64,000 nucleotides of DNA from Ruditapes philippinarum. Lineage: Eukaryota. The notes under the pieces are model-generated. The model did not search any database and was not told the origin of the DNA. It worked only from the letters and a program-made list of their open reading frames with translations. A program made the position numbers and the translations under genes. The number at the start of each line of letters is the position of its first letter. Positions within the stretch are counted from its first letter, which is position 1. Positions 1-64,000 of this stretch are shown here, one piece after another. The DNA is taken from NCBI RefSeq assembly GCF_026571515.1, contig NW_026864520.1:1-64000 (forward strand), in the 5' to 3' direction.

Positions 1-2108
1 CGGTCATTCATAGAATAACTCAATGATTTAAATTAGAAACAGCTATGGTCAGTCAGCCATGTTTTGAATGGGAGCTTAAACGGAGAGCACTATGGTACCG
101 TACCTATGTTGATTGATGACCTTTTTTGGATTCAGTATATTTTTTGTTACAGAATATGCTGTCACTACAGTTTCAGCAGACGACCTTCACTTGTCGAAAC
201 ATGAAATTATAAGTTTAACCTATAAATGTGGGGCAAAATAAAGAAGTATTTTAAACACACGGGCAGCTTTGGATTTTCCTATCAATGACAGAAATTTATT
301 TGAAATGAAAAAATTCCTAACAATTTCTATTCAAATTCACAAAAAAGGAGCACTTCCACTTTTATTTTAATGGTGGGAACAGTATTTGGTGGCATTCAAT
401 GTGTAAATAAACAAATTTTTTGATTACATCGGAATGGGCAAGGACGCGGTACCCGCGGGGAGTACTATAATTATATAAAAGACTATAGAACACATGACGG
501 TAAAATCAACATTGGGAAAATCCCTCAGTTAACAATTTGTAACAACTACTGGTGTGTTTTGTAAAACTTCTTTTCTGAGTTGTCTCCTTCCACAATTGTT
601 ATGCTTTTCGACTCAAAAAAAAATGTAAAAATTATCAAGAAAGGAATCAGTAAAAGCATTAATTTAAATAATTGATACATATTTGTCTGTAAGACTGTAA
701 CATGTGATATATAAAAAAGAAGTCTCTCTTTTACCGGATTTACAAGAAACGTGTTCCTGCTTTCAAGAGAATATGCAATATCAAATTATTTTCTTACACT
801 TCAACTTTGTAAATTATTCATAACTTGCTCGCATCTAATGGAAAATTTATGATAATATTATCTCCCTTTGAACAACACGCACTTACGCTTGCTCTATAAA
901 TCAACATGATATCTATTTGGTGTTTAATTCACTATCATTCAAACAAAGCAACGCAGATATATCAAGTTCCATACCGCTTATCTTTTCCTCATTCCCCCGT
1001 CCGTTCGTCCGTCTATTTGTTTGTCAGTCATCTTACATTATGTCCGTTTTTATGGTGACTTATCCAAAATGGTGACCATTAATCAGTAATTTTGCGTAAA
1101 TCTCGTCTTTGGATCATGAAAGAGTTTGAGACTTCATGAACCTGTCGCAACACTATATGGACTTTGTTTTGAATAATGCTCCAAAGGCAAACGATGTATA
1201 TGTTTCATCTTCAGCTGTTCTAACGTAACCAAAGTATTGATGATAGTTAAATTTCATTTTAAATTTCACCAAACCGTTATGTAATCGATATTTGTCTGTA
1301 AATTATGATACCAAAATGAGTAAATATTTGGCTTAAAGAGACATCATGCTAAGTTTTACAGTAATTTACTGTTTATTTCAAAATAATATAATGTTGGTGA
1401 TTGACCATCAGTTTATAGTTTAAAAAATGTTAAGGAGAAAATAATTATCTGCTTAAAATATAACAAGACTGCCCCGCTCATTTTATGAATTGAACGTTGA
1501 GCTATTTACAGAAACCTCCTTTGGCCACTTGAGGTACTTATAGTTCATGCGAAATTAGAATGAATTATGGCAAAATGTAAATTTATCTTCACTCACTATA
1601 TAGTGCTTGGGTGAGCATAATTAAAATACAAAATTTACTTGTAACCAAGTGCACACTTTCTTTTGCTCATTTTTTCTAGCAGTTGTTTAAACATTGTCTT
1701 CAACATACAGTCTCTAATAATGAGCTTCCTAGAATATGCTAGAATGTTGTAATATTTAGTTTCTATTATTATTACCTTAACACAATTTAAAGGCCCATTA
1801 TGCCTCAGAATGCTATTACTCTTATTTCTTTCAGAAGCTTTTATTTGTGTAGTTTTACAGTATCCAGAAAAATACCCATTAGCGAATTACCTTAACCATC
1901 TTTTTCTTCATATGCCTTTTGTCAATAAGTACAGTTATGGTGAAATAGAAGTCAAATTACTTCTTTATTGACATTTTGCTACTTTTCTGACAAATAACTT
2001 TAAATTCGTCGCTACTTTCTTCATATAATAATCATCAAACATACTTTTAAACCATTATTTAACCATAAACATTATAAAACTTATGCTTGACCTTTCTTAA
2101 TAAAGTAA

Positions 2109-2766
2109 TTTTTATGCCCCCACAATGTGGGAGCATAAAGAGTTGCACTTGTCCGTCCGTCCGTCAGTCCGTCCGTACGTCCCGAAATCTTGTGAACGCA
2201 ACTCCTCTTAAACCGGATGGCAGATTTTGCTTAAACTTACAGGGATGGATAACCTTAATGTGTAGATGGTAGTAAAGGAAGGAATTTTCGCTGCGACCAA
2301 AATTTAACAGAATAATGGCCTCTTGTTGATTTTTTCACTAGATACTATGTAGAAATCTTGTGAACGCAACTCCTCTTAAACCGGATGGCAGATTTTGCTT
2401 TAACTTCCAGGGATGAACAACCTTAATGTGTAGATGGCAGTAAAGGAAGGAATTTTTGCTGCAATCAAATTTAACAGAATTATGGCCTTTTGTTAATTTT
2501 TACATTATATACTATGTAGAAATTTTGTGAACGCAACTCCTCTTAAACCGGACGGCAGAGTTTGCTTCAACTTCCAGGGATTAACCACCTTAATGTGTAG
2601 ATGGTAGTAAAGGAAGGAATTTTTGCTGCGACCAAATTTAACAGAATTATGGCCCTTTGTTGATTTTTAGTTTTCAACTTGTGGCACATGTAGTCCAAAA
2701 ATATTTGGCATTGACAGAACAGTGGCGTGTGGGGGCATCCGTGTCCTATGGACACATTTCTAGTTT
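2109..2766 (+). mobile_element. Helentron-associated non-autonomous element (HINE; DINE-1/CvA-pearl-like)
   Basis: 5' TTTTTATGCCCCCAC and 3' GTGGGGGCAT subterminal inverted repeats; (GTCC)n microsatellite at ~2151-2182; three ~167-168 bp core repeats starting 2184, 2352, 2519; 3' hairpin GTGTCC-TAT-GGACAC followed by TTCTAGTTTT. Confidence 0.88.
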
Positions 2767-3376
2767 TATTTATTTCTGAGACATAATGTGGCTTTAAGAT
2801 AACTCAGGATATTAGGTTAAATAGATCGTGTTGGATCTGCCAAATACATGTATATGGAATTTATCATGCATATAGCATACAAATCTTCGTTTATGAGATA
2901 CGGTTAAGTAATATTTATTGCTTATAATTGTTATTTTCTCTCATAGAAAATAAAATATTTTCAAATATATAGTTACTTTTTTATTGCTAACAAATTATGT
3001 TTTAACTCATAGAGGTATTTGCAAATACAATGTATGAAAGTAACTTCGTTAAAGTGATATTACTCTAAGCCCATCCAAGGGTATATAGTGTTAAATTTAG
3101 TTTACAAATTGCCATAATTCTTTTAAATATAGCGCATAGGAAAGATAACTCAAATGTCCCGAGGAAATTTGAAATCTGAACGTGTAACGTTCAATTTCAA
3201 AAAAAGAGTGGGCAGTCTTTTTTATCTTTTAAGCAGTTTTATAAATTTTCCTTTAAATTTTATATAATCTCAACTGTTGGTGCATCAGGGAACTTTTATA
3301 TGAAGCATAAAATTGTGCTATTTCAAAAGATTGAGGTATGGATCTAAGGACTTTCAGTCCAAAATTATGACCAATG

Positions 3377-4175
3377 CTAGATCTGCAATGCAACAATAAT
3401 TTAATTAAAGAAATAAAATGAAACACAGAATCTAAAATTCTATCATGTTAAGGTTTGACCTCTTAGTGTGACCTTGACCTTGAGGGTAGGGATGCAGGTG
3501 TTGTGTATGACATATCGTCTTATTATTGTAACTATTTGTGCTCAGTATTTTTAAAATCCCTTGAACTATAAAGAAAGTCTAGATCGGACACAAAATATAC
3601 CCTATAACAGACTATGTTAATTTGTATCTCTAAGTGTGACCTTGACCTTAAAGGTAGGGATGAAGATGTTGCGCATGACATATCGTCGTATTATTGTGAA
3701 AATTTGTGCCAAATATTTTCAAAAGCCTTTAATCTATGAAAAAAAGTTATGGACCGAACACAAAATAGACCCTATAAAAGACTATGTAAATCTTTGACCT
3801 CCAAGTGGGACCCGACCTTGGAGGTAGGTAGTTTGTTGCGTATGACACATCTTGTTAATATTGTAAACAATAGTGGCAAACAAGTATTAAAAAAACCCAT
3901 TCAAAGAAAACAAAGCAATGGACAAAACATATATCCTAAAAAAGACAAATGTTGACATTGATTGAGCAAGTGCGACCTTGACCCTGGAGGTAGGGGTCTG
4001 GTTGCGCGCATGACACAGCGTCTTATTATAACAAACATTTGTGTCAAATGATTATAAATTCCTTTGATAAATAACAAAGTTATGGACCGGACACGAAAGT
4101 GTGACGGACGGGAGGACAAACGGACGGAGCCTATTTCTATATTCCTCTTTTTTCTTCGAAATGGCGGGGCAAAAT
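3377..4175 (-). mobile_element. Second HINE/Helentron-derived element with four ~168 bp GTGACCTTGACCTT core repeats
   Basis: GTGACCTTGACC-like motif at ~3468, 3636, 3806, 3971 (period ~168); GACGGACG microsatellite at ~4103-4128; ends GGCGGGGCAAAA, i.e. the element head on the minus strand. Left boundary approximate. Confidence 0.82.
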
Positions 4176-5029
4176 TACAATTTACGTTAAGAAATCAATT
4201 CTCAGTATGTGTTAACTCAGTTGACTTTGACAGTGATACAATAAGCATTTGTCACTTTAAATTATTGTATGTTTATCTAATCAGGTCAACTATGGCAATG
4301 AATGACTAACATTTTGTGTTTTAAAGAATAGCTCAATCTAAAAATTTAAATTTGGTATAACACACGTTTTAAATTTTTCAAAAAACTTTCATTTATGGAA
4401 ACTGGATTATTTTATAAATCAGCTGTTACAGTAAATGAAAAGTCATCGAGGGTCAACACAAACGTACACATAAATAACCTCAACATTTATAACTGGAACT
4501 TGTTATATAGCAAAAATATTGTTCAGCTGATCACACATTATATACATTATATGAGAACATTGTGGTATTAAACAGACATAATTTACAACACAGATTATAT
4601 GTTGAGGAAATAATATGCAGAGGAACAATGATATATGGTTTAATATTTACAGAAAATTGTCAATACGGAAGGAAATGTATTTCAATTTATGACAAACGAG
4701 GGATTTCCAGAATGCCGTAACTCATAAATTTTAGTACAGCGTAATAATGCTGAGTTTTTAGCAAGCTTTATTGCCTATAAGTAATACGACTTGGTATAAA
4801 GTTTTTAATCTACCTTCCCCATAATGCACCTGAACAAAATAGCAACGAGATCCGCAAAAATCTTCACCAAAAATTCCTACTGGTACAACACAACATATCT
4901 TACGAAAGTCTAACCTGGAAATATGCCCAACAACCTACATATTAACTCTTTACTTCATTCTAAAACTCGTGTGTAAGGAAAATAACGAAACAAGGAATTA
5001 TTAAAGTACCTAGAACAAACCAGCGGTCA

Positions 5030-5230
5030 CGTTCTTAGCACCACTTTTCGACGAAAATAACTATTTTGGCGTCAATGTTAACAATTTGGTTAAGGTCTAT
5101 TTTCTCAGAAAAACTATAACAACTATTCACATTAAATTTTGGGTAAATGTTTATTGTTTATGCGCCATTTCAAAAAGGGCAGATAATTCTCAAATTATTT
5201 TTTAAGTTATGTCCCATTTTCTTTCTTGCT
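5030..5230 (+). mobile_element. Degenerate HINE fragment (paralog at ~15597-15810)
   Basis: TTCTTAGC(A/C)CCACTTTTCG head, GGCGTC, TTCTCAGAAAAACT, GATAATTCT...TTATGCCCCT core motifs typical of molluscan HINEs; present in both duplication copies. Confidence 0.55.
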
Positions 5231-7972
5231 TTTGCCTGTCAGCTCAAATTCATAGTAAAATATATACAAGAATTTTTCGTCGCACAATACAGTACACGTT
5301 GTATTGCTTATAGTATAACCACAATCCCTTGATTTGACCGTACATTGTTCAACTGGTCGGCAGAGTTTTTTTTTTTTTTTTTTTAAATAAATGGCTGTTT
5401 TTTTCAGCATAACATATTAATAAAACGATTATTTATTCCTAAAAATCATTATATGTGTGACTATCTTATAGAATAGCTCCTGTATCTTTAAAAAGTAAAT
5501 AAGTATAGAATTAAGTGACATAGCAATACCGTCTAGCTTTCTTTCATGTAAATTAGTAAAAATAATCAGCAGAAAGAAAGAAATAATTGTACACTGAAGC
5601 ACTTATGTTTTGCTGACAATGCATTTACAGTATACGTATTTAACATAATCGTGTGACCAGACAGATACTTATATATATGAATATTTATATGAATAAGATT
5701 TGCAGTCGAAAATGTAAAAATTGATGAGCTTTTTTTCCGGTTTAAAAAGCTCCTCCAGACGTAAATATCAATACAGAACAATAGACAAATAAAACAACAA
5801 GTCTTTTTACGAGATTAAAGTGTTTTATAATGAAATTACAGAAATATCTCTAGTAATTACATGTCGGCCTTTTATCATCCTTCTTATATGACTAAAGCTA
5901 AATAGTTTCTTAATTTTTTTTTAACATTCTGCAATTAATGTATTAAAGTACATTCGTAAAGTCTGTTTCGGTTGACAAAATTGTCAACGTGACATTATAA
6001 CATTACCGAAATGAACTGAAATTACTTACGTATTACGGCTTGACCTATATTCAAACTTAAAATTGCTGAGCAAGGTAAATAAAATATTTCAGTTCAATAC
6101 AAAAACAAATTGGAAGTGTGTTCCGTCAGACTTCCTATACTTATCCATTAAAACCACGTTAACATGTTACTTTCATTTGTATGACTTGAGTATAAAAATT
6201 GTTTTTTTTTTCAAAGAGCCAAACAGAATTAATACATCTACCATTAATACATTATTCTCTTTCTTCCATTATCTTTAGTGGCACTTCTCGCTGATATTTC
6301 GCAAAATTTGAATGAATCTATGAAAATAAACGAGCATTGATTGCCAATTAAGAAATAGATGTGTAATTAATAAAGATTCTGAAGACTTTGTATCACCATA
6401 CACATCATTTACAATGTATACAGCTACAAGTAATCAAATATTTTCATAAACGTTATAAACAAATATAAACAAAGTTAGTTTCATTATCTTCGGTAGATTC
6501 TCTAAACAGTTGTGACATAGAATCTCTCATTTATTTTACAGATATAAGTATTTAGGATAAACGAAAATAAAATGTTTCGGATTAGAACAAAATATTACAT
6601 GTATGCAGTTTTATACAGGCAGCAATTATTTCTTGCTTAAGCCAATCGCTCTTGAAGGAAATATACAAATATATTTCAGGACATATGCAAACATATTTCT
6701 GTGACATAGAGATTTTATAATCATTCTCTTTCAAATATTTTGTAAACTAAAGGAGCAGGTACTTGTCTTCACAGACTAAAACAATGACTTGAAAAGAAAG
6801 TAATGCCATAGTCATATTTCTAGACTTCGAACAATTCCGGCACAAGTAATTATATTAATCATTTTTTTAACAAGTCTAAGAAACTCTGAACTTATTTTAA
6901 GATATTTCATGTAGAAAATTGCATGTTTAATAATCAATTGATCAATGAATCATAATTTCTGATAAATGTATATTTATCTTCTATAAAAATGAGTAAAATA
7001 TTACTGAATATTATCCGAATATAGTATAAATATAATAAAGAATGCAGATATTTCTCATGAAACTGGGGGATAACAACTCATTCAATTTCTAAATTTTGTA
7101 ATGCATTTATCTTGCATTTCTATTGCTATCAAATAAGTTTCAGATAATTACCACCGGAACAATAATAATTCCAGCAGAATTGAGGAAAATATGTCTTATA
7201 TAAAATATATAATTATTAAATATATAAATAACAGACAGCATCGACAACTATGATGTATTCTTTGCAAACATTTGTGACATCAGGGACAAAAAAACAAAAA
7301 CAAACAAAAACAGTTGTCCCAGGTGACATTAAAGTTTCATGATTCCAGACATTTCAAAATACTAGTATATGAAAAAATGTGCTAAGTTCATAAAAAAAGT
7401 AAAAAGATTGAAGATAAGATTTAAACAATAATTTACATGACATGTTCTGTGCGATTGAAGACTGATTAACCATATTTTGTAACTATACTTCTACTGCGTG
7501 TAATGTGTGACTAACGTAGTAAGGGCTATTTTTGCATATTTTGATCCCCTTTTGGTAATTTAAATGGATTGTAAGTGCCGTATGCAATGTGTTAATTATT
7601 TTGTTTGTTCACTTTACAATATATTACATAGAAAAAAAAACACACATTTTACACAATATTCATGGAAATTAACATGAATTTGGAGTTTTGCTGTTTTAAA
7701 GAAGTGCCCAAAATCTTATGTCAGTCATAAAATTGAAATGTTTTCTTTTACGCACGCAGAAGTTTTTTTTCTTTCTGGAATGACTCCTGATATCGGGATT
7801 TGAATATGGAGATGAAAAAAAAAAAAGCAAAATAATCATACTAAAACTAACAAACAAAATAACGCCGGAAATATGAGATAAAAAGTAACATTTTGGAAAA
7901 AGCTGACGTCATGCTTTTTCCAAAAACCTGATAATAACAATATTTTAATGTTATAGGTGTACTTTTTACAGT

Positions 7973-8077
7973 TCAAGTAAGCACTTCTTTGATTGGAATA
8001 CTTCTTTCTCTTTCAAAAACCGATGCCGAATCTAACACATCAATCAAGAACTCTTCAAATTCAATCATACTTATCAT
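7973..8077 (-). CDS. Candidate 34-aa small ORF MISMIEFEEFLIDVLDSASVFERERSIPIKEVLT
   Basis: Begins 12 nt after predicted acceptor at 8090; intact in paralog 18663-18767 with two amino-acid changes and TGA/TAA stop swap. Upstream ATGs in the predicted leader weaken the call. Confidence 0.15.
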   Translation of the reverse strand: MISMIEFEEFLIDVLDSASVFERERSIPIKEVLT

Positions 8078-8459
8078 ACTTTATAACATCTATGAAGGTT
8101 TGGATAAACATAAAATTAAACTGAAATAATCTTATCTTGATTAAAGTGTAGAAATTTACAGTTTCATAAAGCACTACAGTTTACAAACAAGATGCATCAT
8201 TATACACTAATGCAGTATGATAACTCCATGTTTAACACATGATTTATGCATGATGTAATAGACAAGCAAAGTAAGCAAAATACAAAAATCTAAATAATTA
8301 AATAAAAATGCATAATTATGCTGACCTTTGTTACCACAGCAAAGTATATATTTTATAACGTACCTATTTGTTTCCCGACCCAAATGTTCGGCACCTGATA
8401 TAGCCCTTAAACCTTATAAAATACATACGCGAGCAAACCTTTAACTTTAACTGCTAAGT

Positions 8460-8529
8460 GATCACGCCTTTTTAATTTGAATTTAAATGCTCCACTAACC
8501 TAGTAAGACAGACATGCGAATAAGCTCAC
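8460..8529 (-). promoter_or_regulatory. Conserved promoter-like module P1
   Basis: GATCAC (8460), CCACTAACC (8492), ATGCGAATAAGCTCAC (8514), ~100 bp upstream of a conserved minus-strand splice donor; same order in paralogs. Confidence 0.5.
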
Positions 8530-9160
8530 ACAAAACATAAAAGATAGATGGCGATATCCATATGCAACAAATCTTTAATTCATTTAAAGCTGTTAATTGT
8601 GACCACTCAAGCTGAACTGTTATATATTATTTGATTTTAAAATCTGATTATGAGCATTAATTTGATAAAATAAAACATAAAAAAGATGAAATTGAAATAA
8701 AACACATAAAAGTCCATTATTTATACATGGTATAATTGATACAGCGTCTTTACACTTTTAACTGACCTTGTCGTCAAACTGATACAATTGTACTTTATTC
8801 ATAACGATTTGATCGGTATTATACGTCTTTCTTTGCCCACAAAAAATATATATTAAAGTAACAAAGTATTATTTTAATGAAAAATTGTATTAATGACAGT
8901 TGAATTGATATATAAATTACAATTAAAACTTTGTTGCAGTTGATATATAAACTATAAATTCATATTTAACGATTTTTCTTCAGAAGTAAACTATTAGCAT
9001 GATTAATTGTCTTTGGATCAAGTACAATGTATTTGTATTTTCTTGTCGTTATAATCTAAATTCTGGTATTTGTTTTGTAAATGATAGTTTTATGAAATTA
9101 AGGATAGGTAGACGCTGTCTATTATAATAAACATAAAATAAAACAGGAAAAAGGAAACGC

Positions 9161-9590
9161 TCCAAACGGCAAAACTGAAAATGTTGCAGGGCTTGGTTTG
9201 ATTAAGTCTGCTCATGGACGGTAAAGATTATTGAAATCTACCGTTTACACCCCTAGCACCAACCAAAGCAGAATTTCAATAAGAACATGGTAAAATAGAA
9301 ACGTCTGCAGATCTGTTCATACGACGGCTACCATGGTACCTTTAGTGTGACCCTCTTTTAATGTGACACGCTAGTGTCATTCTATGAAATGCGACATAAG
9401 GTTTCAAAGTAAACGAATAGGTGTGAAACATTGGCCAAAACTAAATGAAATGGACTAAGAAGGAGGATCAGAGCTTATGTAGCCTGCATATCACAGATAA
9501 GACGTCAAAAGACAGGCCAAAGCAGGCAAAAAAAACAATATTTATACAATATTCAAGAAGGAATACTTGAACCGCCCAACTAGACAAAGA
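9161..9590 (+). repeat. ~430 bp interspersed repeat (unclassified); copies at 19786-20230 (+), 13860-14310 (inverted), fragment at ~26618-26700
   Basis: Shared blocks AATGTTGCAGG..CTCGGTTT, CATGGACGGTAA, GCAGAATT, ATATCACAGATAAGA, ATTCAAG.AGGAATACT found directly and as reverse complement. Confidence 0.75.
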
Positions 9591-10311
9591 AAGCATAAAG
9601 AAAGATATGGCATGTTAAATTGTATAAATCTGCTGCAAAGATAATCATCAAAACATATTTTCATGCATATTTTGTTTATGCGTCCTTAACATCAAATACG
9701 ACATACATGAATAAATTGATAGCCATGCTTGCTTTTTGTTACGGTTCAATAGCTTAAATATATTATTTAACAGCAAAAGTTTTCATCAGTTTATTTTTCC
9801 ATTTTATTTCTTAGCAACTGGATATGGGAAATGAAATAATTCTATATGGAACTCAAGATATTGAGAAAGCATGATAATTGAAATTGCTTTTTTAAGCCAA
9901 AGCAATTCAGTGTCAAGGACTTACAATCTAGCTTTGTTTTCTGATAAATTGTTTATGTACTGTTTCATTTAACGCAATTATATTTAATATAACATTGAAA
10001 TTTTATTAACTCGTGTGTACTATTTCTGAATCTCACACAAACATGAAGAAACTAATATCTCTGAAACATACCGCTCTTGATAAATAGGTGGATGGATAGT
10101 TTTGTGTACACAATTTTCAAACAATTAAACAATGTATTAAAAGGATGTGATTACGTAATGTTTGTATTATGAGATATCAATCATATTGAAGACATGAACA
10201 AGGGTAACATATAGGCAGATGAAAAAAAAAACATTATAAAAGAATTTTAAGGCTATGTACTCGTATACAATTATAAATTACGGAGATGTCAACCATGATG
10301 ATAAGTGAGAC

Positions 10312-11887
10312 ATGAATCATTTTAATATGTTAGATATCAATCATGTTGATATGTTAGATATCAATCAGGTTAATATGTTAGATATCAATCAGGTTAATAT
10401 ATTAGATATCAATCAGGTTAATATGTTAGATATCAATCAGGTTAATATATTAGATATCAATCAGGTTAATATGTTAGATATCAATCAGGTTGATATGTTA
10501 GATATCAATCATGTTGATATGTTAGATATCAATCAGGTTAATATGTTAGATATCAATCAGGTTAATATATTAGATATTAATCAGGTTAATATGTTAGATA
10601 TCAATCAGGTTGATATGTTAGATATCAATCAGGTTAATATGTTAGATATCAATCATGTTGATATGTTAGATATCAATCAGGTTGATATGTTAGATATCAA
10701 TCAGGTTGATATGTTAGATATCAATCATGTTGATATGTTAGATATCAATCAGGTTAATATGTTAGATATCAATCATGTTGATATGTTAGATACCAATCAG
10801 GTTAATATGTTAGATATCAATCAGGTTAATATGTTAGATACCAATCAGGTTAATATGTTAGATATCAATCAGGTTAATATGTTAGATATCAATCAGGTTA
10901 ATATGTTAGATATCAATGAGGTTAATATGTTAGATATCAATCATGTTGATATGTTAGATATCAATCATGTTGATATGCTAGATATCAATCAGGTTAATAT
11001 GTTAGATATCAATCAGGTTAATATATTAGATATTAATCAGGTTAATATGTTAGATACCAATCAGGTTAATATGTTAGATATCAATCAGGTTAATATGTTA
11101 GATATCAATGAGGTTAATATGTTAGATATCAATCAGGTTAATATGTTAGATATCAATCAGGTTAATATGTTAGATATCAATCATGTTGATATGTTAGATA
11201 TCAATCAGGTTAATATGTTAGATATCAATCATGTTGATATGTTAGATATCAATCAGGTTAATATGTTAGATATCAATCATGTTGATATGTTAGATATCAA
11301 TCATGTTGATATGTTAGATATCAATCATGTTGATATGTTAGATATCAATCAGGTTGATATGTTAGATATCAATCAGGTTAATATGTTAGATATCAATCAG
11401 GTTAATATGTTAGATATCAATCAGGTTAATATGTTAGATATCAATCAGGTTGATATGTTAGATATCAATCATGTTGATATGTTAGATATCAATCAGGTTA
11501 ATATGTTAGATATCAATCAGGTTAATATGTTAGATATCAATCAGGTTGATATGTTAGATATCAATCAGGTTAATATGTTAGATATCAATCATGTTGATAT
11601 GTTAGATATCAATCAGGTTAATATGTTAGATATCAATCATGTTGATATGTTAGATATCAATCATGTTGATATGTTAGATATCAATCAGGTTGATATGTTA
11701 GATATCAATCAGGTTAATATGTTAGATATCAATCAGGTTAATATGTTAGATATCAATCATGTTGATATGCTAGATATCAATCAGGTTAATATGTTAGATA
11801 TCAATCGGGTTAATATATTAGATATTAATCAGGTTAATATGTTAGATATCAATCAGGTTGATATGTTAGATATCAATCAGGTTAATA
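10312..11887 (+). repeat. 24-bp minisatellite, ~65 copies (ATGTTAGATATCAATCAGGTTAAT / ...CATGTTGAT variants)
   Basis: Highly homogeneous tandem array; yields the 535-aa MLDINQVN/MLDINHVD ORF because one frame lacks stops. Confidence 0.97.
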
Positions 11888-13859
11888 CAGCATACATTGC
11901 GCAAGTACGCCAGTGTTAGCAAAAAAGTTTTTTTCGGTTTAAATACTCGCAAGGTCAAGTCATTTGCTAATATTTGCTCTGGATTTCTTTTTAACTTTCA
12001 TAACATTAGGTTCTTATTAATTCATTTTATGTTTGTTTACCACTGCCATATTTACACACCGTGTAAACTATTTCATCTTGACCTTATATATTTATTTTAT
12101 TTTAGTCTAACGTTGTTACTAGTATTTAAATCAAATATTTAACATGTTATAGTTAAAAGACCGGAAACCTATTTACAGGCAAATGGTAACCACTTAATTG
12201 ACAACAACTGAAGGAAAATTTAACAATTTGACATTTTGGTTTTTGCAATTATTTAAGTTTCTTGTGTGTACATGTATGAAGAGAAGAATCGTTTTTACGA
12301 ATGAAAGTATAATTTACATTTACTAAAATTCAACTTGACTTCAAATCAGTACAAAGTAATTAAATGAAGTACAGCTATCGTTTGAAGCAAGGAGCATGAT
12401 ACTGTCTTAGTTATTCGTTTTATATATAAAAAAAGCCGGTGAACATTTGTGAAAATCAATTTTGTTTTATTAAAAACGTGATACGTCTGTAAACAGTCCC
12501 CATCAAGAAAAAAACCCAAACAAAACAAAAACAGTATCAACAACAACATCACCACCAACAACAACAAGGAATCAAAATCATTAAGTGTTTACGATGTGGA
12601 AGGATGATGATGTTGTGATCAATGAATATAAAGAGCAATGCCTCCTGCATCGTGTTAACACCTAAAGCTCTTTTATTACATGGCTCATTAGAATATCAAT
12701 TCAGATTTTGTTCATTTAAATATAGATAAAGTTTCCTTTTAAAAGGAAAGGCTTGTGCAGTTGTGTCATCATCCCATCCCTTTAAAAATGATCTTAAAAT
12801 AACCCTCCTAAATCAACTCTTTATGAGAAAGAAATAATTATATATAAAAAAATAATAAATTGACCTTTTATACCAGTAAAAAACAATGTACCTATGTTTT
12901 TACAGGTATAGAGGGTCAATTTATTATCACTGTTTTTTTAATTATTTGCATATCATAAAGGGTTAATTTAGGATTTTTTTTCGAAAAAAAAAGTTTCACT
13001 GTTAAAAGGGTAGGTAGGGTAACCCCAAGACTGGACAAGCACCTGTGCCCATTTGTGCCACCAGTGTTAATCATGCAAATTGGACAAAAAAGGACAAGAA
13101 GTCCACTGATTATAACTGAACCGGAACATTCTGACGATAACAATAACATTTTTGTTTAAAAAGAATATCTTTTGTCAAAAAAGACTTGAAATCTATTCTC
13201 TATTGTATAAAAGTAATAAAAATTAATCAATCCTAAAAATACTAACATTGGCTCTCCCACGTGGAGGAAATAAAAGTATCTATCTATCATACTGAAGGGA
13301 AACAAGTGTGCACATTTCTTTTTTCACTTTTTTTCGCAGAAAGAGTCATTCGTTTTGGCAGTTGCTAATTTCATTTAAATAGCAGCTTTATAGACAAGTA
13401 AATGCACTAAAAGACTTCGTTACGTGATACCAATTAATATGCATGTATCAACTATGTTACACCTAAAATATCTATGTCACTTGTCTATTGATCACAGATA
13501 TACCGACAACACAGGATGCGCTATCTGTAGATCAGCACGTGGTAATTAATGTAATGATATGCATGGGCTATTTTTAGATAACCGGTCTCCACATTAGAAT
13601 TGCCTTTAAATATAAGACACAGTAGATCTAGACAAATGTGATAGAGCTATACAACGCACTAATTCTCTGTGTAATTCAGTCACGATCTTTTGGTCCTTTG
13701 GAGACGAAATACTACTACAGTACACAGGTGGCAATATCAGTGTTTTATATTTTATATTATTATCAGTGATGTTATATTTTCGATCCTTGAAGATCGTTCA
13801 GCATGACATTATTGTTGTGTAAACATTTTATATGGTATTTTTAGTTTCTTGAATTTGGA

Positions 13860-14310
13860 CTTTTCAATTTGGGTGGTTCCAGTATTCCTACTTGAATACT
13901 GTATAATCACCCTTAGGACATGTTGCCTGCTTTTTAAATTTGTCTTTTGACATCTTATCTGTGATATACAGGCTTCATAACCTCAGATCCCCTTTCAAAA
14001 TTCAATTTTATTTAGTTCCGCCCATTGTTTTCTCGTTTAGGGCACACGCTTTCTTTTACTTGGGGACCATACGCCGCTTTTCATGGAAAGACACTCCTGT
14101 GTCACATTGAAGGTTCCATGATAACCGCCGTATGAACACATCTGCGGATGTTTCTAAATTCAAAATTACACCATTTTCATGTTTAAATGTGGAATTCTGC
14201 TTAAGCCGGTGTTAGGGGGCGTGGACGGTAACTTGCAATTTTCATTACCGTCCATGAACAGGATCAATAAAACCGAGCCTGCAACATTTTACAATTTTGC
14301 CGTGTTGGGC
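13860..14310 (-). repeat. Inverted copy of the ~430 bp interspersed repeat
   Basis: Reverse complement of 9161-9590 and 19786-20230, e.g. TCTTATCTGTGATAT, TTACCGTCCATGA, AAACCGAGCCTGCAACATTTT. Confidence 0.75.
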
Positions 14311-14397
14311 CTTCTTTAGGGATTCTGTTTTTCACTATTTGGACACCCCACCCCTATCTGCCCCTGGACCCCTACTACAACTCTAAAAAATCAACAC

Positions 14398-14913
14398 GAG
14401 GAGCAATCAATTTGAGAACAAGATTCGTGACAGCGGCATCAACACAGATATAAGCGGTATATCCGGATATAGTTATATCCGAAGGGCAATCAATTTGAAA
14501 CAAGTTTTCTTGACCGCGGCATCAACACCGTTATAAGCGGTATATCCGGTTAAAGTTATATCCGAGGGGCAATCAATTTGAGACAAGTTTCGGGACCGCG
14601 GCATCAACACCGTTATAAGCGGTATATCAGAATATAGTTATATCCGAGGGGCAATCAATTTGAAAAACAAGTTTCGGGACCGCGGCATCAGCACCATTAT
14701 AAGCGGTATATCCGGATATAGTTATATCCGAGGGGCAATAAATTTGAAAACAAGTTTCGGGACCACGGCATCAACACCGTTATAAGCGGTTTATCCGGAT
14801 ATAGTTATATCCGAGGGGCAATTAATTTGAAAACAAGTTTCGGGACCGAGGCAACAGCATCGTTATAAGCGATATTGTTATAAGTGATTTCGTTATCAGT
14901 GGAGTTTCTTGTA
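14398..14913 (+). repeat. ~83 bp tandem repeat (6 units) inside a MITE-like element with CGTTATAAGC subrepeats
   Basis: GCAAT(C)AATTTGA unit starts at 14403, 14486, 14569, 14651, 14735, 14818; terminus GGAGTTTCTTGTA resembles TACAG-type Tc1/mariner-derived MITE ends; single-unit paralog at ~23100-23252. Confidence 0.85.
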
Positions 14914-17045
14914 TTTGGTCTGCGTTGAAAGAATGTTATGAGTATAAAGTCAAGTTACCGACTAGTTGAGGTCAATCTGAGTGTGATATATACAATCAGT
15001 TTGGAAGCTACACATAGCTTAGTTTCGGTTGATGAAATTCTCGTTGTGACTAAGCGGAAAAAATATCTGTAATTACAAATAAAAACTTTTAGTTAAAAAC
15101 TTGCAGGGACAGCAAGAAAACGCACCAAAAAGTTTTATGCAAATATTACTGTTTGATACAAATGTTTTGAATTCACTTTTTTTGTAGATTTACGGATATA
15201 CTTTTCACTTTCATTTATATCCTGTAATTTTGTAAATCATGTTTGAATATATGAAACGTTTATAAGCTATACATAAGATAATATAATTTTTGAATGTTTC
15301 ATCTTTAAATTGAACATTATCTTTATAATATCTATATCCCAAGTTTAGCTAATTTGTGCAAAATCGGAATCTAGGCAAATATGTAGGCATTTGATTGACA
15401 ATTAAGACGAGAAATATATTACTAGATTTTGTAATTTAAGTATCTCTGAAAGATATGAAAGATAAGTACCTTACGAAAGTCAGACGTGGAAATATGCCTA
15501 ACAACCTACGTATTACAATATATTTCATTTCAAAACTCGGGTGTAAGGAGAAAATGAAACAAGGAATTAAAGTACGTAAAACAAACCAGCGGTCCCGTTC
15601 TTAGCCCCACTTTTCGATTAAAATAACTATTTAGGCGTCGGCGATGGTTAACATTTTCGTTAAGGTCTATTTTCTCAGAAAAACTGTAACAACTGTTCAT
15701 TTTAAACTTGGGGTACACGTTTATCGTTATATACGCCATTTCAAAAGGGCAGATAATTCTAAAATTATTTTATGTGCGAAGTTATGCCCCCTTTTCTATC
15801 TTGCTTTTGTTTTACTACCCAGCCTGTCAACTCAAATGCATAGTAAAATATGTACAAGAATTTGTGTCACAAAGAATAATGTACAATACAGTAGAAATGC
15901 AGCCGGTCTATTGCATTTAATATAACCACAACCGCTTGATTTGGCTTAGCAAAGTTCAACTGGCCGGCAGATAAATACCTACGAGTTTTTTTTTTAAAAT
16001 AAAGAGGTTACTATATGGCTGTTTTTACAGTATTACATATTAATAAAACGATTACTTATTCCTAAAAATTCATTATATTTGTGACTATCTTATAGAATAG
16101 CTCCTGTATCTTTAAATAGTAAATAAGTAAAGAATTAAATGACATAGCTAGCTCTACCGTCTTGTTTTCTTTCATGTAAATAAGTAAAAATAATCAGCAG
16201 AAAGAAAGGAATAATTATACGCTGAAGCACTTATGTTTTGCTGACAATGCATTTACAGTATACGTATTTAACATGATCATGTTACTAGTTTTTTCCGGTT
16301 TAAGATGCTCCTCGAGACGTATACATCAAAACAAAATAAAAGACAAATAGAACAACATGCCTTTTTTACGGGACTAAAGTCTGTCATAATGAAATTACAA
16401 TAATATCTCTAGTAATTCCATGTAAGCCTTTCATCATCCTTCTTATATGACTAAAGCTAAATGTTTTTTTTATAATTTTAACATTGTGCAATTAATGCAT
16501 TAAAGTACATTCATTAAGTCTGTTTCGGTTGACAAAATTGTCAACGTGACATTAGAACATAACCAAAATGAACTGAAATTACTAACGTATAACTTTAACA
16601 CCCACTTGACCCATATTTAAACTTAAATTGCTGAGCAAGGTAAATAAAATACATATGTTAAATACAAAAAAAAAAAAAAAAAACAAATGAAAGGGTAGTT
16701 CGGCTGACGTGACATTATAACATAACCCAAATGAACTGAAATTACTAACATATTGCTTTTACACCTGCTTCACACATTTCTAAAGTTAAAATTGCTGAGC
16801 AAGATTAATATAATATTCCTCTTCAATAAAGATTTTTTAAAAGGGTGTTTGGTCAGACTACCCATATTTTCCCATTAAAACCACAATACCGGGTTACTTT
16901 TATCTGTATGACTTGAGTATAAAACGTTATTGTTTTATCAAAGAGCCAAGCAAAATGAATACATCTACCATTAATACATTATTATCTTTATGCCATTATC
17001 TTTAGTGGCAATTCTCGCTGATATGATGCAAAATTTGAATGAATC

Positions 17046-19180
17046 TATGAAAATAAACGAGCATTGATTGCCAATTAAGAAATAAATGTGTAATTAAAAA
17101 AGGTCCCGAAGATTTTATATCGACAAACACATCATTTACAATGTATAAAGCTACAAATAATCAAATATTTTCTTAAAAGTTATAAACAACTATAAACAAA
17201 GTTGCTTTCATTACCGTTGTGACATAGAATCTCTCATTTGTTTTAGAGATATAAGTATTTAGGGTTAACAAAAATAAAATGTTTCGGAGTGAAACGAACT
17301 ATTATGCAGTTTTTATGCAGGCAGCAATGATTACTTGAAGGGAAATATACAAACATATTTCATGACATATGCAAACATATTTCTGTGATATAGAGATTTT
17401 AAAACTATTCTCTTTCTAAATTTAAACTAACATTTTGTAAGCTAGAGGTAGCAAGTACTTGTCTTGACAGACTAAAACAATGACTTGGAAGGAAAGTAAT
17501 GCCATAGTCATATTTCTAGACTTCACAAGTTATTATGTTAATCATTTTTGTAACAAAATTAAGAAACACTGAACTAATTTTAAGATATTTCATGTAGAAA
17601 ATTGCATGTTGAATAATCAATTGATCCATCAATCATCAATAATTTCTGCTAAATGTATACTATTCTTCTATAAAAATGAGTAAAATAATACTGAATATTT
17701 ACCGAATATAGTATAAATATAATATAGAATGCAGCTATTTCTCATGAAACTGGTTTGAATTATGGCATTTACTAAACGGGGGATAACAACTCATTCAGTT
17801 TCTTAATTTTGTAATGTATTTATCTTGCATTTCTATTGCTATCAAAAAAGTTTCAGGTAATTACCACCGGAACAATAATAATTCCTGCAGAATTGAGGAA
17901 AATATGTCTTATATTAAACATATAATTATTTAATATATAAATAACTGACACCAACGACAACGATGATGTATTCTTTGCAAACACTTGTGACATCAGGGAC
18001 AAAAAAACAACAAAAACTTTCGTTCCAGGTGATATCAAAGTTGCATGATTCCAGACGTTTAAAAATATATGAAGAATATGCTAAGTTTATAAAAAAAGTA
18101 AAAAGATTAATGATTAGATTTGAACAATAATTAACATGAGATGTTATGTGCGATTGAAGACTGATTTACCAGTATTTATAACTATACTTCTACTGCGTGC
18201 AGTGAGTGACTAACGCAGTTAAGGCTATTTTTGCATATTTTGATCCCCTTTTCGTAATTTACATGGATTGTAAGTGCCGTCTGCAATGTGTTAAATATTT
18301 TGTTTGTTCATTTTACAATATATTACATAGAAATAAAACACATTTTTCACAATATTCATGGAAATTATCATGAATTTGGAGTTTTGCTGTTTTAAAGAAA
18401 TGCCCAAAATCTTATGTCAAAAATTTTTAATGTTTTCTATCACGCATGCAGAAGTTTTTTTTTCCATTTGGAATGGCTCCTGATATCGGGGTTTGAATAT
18501 GGAGATGGAGAAAAAGCAAAATAATCATACTAAAACTAACACACAAAATAACGCAGGAAATATGAGATAGAAAGTTACATTTTGGAAGAAGCTGACGTCA
18601 TGATATTTCCAAACACCTGACAAAAACAATAATTTAATGTTATAGGTGTACTTTTTTACATTTTAAGTAAGCACTTCTTTGATTGGAATACTTCTTTCTT
18701 TTTCAAAAACCGATGCCGAATCTAACACATCAATCAAGAACTCTTCAAATCTAATCATACTTATCATACTTGATAACGTCTATGAAGGTTTGGATAAACA
18801 TAAAATTAAACTGAAATAATCTTATCTTGATTAAATTTTAGAAATTTACAGTTTCATAAAGCACTGCAGTTTACAAACAATATGCATCATTATACACTAA
18901 TGCAGTATGATAACTCCGTGTTTAACACATGATTTATGCATGTTGCAATAGACAAGCAAAGTAAGCAAAATACAAAAATCTAAATAATTAAATAAAAATG
19001 CATAATTATGCTGACCTTTGTTAAACTAGCAAAGTATATATTTCACAACGTACCTATTTGCACTTACTATAGCCCTTAAACCTTATACAAAACATACGCG
19101 AGCAAACCTTTCACTTTAACTGATCACTCCTTTTTCAATGCTCCACTAACGTGATAAGACAGACATGCAAATAAGCTCAC
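17046..19180 (-). ncRNA. Putative spliced transcription unit P2 (paralog of P1)
   Basis: GATCAC 19122, CCACTAAC 19143, perfect octamer ATGCAAAT 19165-19172; donor AATAG|GTACGT at 19053; downstream acceptors and GTAAAT donor retained as in P1. Confidence 0.38.
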
Positions 19181-20889
19181 CCGAACATAAACGATAGATG
19201 GCTATATCCATATGCAACAAATCTTTCATTCATTTAAAGCTGTTGATTATGACCACTCACTGAACTGTTATATTTTATTTGATTTTAAAATCTGATTATG
19301 ATCACTAATTTGATGAAATAAAAGATCTAAAAGATGAAAAGCAGTTTAGAATTGAAATAAAACACATAAAAGCCCATTATTTATACACAGCGTCTTTACA
19401 CCTTTGACTGACCTTGTCGACAAACTGGTACAATATATTTTATTCATTACGATTTGATCGGTATTTTACGTCTTTCTTTGCCCACAAAAATTGTATATTA
19501 AAGTAACAAAGTATAATTTTAATGAAAAACTTTATTAATGACAGTTGAATTGATATAAAAATTACAATTAAAACTTGATTGCATTGGATATATAAAGTCA
19601 TATTTAACGATTATTCTTCAGAAGCAAACTATTAGTTATCACTGGATCAAGTACTTGTATTTTCTTGCAGTTATAATCTAATTTCTGGCATTTGTTTCGT
19701 ATATGATAGCTTTATTAAATTAAGAACAGGTAGACTAGGTTGTCTATTATAATACACCTTTAATGTAGCAGAATAAAGGAAACGCTCCAAACGTCAAAAT
19801 TGAAAATGTTACAGGGTTCGGTTTGAATGAGCTTGCTCATGGACAGTAAAGATAATTGCATTCTACCGTTCACACCCCCTAGCACCAACCCAAGCAGAAT
19901 TCAACATTTCAATATGAACATGCTTAAATTTTGAATTCAGAAACATCTGCAGAAGTGTTCTTCATACGACGACTATCATGGGACCTTCAATGTGACCTTC
20001 CTTCAATGTGACAAGTTCGTGCCATTCTATAAAATGCAATATATGATTCCAAAGTAACGAGTAGTTGTGAAACAATGGGAAAATTAAATAAAATGGACTA
20101 ACAAAGAGGACCAGAGCTTATGAAGCATGCATATCACAGATAAGACGAAAAAAGACAGGTCAAAGTAGGCAACAAACACTATTTTTACAATATTCAAGAA
20201 GGAATACTTGAACCGCCCAACTAGACAAAGAAAGCATAAAGAAAGATATGACATGTTAACGTGTAAAAAGCTGCTGCAAAATAATTATTTTAACATATTT
20301 GCATGTATATTTTGTATATGTACCCCTTACATCAAATAAGACATACATTAAAACTTGGATAAACCAAGCTTGCTGTGTGTTACTGCAATAGCTTAATTGG
20401 ATGCTGTTAGGAAAAGGCGTCAAATAAAACAAACAATCAAACTTAATTGGATTATTTAACAGCAAAAGTTATTTAACAGCAAAAGTTTTCATCAGTTTAT
20501 TTTGTCATTTTATTTCTTAGCAATTGGATATAGGAAATGAAATAATTCTATATGGCAATCTAGATATTGAGAAAGCATGATAATTGAAATTGTTATTTTA
20601 AGCCAAGACAATTCAGAACAAATAATTGATGTCAAAGACTTACAATCTAGCTTTGTTTTCCTGATAAATTGTTCATATACTGCTGCATTTATAAAGATCA
20701 TAAAACGCAATTATATTCAATATAATATTGAACTTTTTTAACTCGTGTGTACTGTTTCTGAATCTCACACAAACATGAAGAAAATAATATCTCTGAAACA
20801 TACCGGTCTAGATAAATAGGCAAAGTGAACACATTTTTAACAATTCAACAATGTATTAGAAACCCGTTATTACGTTATATTAGTATTTT

Positions 20890-21265
20890 GAGATATCAGT
20901 CATATTAAAGACATATGTTAGAGTATCAATCATGCTGATATGTTATATATCATTCATGTCGATATGTTAGATATCATTCATGTTGATAGGTTAGATATCA
21001 TTCATGTTGATAAGTAAGATATCATTCATGCTGATAGGTTAGATATCAATCATGTTGATAGGTTAGATATCAATCACGTTGATAGGTTAGATAGCAATCA
21101 TATTGATATGTTAGATATCAATCACATTGATAGGTTAGATATCAATCATATTTATAGGTTAGATATCAATAAGGTTGATATATTAGATATCAATCATGTT
21201 AATAGGTTAGATATTATTCATGTTGATAGGTTGAATATCAATCATGTTAATATGTAAGTTATCAA
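20890..21265 (+). repeat. Degenerate 24-bp minisatellite (~15 copies), paralog of 10312-11887
   Basis: Units A(T/G)GTTAGATATCA(A/T)TCATGTTGAT with many substitutions and in-frame stops, at the syntenic position of duplication copy B. Confidence 0.92.
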
Positions 21266-22539
21266 GCAGTGTTTATATATATGGGATATCTAAATAAGTC
21301 AGATACCAGTCATGAGATATCACACATGTTAATATGTGAGACATCAGTCGTGTATTTATATATGATATATTCATTAAAATGTTTTCTGTATGTTAAGCAG
21401 TTAAACATACATTGCGTACGTCAGTGTAAAGTAAAACACATTCATGCAATAGCTAGCAAAAAAATCGAGGTTTAAACACTTTCAAGGTCAAATCATTTAC
21501 TAACATTTGCTCTGGATTTCTATTTAACTATCATAACATTAGGTTCTTATCAATTCATTTTATGTTTGTTTACCACTACCACATTTACACACCGTGCAAA
21601 CTATTTCATCTTGACCGTATATATTTATTTATTTCATTTTAGCTCAGGGGCTTATCATACGTTGTTATTTAAAACAAATATTTAACATGTTATTGTTAAA
21701 AGACCGGAAACCTATTTACAGGCAAATGGTAACCACTTAGTTGACAACAACTGAATGAAAATTTGACAGTTTGGTTTTTGCAATTATTCACCTTTCTTGT
21801 GTTTACATGTATGAAGAGAAGAATCGTTTTGTTTGTTTGTTTCATTTTACGTCTTTTCCCAACAGTACTATAGTACACACTGTATTACCGGCGGCAGTGA
21901 TGGCAGATATCTGAAAATTACCGATCGATACAGGTAGGTTATGAACTTGATTGGTTTAAGTATATTACACAAATACGGCCCATTTCATTGCTATAAAAGT
22001 ATTGTCCATTGAATGGAGATACTGTAAGGTAATTTTGGACTCGTTTTTTCCTGTTTTAAGACTATTTTGTGCAGATTAAAAGTGACAACTTGGGAAAAAT
22101 CTGTGAAAATGTGTGTTTTCTGTTCAATATATCTCAAGATTTAAGTAAATGGCAGGATTTCCTGTTATCAATATAGAGGTTCATCCATTGGGGTCACGTA
22201 ATCCAAATATCTACCCCGTGAGTCTTTTTTTGAAAGTTTTACAGACGCTCAATCATGTCCGATCGAAGAAAAAATGCTGCCGTTGTAGGCAGATACATAT
22301 TATAAATGCTGCCGTCGATGGCAGAAATACCATGAAAGTGGCTAACATTCTGACAGAAAATCAAATTCAATCTTTTATCAATTACTCTTTTCTTTGCGTC
22401 TTTTTAGTCGGAATTGACACGTTGAACTATCATTTCTAATATTTTGCAAGATAGAAAAGTTATTAATGCCGTATGTGCATCGGAAAAAGCTTTTTGAAAA
22501 AAAACTATTGAAAAACATAAACACAGAAAAATCTAAAAC

Positions 22540-22757
22540 TTGTTTGTTTCTTTGTTTCATTTTACGCCTTTTCCAAACAGTATTTCAGTCATATAGGCGG
22601 GTAGTTTCCTATAACCATCGTTCCTGGAGAGTTACACCAGTACTAGACTACCTTCCATCATGTTAAACTACCATAGCATCTGCCGGGAATCGAACCCATG
22701 CCAGAGACGTAACTGGATTAGAAGTCATCGACTCTAGCCCCCCGACCACGGAGGCGG
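22540..22757 (-). mobile_element. tRNA-derived SINE
   Basis: Minus strand reads CCGCCTCCGTGGTCGGGGGGCTAGAGTCGATGACTTCTAATCCAG...GGGTTCGATTCCCGGCAG (A/B box-like) and ends in an (AAAC)n tail; absent from paralogous site at ~12295. Confidence 0.85.
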
Positions 22758-23869
22758 TATATGAAGAAATGTTTGACGAATGAAAGTATAATTTACGTTA
22801 ACTTAAATTCAACTAGACATTAAATCAATATACAGTAATTAGATGAAGTACAGTTCTCGTTTGTAGCAAGTACGTATTTTAAATGACATGATACTGTCCT
22901 TATGATTCGCATTTATTTTATCCGTTGCTGTGAAGAAAACAAAGGACTTCTCAATGCAAAAGAAAATATGTTAATACAATTGGTTTTAATAAACATAATT
23001 ATTAGCATTTTCGACATACTGTCGGGAAAAAATACAACTGTTATATCATTTACGCATACTGTAAGTAATCCCCTGTTAATGATAAAACAAATGAATTGAT
23101 TAAACTTCACTTATATAATGATATTCAGAGGATCGCCAAATTCATATAACCAAAAATCGTTATATCCGAGGAGCAATCAATGTGACAATAAGATTCGGGA
23201 TCGCGGCAACTACATGGTATAAGCGATGTTGTTATGATTGGAGTTTACTGCATGTAGTCTGCGTTGAAAGAATGTTCTCTGAGTATAAAATCAAGTTACG
23301 GACTATTTGGCTTCATTCTGAAATGACTTACACTTGGTTGGAGTAACTTTTAGCGGGTCGTCACCCCCTTTTTCTATAAGGATGAGTGTGAGCTTCACAT
23401 AGTTTAGTTTCTGTTGATGAAGTTCTCTTTGTGACTAAGCGAAAAAACAAAATATCTGTAATTACAAATGTAAACATTTAGTTTAAAACTTGCAGGTACA
23501 GCAATGAAACGCACCGAAAAGTTTTATGCATTTATATATATTACTGTTTAATACAACTGTTTTGAATATTCTTTTTTGTATGTTTACGGATATATTTCTC
23601 ACTTTCATTTATATCCTGTAACTTTGTAAATCTGGCTTGAATATATGAAACGTTTATAAGCTATACATTAGATCATATAATTTTTGAATGTGCATCTTTA
23701 AATTGAACATTATCATTATAATATATATATCCCAAGTTTAGCTAATTTGTGCAAAATTGAAATCTAGGCAAACATGTAGGCGTTTGATTGACAATTAAGA
23801 CGAGGAATATATTACTAGATTTTGTAATTTAAATATCTCTGAAGGCATTATTTCACCTGCTACCACTAA

Positions 23870-24533
23870 TAATATAATAATATAATAATAAATACCACAT
23901 TTATATAGCGCCCTTTTCATTAAAATGTTCAAAGGCGCTTTACATCAATCATATATGTCTAAAACAATATAAATGAACAGGATTATGAACATTAAAAATA
24001 TTTTGCATTAACTAATTAAAAGTGTAAATTATGGAATTATTTTTACATATTAATACGATATAACTTAAAGATCCTTAAAACTCACTTTACAATATTATTG
24101 TCATACATTAAAATTGTCTTCAATATATAAATGTGTAAGAAATAATGTGCCTTTTAACATAAACTCATAAATAAATATTAAAAGCTACTTTAAATGCATA
24201 TTGATGATTTTCATTGTTTTGTTGTCATACTTTACAACAGAAAATATATGAACGATTGATAAAAGAATGAATACAGCGACATCAGACTAAAAGAATATTG
24301 AACATAACGAACCTGGATAGCATGAGTACTGCTACACCAAGGTCCAGTACCGAGGGAGTCAGATACCTCCCCACAGCGCATGCAGACCCCCAGGATGACA
24401 TCACTACTATCACCACAGGAGGAAAGGGCCACGCCCCACACCTTAACACTAAATATTCTTGAAATCTGACCCCTCTGCATTCACGAGCCATATATTATAT
24501 AACACATGTAAATTATTATGATAAATCAATTTT

Positions 24534-24573
<40 letters not shown>

Positions 24574-25804
24574 ATTTAAAAAAAAGAAATATTCTGTGCT
24601 TAAAAATGCTAGCAATGGATTTATAATAATAGATAAGATCTTGCTAAATCATCGTTATAAAACAATAGAAATACTAAATTGATTTTAAAAATTGTTTGTT
24701 TAAAAAAAACAAAAACTTTTAATAAAACTAATATTCAAATAACAGATACTTCGTATTCACTGTTTATAAAATTCATTCATAACAGTCACTGATTATTTTC
24801 CATAAGCTAAATTGAAGTAGTGTGTTTTAAGATGTTTTTTGAAACTTTCTACTGTGTTACAGTTTTTTAGATGACTTGGTAGTGAATTCCATAGCTTAGG
24901 AGCTGATGCCGAAAAACTCCTTTCACCAAATTTCAGTTTAGTTTTTTGGTTGCACTAATCGTACAGGTGCATTTGAAGAGCGCAGATTTCGGGAAGTGGA
25001 ATAAACTTGAATCATTTCCTGCATATATGATGGAGATTGTTGTTTCAGTGACTTGAAAGTATGTAATAAGATCTTGTAATTCACTCTATATTCGATTGGC
25101 AGCCAATGAAGATCTTTCATCACTGTGTAATATGATCTTTCCTAGATGTACGTTTAATCACACGGGCTGAAGTATTTTGAACAAGTTGAAGTTTTTTCAT
25201 GGTTTGTTGAGGTATACCATATAGAAGAGCATTGCAATAATCCAGTCTTGATGTCACGAGAGAGTTAACGAGTGTTTTTGTAGCTTCTTCGTTGATATAT
25301 TTTCGAATACGTCCTATCTTACTTATTTGGGCATACGAAGATCTGCACACGGAGCTAACATGATGTTCCATATTAACCCTTGAATCAAGGAATGCACCCA
25401 AATTCCTTACACTTGATGACTGTTTGATTTCAGCTTGGTCCACATTGACAGTTATATTTTTCACTGAGTCTGTATTGCTACCCGACGAAAAGACTATAAG
25501 TTCTGTTTTGTCTGAATTCAGTTTGAGAATGTTGCTGTTCATCCAGAATGTTATTTCTTTTAAGCAGTTTGAGACAGAATCAAGTACAAGTTCAGTTTTG
25601 GTGTTGTCCAACGGTTTGAAAGAAATGTATATTTGAGAATCGTCAGCATAGAAGTGACATTGCAGACCATGTTTTCGACAAATTTCGCCGACAGGTTTTG
25701 TGAAAAGTATGTAAAATTTTGGTCCTAATACAGAGCCCTGAGGGACACTGTATGTCATATGCACAGGGTCAGATAGTTCTCCATCAATACAAACAGTCTG
25801 ATAG
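23870..25804 (-). mobile_element. 5'-truncated L2/CR1-group LINE retrotransposon
   Basis: RT motifs SVPQGSVLGP and YADDSQIY, C-terminal SRLDYCNALL, LHWLP, KLWNSLP; 3' end AAAGCGCCTTTGAAC...GGGCGCTATATAAAT plus (ATT)n-like tail; CTAA at 23866-23869 and 25805-25808 as short TSD; empty sites in paralogs at ~44860 and ~52610. Confidence 0.93.
24793..25804 (-). pseudogene. LINE ORF2 reverse transcriptase C-terminal part, two frameshifts
   Basis: ORFs 25120-25764 and 24938-25123 plus a third segment (KLKFGERSFSASAPKLWNSLPSHLKNCNTVESFKKHLKTHYFNLAYGK*) join via frameshifts at ~25122 and ~24945. Confidence 0.92.
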
Positions 25805-25987
25805 CTAAATGCAATTTAAAAGTTTCTTAGAAGTAATGTTAATAATTCTCTTAAATTTTCATCAATTCTTGGGGCTAATTAATATTGTCAATTTCAACAC
25901 ATGCATTAAAATTTTGTATATACATGATAAATACTGATGCTATATTCGAGTATGTAATCTTAAAGTTCAATCTGAATCTGTTAAAGT

Positions 25988-26110
25988 GGAGGCCGTGGCC
26001 TAGTGGTTTAGGTCTCTGGCTATAAACAAATATATCACAGGTTCGAGCCCTGCTCAGGGCTCGGTCATGTGACTTAATCACCGGTACTGGGAAATTTCAG
26101 GAAGTGAAAT
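25988..26110 (+). mobile_element. tRNA-derived SINE (degenerate)
   Basis: A box TGGCCTAGTGG and B box GGTTCGAGCCC; does not fold into a complete cloverleaf. Confidence 0.7.
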
Positions 26111-27204
26111 CAAAATTTTCAAATAAGCGTAAAAACTTCAAAATGATAATATGGCTTGAATAGCCGTTTAATATATCTAAATCAAATATTATCATTATAC
26201 TCTTATCATTCATATTATGTATACAAAAACATGTATACAATACTAACAAAACATATCATAATATATATATAACAACAGCAAATGTATAATTTAAGGTTTT
26301 TATTATTATTTCATTCAAAAGTCATAAAAATGTTATAATTTTATTTTAAAGTAACTCTTTGGCTTTCACAAAAGGGTCTGTTATAAGCTAAAACAACGAA
26401 AGCAATTCTAAATTCGTAATGAATATCAATACCTGAAGGACAGTTTTCTCTTGAATCAAGCAGAAAGACTTAAAGTAAAAAGAATTATGAAATAAATTCT
26501 TGTAAAGTGTAAACTAACGCAATTATTGATGAAAAACCAGCTGCAGTCATTTTATAGTATAATCAGGATAAAGTATCATCCCTCGCAAGCATTAATCACA
26601 ACAAAATAACACGAAAATGCAGACTCGGTTTGATTAAGTCTGTATAATCAGGATAATGAAAAGTGCAACATCCCTAATGTACCATGTAACCTAGCACCGG
26701 TTTGAAACCATTTATTTAACGATAAAGGAATTGACTGGAAATAAATATTCAATATACATTTTGCGTCAGTCTGCAATCAACACTAATTCCGCAGTTGCGA
26801 TATCAAATTCTTAATGCATTTGACTATAACCGATCAATATTTTTTACATTAGCAACTGGTATAGACATAAAATCTATAAATAACATTTAATATAAAAATG
26901 TCAAACACATAAAGCATTCTTAAGCACACTTTGATATGTAAATGATATTGAATAAGACTAAAGGTAGAAAGGTTAACTTTATCATAATAATATTTTTAAA
27001 GTGAAATATTATAAAAGATGTATTCAACCTTAGAGAGTTCATGCCACTTTGCAATTTAGATGAAAAACTTTATTAACAATTAATGATTCTTAATGATGTG
27101 CAATAAGTTAATCATGTTGTACTAAAATTTTGACAACAGACATACAAAATTAAAAAAAGAAAAGGTATTGAATGGCGTATGTTACAATAGTAAAGTAAAA
27201 CACG

Positions 27205-27400
27205 ACGTACCTGATAGGTTAAAGGTCACAATGCTCATCTACGTTTAATATCCTCCTGTTTTTATACCTTAAGCAAGGTAAATAACACCAAGACCTGTTA
27301 TAACCTTAACCTAGTTTATTTAGTAAAAAGTATTGTTGCATTTAAAATAGATCACAAATTCTTAAAGTTTACATTTAAATGCACCACTAACCCAGTCAGA
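27205..27400 (-). promoter_or_regulatory. Promoter-like module P3 with first-exon donor
   Basis: GATCAC 27350, TTTAAATGCACCACTAACC to 27392, CCTTAACCT at ~27304; donor TATCAG|GTACGT at 27210; right flank 27640-27735 homologous to 8700-8795. Confidence 0.5.
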
Positions 27401-28253
27401 CAAAGACACCAGTGTGAGCATCAATAGAAAAGTATTTGCACAAATTTTTAAATTGAATCTGAAGTACACTGATGTTACTTATATGTTAAATTTAAACTTG
27501 TATGGATCCGATTAAAATCAACAACATCATTAATACGAAACATCAACAAAATGAAACGAGGTTTAAAGTATTAGATAGAAGTTTATTTTTCCCCCGACGA
27601 AAAACATCTCTCAAACATTATAATAAACATTACATTAGCATAAACATTAACATAAAATGCCCCAGTTCTGATATACACCTTAGTTCGCATTAGTACACTG
27701 ACCTTGTAAAACAAGTATAATACAATACTGTACCGTACTACCATACAGAACCATTGCACCGGTAGCGTGCATAATACACCGGTCGAAGTTTTGTGAAATT
27801 TGATATTTCAAAAATATAACTTTAATACCGTAGAAAAATTTTAGTCTATGAGATTGAACCAGTAGTAGAAACAATTTTTACGAAGTTGTACCTGATTTAT
27901 TGTTGATTTTATAAAAGAAGCTTCGTTTATGTCCGCTCACATATAACTCTTTATTTAGTATAGGATAGTGTTTATATGTAAGCATTTATTAAATCTAATT
28001 AGTTAAGAATGCTAAGTTATTAAAATCACTATCCAAATTACAGGTTTAGAATTATTTTGATAAACACTTCGCATTATACTACTTGCGAAGATTAAAATTT
28101 CACACCGAATTTACCTATAGCACCATTCCCTTTATTTAATATTTACATTGATTAATTTCAAATATATATTATTGACACTATCACTTTGAATAACGCACGC
28201 CATTATTACACCACATCTGTCATTTAGAACATTGATACAATCTGTTACTTATT

Positions 28254-28440
28254 GGGGCGTGCCGTGGCGGTAGAGCTGGTTACGTTATTGAATTTCAAAC
28301 CACCACTTGTCCCCTTATCGCTGAAGGTTTGAATCCCGTCGGAAAATCTACCCAAGTGTTCGCTAATGTCTTAATGCACGGATGGGCACCTGAGGTCTTC
28401 CTCCACAAATACAGCAAGTAATTGTACCTAAAAAAAAAAA
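28254..28440 (+). mobile_element. tRNA-derived SINE (mollusc Meta/core-type, degenerate)
   Basis: GGGGCGTGCCGTGGC head, GGTTTGAATCCC B box, GGGCACCTGAGGTCTTCCTCCAC core, A tail. Confidence 0.7.
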
Positions 28441-29299
28441 CGATGAACTTTGTATAGGGAAGTAAGATAATTAAATGCGTACACCTTTTTCAATCGATTT
28501 TGACCATGTTAATATATAAATTATCAAGTAAATTAAAAATACTAGTAAATATTTTATATGTTATGCATGTATCAGCATTATGTTAACACATTTTTATTCT
28601 TAAATAGCATGCTTTGCACATGATGAAAGTCGAAGATATGTTTTATGTTCTAAATACCTGCACGGTCTCAATTCAAAGGGAAGTTTGTATTAAATTTTAA
28701 ACAATCATTTTCTTGTCAACATTAGTTGTGTTTCTCGTCCATAGAAATATACTATATTCTTCTATCCTAATATTTGTTTTATTTACCTTTTGACCGGGAT
28801 GAAGAATTTAGTTTTTAAATGTATCAATCTATTGAATATTGTCACAGATGCTTAATCCTTAGTTATTGACCGCAGTGACCAATTCGATGTTATTATTGTA
28901 AACCTGTTTAAATCGAATTACCATGGTCTTGTTGTGAAACATAATAAATACGCTTACGTATGTGTTATCGGTTTCTATCTTCATAACAAACAGAACGTAG
29001 AGTGGACATTTTGCTTCAAGGTGATTTTCGTCTTTTAAATACTTATTTCAAAACATAAAATCTGGAAAAACGCGAAAACCCCTGATTTATGCAATTTGAC
29101 ATGTTTAAAATATTTTGTTTTATTTTCAACATAATGTCACTCCAGTTGATGAGTGTACAGAGATAATGGATCTGCTGCAGGTTCCATATTTAAAACAGCC
29201 ATCAGCTATTTTAAAACAGCCTATTTTACAACAAATATCAAAGGTTTCCTTAAGACACATTATGTCAAATGGATATATATATTATGATATTAACATTTG

Positions 29300-31800
29300 G
29301 ATGTCAATCATTCAAAGTGTAAGACATGCAAAGCAAGACGATGCCGTGCTTTGCTATTTAAGTTTTTGACTTGAAGCTCGACTCCTACTGAGATGTTTGG
29401 AATGATTTTGTTGCAATAGACGTAAAAAGTAACGTACGTCTTACTTACTTAAATTCTTAACTTAACATCCTACAAGATGCCTATTTATTTAGATTCTGAG
29501 AGGTTCTATATGTTAAACCAAATTTGAATGCCATTAAATGTTATAATGTGAAAGGCATCTCATGGGAAGAAGATGTATATCGATTCCATGACATAGCTTC
29601 TTTGTTCTTGGGCTTAATAGTCCACTTTAAGACATACCATATTTTCTGTGCTATTTTTACCTTGTTTTTTTGAGAATTAATAAGTCGTTTTCTTTACATA
29701 ACAAACATGATTCACAGATTTAGTAAATGGAATGTTCTTTGCTAGATCATATCTTACTTTGTTAGAATTTCTTCAGAATTATACTTGCTGTTAATCTCGC
29801 CCAAAGGCTATACAACTCTATATCTCGACGGTCTTAGTAATTCCTGCGTATAAAAATCTTGTGAGTGAAATGGAAAATAGAAGTGCAAATACTGGTAAGT
29901 GTCCGACCATATTTTGTTCCATGTAGCAGCACATTTGTCAACACAGCTAAATTTGGTGTGTTGCATCAAAACCTCTTTATATTGGTACAAATTACTAATA
30001 TCCGGGTAAGGAATTAAAGTAAATCATAAGTCCATGTGTTACATAACTAAATGTTTTAAAACAAAATGACTAGATCCTTGTTTGTTTCAAACAGAATATA
30101 GAATTGTTATATCTTTCGCAGTCAGAAACAGAAAAATACCGTTTCAATGCGCGTTATAAACATCTTCGTTATAAATAAACAAATTTTTTTTTATAAGAAC
30201 AATTAACATCATTACAGAAATTAGCGTGCCAGAAATATTATCCAATGCTCGAAGTACATAAGGCAAATATTTGGAAATAATGTCTAAAGTAAACCTATCA
30301 TGATAACCAATAAAGAAATTTAGTATTCTTATACAGATTCATTGTTTTCAATTTCGGGAACTGAATATCGAAAGCCTATCTGGTATGTCACAGAAAAGAA
30401 AAATACAATCACACACAGGGAAAGCAACAGAAAAAGCTAAGATTTCATATGGTGACAAGAAGAATCTGTCAAAGAATAACAAAAAATGTTAATTGTCAAT
30501 CAGATGGCTCATCACTCAACTCCAGACGGTGATATTGCAATATAAAGATGGACAAATTACCACTTTTTGAAAGACATATATACAAGTAGTTTTGGAATAC
30601 AGCATAAGGAATTTTACGTTTTTTAAAGTCTTTTTAGCATTCTTCAATGATTTGTTGCATGCTTATTAAGCTAACAATGTTATGTTACAAAATTATATTA
30701 AACTCTAGCCTCCTTATAATAATTTGCCAAAATAACTAATTTTAAACATAACTAGATATGAAGAACTTTGTTGCAATATAAGTACTCACTTTGTTGAAGT
30801 GAAATTCCCAAAACCTAATAATCATATTTCACGACCGATATTGAGAATAACGTCCTCGAAGAATAAAAAGCATTTCATATAATGATTATCCAAGCAATAT
30901 AAAGATAATTAGGTTCTCATTTTTATAAGTATTCAACCAGACGCATTCATTAAATATTAAGATGGTCAAAATTACATTTTTGGAAGGAATTAGTGTCTCT
31001 TTTTCGAACAAAGTATGGAAATTAGCCAACAAAAATACTTGAACATATGACACCTACACTCCTTTAATTTTTAATTTGCAAATGATATCTGAATTTGTTT
31101 CGCTTGTAGAAACTTCCAATTTTATAAAATGGCATATAATAAGTTAATAATGTAATTAATAATGTAATGTTATTGTAAATTAATCTGACTTATAAAGCTT
31201 ATTATAATTTACGATAAAGGTTGTTGATGAATTTATTTAGCAATTAAAAGGTAAAGAATGAACATGTTAGAATTTGATATAGTTGTAGGGTTAACTTCTC
31301 TTGTTATTATAAAAACATGTACAAATTCAAAATTACACAAAATCTACATAAAATAACATAAATTAACATAAAATAAATACACAAGACTAAAACGATTCAT
31401 ATATTACACAATAAAAACTGAATCACATCTTAGACGTGACTATAATACTATAGATAAGATAAATGATATGAATAATTTACCTGGTTTCTCTAAAACCTGT
31501 GAACATGTAAATATGAAAGCAAGAATGAAGCAAAATCTGAATTAAGTAATAACAACTGTTGAAATAGTTAGACATATACGAATAATTATTACAAACGCAC
31601 CTGTGTGTGTCCAAGTCTAAATGTTAATCTGTCACGGTATAAAATACTTGTTTGTCATAAATATATACACAATCAAACGATGTCCGAGTATATATACCCT
31701 TAACCTAATTTTATATATACTATTTAAGGAGATCACGTCCTAAATGTAAGATGTAAACGCCCCACTAACCTAATCAGACTATAATGTAAATTAGCTCACA
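29300..31800 (-). ncRNA. Putative spliced transcription unit P4 (three exons, no intact ORF)
   Basis: ATGTAAAT 31784, CCACTAACC 31762, GATCAC 31731, TATATAAAA (minus) ~31710-31718; donor CACAG|GTGCGT at 31600; 64-nt intron with CTAAC branch; 56-nt exon 31481-31536; donor CCAG|GTAAAT; acceptor TTCTTTGACAG|ATTCTTC at 30466. 3' end unknown. Confidence 0.45.
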
Positions 31801-32899
31801 CGAATACAAAAGATGCACAAGGTGCACAATGAAATATTTTATACCCTTTATTGAATGTCAATCCCTTTATTTGAATGTTCAGTGCACTTGAGTATAATTT
31901 TTAAATGTTCAATGGTAATTTGAGATTGTCCATATCTTCTTTAAAATAATTGCTCAATATTTCTAAGATAAAAGTAGCACTACCTCCAAGACGTTTTTTG
32001 GTTTCTCTAGCTATTCATAAAACAAGATAGAAATCTAGTTCTACTTCAATCATGTAGACAAAATGTAAAACTTATATGAACGTCTTAACTATTTATCTTT
32101 TGTTTCTTGTCGGAACAATATGTGAAACTGCATCTTAGTTCACCCAAAAGAGCATATTTATAAAATATGACATGCTTAGTTCAATTCATAAACAGTTAAT
32201 ATACACTGACATTTAACTCCATGCATATGTTTACACCTACTTAATTTATAAAATGTTAGGCTCATAAATACAATAGAAATACCATGTATTTATTAAAAGA
32301 TTGGTAAGTTTCTATTGAATTGATTTATGAAACCAATATTAGCTGGATATCGTTCAGAAAATCTTTCATCTATCCTATAAGTTTCATATCAAAGAAAAAA
32401 CCTTTATCATTATGATATACTGTGTAAACTATTTTATTTGAATGAATCAAGTCTTGTTTGTAAACCCAGTTTTCAAAGTAATAAAGAGTTTAATAATGAA
32501 ATGTCAAAGCATTTTAAGAATCAAATCACATATTTTAGTCATAACCTCATATATTTCACGCGATTAAATCACGCATTTAATGTTGATATCAGAAAGAAAA
32601 CTTCTAAAATTGGATTGTACTACTTTTGTAAAATAACAAAATATAACTCGCATGCTCATTATTGTTGAAAAAATATATTCAAATTACTTAAAATGTTTTA
32701 ATATGATTCATTTAAAGACCGATTTCTAAATTATTTTAATTCAACGTATCGATAAGACTTTAACTATTGTCGTGAATCATTTTTACATTCATACAGAAAT
32801 TATCAGTCTTATCACGTTTTAGTCCAAACTAGTTATAGGGAGAACTATAAAAGAGAAAAAAAATAAGCATAATCACAGGCTTCAACATATCACAAGCTT

Positions 32900-35800
32900 C
32901 AACATTGAGGACATTTTGTGAATTGGAGATACATTTTATGATATTATCATGTATGAGCAATCTTTCAAAGCGTAAGAAATGTCAAGAAAGACGAAGTCGT
33001 GCTTGGCTACATAACACAAATATTTTGGGCTGAAGCTAGTCGCCCATTTTTGATCAAAGCTGATGAGATTCGTGGAATGATTTTTGTTTTTGTAGGTGTA
33101 AATGATATAAAAAATTCATTAATTTAATAATTCGGTTTGTGTAGATGTTGCACCAGAGCTAAAACATATTTCGCACTTCATACTCAAGACAACACGCATC
33201 TTTTTACTTTCACTTTCATTTTCCTTAAGATTTTGAGATTGTTTTTAAAAAAAACAAATTTGAATGCTATAATACTAGTATGTTGCAAAGTGAAAACTAT
33301 CTCTTATGGGAAGAAGATACATATCACTTCCATGAAAAAGCTACTTTTTTCTTAGAACCTAATAGTGCACTTCAAAACATAGCTTCTTTATTTTTTGGGA
33401 AAATTTTAAGAAAATCGTTTCACACAGTTTTATTAAATGGAATGTTCTTCCTTTTATACCATATTTTGCTGCGCATTTTACCTTGTTCTTTGGAATATAG
33501 AAGTAGTTTCCTTGACATTTTAAACAGATTTTACAGTGAAATATTTTTTTCTCAGATTTATACTTGCTTTTAAACTCGCTCCAAAGGTTAAGTAAGTTAC
33601 CCTACATCTCTACGGTCTTAGTCATTCTTGTGAGTTAGTATCTGTTTAGGATGAAATGGAAAATAGAAATGGAAATATGGACGACCATACGTTGTTTCCA
33701 TGTAGCAACACCTTTGTCAACATAGCTTCATTTGGTGTGTTGCATGAAAACCTTTTTATATTGGTACAAACAACTTTTATCCCAGTAAGGCATGAACGTA
33801 GATCATAAGTTTATTTGATACATACCAGTAACTAAATGCATTGAAACAAAAGGGCAAGAACCTTGTTTGTTTCAAACAAAATATAGAATCGACATATCTT
33901 TCGTTATCAGAAACAACAAAATACCGTTTCAATGCGCGTTATAAACATCTTCGTTATTAATAAACACTAGTGTTTATAATAGCAATTATCAGTATAACAG
34001 AAATTAGCATGTCAGAGAATTTATCCATTGCTAGAGGTACATCAGTTAGATATACGGAAATAATGTCTAATGAATACCTATCATGATAACAAGACAGTTG
34101 TTTTACGCATGGAATAAATTATTTTATAAGGTTTCATTGTTTTCAAATTTTGCGAATTGAAACGTGAAAGCCTATCTGATATGTCAAATGTGAGCAATAT
34201 TCAAGTCACATCTTCCAAGCAACAAAGTCCACCGAAAAAAGGCTGATTAGGCTGTAAATATTTCATATCATGACAGTGAGGATTCGTAATAAACAGATGA
34301 CCCTTAGGGTGATATTAAAATACAATGTAGAAGTATGGATAGATTTCCCATTTTTGACATATACATAGTCTGATTTTATTGACCTGTCAATTATGAATAC
34401 ATTATAGGACTCATTTAAATATTCGATCCCAGTTCGGTTTATCCGTGTAGTTTACGAGAATTAATGTGGAGTATATTAGTCATGGATTGAAAGTCACGCC
34501 AACTTAATGTGAAGGTTTTCGTTAATTCACAATAGGACAGTCGGTAACGAGAATGCCTGATAATTGAGAGGTCTGTGGTTCGATTCTTACTGTTGCCATT
34601 TCTATATTTTTGCAGTTTATTTTAATGGAACAGATTTGTAGTGTGTTTTACTGAATTGAAAAGGAAGGCATTTATTGATTTTAATCTGTTTTAAATTTAA
34701 ACATGAATTCTTAAAAAACATGTTATTTAAACGAGTATATACATAACAAAATTATGTAAAACATAATAAAACAAAGCGAACAGCATAAAATAATCATATA
34801 TAGATTCAATAATGTGAACGTATTAATAAGAAAAAACATGGACCAACGCGGCCTCGAACTTAAAACACGCGTGACACTTAGATTATAATCTCGTGATTTA
34901 CGCTATTGCGCTATAACGCTGAGTACACTTAGTTTAGAGATACAAATGTAATTAAATTCCATCGTACAGCGTACATCTCACGGAACTTACCGAACATCTA
35001 CCGAAGATTAATACTGTGTGCATCGACCGTGTAATCAGTATGTAATTGACAGGTTAGTAAAACCAAACAATACTAAAAGATATATATACATGTAGTATTT
35101 GAGGAAAGGAACATTTTTTTCCAATTGTTAGTATCTCTTATCCATCGTTCGTGAACGTCATTGTGCATGATCATTAAGCTAATTGTTTACAAAATTATCA
35201 TAAACTCTAGACTCCTTACAATAATATTTGTTCACAACATAACAAAATTTGAAGAACTTTGTTGCCACAGAAATACCCACTCTGTTGAAAAGAAATCCCT
35301 GCCATTTTATAGACAATTATGATATTTGTAAGATAAATAGCTTAGAAAGAATTCATGAGGATAAAACGTTTCATTCTATGGTAATCAATGTATTAGAAAA
35401 ATGATGAGGTTCTTAAGTTTTAAGTATTTATTTCAGACGAATTAATTAAAATATAACGAACATTTTAAAGGGATTAGTGTTTCTTACTATAACAATGTAT
35501 CGACATTAGCTAAACAAAAATCCTTGAACACATGGTATCAACTCACCTTTATTTTTTAAGTCTCAATGGCGGTTTTTAAAATGATATCTTAATTTGTTTC
35601 CCTAGTAGAAACTGCCAATGTGATATAGAGACATATACTAATGTATGCTGTGGTTTTATTAGTGCTATAAAAACGTATCTAATCTAAGATACAAGTTGTT
35701 GATGGATTGATTAAGTAATTTATGATAACAAAGTTAAAATAGTATCATTTGAAATATTCTTGCTGCAAATGTTTGTTTCGGGATTACCAAAGTATAGTTT

Positions 35801-36000
35801 GTAAAGAAAGTTTGTTTACTCATCAAACATTTTAAAATACAACACAGTCTAAGTATTTGCCGTGCTCGATCTACAGTCCTTGTATCATCCATAATTATAT
35901 GACTACGACTGCACAAACAATATATATGCACAACTTATTACACCTAAAATTACTTATTTAGGAGATCAGCGTTTCAGAGTTAAACTAAAACACAAATGCG
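32900..36000 (-). other. Older paralog (P5) of the P4 unit
   Basis: 32900-34290 aligns with 29250-30465 (e.g. identical AAATACCGTTTCAATGCGCGTTATAAACATCTTCGTTAT); 35100-35720 aligns with the P4 intron; partial promoter TATTTAGGAGATCAG at ~35955-35969. Confidence 0.7.
34366..35072. mobile_element. MITE/foldback element with ~30+ bp TIRs and tRNA-like segments in both arms
   Basis: Left TAGTCTGATTTTATTGACCTGTCAATTA vs right TAATTGACAGGTTAGTAAAACCAAACAATA; internal GGTTCGATTC (+, ~34577) and an inverted B-box-like CCTCGAAC (~34852); absent in paralogs at ~30580 and ~47850. Confidence 0.72.
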
Positions 36001-36857
36001 TGACACAGATGGTCTCTCATCCTAACATACTTGTCAACTGTTTTATTGAATGTTTAATTATCTCCAATCGAAACCAGAAATAATAAAACGCACAGAAAAC
36101 ATGAAGCAGTAGCGGAAACAATTTTTGATAATTGCGAAGTTAATTGCACTATAGAACACAATAAGGTTGTTTAAATATTTGCTTTATCAATTTGCATATA
36201 ATTAAGTCCATATACGTACACAAGTTCATAACAGAAAAATAATGAGACTCTGCCTTTCGTGCGTGTAGCGAGAGAAAGGATAATATTGAAAACCTAAGAA
36301 GAAAAACATATACACTTCTCCCACTGCTAATATATCGCTAAGTTAACGCCTCACGGGGGTTACTCTTCAGTTCTTATTTATCTCGAGTCTATAATAGGAC
36401 TCACTGTCTATCTTTAGAGCGAGTCTTATACACGTTGCCACCTAAATCCAACGACATATGACATTGTTTTTTATCTATAAGAGTTAACCCTCTTATGACA
36501 ACCCTCGAATATACATGTTCAATGAAATGTGACTGTTATTAGAGTCTATTCAGCTACTTATTTGGTGCAACTTAAAGAATCACGAAAAGCTAATTAAACA
36601 TTTTGATTGACAATTAAAGACAAAGAAATATAAACCCTAAACTTTTAATTTAAGACAATTATTCATATTCCCTCTTGCTTAACACAATTCACGCATTTCA
36701 CCAATTTGATGTTAGCGCAAAAGTCTAATGTTCCAATGTCATAATATATCACCAACTATCCATCTATCCCGCTGACCTATAAATCGAATATGAGATATGA
36801 GAATGAATTTTATAAGAAAAGTAAAGTATGTAAAGCAAAAACACCCGATCCCGGCCC

Positions 36858-36903
36858 AAAACAACAACAACAACAACAAAAACAACAACAACAACAACAA
36901 AAA
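36858..36903 (+). repeat. (AAC)n microsatellite
   Basis: Direct reading; shorter degenerate version in paralog at ~45048-45090. Confidence 0.9.
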
Positions 36904-38719
36904 GCAAAAACAAACCCAGACCCTCGAAACATTGCTGAATAAAAAGTTACCCTGTCAAAGTACAGATTATTTTAAACATTGGGAATTAAGTCTAACATAT
37001 TATGTAAAATATCTAAATGATAAACTATGTGTACAAAACCTTTTTGAATTTACGGAATAAGGAATAAGGTATACAAAGACTATAATAGTACTAATATATG
37101 TGTGCATGTGTGTATAATTTTTTACAAGATGTTTAAAGTCCAAGAGCTTCAAAAATGAATTTCTATAAACATGAAGAAAAATGAATACATGTACTAAATT
37201 TTAGTACGCTGAATGGCGGCTTCGAAAAGAAAATGTTAACAGGACTGAGGTCCTCCAGATAAGACAGCCAAAAAGGTCTCAACTGAACCAAGTAGATAAC
37301 AGGCCTGCTCAGGCGTTCACTTTTTCCTCTTTTTTACCGCTGACGATATTTCAAAAACAACACACAATGATAAATTTGTTATCTTCGATATTAATCATCA
37401 CTGTTACAAAGAAAATTTTCTTTTTTTTCGGTGTAGGACAGCATCATATATGTATCTTACTATCAATTTATGCATGTAAATTTATTGATAGATCACAAAA
37501 ATTGTTTGTATATGAGAATTATGTTAAATTATGCTTGCGTCTTGAAGATTTGTTGAGTCTATTTAAATATTACTTCTGGCCAAACCTATGTTTTATTGAG
37601 TTCAGATGTGTTGGTAATTGTAACAAAAGTTGCAGTATTGATGTAAAAATAACTCTGCCAGTCGTTGTGAAAATGATCTTTATTTTGACGATTATAGCCA
37701 GAAAAGTAAATAGTTTACTTGTAGTGATATTTATTTCATACAAAACCGCAATACATTAAAATGGCATTATAGATATTAAGATAAAAAAGTAGATAAGTTT
37801 TATAAGCAAACATGAAAACAATCTACAAACAAGCAATTTAACTTACAACTCGATCTTCCAAAGTTGAGTTTATTTTCATACTTAGATCACACATAGTAAT
37901 ATAAGCACTTTTTATTCGATCAAAACTTCCATTATTTTCAATAAAAATCACATGGACACACTAAATACGCCCCCAATTTATTTACTTTATCGCTTAAACT
38001 TAAACATACATCATTATGTTAATATCATTTCTGGAACTGATTAAGCTTACCTGTACATGGTAAAATTCGAAGATGTGCCTTAAAAAAGTATCTGCACGGT
38101 CTCATTTAAAAGGATGTTTGTTTTGAATTTCAAACAATCATCTTCTTGTCAAATTTATGAGGGTTTATCCTACTGTAATACAGAACTAGACTGTATTTTT
38201 ATATTCTAGTATTTCTTTATGTGTTATTCACCTTTTTGTACCAAGATAAAAAAAAATGTAACTACTTGAATATTGACACAAGCCTTTGGTCTTGATCTCA
38301 TATATTTTCGATCAGTGACCCATGCGATGTTTTTATTGTAAATATTGTTTAAATCGAATTACCATGGTCTTGTGAAACACAATAAAGGCGCTTACATTGT
38401 ATTATCGGTTTCTATCTACTTAATACATATAGACATTAAATAGGTCATTTTGCTTCAGGGAGATTTTTGTTTTTTAAAGACATATAGCAAAACATAAAAT
38501 TCGGAAAAATGTGAAATCTCGGATTTATACAATAATGACATATTTGAAATATTTTTTTTTATTTTTGACAATTTAAATCAATCATATGCTACCCAAATTT
38601 ATGACAGTACAGGGATTTTGGATCTGCTGTCAAATCAAAATTTGGAACAGCAAACAACTTATTTAAACAACTATTATTATATTATAAAGGTTTCCCTGAG
38701 ACATATTGAGACATTTCGT

Positions 38720-39010
38720 AACAAGAGGCCGATGGACCTTGAGGGTCACCTGCATATTCTACAAAAGATAATACAAGTTTTATGTATATATCTCAATTTG
38801 AATAAATGTCGTTAAATAATATGTATAATATTATATTTGCATAATTACATTCTCTTCCTTGGCCTTAGCCATAAAAACAAAGGGGTCATGCATCCTCAGT
38901 TTCAGGGACTCCCAACTTGTTGAAACAAGAGCTATCACTAAAGTTGATTTAAATCCCCTACAGCAACAATGACCATTTAGAAATTCAAGTGGTCTGAATT
39001 AAAATTTTCT
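38720..39010 (-). mobile_element. HINE-like fragment (paralog at ~46950-47490)
   Basis: AACAAGAGGCCGATGGACCTTGAGGGTCACCTG terminus typical of molluscan HINE 3' ends read in reverse; the longer paralog has GTGACTCTTGATCC and CCTTGACCTT core motifs. Confidence 0.6.
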
Positions 39011-39011
39011 C

Positions 39012-41100
39012 AAATTCATTGTTTTCAAATTCCGGGAACTGAATATCGAAAGCCTATCTGGTATGTCACAGAAGGGAAATATTCAAATCACACATTGAAG
39101 GGAAAACAACGGGAAAAGCTGCTTTGCTTTCATATGGTGACAAGAAGAATCTGTTATTTAAGGATAAACATATGGCTAATCACTCGACTCCAGACGGTGA
39201 TATTGCAATTAACGATGGACAAATTACCAATTTTTGAAAGACATATATACAAGTAGTATTGAAAGACTGTATAAAGAATCTTTACGTTTTGAAAGTCTTT
39301 TTAGCATCCTTCAATGATATGTTGCATGCTTATTAAGCTAATTATGTTATGTTACAAAATTATATTAAACTCTAGCCTTCTTATAATAATTTGCCAAAAT
39401 AACTAATTTTAAACATAACAAGATATGAAGAACTTTGTTGCAAAATATGTACTCACTTAGTTGAAGTGAAATTCCCATTACCTAATAATCATAATTTACG
39501 ACCGGTATCGAGAATAACGTCTGCGAAGAGTTAAAAGCATTTCATATAATGATTATCCAAGCAATATTGTTATGTATGCAACATATTACATATATATATA
39601 TGTATATAATTTATATCTGACCAGTTGGTATTTCCAATATTATCATTGTTCTATTTTTAGAACATAAACTACATGTATGTACTAGAACGTTCTTAACTGT
39701 TGTAGAAAACTCATGCATTATATTTAGATAGAAATTTCTGGAATGATCTTTATTGGTGAAGTTGCTAGATTATGATTACTGTAGTAAATGGAAGACTATT
39801 CTAGAAACTTCTTAGTTAATATATATAAGGAGACATTTTTCATTACTTTTACCTTTTAAGTCATCAGTGATCTTTTAAGTCATTAGTTACCTTTTAAGTC
39901 ATCAATATATTTGGAGTATTATTCGACTTGGATATTAAGTGATTTATTGGAGCTTGGATTATTTTAAAATAGTTAAATTTATTTTATTGTGGGAATTTAT
40001 TCTAAAGTGTGCTTGGATTTAACTTGGATTTTACTGTGCTATTCAAAAAGGGATCATTCCAGGATCAGACTAGACATTAGGTTTTACATTTATATTTGGA
40101 CTTCAGGTATTTGTACACATAATTTGTTGTTTTAATTTTCTTTATTAACTTTTCTGTAATAAATGTGTTATTGTTACAAGTTTGGTGCTGGCTTTTCTTT
40201 CTCGTTACGCCTGGCTCGTAACAATATAAAAGTATAATTAGGTTCTCATGTTTTAAGTATTTACCCCAGACGCATTAATTAAATATAAAGATGGTCAAAA
40301 TTACATTTTTGAAAGGAATAAGTGTCTCTTTTTTCTAACAAAGTATGGAAATTAGCCAACTAAAGTACTTGAACATATGGCATCAACACTCCTTTATTTT
40401 TAATTTGCAAAGATTATCTTAATTTGTTTCGCTTGTAGAATCTTGCAATTTTATATAATGGCATATAATAAATTAATAATGTAATAATGTAATTAATAAT
40501 GTAATGTTATTGTAAATTAATCTGACTAATAAATTCTTATTATAAATTACGATAAAAGTTGTTGATGAATTTATTTAGCAATTAAAAATAAAGAATTAAA
40601 ATGTGGTAATTTGATATAGTTATGTGGTAAATTTATCTATCTTGTTACTAGTATTAAGAAATTCTGTTTAAATATTTTTACAAATTCAAAATTGCACAAA
40701 ATCTACAGCAATTAATCGAAAATAAATAAACAAGAATGATACTATAATACTATAAAAACAAAATGATATGAATAATTTACCTGGTTTCTGTTAAAATTGA
40801 GAACATGTAAATATGAAAGCAAGAATGAAACAAAATCTATATCAAGTAATAACAATTGTTGAAATAGTTAAACATACACGAATATATATTACACACGCAC
40901 CTGTTTGTGTCCAAGTTAAATGTTAATCTGCTACTGTATAAAATACTTGTCTGTCATAGATATATACACAATCAAACGATGTCCGAGTATATATACCCTT
41001 AACCTTATTTTATATATACTATTTAAGGAGATCACGTCCTAAATGTAAGGTGTTAACACCCCACTAACCTAATCAGACCTTAATGCAAATTAGCTTTACA
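39012..41100 (-). ncRNA. Putative spliced transcription unit P6 (chimeric paralog of P4, exon 3 truncated)
   Basis: Perfect octamer ATGCAAAT 41083-41090, CCACTAACC 41061, GATCAC 41030; donor AACAG|GTGCGT at 40900; 56-nt exon 40781-40836; donor CCAG|GTAAAT; acceptor AATAACAG|ATTCTTC at 39151. Confidence 0.42.
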
Positions 41101-44100
41101 CGAATACAAACGATGCACAAGGTGCAAAATACAATATTTTATACCCTTTATTGAATGTTAATCCCTTTATTTGAATGTTAAGTGCACTTGAGTATAACTT
41201 ATAAAGGTTCAATGGTAATTTAAGAATGTCCTTATCTTCTTTAAAATGATCGCTCAATATTTCTAAGATAAAAGTAGCGCTACCTCAAGGACGTTTTTTG
41301 GTTTCTCTAACTATTCAGACATAAAATGTAAAGCAAGATAGAAATCTAGTTCTACTTCAAACATGTAGGAAAATGTTAAACTTATATGAACATTTTTACT
41401 ATTCATCTATTGTTTATTGCCGCCACAATATGTAAAATTGCATCTTAGTCCACCAAAAAGAGCATATTTAATAAAAATATGACATGCTTAGTTCAATTTA
41501 AAAAAAGTTTATATGCACTGACATTTAACTCCATGCATATGTTTACACCTACTTTATTTATAACATGTTAAGCTCATAAATACAATTATAGAAAAACCAC
41601 GTATTCATTAAAAGATTGGTATGTTTCTATTGCAATGATTTATAAAACCAATATTAGCTGGATTTCGTTCAGAAAATCTTTCATCTATCCTATTAGTTTC
41701 AAAGACAAAATCTTTATCATTATGATATACTTTGTAAACTATATTATTGAAATGAATCAAGTCTTGTTTGTAAACCCAGTTTTCAAAGTGATAAAGAGAT
41801 TTATATAATGAAATGTCAAAGCATCTTAAGAATCAAATCACATATTTAAGTTATAACCTCATATATTTCATCCGATTTTATCACAAATTTAATGTTGCTA
41901 TCAGAAAGAAAACTTGTAAAATTGAATTGAACTACTTTTGCAAAATCACAAGATATTTATTGTTGAAAAACGATATATTCAAATTACTTAAAATGTTTTA
42001 ATATGATTCTTTTAAAAACCGATTTCTAAATTATTTTAATTAAACATATCGATAAGACTATAACTATTGTCGTGAATTTTCTATAAAAAAATAACCATAT
42101 GGCGATCATTTTTACTATTATACTGAAATGATCAGTCTTAACATATTTTAGTATAAACTACATTGTATTATTGAGATAACTATTAAAGAGAAAAATAAGC
42201 ACAATTCTGCTACTATTTGTCCTTCTACTAACGTGAATTCTATAATCTACAATCTTAAAGATATTTTTAAACTTTTTATAAAACAGATGACATCATATTT
42301 ATGATTAAAACAAATGACATTTTATTAGTATATCTTATACATAGGAACGAAAACCAAGGCGGCAACTATCAAAATTGCGGATGAAAAGTCCTACAATTGC
42401 AATTTCAAAATTCTACAAATCATATCGTAAAATCAACAAAACAAGAATAAAACGATTTACTTTCTTTTATGAATAGGAACAAATTGATGGGATATCGCAC
42501 AGCTTGAAATAAGTATGGTTTTGTCCAGTCTGTTTAAATTTCACTTAAGACCATAACAATATTTTATCTATTTAGATATGTTGTTACTTGTTAAATTTTA
42601 ACGATATTGGTTTTAAGATGACTTGGCATTTCTACGTGAAAATTATCTTTTTTTTCTGGATAAAAGGCAGAAAAGTAAATAAATCAGAATTCTCAAAATC
42701 TTTTCTTTATCATGTCGTCATACATGTATTTAAATCATACATAAATGCAATACTTTAAATGACATTAAAGATATTGAGAATAAAAAAATGGATAGAGTTT
42801 TTTAAGGAAACATCAAGACACTTAACGAACAAACAATACAAGTTTATGAGTCAAAACTGCTCCGTGATTTATTCGACTTTCAAAAAGTGAATTTTGCAAT
42901 ATAATATACATAATTATGCAAGTTCTAATAAAGATATATTTTATCATATTACAAACAATTATATTACCTACCACCTACTTTATTTGCACATAATATTGAC
43001 TTTATTTTCAATTAAAAGATATTGACACACTTAACTTGCATTTTGAAACTAATCATGTTAGCAAATCGCAACTTATACTGACCATTGCGAAACGAAGTAC
43101 GTTAATAAGGTACATATATTTCTTTATTTTGATCAGATTGTGACCATGGTTATAAATTAATTATCGTGTCAACCTTTTTTTCAATTGTTAGTATCTCTTA
43201 TACATCGTTCTTGAACGTCATTGTGCATGATCATTAAGCGAATTGTTTACAAAATTATCATAAACTCTAGACTACTGACAATAATATTTTTTCAAATAAT
43301 ATCTTACAACATAACAAAATTTGAAGAACTTTGTTGCCACAAAAATACTCACTCTGTTGAAAAGAAAATCCTGCCATTTTATAGACAATTATAATATTTG
43401 TAAGATAAATAGCTTAGAAAGAATTCATGAGGATAAAATGTTTCATATTATGGTAATCAATATATTAGAAAAATGATGAAGTTCTTAAGTTTTAAGTATT
43501 AACTTCAGACGAATTAATTAAAATATAACGAACATTTTTTAAGGGATTAGTGTTTCTTACTATAACAATGTATCGACATTAGCTAAACAAAAATCTTTGA
43601 ACACATGGTACCAACGCACCTTTATTTTTTAAATCTCAATGGCGGTTTTTAAAATGATATCTTAATTTGTTTCGCTAGTAGAAACTGCCAATGTGATATA
43701 AAGACATATACTAATGTATGCTGTGGTTTTATTGGTTCAATAAAAACGTATCTAATCTAAGATACAAGTTTTTGATGTATGGATTAAGTAATTTATGATA
43801 CAAAAAGTTAAAATAGTATCATTTGAAATATTCTTGTTGCAAATTTCTGTTTCGGAATTACCAAAGTATAGTATTGTAAAGAAAGTTTGTTTACTCATCA
43901 AACATTTTAAAATACAACACAATCTAAGTATTTGCCGTGCTCGATCTAGTCTGTCATAATTATATACACGATCAAACATTATATATGCACACTTATAACC
44001 TAAAATTACTATATTTAGAGATCACGTCTTCAAGTTAAACTAAAACACAAATAAAGAAGAATCCCACTTAAATACTTGTCAACTGTTGTTTTATTTAAAT

Positions 44101-47100
44101 GTTAAAAGAACTTTAAACAAACCAAAAAAAAATATAAAAAAGAAACACGGGCAGAGAACGATTTTTTATCATTGGAATTTTGACAAATAGAACAATAACG
44201 CGCTTATTGCTACACGTTATTTCACATACGAGCGTACACGTTTATTTCTACCATACCGGATTGGATTATTGATATATAACATCACGTACTCATTTGAAAA
44301 ACATTCAAATAATTATATGTAGGTACTGACTTAACATAAACTATTTCTAAATTATATCAAATCACATTGATGAGGATTTAGGAAAGATTTTGAAATGTCA
44401 ATATAGATGATTGTACTTGACAGCAGGTTGTTTTTATTTTTGCTTATTAATTTGATATTTTGATATAAAGTCCAACTTTAAAATCCTAACAGTATATAAT
44501 GAACTCTGCCTTTGCCTTGTAAATGATTATAATATAAACTTAAGAAAAGGAACATAACACTCACTGTTAATCTATCGCTAAAATACGTTTTAATGTATCT
44601 GGTTGCAATAGAGATAGAATTTGTTATTTGAACATCTTTACGTGCACCTAATGAAATGAATGTTTTTTTTAAAGAGTTTCACCTTTGACGCCTAAAATAT
44701 TTCAAAAATGAACTTTTATAGAGTTCATTTGACATCTATTGCTTATTTGGTGCAGCTTAAGAATTACGAAAAGCCAGTGGGCATTGATTGACAATTAAGA
44801 CTAGAAATATAAAACTAGATTTCTAATTTAAGAGTCTCCTTAGACATTATATCACCTGCTACCACTAAACGCATTTTACAAGTTGATTGGAAAGTAATGC
44901 CAATGTCATAAATACACTCAACAATCCATCTTACCATGGTATAAATGAATATGAGATATGAGAATGAACAAAATAGGCTCATAATTAACACTTTCATTTT
45001 ATAAGAATAGTAAAATGTGTAAAGCAAAAACACCCAAGCCCCGACCAAAACAACAACAAAACAATAAAAAACAAAAACAAACAAAACAAACCCAGACCCA
45101 AGAAACATTGCTGAATAAAAATTAACCTTGTCAAAGTACAGATATTTTAAACATTGGAAAATAAGTATATCATACGATGCAAACTATTTAAATGATATAT
45201 GTGTACAAAACCTTTTTGAATTTACGGAATAAGGAATAAGGTATACAAAGACTATAGTAATACTAACATATGTGTGCCGGAATTATTTTTTTACAAGATG
45301 TTAAAAGCCACGAGCTTCAAAAATGAATTTCTATAAACATGAAGAAAAATGAATACCAAATTTTAGTACGCTGAATGGTGGCATCGAAAAGAAAATGTAC
45401 ACAGGACTGAGGTCCTCCAGATTAGACAGCCAAAAAAGACTCAACTGAACCAAATAGTTAAAGGCCTATTCAGGCGTTCCCTTTTTCTTCTTTTTTACCG
45501 CTGACGATATTTCAAAAACAACACACAATGATAAATTTGTTATCTTTGATATTAATCATCACTGTTTCAAAGATAATTTTCTTTTTTTCGGTGTAGGACA
45601 GCATCATATATGTATCTTACTTCAAATTCAAATCTTTGATATTTTCTTACCAATTTCATCTACAATTCTATTTATTTGGTAAAAGAAATTGATACAATAT
45701 ATCAATTTATGCATATAAATTTATTGATAGATCACAAAAATTGTTTGTATATGAGAATTATGTTAAATCATGCTTGCGTCTTGAAGATTTGTTGAGTCTT
45801 TTTAAATATTACTTCTGGCCAAACCTATGTTTTATTGAGTTCAGATGTGTTGGTTATTGTAACAAAAGTTGCAGTATTGATGTAAAAATAACTGTGCCAG
45901 TCGTTGTGAAAATGATCTTTATTTTGATCATTATAGCCAGAAAAGTAAATAGTTTATTTGTAGTGATAATTATTTCATACAAAACCGCAATACATTTAAA
46001 TGGCATTATAGATATTAAGATAAAAAAGGAGATAAGTTTTATAAGCAAACATGAAAACAATCTTAAAACAAGCAATTTAACTTACAAGTTGAGTTTATTT
46101 TCATACATATATATAATAAACAGAAATTTTATAAGATCACACACAGTAATATAAGCACTTTTTTATTCGATCAAAAATTTATTTTCAATCAAAATCACAT
46201 GGACACACTAAATACGCCCCTAATTTACTTCATCGCTTAAGCTTAAACATACATCAGCATTATGTTAATATTATTTCTTGAAATGATTAAGCTTATCTGT
46301 ACATAATAAAATTCGAAGATGTGCCTTAAAAAGTATCTGCACGGTCTCATTTAAAAGGAAGTGTGTTTTGAATTTCAAACAATCATCTTCTTGTCAAATT
46401 TATGAGGGTTTATTCTACTGTAAAACAGAACTAGACTGTATTTTTATATTCTAGTATTTCTTTATGTGTTATTCACCTTTTTGTACCTAGATAAAAAATG
46501 TAACTACTTGAATATTGACACAAGCCTTTGGTCTTGATCTCATATATTTTCGATCAGTGACCCATTCGATGTTATAATTGTAAATCTTGTTTAAATCGAA
46601 TTACCATGGTCTTGTGAAACACAATAAAGACGCTTACATTGTATTATCGGTTTCTGTCTACTTAACACATATAGACATTAAATAGGTCATTTTGCTTCAG
46701 GGAGATTTTCGTTCTGTAAAAACATATAACAAAACATAAAATTCGGAAAAATGTAAAATCCCTGATTTATACAATAATGACATATTTGATTTATTTTTAT
46801 CATTGACAATTTGATTCAACCATATGTCACTTAAATTGTTGAAAGTACAGAAATATTGAATCTGCAACATTTTCTACAGCCATCAACTTATTTAAAGCAA
46901 CCTAATCTACACAACTTTTATATTATAAAGGTTTCCCTGAGACATTGAGGACATTAAAGGTCACCTGCAGATCCTACATAAGATAATACAAGCTTTATTT
47001 GTATATTTCAATTAGAATAAATGTCTTTTAATAACATTATGTATAATATTATATTGTGCATAATTACATCCTCTCCCTAAAAAACAAAGGGGTCATTAAG

Positions 47101-47860
47101 GACTCCCTACTTGTTGAAACTAGAGCTATCACTAAAGTTGATTACAATCCCCTCCAGCAACCTTGACCTTTTGGAAATTTAAATGGTCTGAATTAAAATT
47201 TGTCTCAACCTATAATTCACGAAGTATCAACTGTGTTAAATAATTCTCAGCTAGTGTTATCCTCAAGAAACATTTTGTCTATATTTAGTAACAGTGACTC
47301 TTGATCCCATGGTGTCCAAAAGCAACTAACACCGGGGTCTTCATACAAGCTTGCCAAATACAAATATAATTATAATATGTCATTATACACTCTAGTTATT
47401 GTCGGGAAAACATTTTTTCTTTTTTTTTAAATGGTTACCTTGATCCAAGTGGGTCAAAAAGCGAAAATAACCACGTTTTCGGACTAAAGTTAGCGTGTCA
47501 AAAATATTATCCATTGCTAGAAGTATATAAGTCAAATATTTGGAAATTATGCCTAATGTACATCTTTCATGATAACCAGGCAGGGGTTTAAAACAATTAA
47601 GAAATTTAGTACTTTTATACATATTCATTATTTTCCAATTCCGGAAACTAAATATCGAAAGCCTATCTTGTATGTCAAAGAAACACATTGAAGGGAAGGC
47701 AACGGAAAAAGCTGCTTTTGCTACAATGATTTCATATGGTGACAAGAAGAATCTGTTATTTTAAGGACAAACAGATTGCTAACCACTCGACTCCAGACGG
47801 CTATATTGCAATTAATGATGGACAAATTACCAATATTTGAAAAACATATATAGAAGTAGT
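39250..47860. repeat. Tandem segmental duplication 2, copy B
   Basis: Colinear with 30580-39250 except for the solo LTR insertion and replacement of the 32870-35110-homologous segment by 42200-43175. Confidence 0.88.
39568..40223 (+). mobile_element. Solo LTR (656 bp), probably Ty3/Gypsy-type
   Basis: TGTTATG...CGTAACA termini; 4-bp TSD ATAT (39564-39567 and 40224-40227); TATATAAG ~39822 and AATAAA ~40158; empty site GCAATATAAAG at ~30894. Confidence 0.9.
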
Positions 47861-48700
47861 ATTAGAGGATTAGAAAAGTAATTTCTTCCATTTGTTAGTA
47901 TCTCTTATACAACGTCTTTGAGTGTATTTTAGCATGATCATTAAGCTAATTGTATCATGCTTACAAAGCAATCATAAACTCAAGCCTTCTTATCATAACT
48001 TGTCAACATAAATATTTTAAAACATAACCAGATACGAAGAACTTTGTTGAAATATAAGCACTCTCTTTGTTGAAAATAAACCCCATAATTTTAAAGTCAA
48101 GATAATAATTTTATTGCTGGACAGATAGTAAAAATATCATTATGAAGATGCAAAACATTAATTTACTTTTTATGATAATCATAGCAATAGAAAATAATGA
48201 GGCTCTCAAGTTTTAAATTCTTTACTTAGACGAATTGATTAAAATATAACGATGGCCAAAATGCTATTTTGTAAGGAATTAGTGTTTTCAATATAATTAC
48301 AAAATATAGAAATTATCCAAACAAAAATCCTTGAACACATAGTACTATCGCTACTGTATCACCTCAAGTCTTAAGGTTAAGGGTATCTTTATTTCGATAG
48401 CAGAAAATATCAACTGTGATATAATGACATTAACTTAATGTATTCTATTCTGTGGTTGTATTAGTTCTATAAATTCGTACTTAAACTAAAATGAAAGCTA
48501 CCTACGGACAAATTAAGCACTATCATAGTAATAAAAAAAAAACAAACAAAAAACATTAATATTTGAGATACAAATGTACTTGTGTTGTAAATGTCAGTTT
48601 TTCAATTGCCAAGCTATAATTAAACCTTATTCATATTTCAAAATTCAACATTCTATGAAATTGGTCGTGCTGGACCCCGTCCTCTCTACAATATAAAAAC
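47490..48700 (-). other. Further paralog of P4 exon 3 plus intron, promoter module deleted
   Basis: Acceptor AATAACAG|ATTCTTCTTGTCACCATATG at 47753; 47490-47752 aligns with 30220-30465; at ~48700-48760 sequence jumps to a homolog of 32360. Confidence 0.7.
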
Positions 48701-49942
48701 CGAATTTTCATTTTTCATGTCAAGTTTTCTACAAATGAAATAAATGATTTAAAAAAATCTTCATCTATGCAATTAGTTTCATATCAAACACAAACTGATA
48801 TTTTATCACTATGAGATACAGTCTGAATGGAAACTTTAATATTAAAATGTTTCAAGTATTTCGTGTGTGTATATATATCAAATTGTCAAAGTGATAAGAT
48901 TTTAAAAATCAAAATGTCAAAGGATCTGTTAGAATCAAATATATTCTAAACATCTTCTTTAGTCCTAACCTCATATATTTCATGTTGTTTAATGACGTAT
49001 TGAAATAATGATATTGGAAAGGAAACGTATTAAATTGAATTGTCCTGCTCTTGTAGACATAAATATTCTATCTTTCAACATTTCATAACGTCTATAGCCA
49101 ATTAAATTGCTATACTTTGTGTTAATAAAACGAAAAAAGCATGAGAAGGAATGAACAGCAGCGATAAAAAAGAATGTTTTTTGTGAATGCAAATTTTGAC
49201 TTAATGAACAATAACTTGCTTAATGTTACACCTTATTAGACATAAACGTTTATTTTTAATGACATATCGACAAATAAGTGTATCAAAGTAATTCCATCAC
49301 GTGCTCATTGTTGTTAATATTATCGTATGTAGGCGTCTTATTATAAGACTGGTTTAACACCAACCACTATAAAACATATCTATTAACTTTTGAATTTATC
49401 TATATATTATAGCGGACTATTTTGTTATTTCCTTAACCGGTTCGATATCATTTCTATATCTAACATGTTTTTTTTACTTAACATAAACGGAGTTTGTACC
49501 ACGCACTCATATATACGCAGTGGAAAAGAAAATTGTAAACACTAAGTTACTTTGTAGTTTGTTTGATAATTTTATTTACACCATTTGTTGTCGACATATT
49601 TTTTTTTTAGATTTTTCGTTCACTCCGTGCTTCCAGAATAATTAGTCCACTTATAAAATACGATTTTCAATTTGTTTCTGACGACATTTCCTAATGTTTT
49701 TGGCATATTAATCTTCCTGTTTAACTGTCCCAGATGATCTATGTAAGAAATTCAAATTTTATATTTTTAGGTTCTGCACCACAGTGGAGTTTCCTTGTAA
49801 AACTTGCTCACTATTAAGGACAAAGCAAGCCAGTCAAGCACCTTCCAAAAGTCCCTGTTTCCTTCAATTATACTATCCATCAATGAGAAAAGTAAAAACC
49901 ACCAAAACTGGTAGCAGTTAGAATAGAGGAGTGTTTACTTAC

Positions 49943-50120
49943 CTAAAGCACGAATTATAAACATAGCTATATAACACAGAAAAGATTCTGTCCAAAGTCA
50001 GAACAATAGAAAATGTTTAGTAAAGATGTCAAGCTTGGTTGTTTATGGATGACTATGTACTTACGTGTATTCTATAACCTATGGTCTTAAAGACTGTTAT
50101 AGTTTTACATGGACTAATTT
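49943..50120 (-). other. Two candidate small exons (50065-50120, 56 nt; 49943-49987, 45 nt)
   Basis: TTTCTTGTCATGTACGCAG|...ACAC|GTAAGT, 77-nt intron ending TTCTGACTTTGGACAG|...TTTAG|GTAAGT; no frame stays open through both exons. Confidence 0.4.
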
Positions 50121-50289
50121 CTGCGTACATGACAAGAAACAGACCACATCATATTCATTAATACTTCAAATGGTATTTAAGTAGTTGCCTGTAATATAAG
50201 CATGTAAACCAAGGAGATAATTATCATTGTCAGATTTTTAGTATACAATAACCAAGGAGTAGGAAATGTTGATATATTTCTGTCTATAA

Positions 50290-51400
50290 CAAAACAAAGA
50301 TTAAATGATCATTTTATTCAAAACTGGAATGCAAGACTAAATCAATCCAGTTGGGCTTTATTTTATAATACAATATCATCTTTTTAGATTTCAGCCGTAT
50401 TTGGAATGTTTTAATGTTTAAAAATTTTGTCAAGCGTTTTCCCGTTTACGTGTCTCTTCTCATAGATTACAGATAGAAGCTGGTAGATGGTCTCGGCCAC
50501 GTAGGACCCCTTTAAATGAAAGAATTTGTTTAAGATGTGGTAAAATCGAAGACGAATATCATTTTATATTAGAATGTTTGTTATTTATTGATATAAGAAA
50601 AATGTATATTGATAGACGCTTTTGGATAAGTCCTAGTATGCGAACATTGGATGACCTTGTAAATTCAGAAAATAAGAACACTCTTCGAAACCTTGGAATA
50701 TATATCTATAATGCCTTTAATATTCGAAATTCGGTACTATATACCAATTAAAAGTTTTCAAACAAATCATTAAATAGATATTGATATTTTAGGTGTATAG
50801 TCATAAGTTAAATAGATATGTAATATATATTGTATTGTAATAAGCATCTTAATAAGAAATGTATTGATATTCGCATAAGTATATATCTCAAACACATGTC
50901 TAACATATGTTATATAATTATGTATATTTGCATGCCATACTATCGGTCTTACAGTTTCGTTTCGGTAAGACTTATTAATAATCTATGTATCTTGGCTCAA
51001 TAGTGAGGTAAGATATGTAGATAAACTAATTTAGTTTAATGATTTATGTAATGTAGTGAACATTAATTATGTTTGTTGTGACACTACTTCATAGATTAAT
51101 ATCATGGTAAATTATATTATTTTTGGGTAGCTAAACATTTCTTAAACAGAACATTTAATTCATGCAATCATTTTAACAGATAAGAAGTATGTGAGTGTAA
51201 GACAAACATAAATTAATATTTGCATTGTTCTACGTTCTAACGAATAAGTTGTTATTATGACCTTCTCCTGTAAAGTCATAATTATATTGTGATAATGTTT
51301 TTATTTTAACATATGCACTGTTCGTTATCTTGTAAATATGCTGTATTATGTCATCATGGGCTTATAAGCCTTTTTGATTGAGATAAAAATGTCTGTCTAC
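50290..51400 (+). mobile_element. 5'-truncated LINE 3' end (RTE-X-like ORF2 C-terminus plus 3' UTR)
   Basis: Translates (with lesions) KQRLNDHFIQNWNARL...FCQAFSRLRVSSHRLQIEAGRW...ERICLRCGKIEDEYHFILEC...RNSVLYTN* (stop 50749-50751), a CCHC knuckle typical of non-LTR ORF2 ends; tail GGGCTTATAAGCC...ATAAAAATGTCTGTCT; CTGTCTA on both flanks. Clade assignment tentative. Confidence 0.85.
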
Positions 51401-51801
51401 AATCTTCAAAATTAAAGAACACTTTATTTTCTTCTGAGCTGGCAAATACATTCTGCTTTCAATTCATTTTGCTTTGTCGGTTTTTAACAACAGTCGTCCT
51501 TTCAATGAACAACTTAAGACTAAAATAAGCAGATATGTACATTATTAGAGGGTTGTATGAAGATTTAAAAGTCCCCACATATATCATGTATAATCATGTA
51601 TATGATTTTATGAGACAACAGCTGGCTTATTAATGTAATCTTAAGAAGTTACAGATGAAAATTATGAATAATGCCCCCGTCTGACAATAGGATTAAATGA
51701 TAAACTTAAGACAGAGAGCATGTCATAAATGCTTATCTGTTGCTAAAATATTTTAATTTTCAGTCCTTATTTATCCGGTTGTATTAGAGATATCCCAATA
51801 A

Positions 51802-51995
51802 ATGAGCAGCGTCACGACAAAACCAACATAGTGCGACCAGCATGTATCTAGACCAGCCTGCACTTCTGCGCAGTCTAATCAGGATCCATGCTGTTCGCTT
51901 ACCAACACTATAACAAGTGGAGAAACTGATAGCGAACAGCATGAATCCTGATCAGACTGCGCTTTATGTTGGTATTGTCATGACACGGCTCAAAT
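51802..51995. mobile_element. Palindromic MITE (ATGAGC...GCTCAAAT)
   Basis: TIR-like ends ATGAGCAGCGTCACGACAAAACCAACATA / TATGTTGGTATTGTCATGACACGGCTCAAAT; inner inverted repeat GCGCAGTCTAATCAGGATCCATGCTGTTCGCT / AGCGAACAGCATGAATCCTGATCAGACTGCGC. Confidence 0.9.
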
Positions 51996-54179
51996 GTTAA
52001 TGTGTAAATATAATAATAATATAAATAAAAATTATGATTAAACTTTACTATTTTTTTCTGTTAAATGCCATAATCTTGGTTTGTTTAATGTGGTTAAGAG
52101 TTTTATTCTGTATTTTGTAATTTATAATGTAAAATGCAGTTATCTAATGTAAAATAAAACAAACAAACACACATTATAATGTCAAACATAATACTTTTTT
52201 TTCAATTATTTTATCGTGCACAATGTTTTACTATCTAATGTGACATAGCGGGGATAAACTCTAATCTTTAAAAAGTTTTCAATTGAATTGGTCGGACAAT
52301 TAATACTATGTTTAATCTGAATCGCCTTTAAATGCAAGTTAAAACGATCTTTTAGAATTATATTATGTTATTTTCACATTTTTACGAGACGTATTTTTGG
52401 TTTAATGAATATGAATGTGTTTTCTTTTCTAACAGTTGCACCTTTGACATCAAAGACATTTTAAAAATGTACTTCCATTTCACAGCTATTGCTTACTTGA
52501 TGCAACTTCAGAAAGGAGATACACCAGTGGACATTGATTGACAATTAGACTAGAAATATAAAACTCAGATTCTAATTTAAGAGTCTCTTTAGACATTGTA
52601 TCACCTGCTACCACGGAACACATTTTACAAGTGCATGGGAATATAATGTTAGAGTCATTGTTACACTCAACTTTCCATCTTAATATAATGTTATAATGTT
52701 ATAAAACTATATGAGATATTCTAATGATTTCATAAGTAAAACTTTTGTTTTCTTTGGTAAGAAATATATAAAAAACATACCCAAATATACTCAAACTACA
52801 ACAAATAAACGTACCGAATGCTTGTTTTGAATAATATATAAATTGAAGGCCTGCTCAGGCATTAACTATTTCTATCCTTTGGACTGCTAACGGCATATTG
52901 AAGACACATGTAAGAAAAACAGGAACATACTAGATATTTTTCCAACTTGTGCAATACCACTTATGTTAAGTGAAAAAACAACAACAGCGTACTTTAAGAT
53001 AAATGTTTGAAGCAAATGATAAATATATACATGCAACAAACATTTATGTTATATGTTTCTGATATAAAAAAACATCATTAGCTGTTTTTCTTCTTCATTT
53101 ATAAAAATAAATTCATGGTTAGACGAAACAATAGAAATAAACCCAAGTTTAAAATTACAAATGTGCTTGATAATGGGAATTAAATGTATTTCTGGAAAAA
53201 AAATCAAAAACAACAAGGCATCATGAATAGATTTTTAGTCCTATTACATTCTCGAGGGATCTGGCTTACAGAGAAAAATAATCCTTAAAACACGTTTGTG
53301 CTTTGTAAAATCTGTAAACCATCTCCTGATGTTTATCTCAATTTTGTTACTTCTTTCTGGTTCCTCGGGATAACTGATCCTAACATTTCAGTGGCGAATC
53401 AGGTTTTTAATTTAAAAATTCGAACCTAAAGATTATTCACAATCTCAAAATTTTTTTTGTGCTGAAAGACTTTCGTTTTGAGAGTTTTTGAATAAATTTC
53501 CTTTGTTAGATCTATGATACATGCGTGTAAATTAAAAAAATAATTAATAAATAGAACTGTCAAAATATGTGAATTGATATTATTTTGTACATATAACTGC
53601 AGAGTATTTTTTCTTGCTTTCTTGCTTATCTCATTTTTTATTTATTGATTGTGGTTTAATCATTTATGGTAATAAACACTAAGGAGTTTTTTTGTTTTTA
53701 ATAATGTCGGCTACATTATTTAAAAAAACAACGAAAAAAAAAACCTCACCCTGCAAATTAAAGTATATTAAATTTTGACACGTCATTTTTACTGACCTAC
53801 CTCGACACATCAATATTAGACTGTTGAATACCACTTCCCTTTATTTTAAAGCAGTAGGCACAATAACAAATAATTGTTTTCTTTTCTTCTAAAGAACGAG
53901 CAATATGTCTTATTCACGCTAGTTATGAGTTATGTTTAAATAAAACGCATTTTAGAGGAATATTACTATACAAATGCAATATAAATTGTCATTAAAGTAA
54001 AGAAAGTGCTTTTTGACTTTCATACAAACTAGTTAATTACTTTCACTGTACTATATGCTCGGCAGAATTGTTTGGCTATATGGCAAATGAGATATTTTGG
54101 ATATTGTATTTAGAGTTTTATGGGTTTTAAGTCTAGACAATTTTTTTTTATTCAGAATATCATATTTGAAAATGCAGTG

Positions 54180-54295
54180 TGCATTACCTACTTACATAAT
54201 CCGAATACTATGCAAATAAGCTCAAACAAATGCACGTAGTAACGACAGGTAAAGATTAACAATATTTGTTATGACTTTATAGCACTTGACTATAA
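54180..54295 (-). promoter_or_regulatory. Divergent promoter-like module P8
   Basis: ATGCAAATAAGCTCA at 54210 (identical to P2) and GCACTTGACTATAA at ~54282 (cf. GCACTTGAGTATAA at ~31885 and ~41184). Confidence 0.4.
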
Positions 54296-56913
54296 CCACA
54301 AACCGTACATGATTAAATATGAAAAGAAAATTATATTTTTCTATTGGCATTTTTTCAAGCGAGAAAATGAAAGGAAGTTTCAGTCAAGGATAAAATATAT
54401 CAAGCTTTATGTTTTTTTTGTTTGAGGATTATATTTCTTTTTAACATGAAGCGCACATGATTCATTTGTCTGAATTTGAGTTCAATTAAATCTTAAGTTT
54501 ACATTAATTTAGTACATCGATTAATTGAAATACTGAAACCGTTCTTAAAACATAGGATTTGACAAAAAGTTTCTTTTGAATCGTTTTCTGTGTTGACAGA
54601 TGCATTGTTCAAAAGGACAAACTGGCGGAAAAACAGCAAAATACTATACCAAAAACGCAGTTGGTTAATTCGATATATTTGTTTCAAGCGAACTTAAATT
54701 GCAGCAGATAATTGTATAAACATTTTAAGTATTCATAACTGAGATAACACAATTGTTTTCGTTTACAACTAATGTTAATTCAATTTTTGGTTAATGTCTT
54801 CACAGTAAGACATTATTCTTCTTAATTATTCTATTTTGCTATCAAAGAAACACTTTTACTCTCCGTTGTACGACAGCATCATAATTGTACCTTATCTTTG
54901 ATCTTTTTTCACCAGTTTTCTTTCTGAAATTATATAAATCCTATGCAATGTTTCAGTGCATGCAGGTAAATATATGAATAATTCATATAAACTGTCTACA
55001 TAAGCATAATGTTAAAATTAGCCTTCGCTTTGAAGATATGTCTAGTCTATTTAAATTTCACTTAAAGCAGCATGCCAGCAGATTCATGCTAATGTTTATA
55101 TTTTTTAAAAGTATTTTAAAGTAAAATCTTGACAAATCACGGATTTATATTACAATATGTAATTTAAATCCGTGGTCAAATGAACAAGGAAAACAATACG
55201 AAACATTAGATCTACGTTATTTTCCAAACATAAGTCAGAATATGCAAAAACAGTTCTTACTGCATTAGTCACGAAGTTGAAATATTGTTGATAAATACTG
55301 CATAATCAGTCAGTAATTGCATATAAAATCTACTCGTCATTATTTCTTAAATTGTAAATATCTTTACTTTCCTTTCAATTTTAGCGCATTTTTCTCATGT
55401 TTTTACATTAATAATTAAGCTCATCTGTAGGTATGAAGACCATAGCTTTGGTTTATAGAGATAAGATTTTTTTTGTAACTGACAAAAATAGTGTAGTTTG
55501 ATTTTACGACATTGATGTAAAATGGCTGTTATCTATAAATAGTCAATGATTTAAGCTTGGTTTTTGCCCTGTAAATTTCAGAAACATGTCGTCGATTATT
55601 TAAATTAGATTTTCAGCAGACGATGTTTATATTATATTTGATTTTGAACACTGTACATATTTTAGTGTTATTTTTTTATACATTTATGTATATATTTTAA
55701 AGAGTTTTCTTTATGGCGGCAAGTCCGTGTCATTTTATCACCAGATGCACTGTTCTCTAATCGATCAGTAGTTATTTAATTTAAAGTTTCCGTGAGCATG
55801 ACTATGGTCACAGTTAAAGATGGATTGGTCAATGTTAGTCTCGGGATAGTATAAAACAGAATGTAAATAGCACAGTTGTTTATTTACTCGAAATTGTATG
55901 ATTATATAAATTTATTTTTCACATCTTCTGGTCTATGTTTTCTTATATTTTTTCGGTAATATTTAAAAAAGGTGGAACAATCACTGATGAAATGCAAGAA
56001 CGATTAAATAGCTTATGTGACATTTTTCTTTTACACATTACAATTAAACAAATAAAATTTCATCTTAAATTATTATAGAACCCAGTCTAAAATTAGCCAC
56101 TTTTCTGTTTCCAGAGACCAAACAACATCCATATCAATAGCATATCATAACCTATATAACCGTGGTCCAAAATATCTTTTCAAAAGCATATCGTTCTACT
56201 TTTCGCTTCATTTTCATTTCAAGGTAAAAATATTAGAGCAATATCTGATTGTACCAGAGTCAAAATTTAAAAAACGGAAAAGAGAGAAATAGGAAGCAAT
56301 TATGCATTTACAAAATTGACTGTACACATAAACAAAGCCTACATAAGAGCCTCGTCCAATATGTTTGTGGCAATTGTGTACTTGTCCATATGAATACAGT
56401 TTTGTATTCAACAATATATCGTAACCTTATAATATAAATATCAATATCTATGTCAATTGCAATAAAATTGCTTTTCCATTTCACTCCAATTTTTAATTGT
56501 AAAAACATGCAGATACAGTCATTCTGACATAAACATGTTTTAAAGTGTTTATTTATGAGATAATGTAACAAACAGATAATAGGCCATATAATCATTATGA
56601 TACAGCGTGCAGTAAATCTGAATACCAGATTAAAGTCAGTTGTTATATTTGCTAAAAATATCACAGACGTTCGTGACTTAAAATGCATTAGATGGTATTC
56701 GGTTTAAAAGCATGAGACATAGTATTTTTGAACGACACCAGCATTTTATTCAAAACACAATAAGGTCATGCAAATATATCTTCTTTTTGTTAAAAACATT
56801 TACAAAAAAGTTGTCAAACAAGAGTTTACATGTTTTGTTTAATATTATTTAATAGTTATTTGATTGTATTGTTCTTATGATTTAATCGTCCAAATTTTAA
56901 ACTTATAAAACAA

Positions 56914-56960
56914 ACACACGTACGTACGCACACACGTACGCACGCAAGCACTCACACACA
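56914..56960 (+). repeat. CA/CGTA/CGCA compound microsatellite
   Basis: Direct reading. Confidence 0.8.
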
Positions 56961-58247
56961 AACTCTCTTTTTACATCTAGGAGATTTTGTGAACAAGTTT
57001 CTTTTGTCAGTATCAAAGAATTATTGACGATTGACAAAACAGTATTGAGATACATGTATGTGTACTCTTACTGGAGAAATTTGATATTTAAGATTCCGAA
57101 TTAAATACAAACCTTAAAGAATTATCTGCACTTATCCACATCAGACTGAATTAGTTTCACTATGAGGTTTGAACAGAATCCATAGCCACTGTAACACAAC
57201 TTTATTCATACAACAAAAGTATCCATATCTGTTTATCATCAACTATCAATGGGTTCAGTCTTTTTCTATTGCTGAACAAGATTGTCGAATCTCTGTAAAA
57301 GACAATTTAAACACTAAATAACAGAGGATGAGATGAACAGATCTCAAAAAGATAATCCCAGAAGGCAAAAATAAAGAAATTGTTTACTAAAACAAGCCTG
57401 CAAACGACAAGCACCTTAGCGTCATTGTGTGAAGAAACGTTTTTTAAACATTTTTTGTATGATATAGAGACGAATCTTATAAACTTAAATATATTTTCAT
57501 TTGTTCCATATTTTGACATAACTCATGCTTTTATTACTATTCAGAAAAAGAAACCGATGTTTATCTAAAAATTGAACACTGCATACATGACTACATAAAC
57601 AGATAACATGTACATGTATTGATATTGTTGTTGGTTTTACAATTTACCCCGATAAATTTGAAAAATCAAAATAAACCAAATTAAAGCACTTTATCGACAT
57701 ATATAGAACTGAATTTATTGCAAAATAAATGTTTTATGGTCACTTACAAACTTGATAGTAGTCATAGGTTGAAATATATTGTGTTCAAAAAAGCCGTACT
57801 AGTAATTACAATAAGGTTATCGTTACAGGTAAGTACAATGTGATAATGTATGCTGATTTTATCCGCCATTTTAGAAGAAAAATTCATAACAATTTTTAAT
57901 CACCCACAATCCCATCCACATTCAGTATTCAATTTTCGACAAGTTTATGAACATCAATAGGGTTTTGTGTTTGTATATAATTCTATATACAAATGATTAT
58001 TCTTTAAATTTCAGGATATATGTGTTTATGAGTTTATACACAGTTATACGCAATATTCTTAGAAGTCAACCTTTGGTAATTTTTCGGGATATGTGTGCAT
58101 ATAATTTTATAATACTGCACGTTTGTAACGTCGCTTTTCATTTGATAATCGTGACGTTTATATAATTTTATATACACGGCCGTTGTCGATTCATGAAGAA
58201 ATCTTACTTTTTTCTCTAAAAAATGATGTTTGCTGTATTATAAATTC

Positions 58248-58384
58248 GTTATAAAGATCGTTGACAGGTTATATGGCCGTATATAAACGGCTGTTTGCAA
58301 TATAACCCTCGCCTAGCGGCTCGGGTTATATTTACAAACAGCCGTTTATATAGGGCCATATAACCTGTCAACGATCTTTATAAC
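58248..58384. mobile_element. 137-bp near-perfect palindrome (hairpin MITE)
   Basis: GTTATAAAGATCGTTGACAGGTTATATGGCCGTATATAAACGGCTGTTTGCAATATAACCC arm and its reverse complement with 2-3 differences around CTCGCCTAGCGGCTC. Confidence 0.88.
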
Positions 58385-58452
58385 TAATAATATATACATT
58401 TTTTCGGAAATGTTTGCTTGCTTTGTATACAATTTAAATTTATATTATAACT

Positions 58453-58590
58453 TTTATATCAGCATTGCTTTATATGTTTTACGTCATTTATTATTAAAAG
58501 GCTATTTCACAATTTAATGTTAGTTTGATATCTTTATATCAACATTGTTTTATATGTTTTTCCGTCATTTATTATTAAAAGCCCATTTCA
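58453..58590 (+). repeat. Local direct duplication, period ~80 bp
   Basis: TTTATATCA(G/A)CATTG(C/T)TTTATATGTTTT..CGTCATTTATTATTAAAAG occurs twice. Confidence 0.85.
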
Positions 58591-60334
58591 ATTTCAAAGT
58601 GTAGTTGTTATTCTTGAAAATTATCAAAAAGTGCAAATCAAGCAAATATACAACAACTTGAAATGATGACATAACTACTATTAACTTTTCGATCATATCA
58701 TGCTACAATACCATATAATTATTTAGCTATTAACTTAAAAATTTCTAGCTTTATAAATCAACACACATACATGAAATTACAAGATGGCGAGTTTTTGTAT
58801 CATACCTTCATCTTTTTTATTTGAAGTAATGTATTATAAAAGGTGTACACAATACAACGCCGGCGGAATGACTTGAGCCTTTGCAGAGATCTCATTGATA
58901 AAATGCACTAAAAAGCAGTTCAACCGAACGACTAATTCCAGTAACATGGGTGATTGACAATGGAATATCTGGCATCATTTTAAAAACTAGAGAATAAAAA
59001 CTGATTAAAAAAACAAGTTAATATATCAGACTGATATATAAAGCAATATTCTAAGAGTAGAAAAAAACTTGCCATACTTACAATGAAACAGCTGTTAATT
59101 GTATTCTTCTTTTTAAAGTTTTACCTAACTGAATGTATCATGTGAAATATACTTTAGAATACTTTATTATAAAAAATTAGTTTTCCCAAGAGATCTCCAT
59201 TTCATAGCCAGGCATCCTTTCTCTTACATTTTGTATGACAGCACAATTTTCACATTCCCACTTTCGATTGCTGCGACAAAAACGTTCTGTTTACGGAATT
59301 CTTTATCGTCTATGTATCAGAATACGATAAAAAGGTATCAACAACCTTATCCTAGAAGACAAAACAAAATGAAAAGTGTTTACTATGATGCAACTGTAAA
59401 CGAAAAGTGACTTGTTGATTAATGTTACAGAATTACGATCGATTCATTGAGAAAAGCAGTATTTTTTAACCCAAAGTGAATATGTAATTGCAACATCATA
59501 CTTTAACTGTTCACTGTGAACTTCTGTCGCTTACTTCAAAACGAGGATAAAGATCAACAAGGCAAAGGCAACGTTCACAGGATGCTGTCCCGACACACAC
59601 AAGCAGGGCACGCGAGCCCATAATAAGGTCTCACATAGGTTCCAAGATATTTGAAAGTACTGGAATGTAAATTGTTAAACTTGGATGAGGTATTAATTGC
59701 GATAACAAAAGTTGTGCTTTATTGGCAAATAATGCCATCAGGAGCGAAATGCAAGAAAGGCTAATTGACTGAAGGCGATCTAGCAGTTTTTAAGTCCTCC
59801 TTTGTTTAGAAGTATTCGTAATATTTAATATGTGTCAACAACAGAACACCACTAGAGATACAATACGTTCCATATTCTTCTAACAGCTCTATGTGTTAAA
59901 ATCACACGAATCTTACAATTTCATTTGTTCACAATAAAATGTTGATAGATTGCTTCATTGTTTCTTAATACACTTGAAAAATTACTTGAAATTATGTTCT
60001 ATAATAGCTTACTTTTACAGTCAGATATAAGTTTATAACTGCAAATCGGCTCTTACTCGGCAGTAATTAGTGTAGCTGCTTTTTCATGAAGAAACCAGAG
60101 CTGATAGTGAAAATTGTGATTAGCATATTTTAATTAGCCAGGTCAGGTGTTTCTTAAAAGGCTGATAACACTGTAGCAATGTGAGGATAAATTCAAATTA
60201 ATGACATAGATAATACACGTGGAGCTCAGCTCGAAGAGACAAAAGAGAACACAGTAACTTTTTGATATCCTTTTAACTCTAAGAAAAATGCCAATTATTA
60301 ATTGCTGACTGTTTATATTTTCCAGAAAAAGTAA

Positions 60335-62338
60335 AGGCCCGGTCACACAGCCTTTCGCGTCTGTATTGCGGATAAAATTTCGCGATTTTTTTTGCCCGCA
60401 AGTGCCCGTGGTGGAAAATGTGCAAAATTGGCTTACCCGCGGTTTGCCCGTGGTATGCCCGCGGATTAGACGCCGGCGACTGCTCCGCGTCCTTATCGAG
60501 AGAGAAGCGCGGCGTACCGCGTCCTACCACGGGTATAATAAAGCAGCCGAACCGGTGAGTTGCACCACTCAATGATGAGGTTCCTCTGAGCCTTGGCTAT
60601 CCTAAAATCTCTATTGTTTCCTGGCACTCGGTCAGGTCTCGTGTCATCAAGGTTCCTGCCTGCACGCCAGGCACCAGGGCTCCATTTGGACGCTCGAAAT
60701 CCACCAGTCTGTTCTGCATCACCGGGTAACGTGTTCTCTCGTCAGATTGTGGAGGAGTAAACACGCCTTGACCAGGAGCCTCACAGTGTCAGCTTCATGC
60801 ATCATGGTAGTCAGGAGAACTTGAAATCGGTTGGCAAGCATGCCTTACGAATTCTCAAGTACCCTTCTGGCTCGCGAGAGTCTATAGTGAATATCCTCTG
60901 CTTCCTGGTTATGTCCTTGTTACCATACAGCTTCATCATGTAGGTCCGGAGTGCGAAAGCATCATCTACCACCAGAAAGTAAGGTATATCCTCAGTGTCA
61001 CCTGGGAGAGGATCAGGCTGTGGGAACCCAATAATGTCATTGTTCTGGAGACCCTCTCTGAAATCACTTGCATTGTAGATGTGCGCATCAGACGAAGACC
61101 CCTTGCCGCTGACGTCTATCCAGAGGAACTTGTAGTCAGATGTGACGATGACACTGAAGAAGCCCTTGTAGTTGAAGTAGTCGGAACCAGAGTTGGCAGA
61201 AGATTAACAGGCAATGTGCTTGCCGTCTATTACACCAATGACATGCGGAAAATTCCAACTATTCATCCATTTGTCACTAATCTGACGCCACTCTGCAGCA
61301 GTCTGTGGTGGCGCAAGCAGCTCATCACGGAACTCCTCGACGATGGCCGCACACACTTCGCGCAACACCAGACTGATGATGTTGTGAGGGGCCCTCCAGC
61401 CATACGGCATCTCACGGTACTTGGCGCCAGAAGCAAGGTGTCTCAGGGTGAGGGCAACCTTCAGGCATGGATCAAGGGGTGCTCGCCAGTTGGTGGTCTC
61501 CTTGGTAAGGGCTGATGTCAGTTTCTGCACAATTTCATCGAAGGTGGCATTCTCATGAAGTTCTGGAAGGCACTTGGATCTTCATTACGGAGCTCCACCA
61601 TGAGACGATCGTACAAACCCAACTCAGGTCTCCTGCCAATCCAGTCGCGCATCAGACTGAACCACTTGGTTCTGATGCTGCTGGAGCAGCAAGACGAGGT
61701 CATTATGGTGGCAGGGATCCATGTTCATCCATTGACGTCTGGAGCACAACAGATGAATGCTCGGCAAATTTTATATACCTTAAATCAGACGTTGTACGGA
61801 CGCGATTAGGTCGTGGACAATCGTATTTGGGACGTGTACAAGACGCAATTGAACGTGATTAGGCCGGTATTGGAGCGCCCTGTTTACGCGGAGAAAGGCA
61901 TTTGTCCGTGCTTACAAGCGGTACACACGCTAATGCACGTGATAACAACGCGATACAGACGCGAACAAACGTGCTATGACCGTGCTCTACCCGTGATTAC
62001 CCGCTAAAATTTCGCGTCCTACCGCGTGTAACCACGTCTTAAACGCGGCCGTGGCACGTCCTAGCACGTTCGTTTCGCGTCTGTACCGCGTCTTTACCGC
62101 GTGTGTACCACATGTACCGCCCGCGATTATCCGCGGTCTCAATTTTTGGGCAGCCCAAAACTTTTTTGCGCGGCCAACAGCGTGTGAATTTCTTACCGCG
62201 TGTTACGACGGATAAAGTACGGCTGTATCGCGTCCTTATCGCAACCTCAAAGCGTTCAACAGCGTCTGCTTCACGGGCAGAAATTTTTGGCCGTTATTCG
62301 GCCGCGATACGCCCGTGGAGGGCTGTGTGACCGGGCCT
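60335..62338 (-). mobile_element. PIF/Harbinger DNA transposon, defective (2004 bp)
   Basis: Perfect 18-bp TIRs AGGCCCGGTCACACAGCC (60335-60352) / GGCTGTGTGACCGGGCCT (62321-62338); 3-bp TAA TSD on both sides; sharp GC increase; CCGCG/ACGCG-rich subterminal regions. Confidence 0.96.
60530..61700 (-). pseudogene. Harbinger (HARBI1-like) DDE transposase pseudogene
   Basis: Motifs FQNFMRM, KVALTLRHLASG, WNFPHVIGVIDGKHI, SGSDYFNYKGFFS, DYKFLWIDV, SDAHIYN, PYFLVVDDAFAL; stop at 61204 and several frameshifts. Confidence 0.93.
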
Positions 62339-64000
62339 TAAGCAAAACATAATTTGGTTTCATATGACAGGAATGAAATGCATTAACAAACCTAGGTATT
62401 GTTGAAAACTCATTTTTTACATGCCAGATTAAGTAATTGGACCCCATCCTTTTTGAACGCTGCTGGGGAAAAATAATGTTATGCTTAATTAATGAGGTGA
62501 CACTTTCTATATTTTTATCTGATATCGAGTTGAAAGAGCCGATTTACAGTTATATGGGTAAGAGTTGTCTTGATATATACGAACTCTTACCCATACATAT
62601 CTCTTGCTTAAAAATCACGACAAATGTATAAATAAACGATCGAAGGTCTATACAAAATATTTTAAACAGGCTATTTTAAAGCAAATAATCATACATACTC
62701 TTATATTGCACATAAATTAACCTATTTGTGATGACTTTTCCCATTCTGTTATCACAAAAAATAAGAAGATAAATGGTAGAACAAAAAATGTTTTGTGGAG
62801 TTATAACGTGAGCGATTATAGACTACAATAAACTAATGGTTTTTTACATCTACCATATAAAAACAGTCGGTTTCTGTATTGTCATGAGTACTATTACTAT
62901 TTACCATGTGACAAATTGTTGTTGAAAAACATCAGTCGAGCTTTTTAAGAAAACAATAAAGCTGTTTCGTAGATACATAAAACCAAATATTGTTTGGTAG
63001 ATACATTTGATAGGATTTTTATTTTAATTAATCTTTACAAACTCAATGCACTCAATATGAACTGTGTTGAAAGACTGTTGAGAAAGTAACGAAAAAAAAA
63101 AACACTTTCCAATTCAATAGGTGATCCTAGCTTTCATTAAAAGACGGAAAGAAATTATCATAAAGAATTGCACCTGGCATTCACTTGACAAGTTTAAGAT
63201 AATTATTTCATCTACGAACACAATTAATGACATCCTAATTTGCACAATTTGATTAGTTTAATTGGTAAAAATAATTAATAAATTCCCATAACACATCTTT
63301 GAGAAGTATGACAACTAAATGAACGCAATTGAACGTATTTGACACAAGTTAATCAGGACTTTTCATAAGGCATTCAGCAATTATAAATATAAAAGTAGAC
63401 GAAAGTTACATCAACTCCCAAAATAAAACGCTCAACAATCAAACAAGATTTGTGTAAAAGTAATCCCGCCTCATGAATTATTAGTTTTAAAGGAATAGAA
63501 ATGGGTGGATTGATGTCTGTCTAATATAAATATTCATCATTTAAAAAGAGGTACCATGACAGTTTTTCTGTTGACATCAACCCTATAAGTGAAAAATTCG
63601 TGTTTTAAGACAATATTTTTTTACTTGAGAAAAAGTTCATGGGCGCCGCCATTTTGGCGTTCTGTCATTCTCACGAGACAGACGAGATCGAGATTGTGAC
63701 GTGTTACACCCACTTCCGGTGTAGGTGTACACGCTGGTACAACTGAAATATATCTTGATGAAGAACTTATTAATCTTATTGCGTACATTATAAATTATTT
63801 ATGAAAACATCATATGGAACTGAATTGTTTTAATTAATTAATTAAGACGCCGCGACATTAATTATCATTTGTCCGATTTTCAAGCTTGCTGATGATCTAA
63901 GCAATGATTGCTTAATTTTCAAAGATAAACCATCAATTTAATTTGGGTACTATGAGAAACTTCTTCAAATTGACGATATATCCTTTTATTTTGTACTTAT

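What the first reader, a model, noticed from the sequence alone, without database searches (positions are those of the whole stretch)
6318..54300. Hidden tandem family of ~8 minus-strand, spliced, apparently non-coding transcription units sharing one promoter/splice architecture
Seen: a module GATCAC...CCACTAAC...ATG(C/T)(A/G)AAT(A/T)AGCT recurs at 8460, 19122, 31731 and 41030, without the octamer at 27350, and partially at 35964, 44020 and 54210. Five copies are followed 70-140 bp downstream (minus strand) by an AG|GT(A/G)CGT donor (8363, 19053, 27210, 31600, 40900). Four then have a 64-74 nt intron ending AG|ATTTT(T)G and a later GAAAC..|GTAAAT donor. The bodies downstream fall into two families (P1/P2/P3/P8 and P4-P7) that I cannot align to each other, and none has a conserved ORF. 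Inference: promoter and splice signals have outlasted the exon bodies. That pattern is known for piRNA-precursor genes and some lncRNA families, and would also fit an array of alternative 5' ends for a gene left of the window or a heavily decayed gene cluster. ORF-based annotation would miss it entirely.
Basis: partly seen in the sequence, partly recalled or inferred. Interest (0 to 1): 0.8.

Follow-up and report, generated by a model that had tools for sequence, protein, structure and literature searches.

The report
Decaying tandem array of non-coding genes
About nine old, side-by-side copies of one gene-like unit keep a shared promoter and splice signals but show no protein code; several copies are broken and none was clearly active in the RNA samples checked, so it looks like an ageing family of long non-coding RNA genes whose job is unproven.

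Summary
The motifs, donors and short introns are at the stated places. The module occurs only here in a 1.4 Gb genome (5 hits, control 0). Nested tandem duplication gave about nine units plus one headless piece; five keep promoter core and first donor. No protein signal appeared: no codon bias, frame-breaking indels, no database hit. No conserved RNA fold appeared either. Across old lineages the signals are better kept than their flanks. In young pairs (about 10% diverged) they are not, so present-day selection is not shown. Four RNA-seq runs of unknown tissue laid on 26-46 kb gave depth 0-1 on unit bodies and no predicted junction among the joints shown. Strand skews fit past minus-strand germline transcription. 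Best reading: a birth-and-death array of spliced lncRNA-like Pol II units, narrowly expressed or now dying (about 0.5). The piRNA reading is untested (about 0.13). Interest 0.36.

The parts
8455..8530 (-). P1 promoter-like module (octamer variant ATGCGAAT, GTTAGTGG, GTGATC)
   Evidence: promoter role inferred
8290..8363 (-). P1 predicted intron 1 (74 nt, TAG|GTACGT ... TTTAG|ATTTTTG)
8090..8159 (-). P1 predicted intron 2 (70 nt; weak donor ACT|GTAAAT)
6318..6353 (-). P1 F element core 6335-6353 and acceptor-like TAG|ATT ending 6318
15371..15407 (-). F element and acceptor of a headless copy (duplicate of the P3 3' part)
17045..17080 (-). P2 F element core and acceptor
18780..19053 (-). P2 predicted intron 1 (18980-19053), exon 2 and intron 2 (18780-18849)
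19117..19180 (-). P2 module (canonical ATGCAAAT)
23764..23800 (-). P3 F element core and acceptor, about 2.2 kb from the P3 module once the LINE is subtracted
   Evidence: assignment to P3 inferred from order and spacing
24536..25815 (-). LINE fragment with A37 tail inserted in P3, in the same sense as the units
   Evidence: RVT_1 E 2.2e-10
27210..27400 (-). P3 module without octamer, exon 1 and donor CAG|GTACGT
28571..31343 (-). P4 body: blocks b, c (acceptor ending 30466) and d; non-coding by all tests
31344..31600 (-). P4 intron 1 (31537-31600), exon 2 (31481-31536), short intron 2 (31344-31480)
   Evidence: no junction row
31726..31800 (-). P4 module (octamer variant ATGTAAAT)
32911..36083 (-). 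P5: module remnant (35956-35968), no first donor, block b with donor AAG|GTGAGT at 35546, repeat insert about 34364-35057, block c 32911-34186
36557..40702 (-). P6 body: block b with insert 39568-40221, cut block c (acceptor 39151), d, e, and F core 36599-36620 whose AG is lost
40703..41100 (-). P6 module (canonical ATGCAAAT), intron 1 40837-40900, short intron 2 40703-40780
42520..44131 (-). P7: module remnant 43946-44038, no first donor, block b with donor at 43619, part of block e
44742..49055 (-).
52403..54222 (-). P8: octamer plus degenerate GTAAGTAG remnant 54188-54222, no matching first donor, F core 52532-52549 whose AG is lost

Best explanation
One ancestral RNA polymerase II unit on the minus strand was multiplied in place by repeated unequal crossing-over. 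SHOWN: the paralogy, nested duplications from about 70% to about 90% identity over older barely alignable ones, confinement to this locus, and the lack of coding or fold signal. INFERRED: each unit had a compact promoter (octamer-like site, GTTAGTGG, GTGATC, AT-rich start region), two or three short 5' exons split by 64-137 nt introns, and a later acceptor behind a conserved 19-nt element (branch point and/or homeodomain-type site). INFERRED: the product was a spliced long non-coding RNA, and selection acted on being switched on and spliced in the right cells rather than on exon sequence. The array now goes through birth and death: P5, P7, P8, P9 and the headless piece have lost core signals; P1, P2, P3, P4 and P6 keep promoter core and first donor and may still fire in a narrow tissue or stage (germ line or early embryo most likely), or may be recently dead.
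For: Locus-only module and F element. Deep conservation: best 20-column windows hold 17, 14 and 14 invariant columns against maxima of 12, 11 and 9 in 60 unrelated sets each; F-core identity 0.65-0.97 against about 0.3-0.6 in flanks of deep pairs. A coding exon under selection over the same time should be the best-aligned part between families, and none is found (inference). No codon signature: 11 of 164 blocks at p<0.05, best frames 17 plus and 16 minus among p<0.2; 77 of 421 indels are multiples of three, 187 are single bases. No protein hits. Strong donors 15 minus vs 7 plus (matrix from recalled frequencies). Minus-strand T>A and G>C skews of 0.034 and 0.041 over 39,444 unmasked bases against 0.004 and 0.002 in the rest of the contig, fading near 50 kb; that direction is the one recalled for germline-transcribed sense strands. 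Human lincRNAs show mostly splice-related constraint (PMC4245815, abstract).
Against: Four RNA-seq runs from four studies laid on 26000-45999: bins without repeats have summed depth 0-1.0 in X6 (1.9 in the bin at 27334-28000) and 0-0.12 in X8, X12 and X13; none of the predicted junctions is among the 15 joints shown, and 11 less supported joints are hidden. By a rough scale 1 TPM gives depth 0.4-0.7. In young pairs the signals are no better kept than flanks, and deep-invariant module columns are kept at 0.91-0.98 against 0.95-0.98 in a body control block. Skews of like size occur elsewhere in the contig (10-kb values -0.11 to +0.14), also cover spacer DNA, and come from non-independent copies. 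Flanks are not fully saturated between lineages (mean invariant 0.24-0.27 vs 0.14). No start site, polyA site or function is shown.
Confidence: 0.5

Rival explanations
1. Relic of a tandem cluster of protein-coding genes with multi-exon 5' UTRs (for example small fast-evolving secreted proteins); the coding part has decayed or been deleted and promoter and UTR splice signals are what is still visible.
For: The architecture (short 5' exons, late acceptor) is common in coding genes (recalled). Many copies are broken, and recent constraint is absent. Longest frames free of shared stops lean to the minus strand: 7 of 11 blocks at p<=0.14 against 3 of 11 on plus, lowest p 0.04. A 122-codon open frame starts at the P9 acceptor. 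Some lncRNAs are fossils of coding genes (PMC5577775, passages).
Against: No codon or indel signature. The P4 frame has 7 stops per 200 codons where simulated sequence reaches 3-4, and three of its stops are shared with the P5 copy at 77% identity. Zero hits at E<=0.001 among 1.84 billion proteins; no paralog elsewhere in the genome (best E 0.24 and 0.21).
Confidence: 0.2
2. Uni-strand piRNA precursor genes: each unit makes a spliced Pol II transcript that is cut into 24-32 nt piRNAs in gonad or embryo.
For: Fast-turning-over bodies behind a kept promoter, and few transposon pieces (9% of 4896-55500 hit by copies elsewhere in the contig, a lower bound), resemble mouse pachytene precursors, described as Pol II, spliced and TE-depleted (PMC9114089, passages). 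Oyster clusters are stage-specific (PMC6128900 section 9), so absence from bulk RNA-seq would not be surprising.
Against: No small-RNA data were seen. Oyster clusters hold 30-38% transposon sequence; here there is little, and the largest LINE piece lies sense to the units. A-MYB control is described as amniote-specific, and the module was not shown to be a Myb site.
Confidence: 0.13
3. Array of alternative promoters and 5' UTR exons that splice to a constant coding region beyond the left end of the contig (variable-first-exon design, as in protocadherin or UGT1A clusters; recalled).
For: All units face left and the window begins at base 1 of the contig. The minus-strand skew continues into 0-10 kb and over spacers. 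It would explain kept promoters with no coding exon in any unit.
Against: Each unit carries its own later acceptor (F) instead of ending in one donor. No Pfam hit in the two longer minus-strand frames left of P1. A host gene should leave 5' UTR reads; almost none were seen on P3-P7.
Confidence: 0.12
4. The conserved pieces are DNA elements only (a duplicated enhancer battery); the splice-like sites are by-products.
For: The F core persists in three copies that lost the AG. It reads as TGATTGAC plus TAAT on the plus strand, like TALE/homeodomain sites (recalled). RNA is nearly absent.
Against: A donor at a fixed place in three lineages and matched short introns in two are hard to get without splicing.
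Confidence: 0.05

Closest known systems
Spliced lincRNA genes under splice- and promoter-level constraint (PMC4245815, PMC3975061; abstracts seen)
   Same: No coding signal, no fold constraint, conservation in small patches at promoter and splice sites, likely narrow expression.
   Different: Here about nine paralogs stand in tandem, and the comparison is among paralogs in one invertebrate genome; transcription is not shown. PMC4245815 notes that the human pattern is not seen in Drosophila, and PMC3975061 reports much splice-site turnover.
Mouse pachytene piRNA precursor genes (review PMC9114089, passages seen)
   Same: Pol II-type units with introns, few transposons, fast-changing bodies, clusters that can duplicate.
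   Different: No piRNA reads seen; no A-MYB site shown; the units are 2-5 kb with tiny first exons; the host is not an amniote.
Mollusc piRNA clusters (PMC6128900 section 9; bioRxiv 10.64898/2026.07.10.737777 passages)
   Same: The host is probably a mollusc (inferred from AT-rich DNA and flanking fibrinogen-domain and TNF genes); clusters can be one-directional and stage-specific.
   Different: Those clusters carry 30-38% transposon sequence and are defined by small-RNA reads; the passages read describe no repeated promoter module.
lncRNAs that are fossils of protein-coding genes (PMC5577775, passages seen)
   Same: Gene-like promoter and splice skeleton with no open frame.
   Different: No parent protein could be found here, in this genome or in the databases.
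Variable-first-exon arrays such as clustered protocadherins and UGT1A (recalled, not read)
   Same: Tandem co-oriented units, each with a copy of one promoter element.
   Different: Those variable exons are long and coding; no constant region is identified here.

Membership tests
lncRNA gene family | Transcribed as RNA longer than 200 nt | tested here: inconclusive
lncRNA gene family | No protein-coding potential | tested here: met
   one weak contrary lean
lncRNA gene family | Constraint on promoter and splice signals above flanks | tested here: inconclusive
   Met between old lineages; not met in young pairs
piRNA cluster / precursor gene | 24-32 nt reads with 1U bias and phasing or ping-pong | not testable with these tools
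   No small-RNA library among the 24 runs listed
piRNA cluster / precursor gene | Transposon content at or above genome average, antisense-biased (mollusc and fly type) | tested here: not met
   9% hit by dispersed copies within the contig, a lower bound; largest LINE piece is sense
piRNA cluster / precursor gene | A-MYB-bound promoter (pachytene type) | not testable with these tools
   No binding data; described as amniote-specific
Pseudogene cluster of a protein family | Recognisable protein homology or codon-patterned divergence | tested here: not met
miRNA or snoRNA host array | Conserved hairpin or box motifs, Rfam match | tested here: not met
   Rfam none at E<=1, only sub-threshold hits in two sub-regions; 0 consensus pairs; z from -1.08 to +1.07 in 14 folds
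Dispersed transposon or LTR family | Copies at many genomic places | tested here: not met
   All matches in this window; the tool warns that counts are lower bounds
Variable-first-exon array | Splicing of each unit to shared constant exons | not testable with these tools
   The contig ends at window position 1

The most novel reading that the evidence does not exclude
An invertebrate multigene family of germline- or embryo-specific Pol II piRNA-precursor (or other regulatory lncRNA) genes, each with its own copy of a dedicated promoter code (octamer + GTTAGTGG + GTGATC) and a conserved intronic element: a pachytene-like gene design reached independently outside amniotes. The module would then give a direct handle on the factor that turns such precursors on.
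Probability: 0.12. Interest if true: 0.75.

Novelty: new member of a known kind. Interest (0 to 1): 0.36.

Why it matters
If the five intact-looking units are active, the array is a natural experiment: many paralogs of graded age show which bases a non-coding gene must keep, and they name two short cis-elements to test by reporter assay. If they yield piRNAs, it would give a defined promoter for invertebrate piRNA precursors. If they are silent, it is an ordinary dying cluster, of note only because ORF-based annotation misses it.

Tried and rejected
Decayed type II membrane enzyme in block c (stop-poor frame, hydrophobic stretch): dropped after and the shared stops. Signal-peptide-like frame after the 15371 and 23764 acceptors: no hit in the genome or the protein set (the latter covered only proteins of 55-175 residues); left as a weak lead. 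Short ORFs in P1/P2 exon 3 (34 codons) and in block b (about 37 codons): read by eye, changes mostly non-synonymous. miRNA, mirtron or snoRNA in the F element or exon 1: no fold. Plus-strand reading of CCACTAAC as a branch point with an AG 8 nt later: considered by eye; the spacing is too short and no frame follows. Two genome patterns were mis-spaced and matched nothing, not even the window; they carry no information. The first tblastx was swamped by the 24-bp satellite and was redone on a masked window. A six-frame read-through Pfam scan of whole units returned no result; in its place 89 of the 93 minus-strand stop-free frames of at least 52 codons were scanned (three of the other four were, one lies in the LINE), so frameshifted remnants shorter than that were not scanned. 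The test is biased toward ancestral states, as its control shows. The acceptor-retention test had only 3 strong sites. Model R1 was built but not used. Earlier scan notes: nothing.
Full report
SETTING. The window is bases 1-64,000 of a 637,856 bp contig of a 1,408 Mb genome, about 30% GC. Further along the contig lie a fibrinogen-domain gene and a TNF-family cluster. From this I infer an invertebrate, probably a bivalve; that is inference, not a tool result.

OBSERVATION. The full module has 4 exact matches in the genome and a looser pattern has 5, all in this window, with controls at 0. DNA searches with unit bodies hit only this window; the tool warns that such counts are lower bounds. Profiles of the module and of the second element found no further copy in the whole contig, apart from one hit at E 0.38. 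This is a local family, not a dispersed repeat and not a general promoter type.

ANATOMY. Self-alignment shows nested tandem duplication. The block 4896-15450 matches 15467-23870 at about 80-89%; P4 matches P6 at 83% and P5 matches P7 at 89% by BLAST; older pairs in 28-49 kb match at 66-77%. In family B the minus-strand order is module, short exons, then blocks b, c, d, e, f, and each copy has lost different parts. A ninth unit (about 44.7-49.1 kb) lacks the module. P5 and P7 lack the octamer, CCACTAAC and the first donor. The two families do align at the 5' end: a P1/P2 profile hits P4, P6 and P3 at E 1.6e-6, 7.4e-5 and 3.5e-4. A second shared element, missed in the first stage, has a 19-nt core TCTTAATTG(T/G)CAATCAATG. 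It occurs in 7 places (6353, 15407, 17080, 23800, 36620, 44800, 52549) and is followed by TAG|ATT in 4 of the 7. It lies 1.7-4.4 kb downstream of a module and ties P1/P2, P3, P8 and family B to one ancestor. P8's copy groups with family B.

IS IT CODING? No test says so. Of 421 indels in 25 overlapping paralog alignments, 77 are multiples of three and 187 are single bases. A frame-wise synonymous-change test flagged 11 of 164 blocks at p<0.05 and 2 at p<0.01, with no strand preference. The stop-poor frame in block c is not unusual and shares stops with its 77% paralog. Read through with X it had no hit at E<=0.001 among 1.84 billion proteins and no paralog elsewhere in the genome. The 122-codon frame of P9 found nothing. 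Pfam found only a LINE reverse transcriptase and a transposase among 16 frames, and two sub-cutoff hits among 89. One result leans the other way: frames free of shared stops are somewhat longer than shuffled on the minus strand (7 of 11 blocks at p<=0.14, against 3 of 11 on plus). The blocks overlap and the shuffle ignores dinucleotides, so I give it little weight.

IS IT A STRUCTURED RNA? Rfam gave nothing. Consensus folds of the F element and exon 1 have no pairs, single folds have z between -1.08 and +1.07, and a hairpin scan showed none shared among units.

SELECTION. Between old lineages the signals stand out: 17, 14 and 14 invariant columns in the best 20, against at most 12, 11 and 9 in 60 unrelated sets each. 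F-core identity is 0.65-0.97 against about 0.3-0.6 in flanks. Flanks keep some residual likeness. In young pairs the excess is gone: module 57/65 vs 0.893 and 73/80 vs 0.897, strong donors kept 15/22 vs 1525/2034, and deep-invariant columns no better kept than in a body control. P1/P2 exon 2 is better kept (124/129, p 0.004), but so is the next intron (69/71), which points to a regional effect such as conversion. These young-pair tests have little power.

TRANSCRIPTION. Four RNA-seq runs from four studies, tissue unknown, were laid on 26000-45999. Deep piles fall only on repeat pieces (about 26.58-26.66, 28.37-28.41, 34.36-35.06 and 39.6-40.2 kb), from reads that mostly run on unlike the window. 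Other bins have summed depth 0-1.0 in X6 (1.9 in the bin holding the P3 module) and at most 0.12 in the other three. X6 shows small local rises in the bins holding the P4 and P7 5' ends (0.87 and 0.85), a handful of reads that the output does not resolve. No predicted junction is among the 15 joints shown; 11 are hidden. On a rough scale this is at or below about 1-3 TPM in one run and below about 0.3 TPM in three. P1 and P2 were not tested. Base skews give indirect support for past transcription: on the minus strand T>A 0.034 and G>C 0.041 over the array, against 0.004 and 0.002 elsewhere, fading near 50 kb. The direction fits germline transcription (recalled), but like values occur elsewhere in the contig and the copies are not independent.

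HOW IT MOST LIKELY WORKS. A compact promoter starts Pol II leftward shortly before the first donor; two or three small exons are spliced; a later acceptor follows the F element; the RNA is non-coding. Selection kept the switch and the splicing while exon text drifted, and unequal crossing-over kept adding and breaking copies. The paralogy, decay and lack of coding signal are shown. Promoter function, splicing, tissue and purpose are inferred. The main argument against a plain pseudogene cluster is that coding exons selected for as long as the promoter motifs should be the best-aligned parts between families, and none exists; fast-evolving peptide genes are the exception I cannot exclude. Odds: lncRNA-like birth-and-death array 0.5, coding relic 0.2, piRNA precursors 0.13, alternative 5' ends of a gene beyond the contig end 0.12, DNA elements only 0.05.

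COMPARISON WITH WHAT IS KNOWN. It works like lincRNA genes whose constraint is mostly splice-related (PMC4245815, abstract and section list; PMC3975061, abstract and opening text). It resembles mouse pachytene piRNA genes in being spliced and poor in transposons (PMC9114089, passages), but the defining small RNAs were not testable. It does not meet the transposon-rich profile of oyster clusters (PMC6128900, passages and section 9; zebra mussel preprint 10.64898/2026.07.10.737777, passages). Coding-gene fossils are the other near kind (PMC5577775, passages). Searches listed no description of such an array; without a species name that is weak, and no supplements were read.

VERDICT. New member of a known kind; interest 0.36. 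The boldest reading left open, a pachytene-like precursor gene family with its own promoter code in an invertebrate, has probability about 0.12 and would deserve 0.75.

Noticed in passing
window 10301-11887 and 20913-21277: 24-bp minisatellite, 66 and 15 copies; the larger gives a 536-codon stop-free repeat frame on the plus strand, probably a by-product of the repeat unit
   Followed up: no
window 37457-38400 vs about 45700-46600: Block at 94-98% identity inside a duplication that is 81-92% nearby, suggesting recent gene conversion; it holds plus-strand open frames of 184 and 153 codons with no Pfam hit
   Followed up: partly
window 7891-7925 and 18593-18600: Palindrome TGACGTCA (CRE-like, recalled) in both P1 and P2; in P1 it sits in the loop of a 13-bp inverted repeat
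   Followed up: no
window about 60100-62300: GC-rich stretch with a broken DDE_Tnp_4 transposase (E 8.2e-8), likely a Harbinger-type DNA transposon
   Followed up: partly
window 26578-26660, 28372-28406, 34364-35057, 39568-40221: Repeat pieces that draw hundreds to thousands of RNA reads from elsewhere in the genome, so these repeat families are common in transcripts
   Followed up: no
window 55730-63492 vs L014 6102-9077: A separate old tandem duplication (69-84%) just right of the array, unrelated to the module
   Followed up: no
window 15003-15317 and about 23400-23710, minus strand: Broken frame after the F acceptor that begins with a basic then hydrophobic stretch, a little like a signal peptide; both copies share a stop; no homologue found
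   Followed up: partly
L035-L043 (contig about 210-288 kb): Tandem cluster of minus-strand genes that look like TNF-family ligands; one exon confirmed as PF00229
   Followed up: partly
L028 2332-3018: Fibrinogen C-domain exon (E 2.7e-58), about 80 kb right of the array; a synteny anchor
   Followed up: partly
L029-L030 (contig about 153-158 kb): Long plus-strand frames that read like gag and pol of an LTR retrotransposon, judged by eye
   Followed up: no
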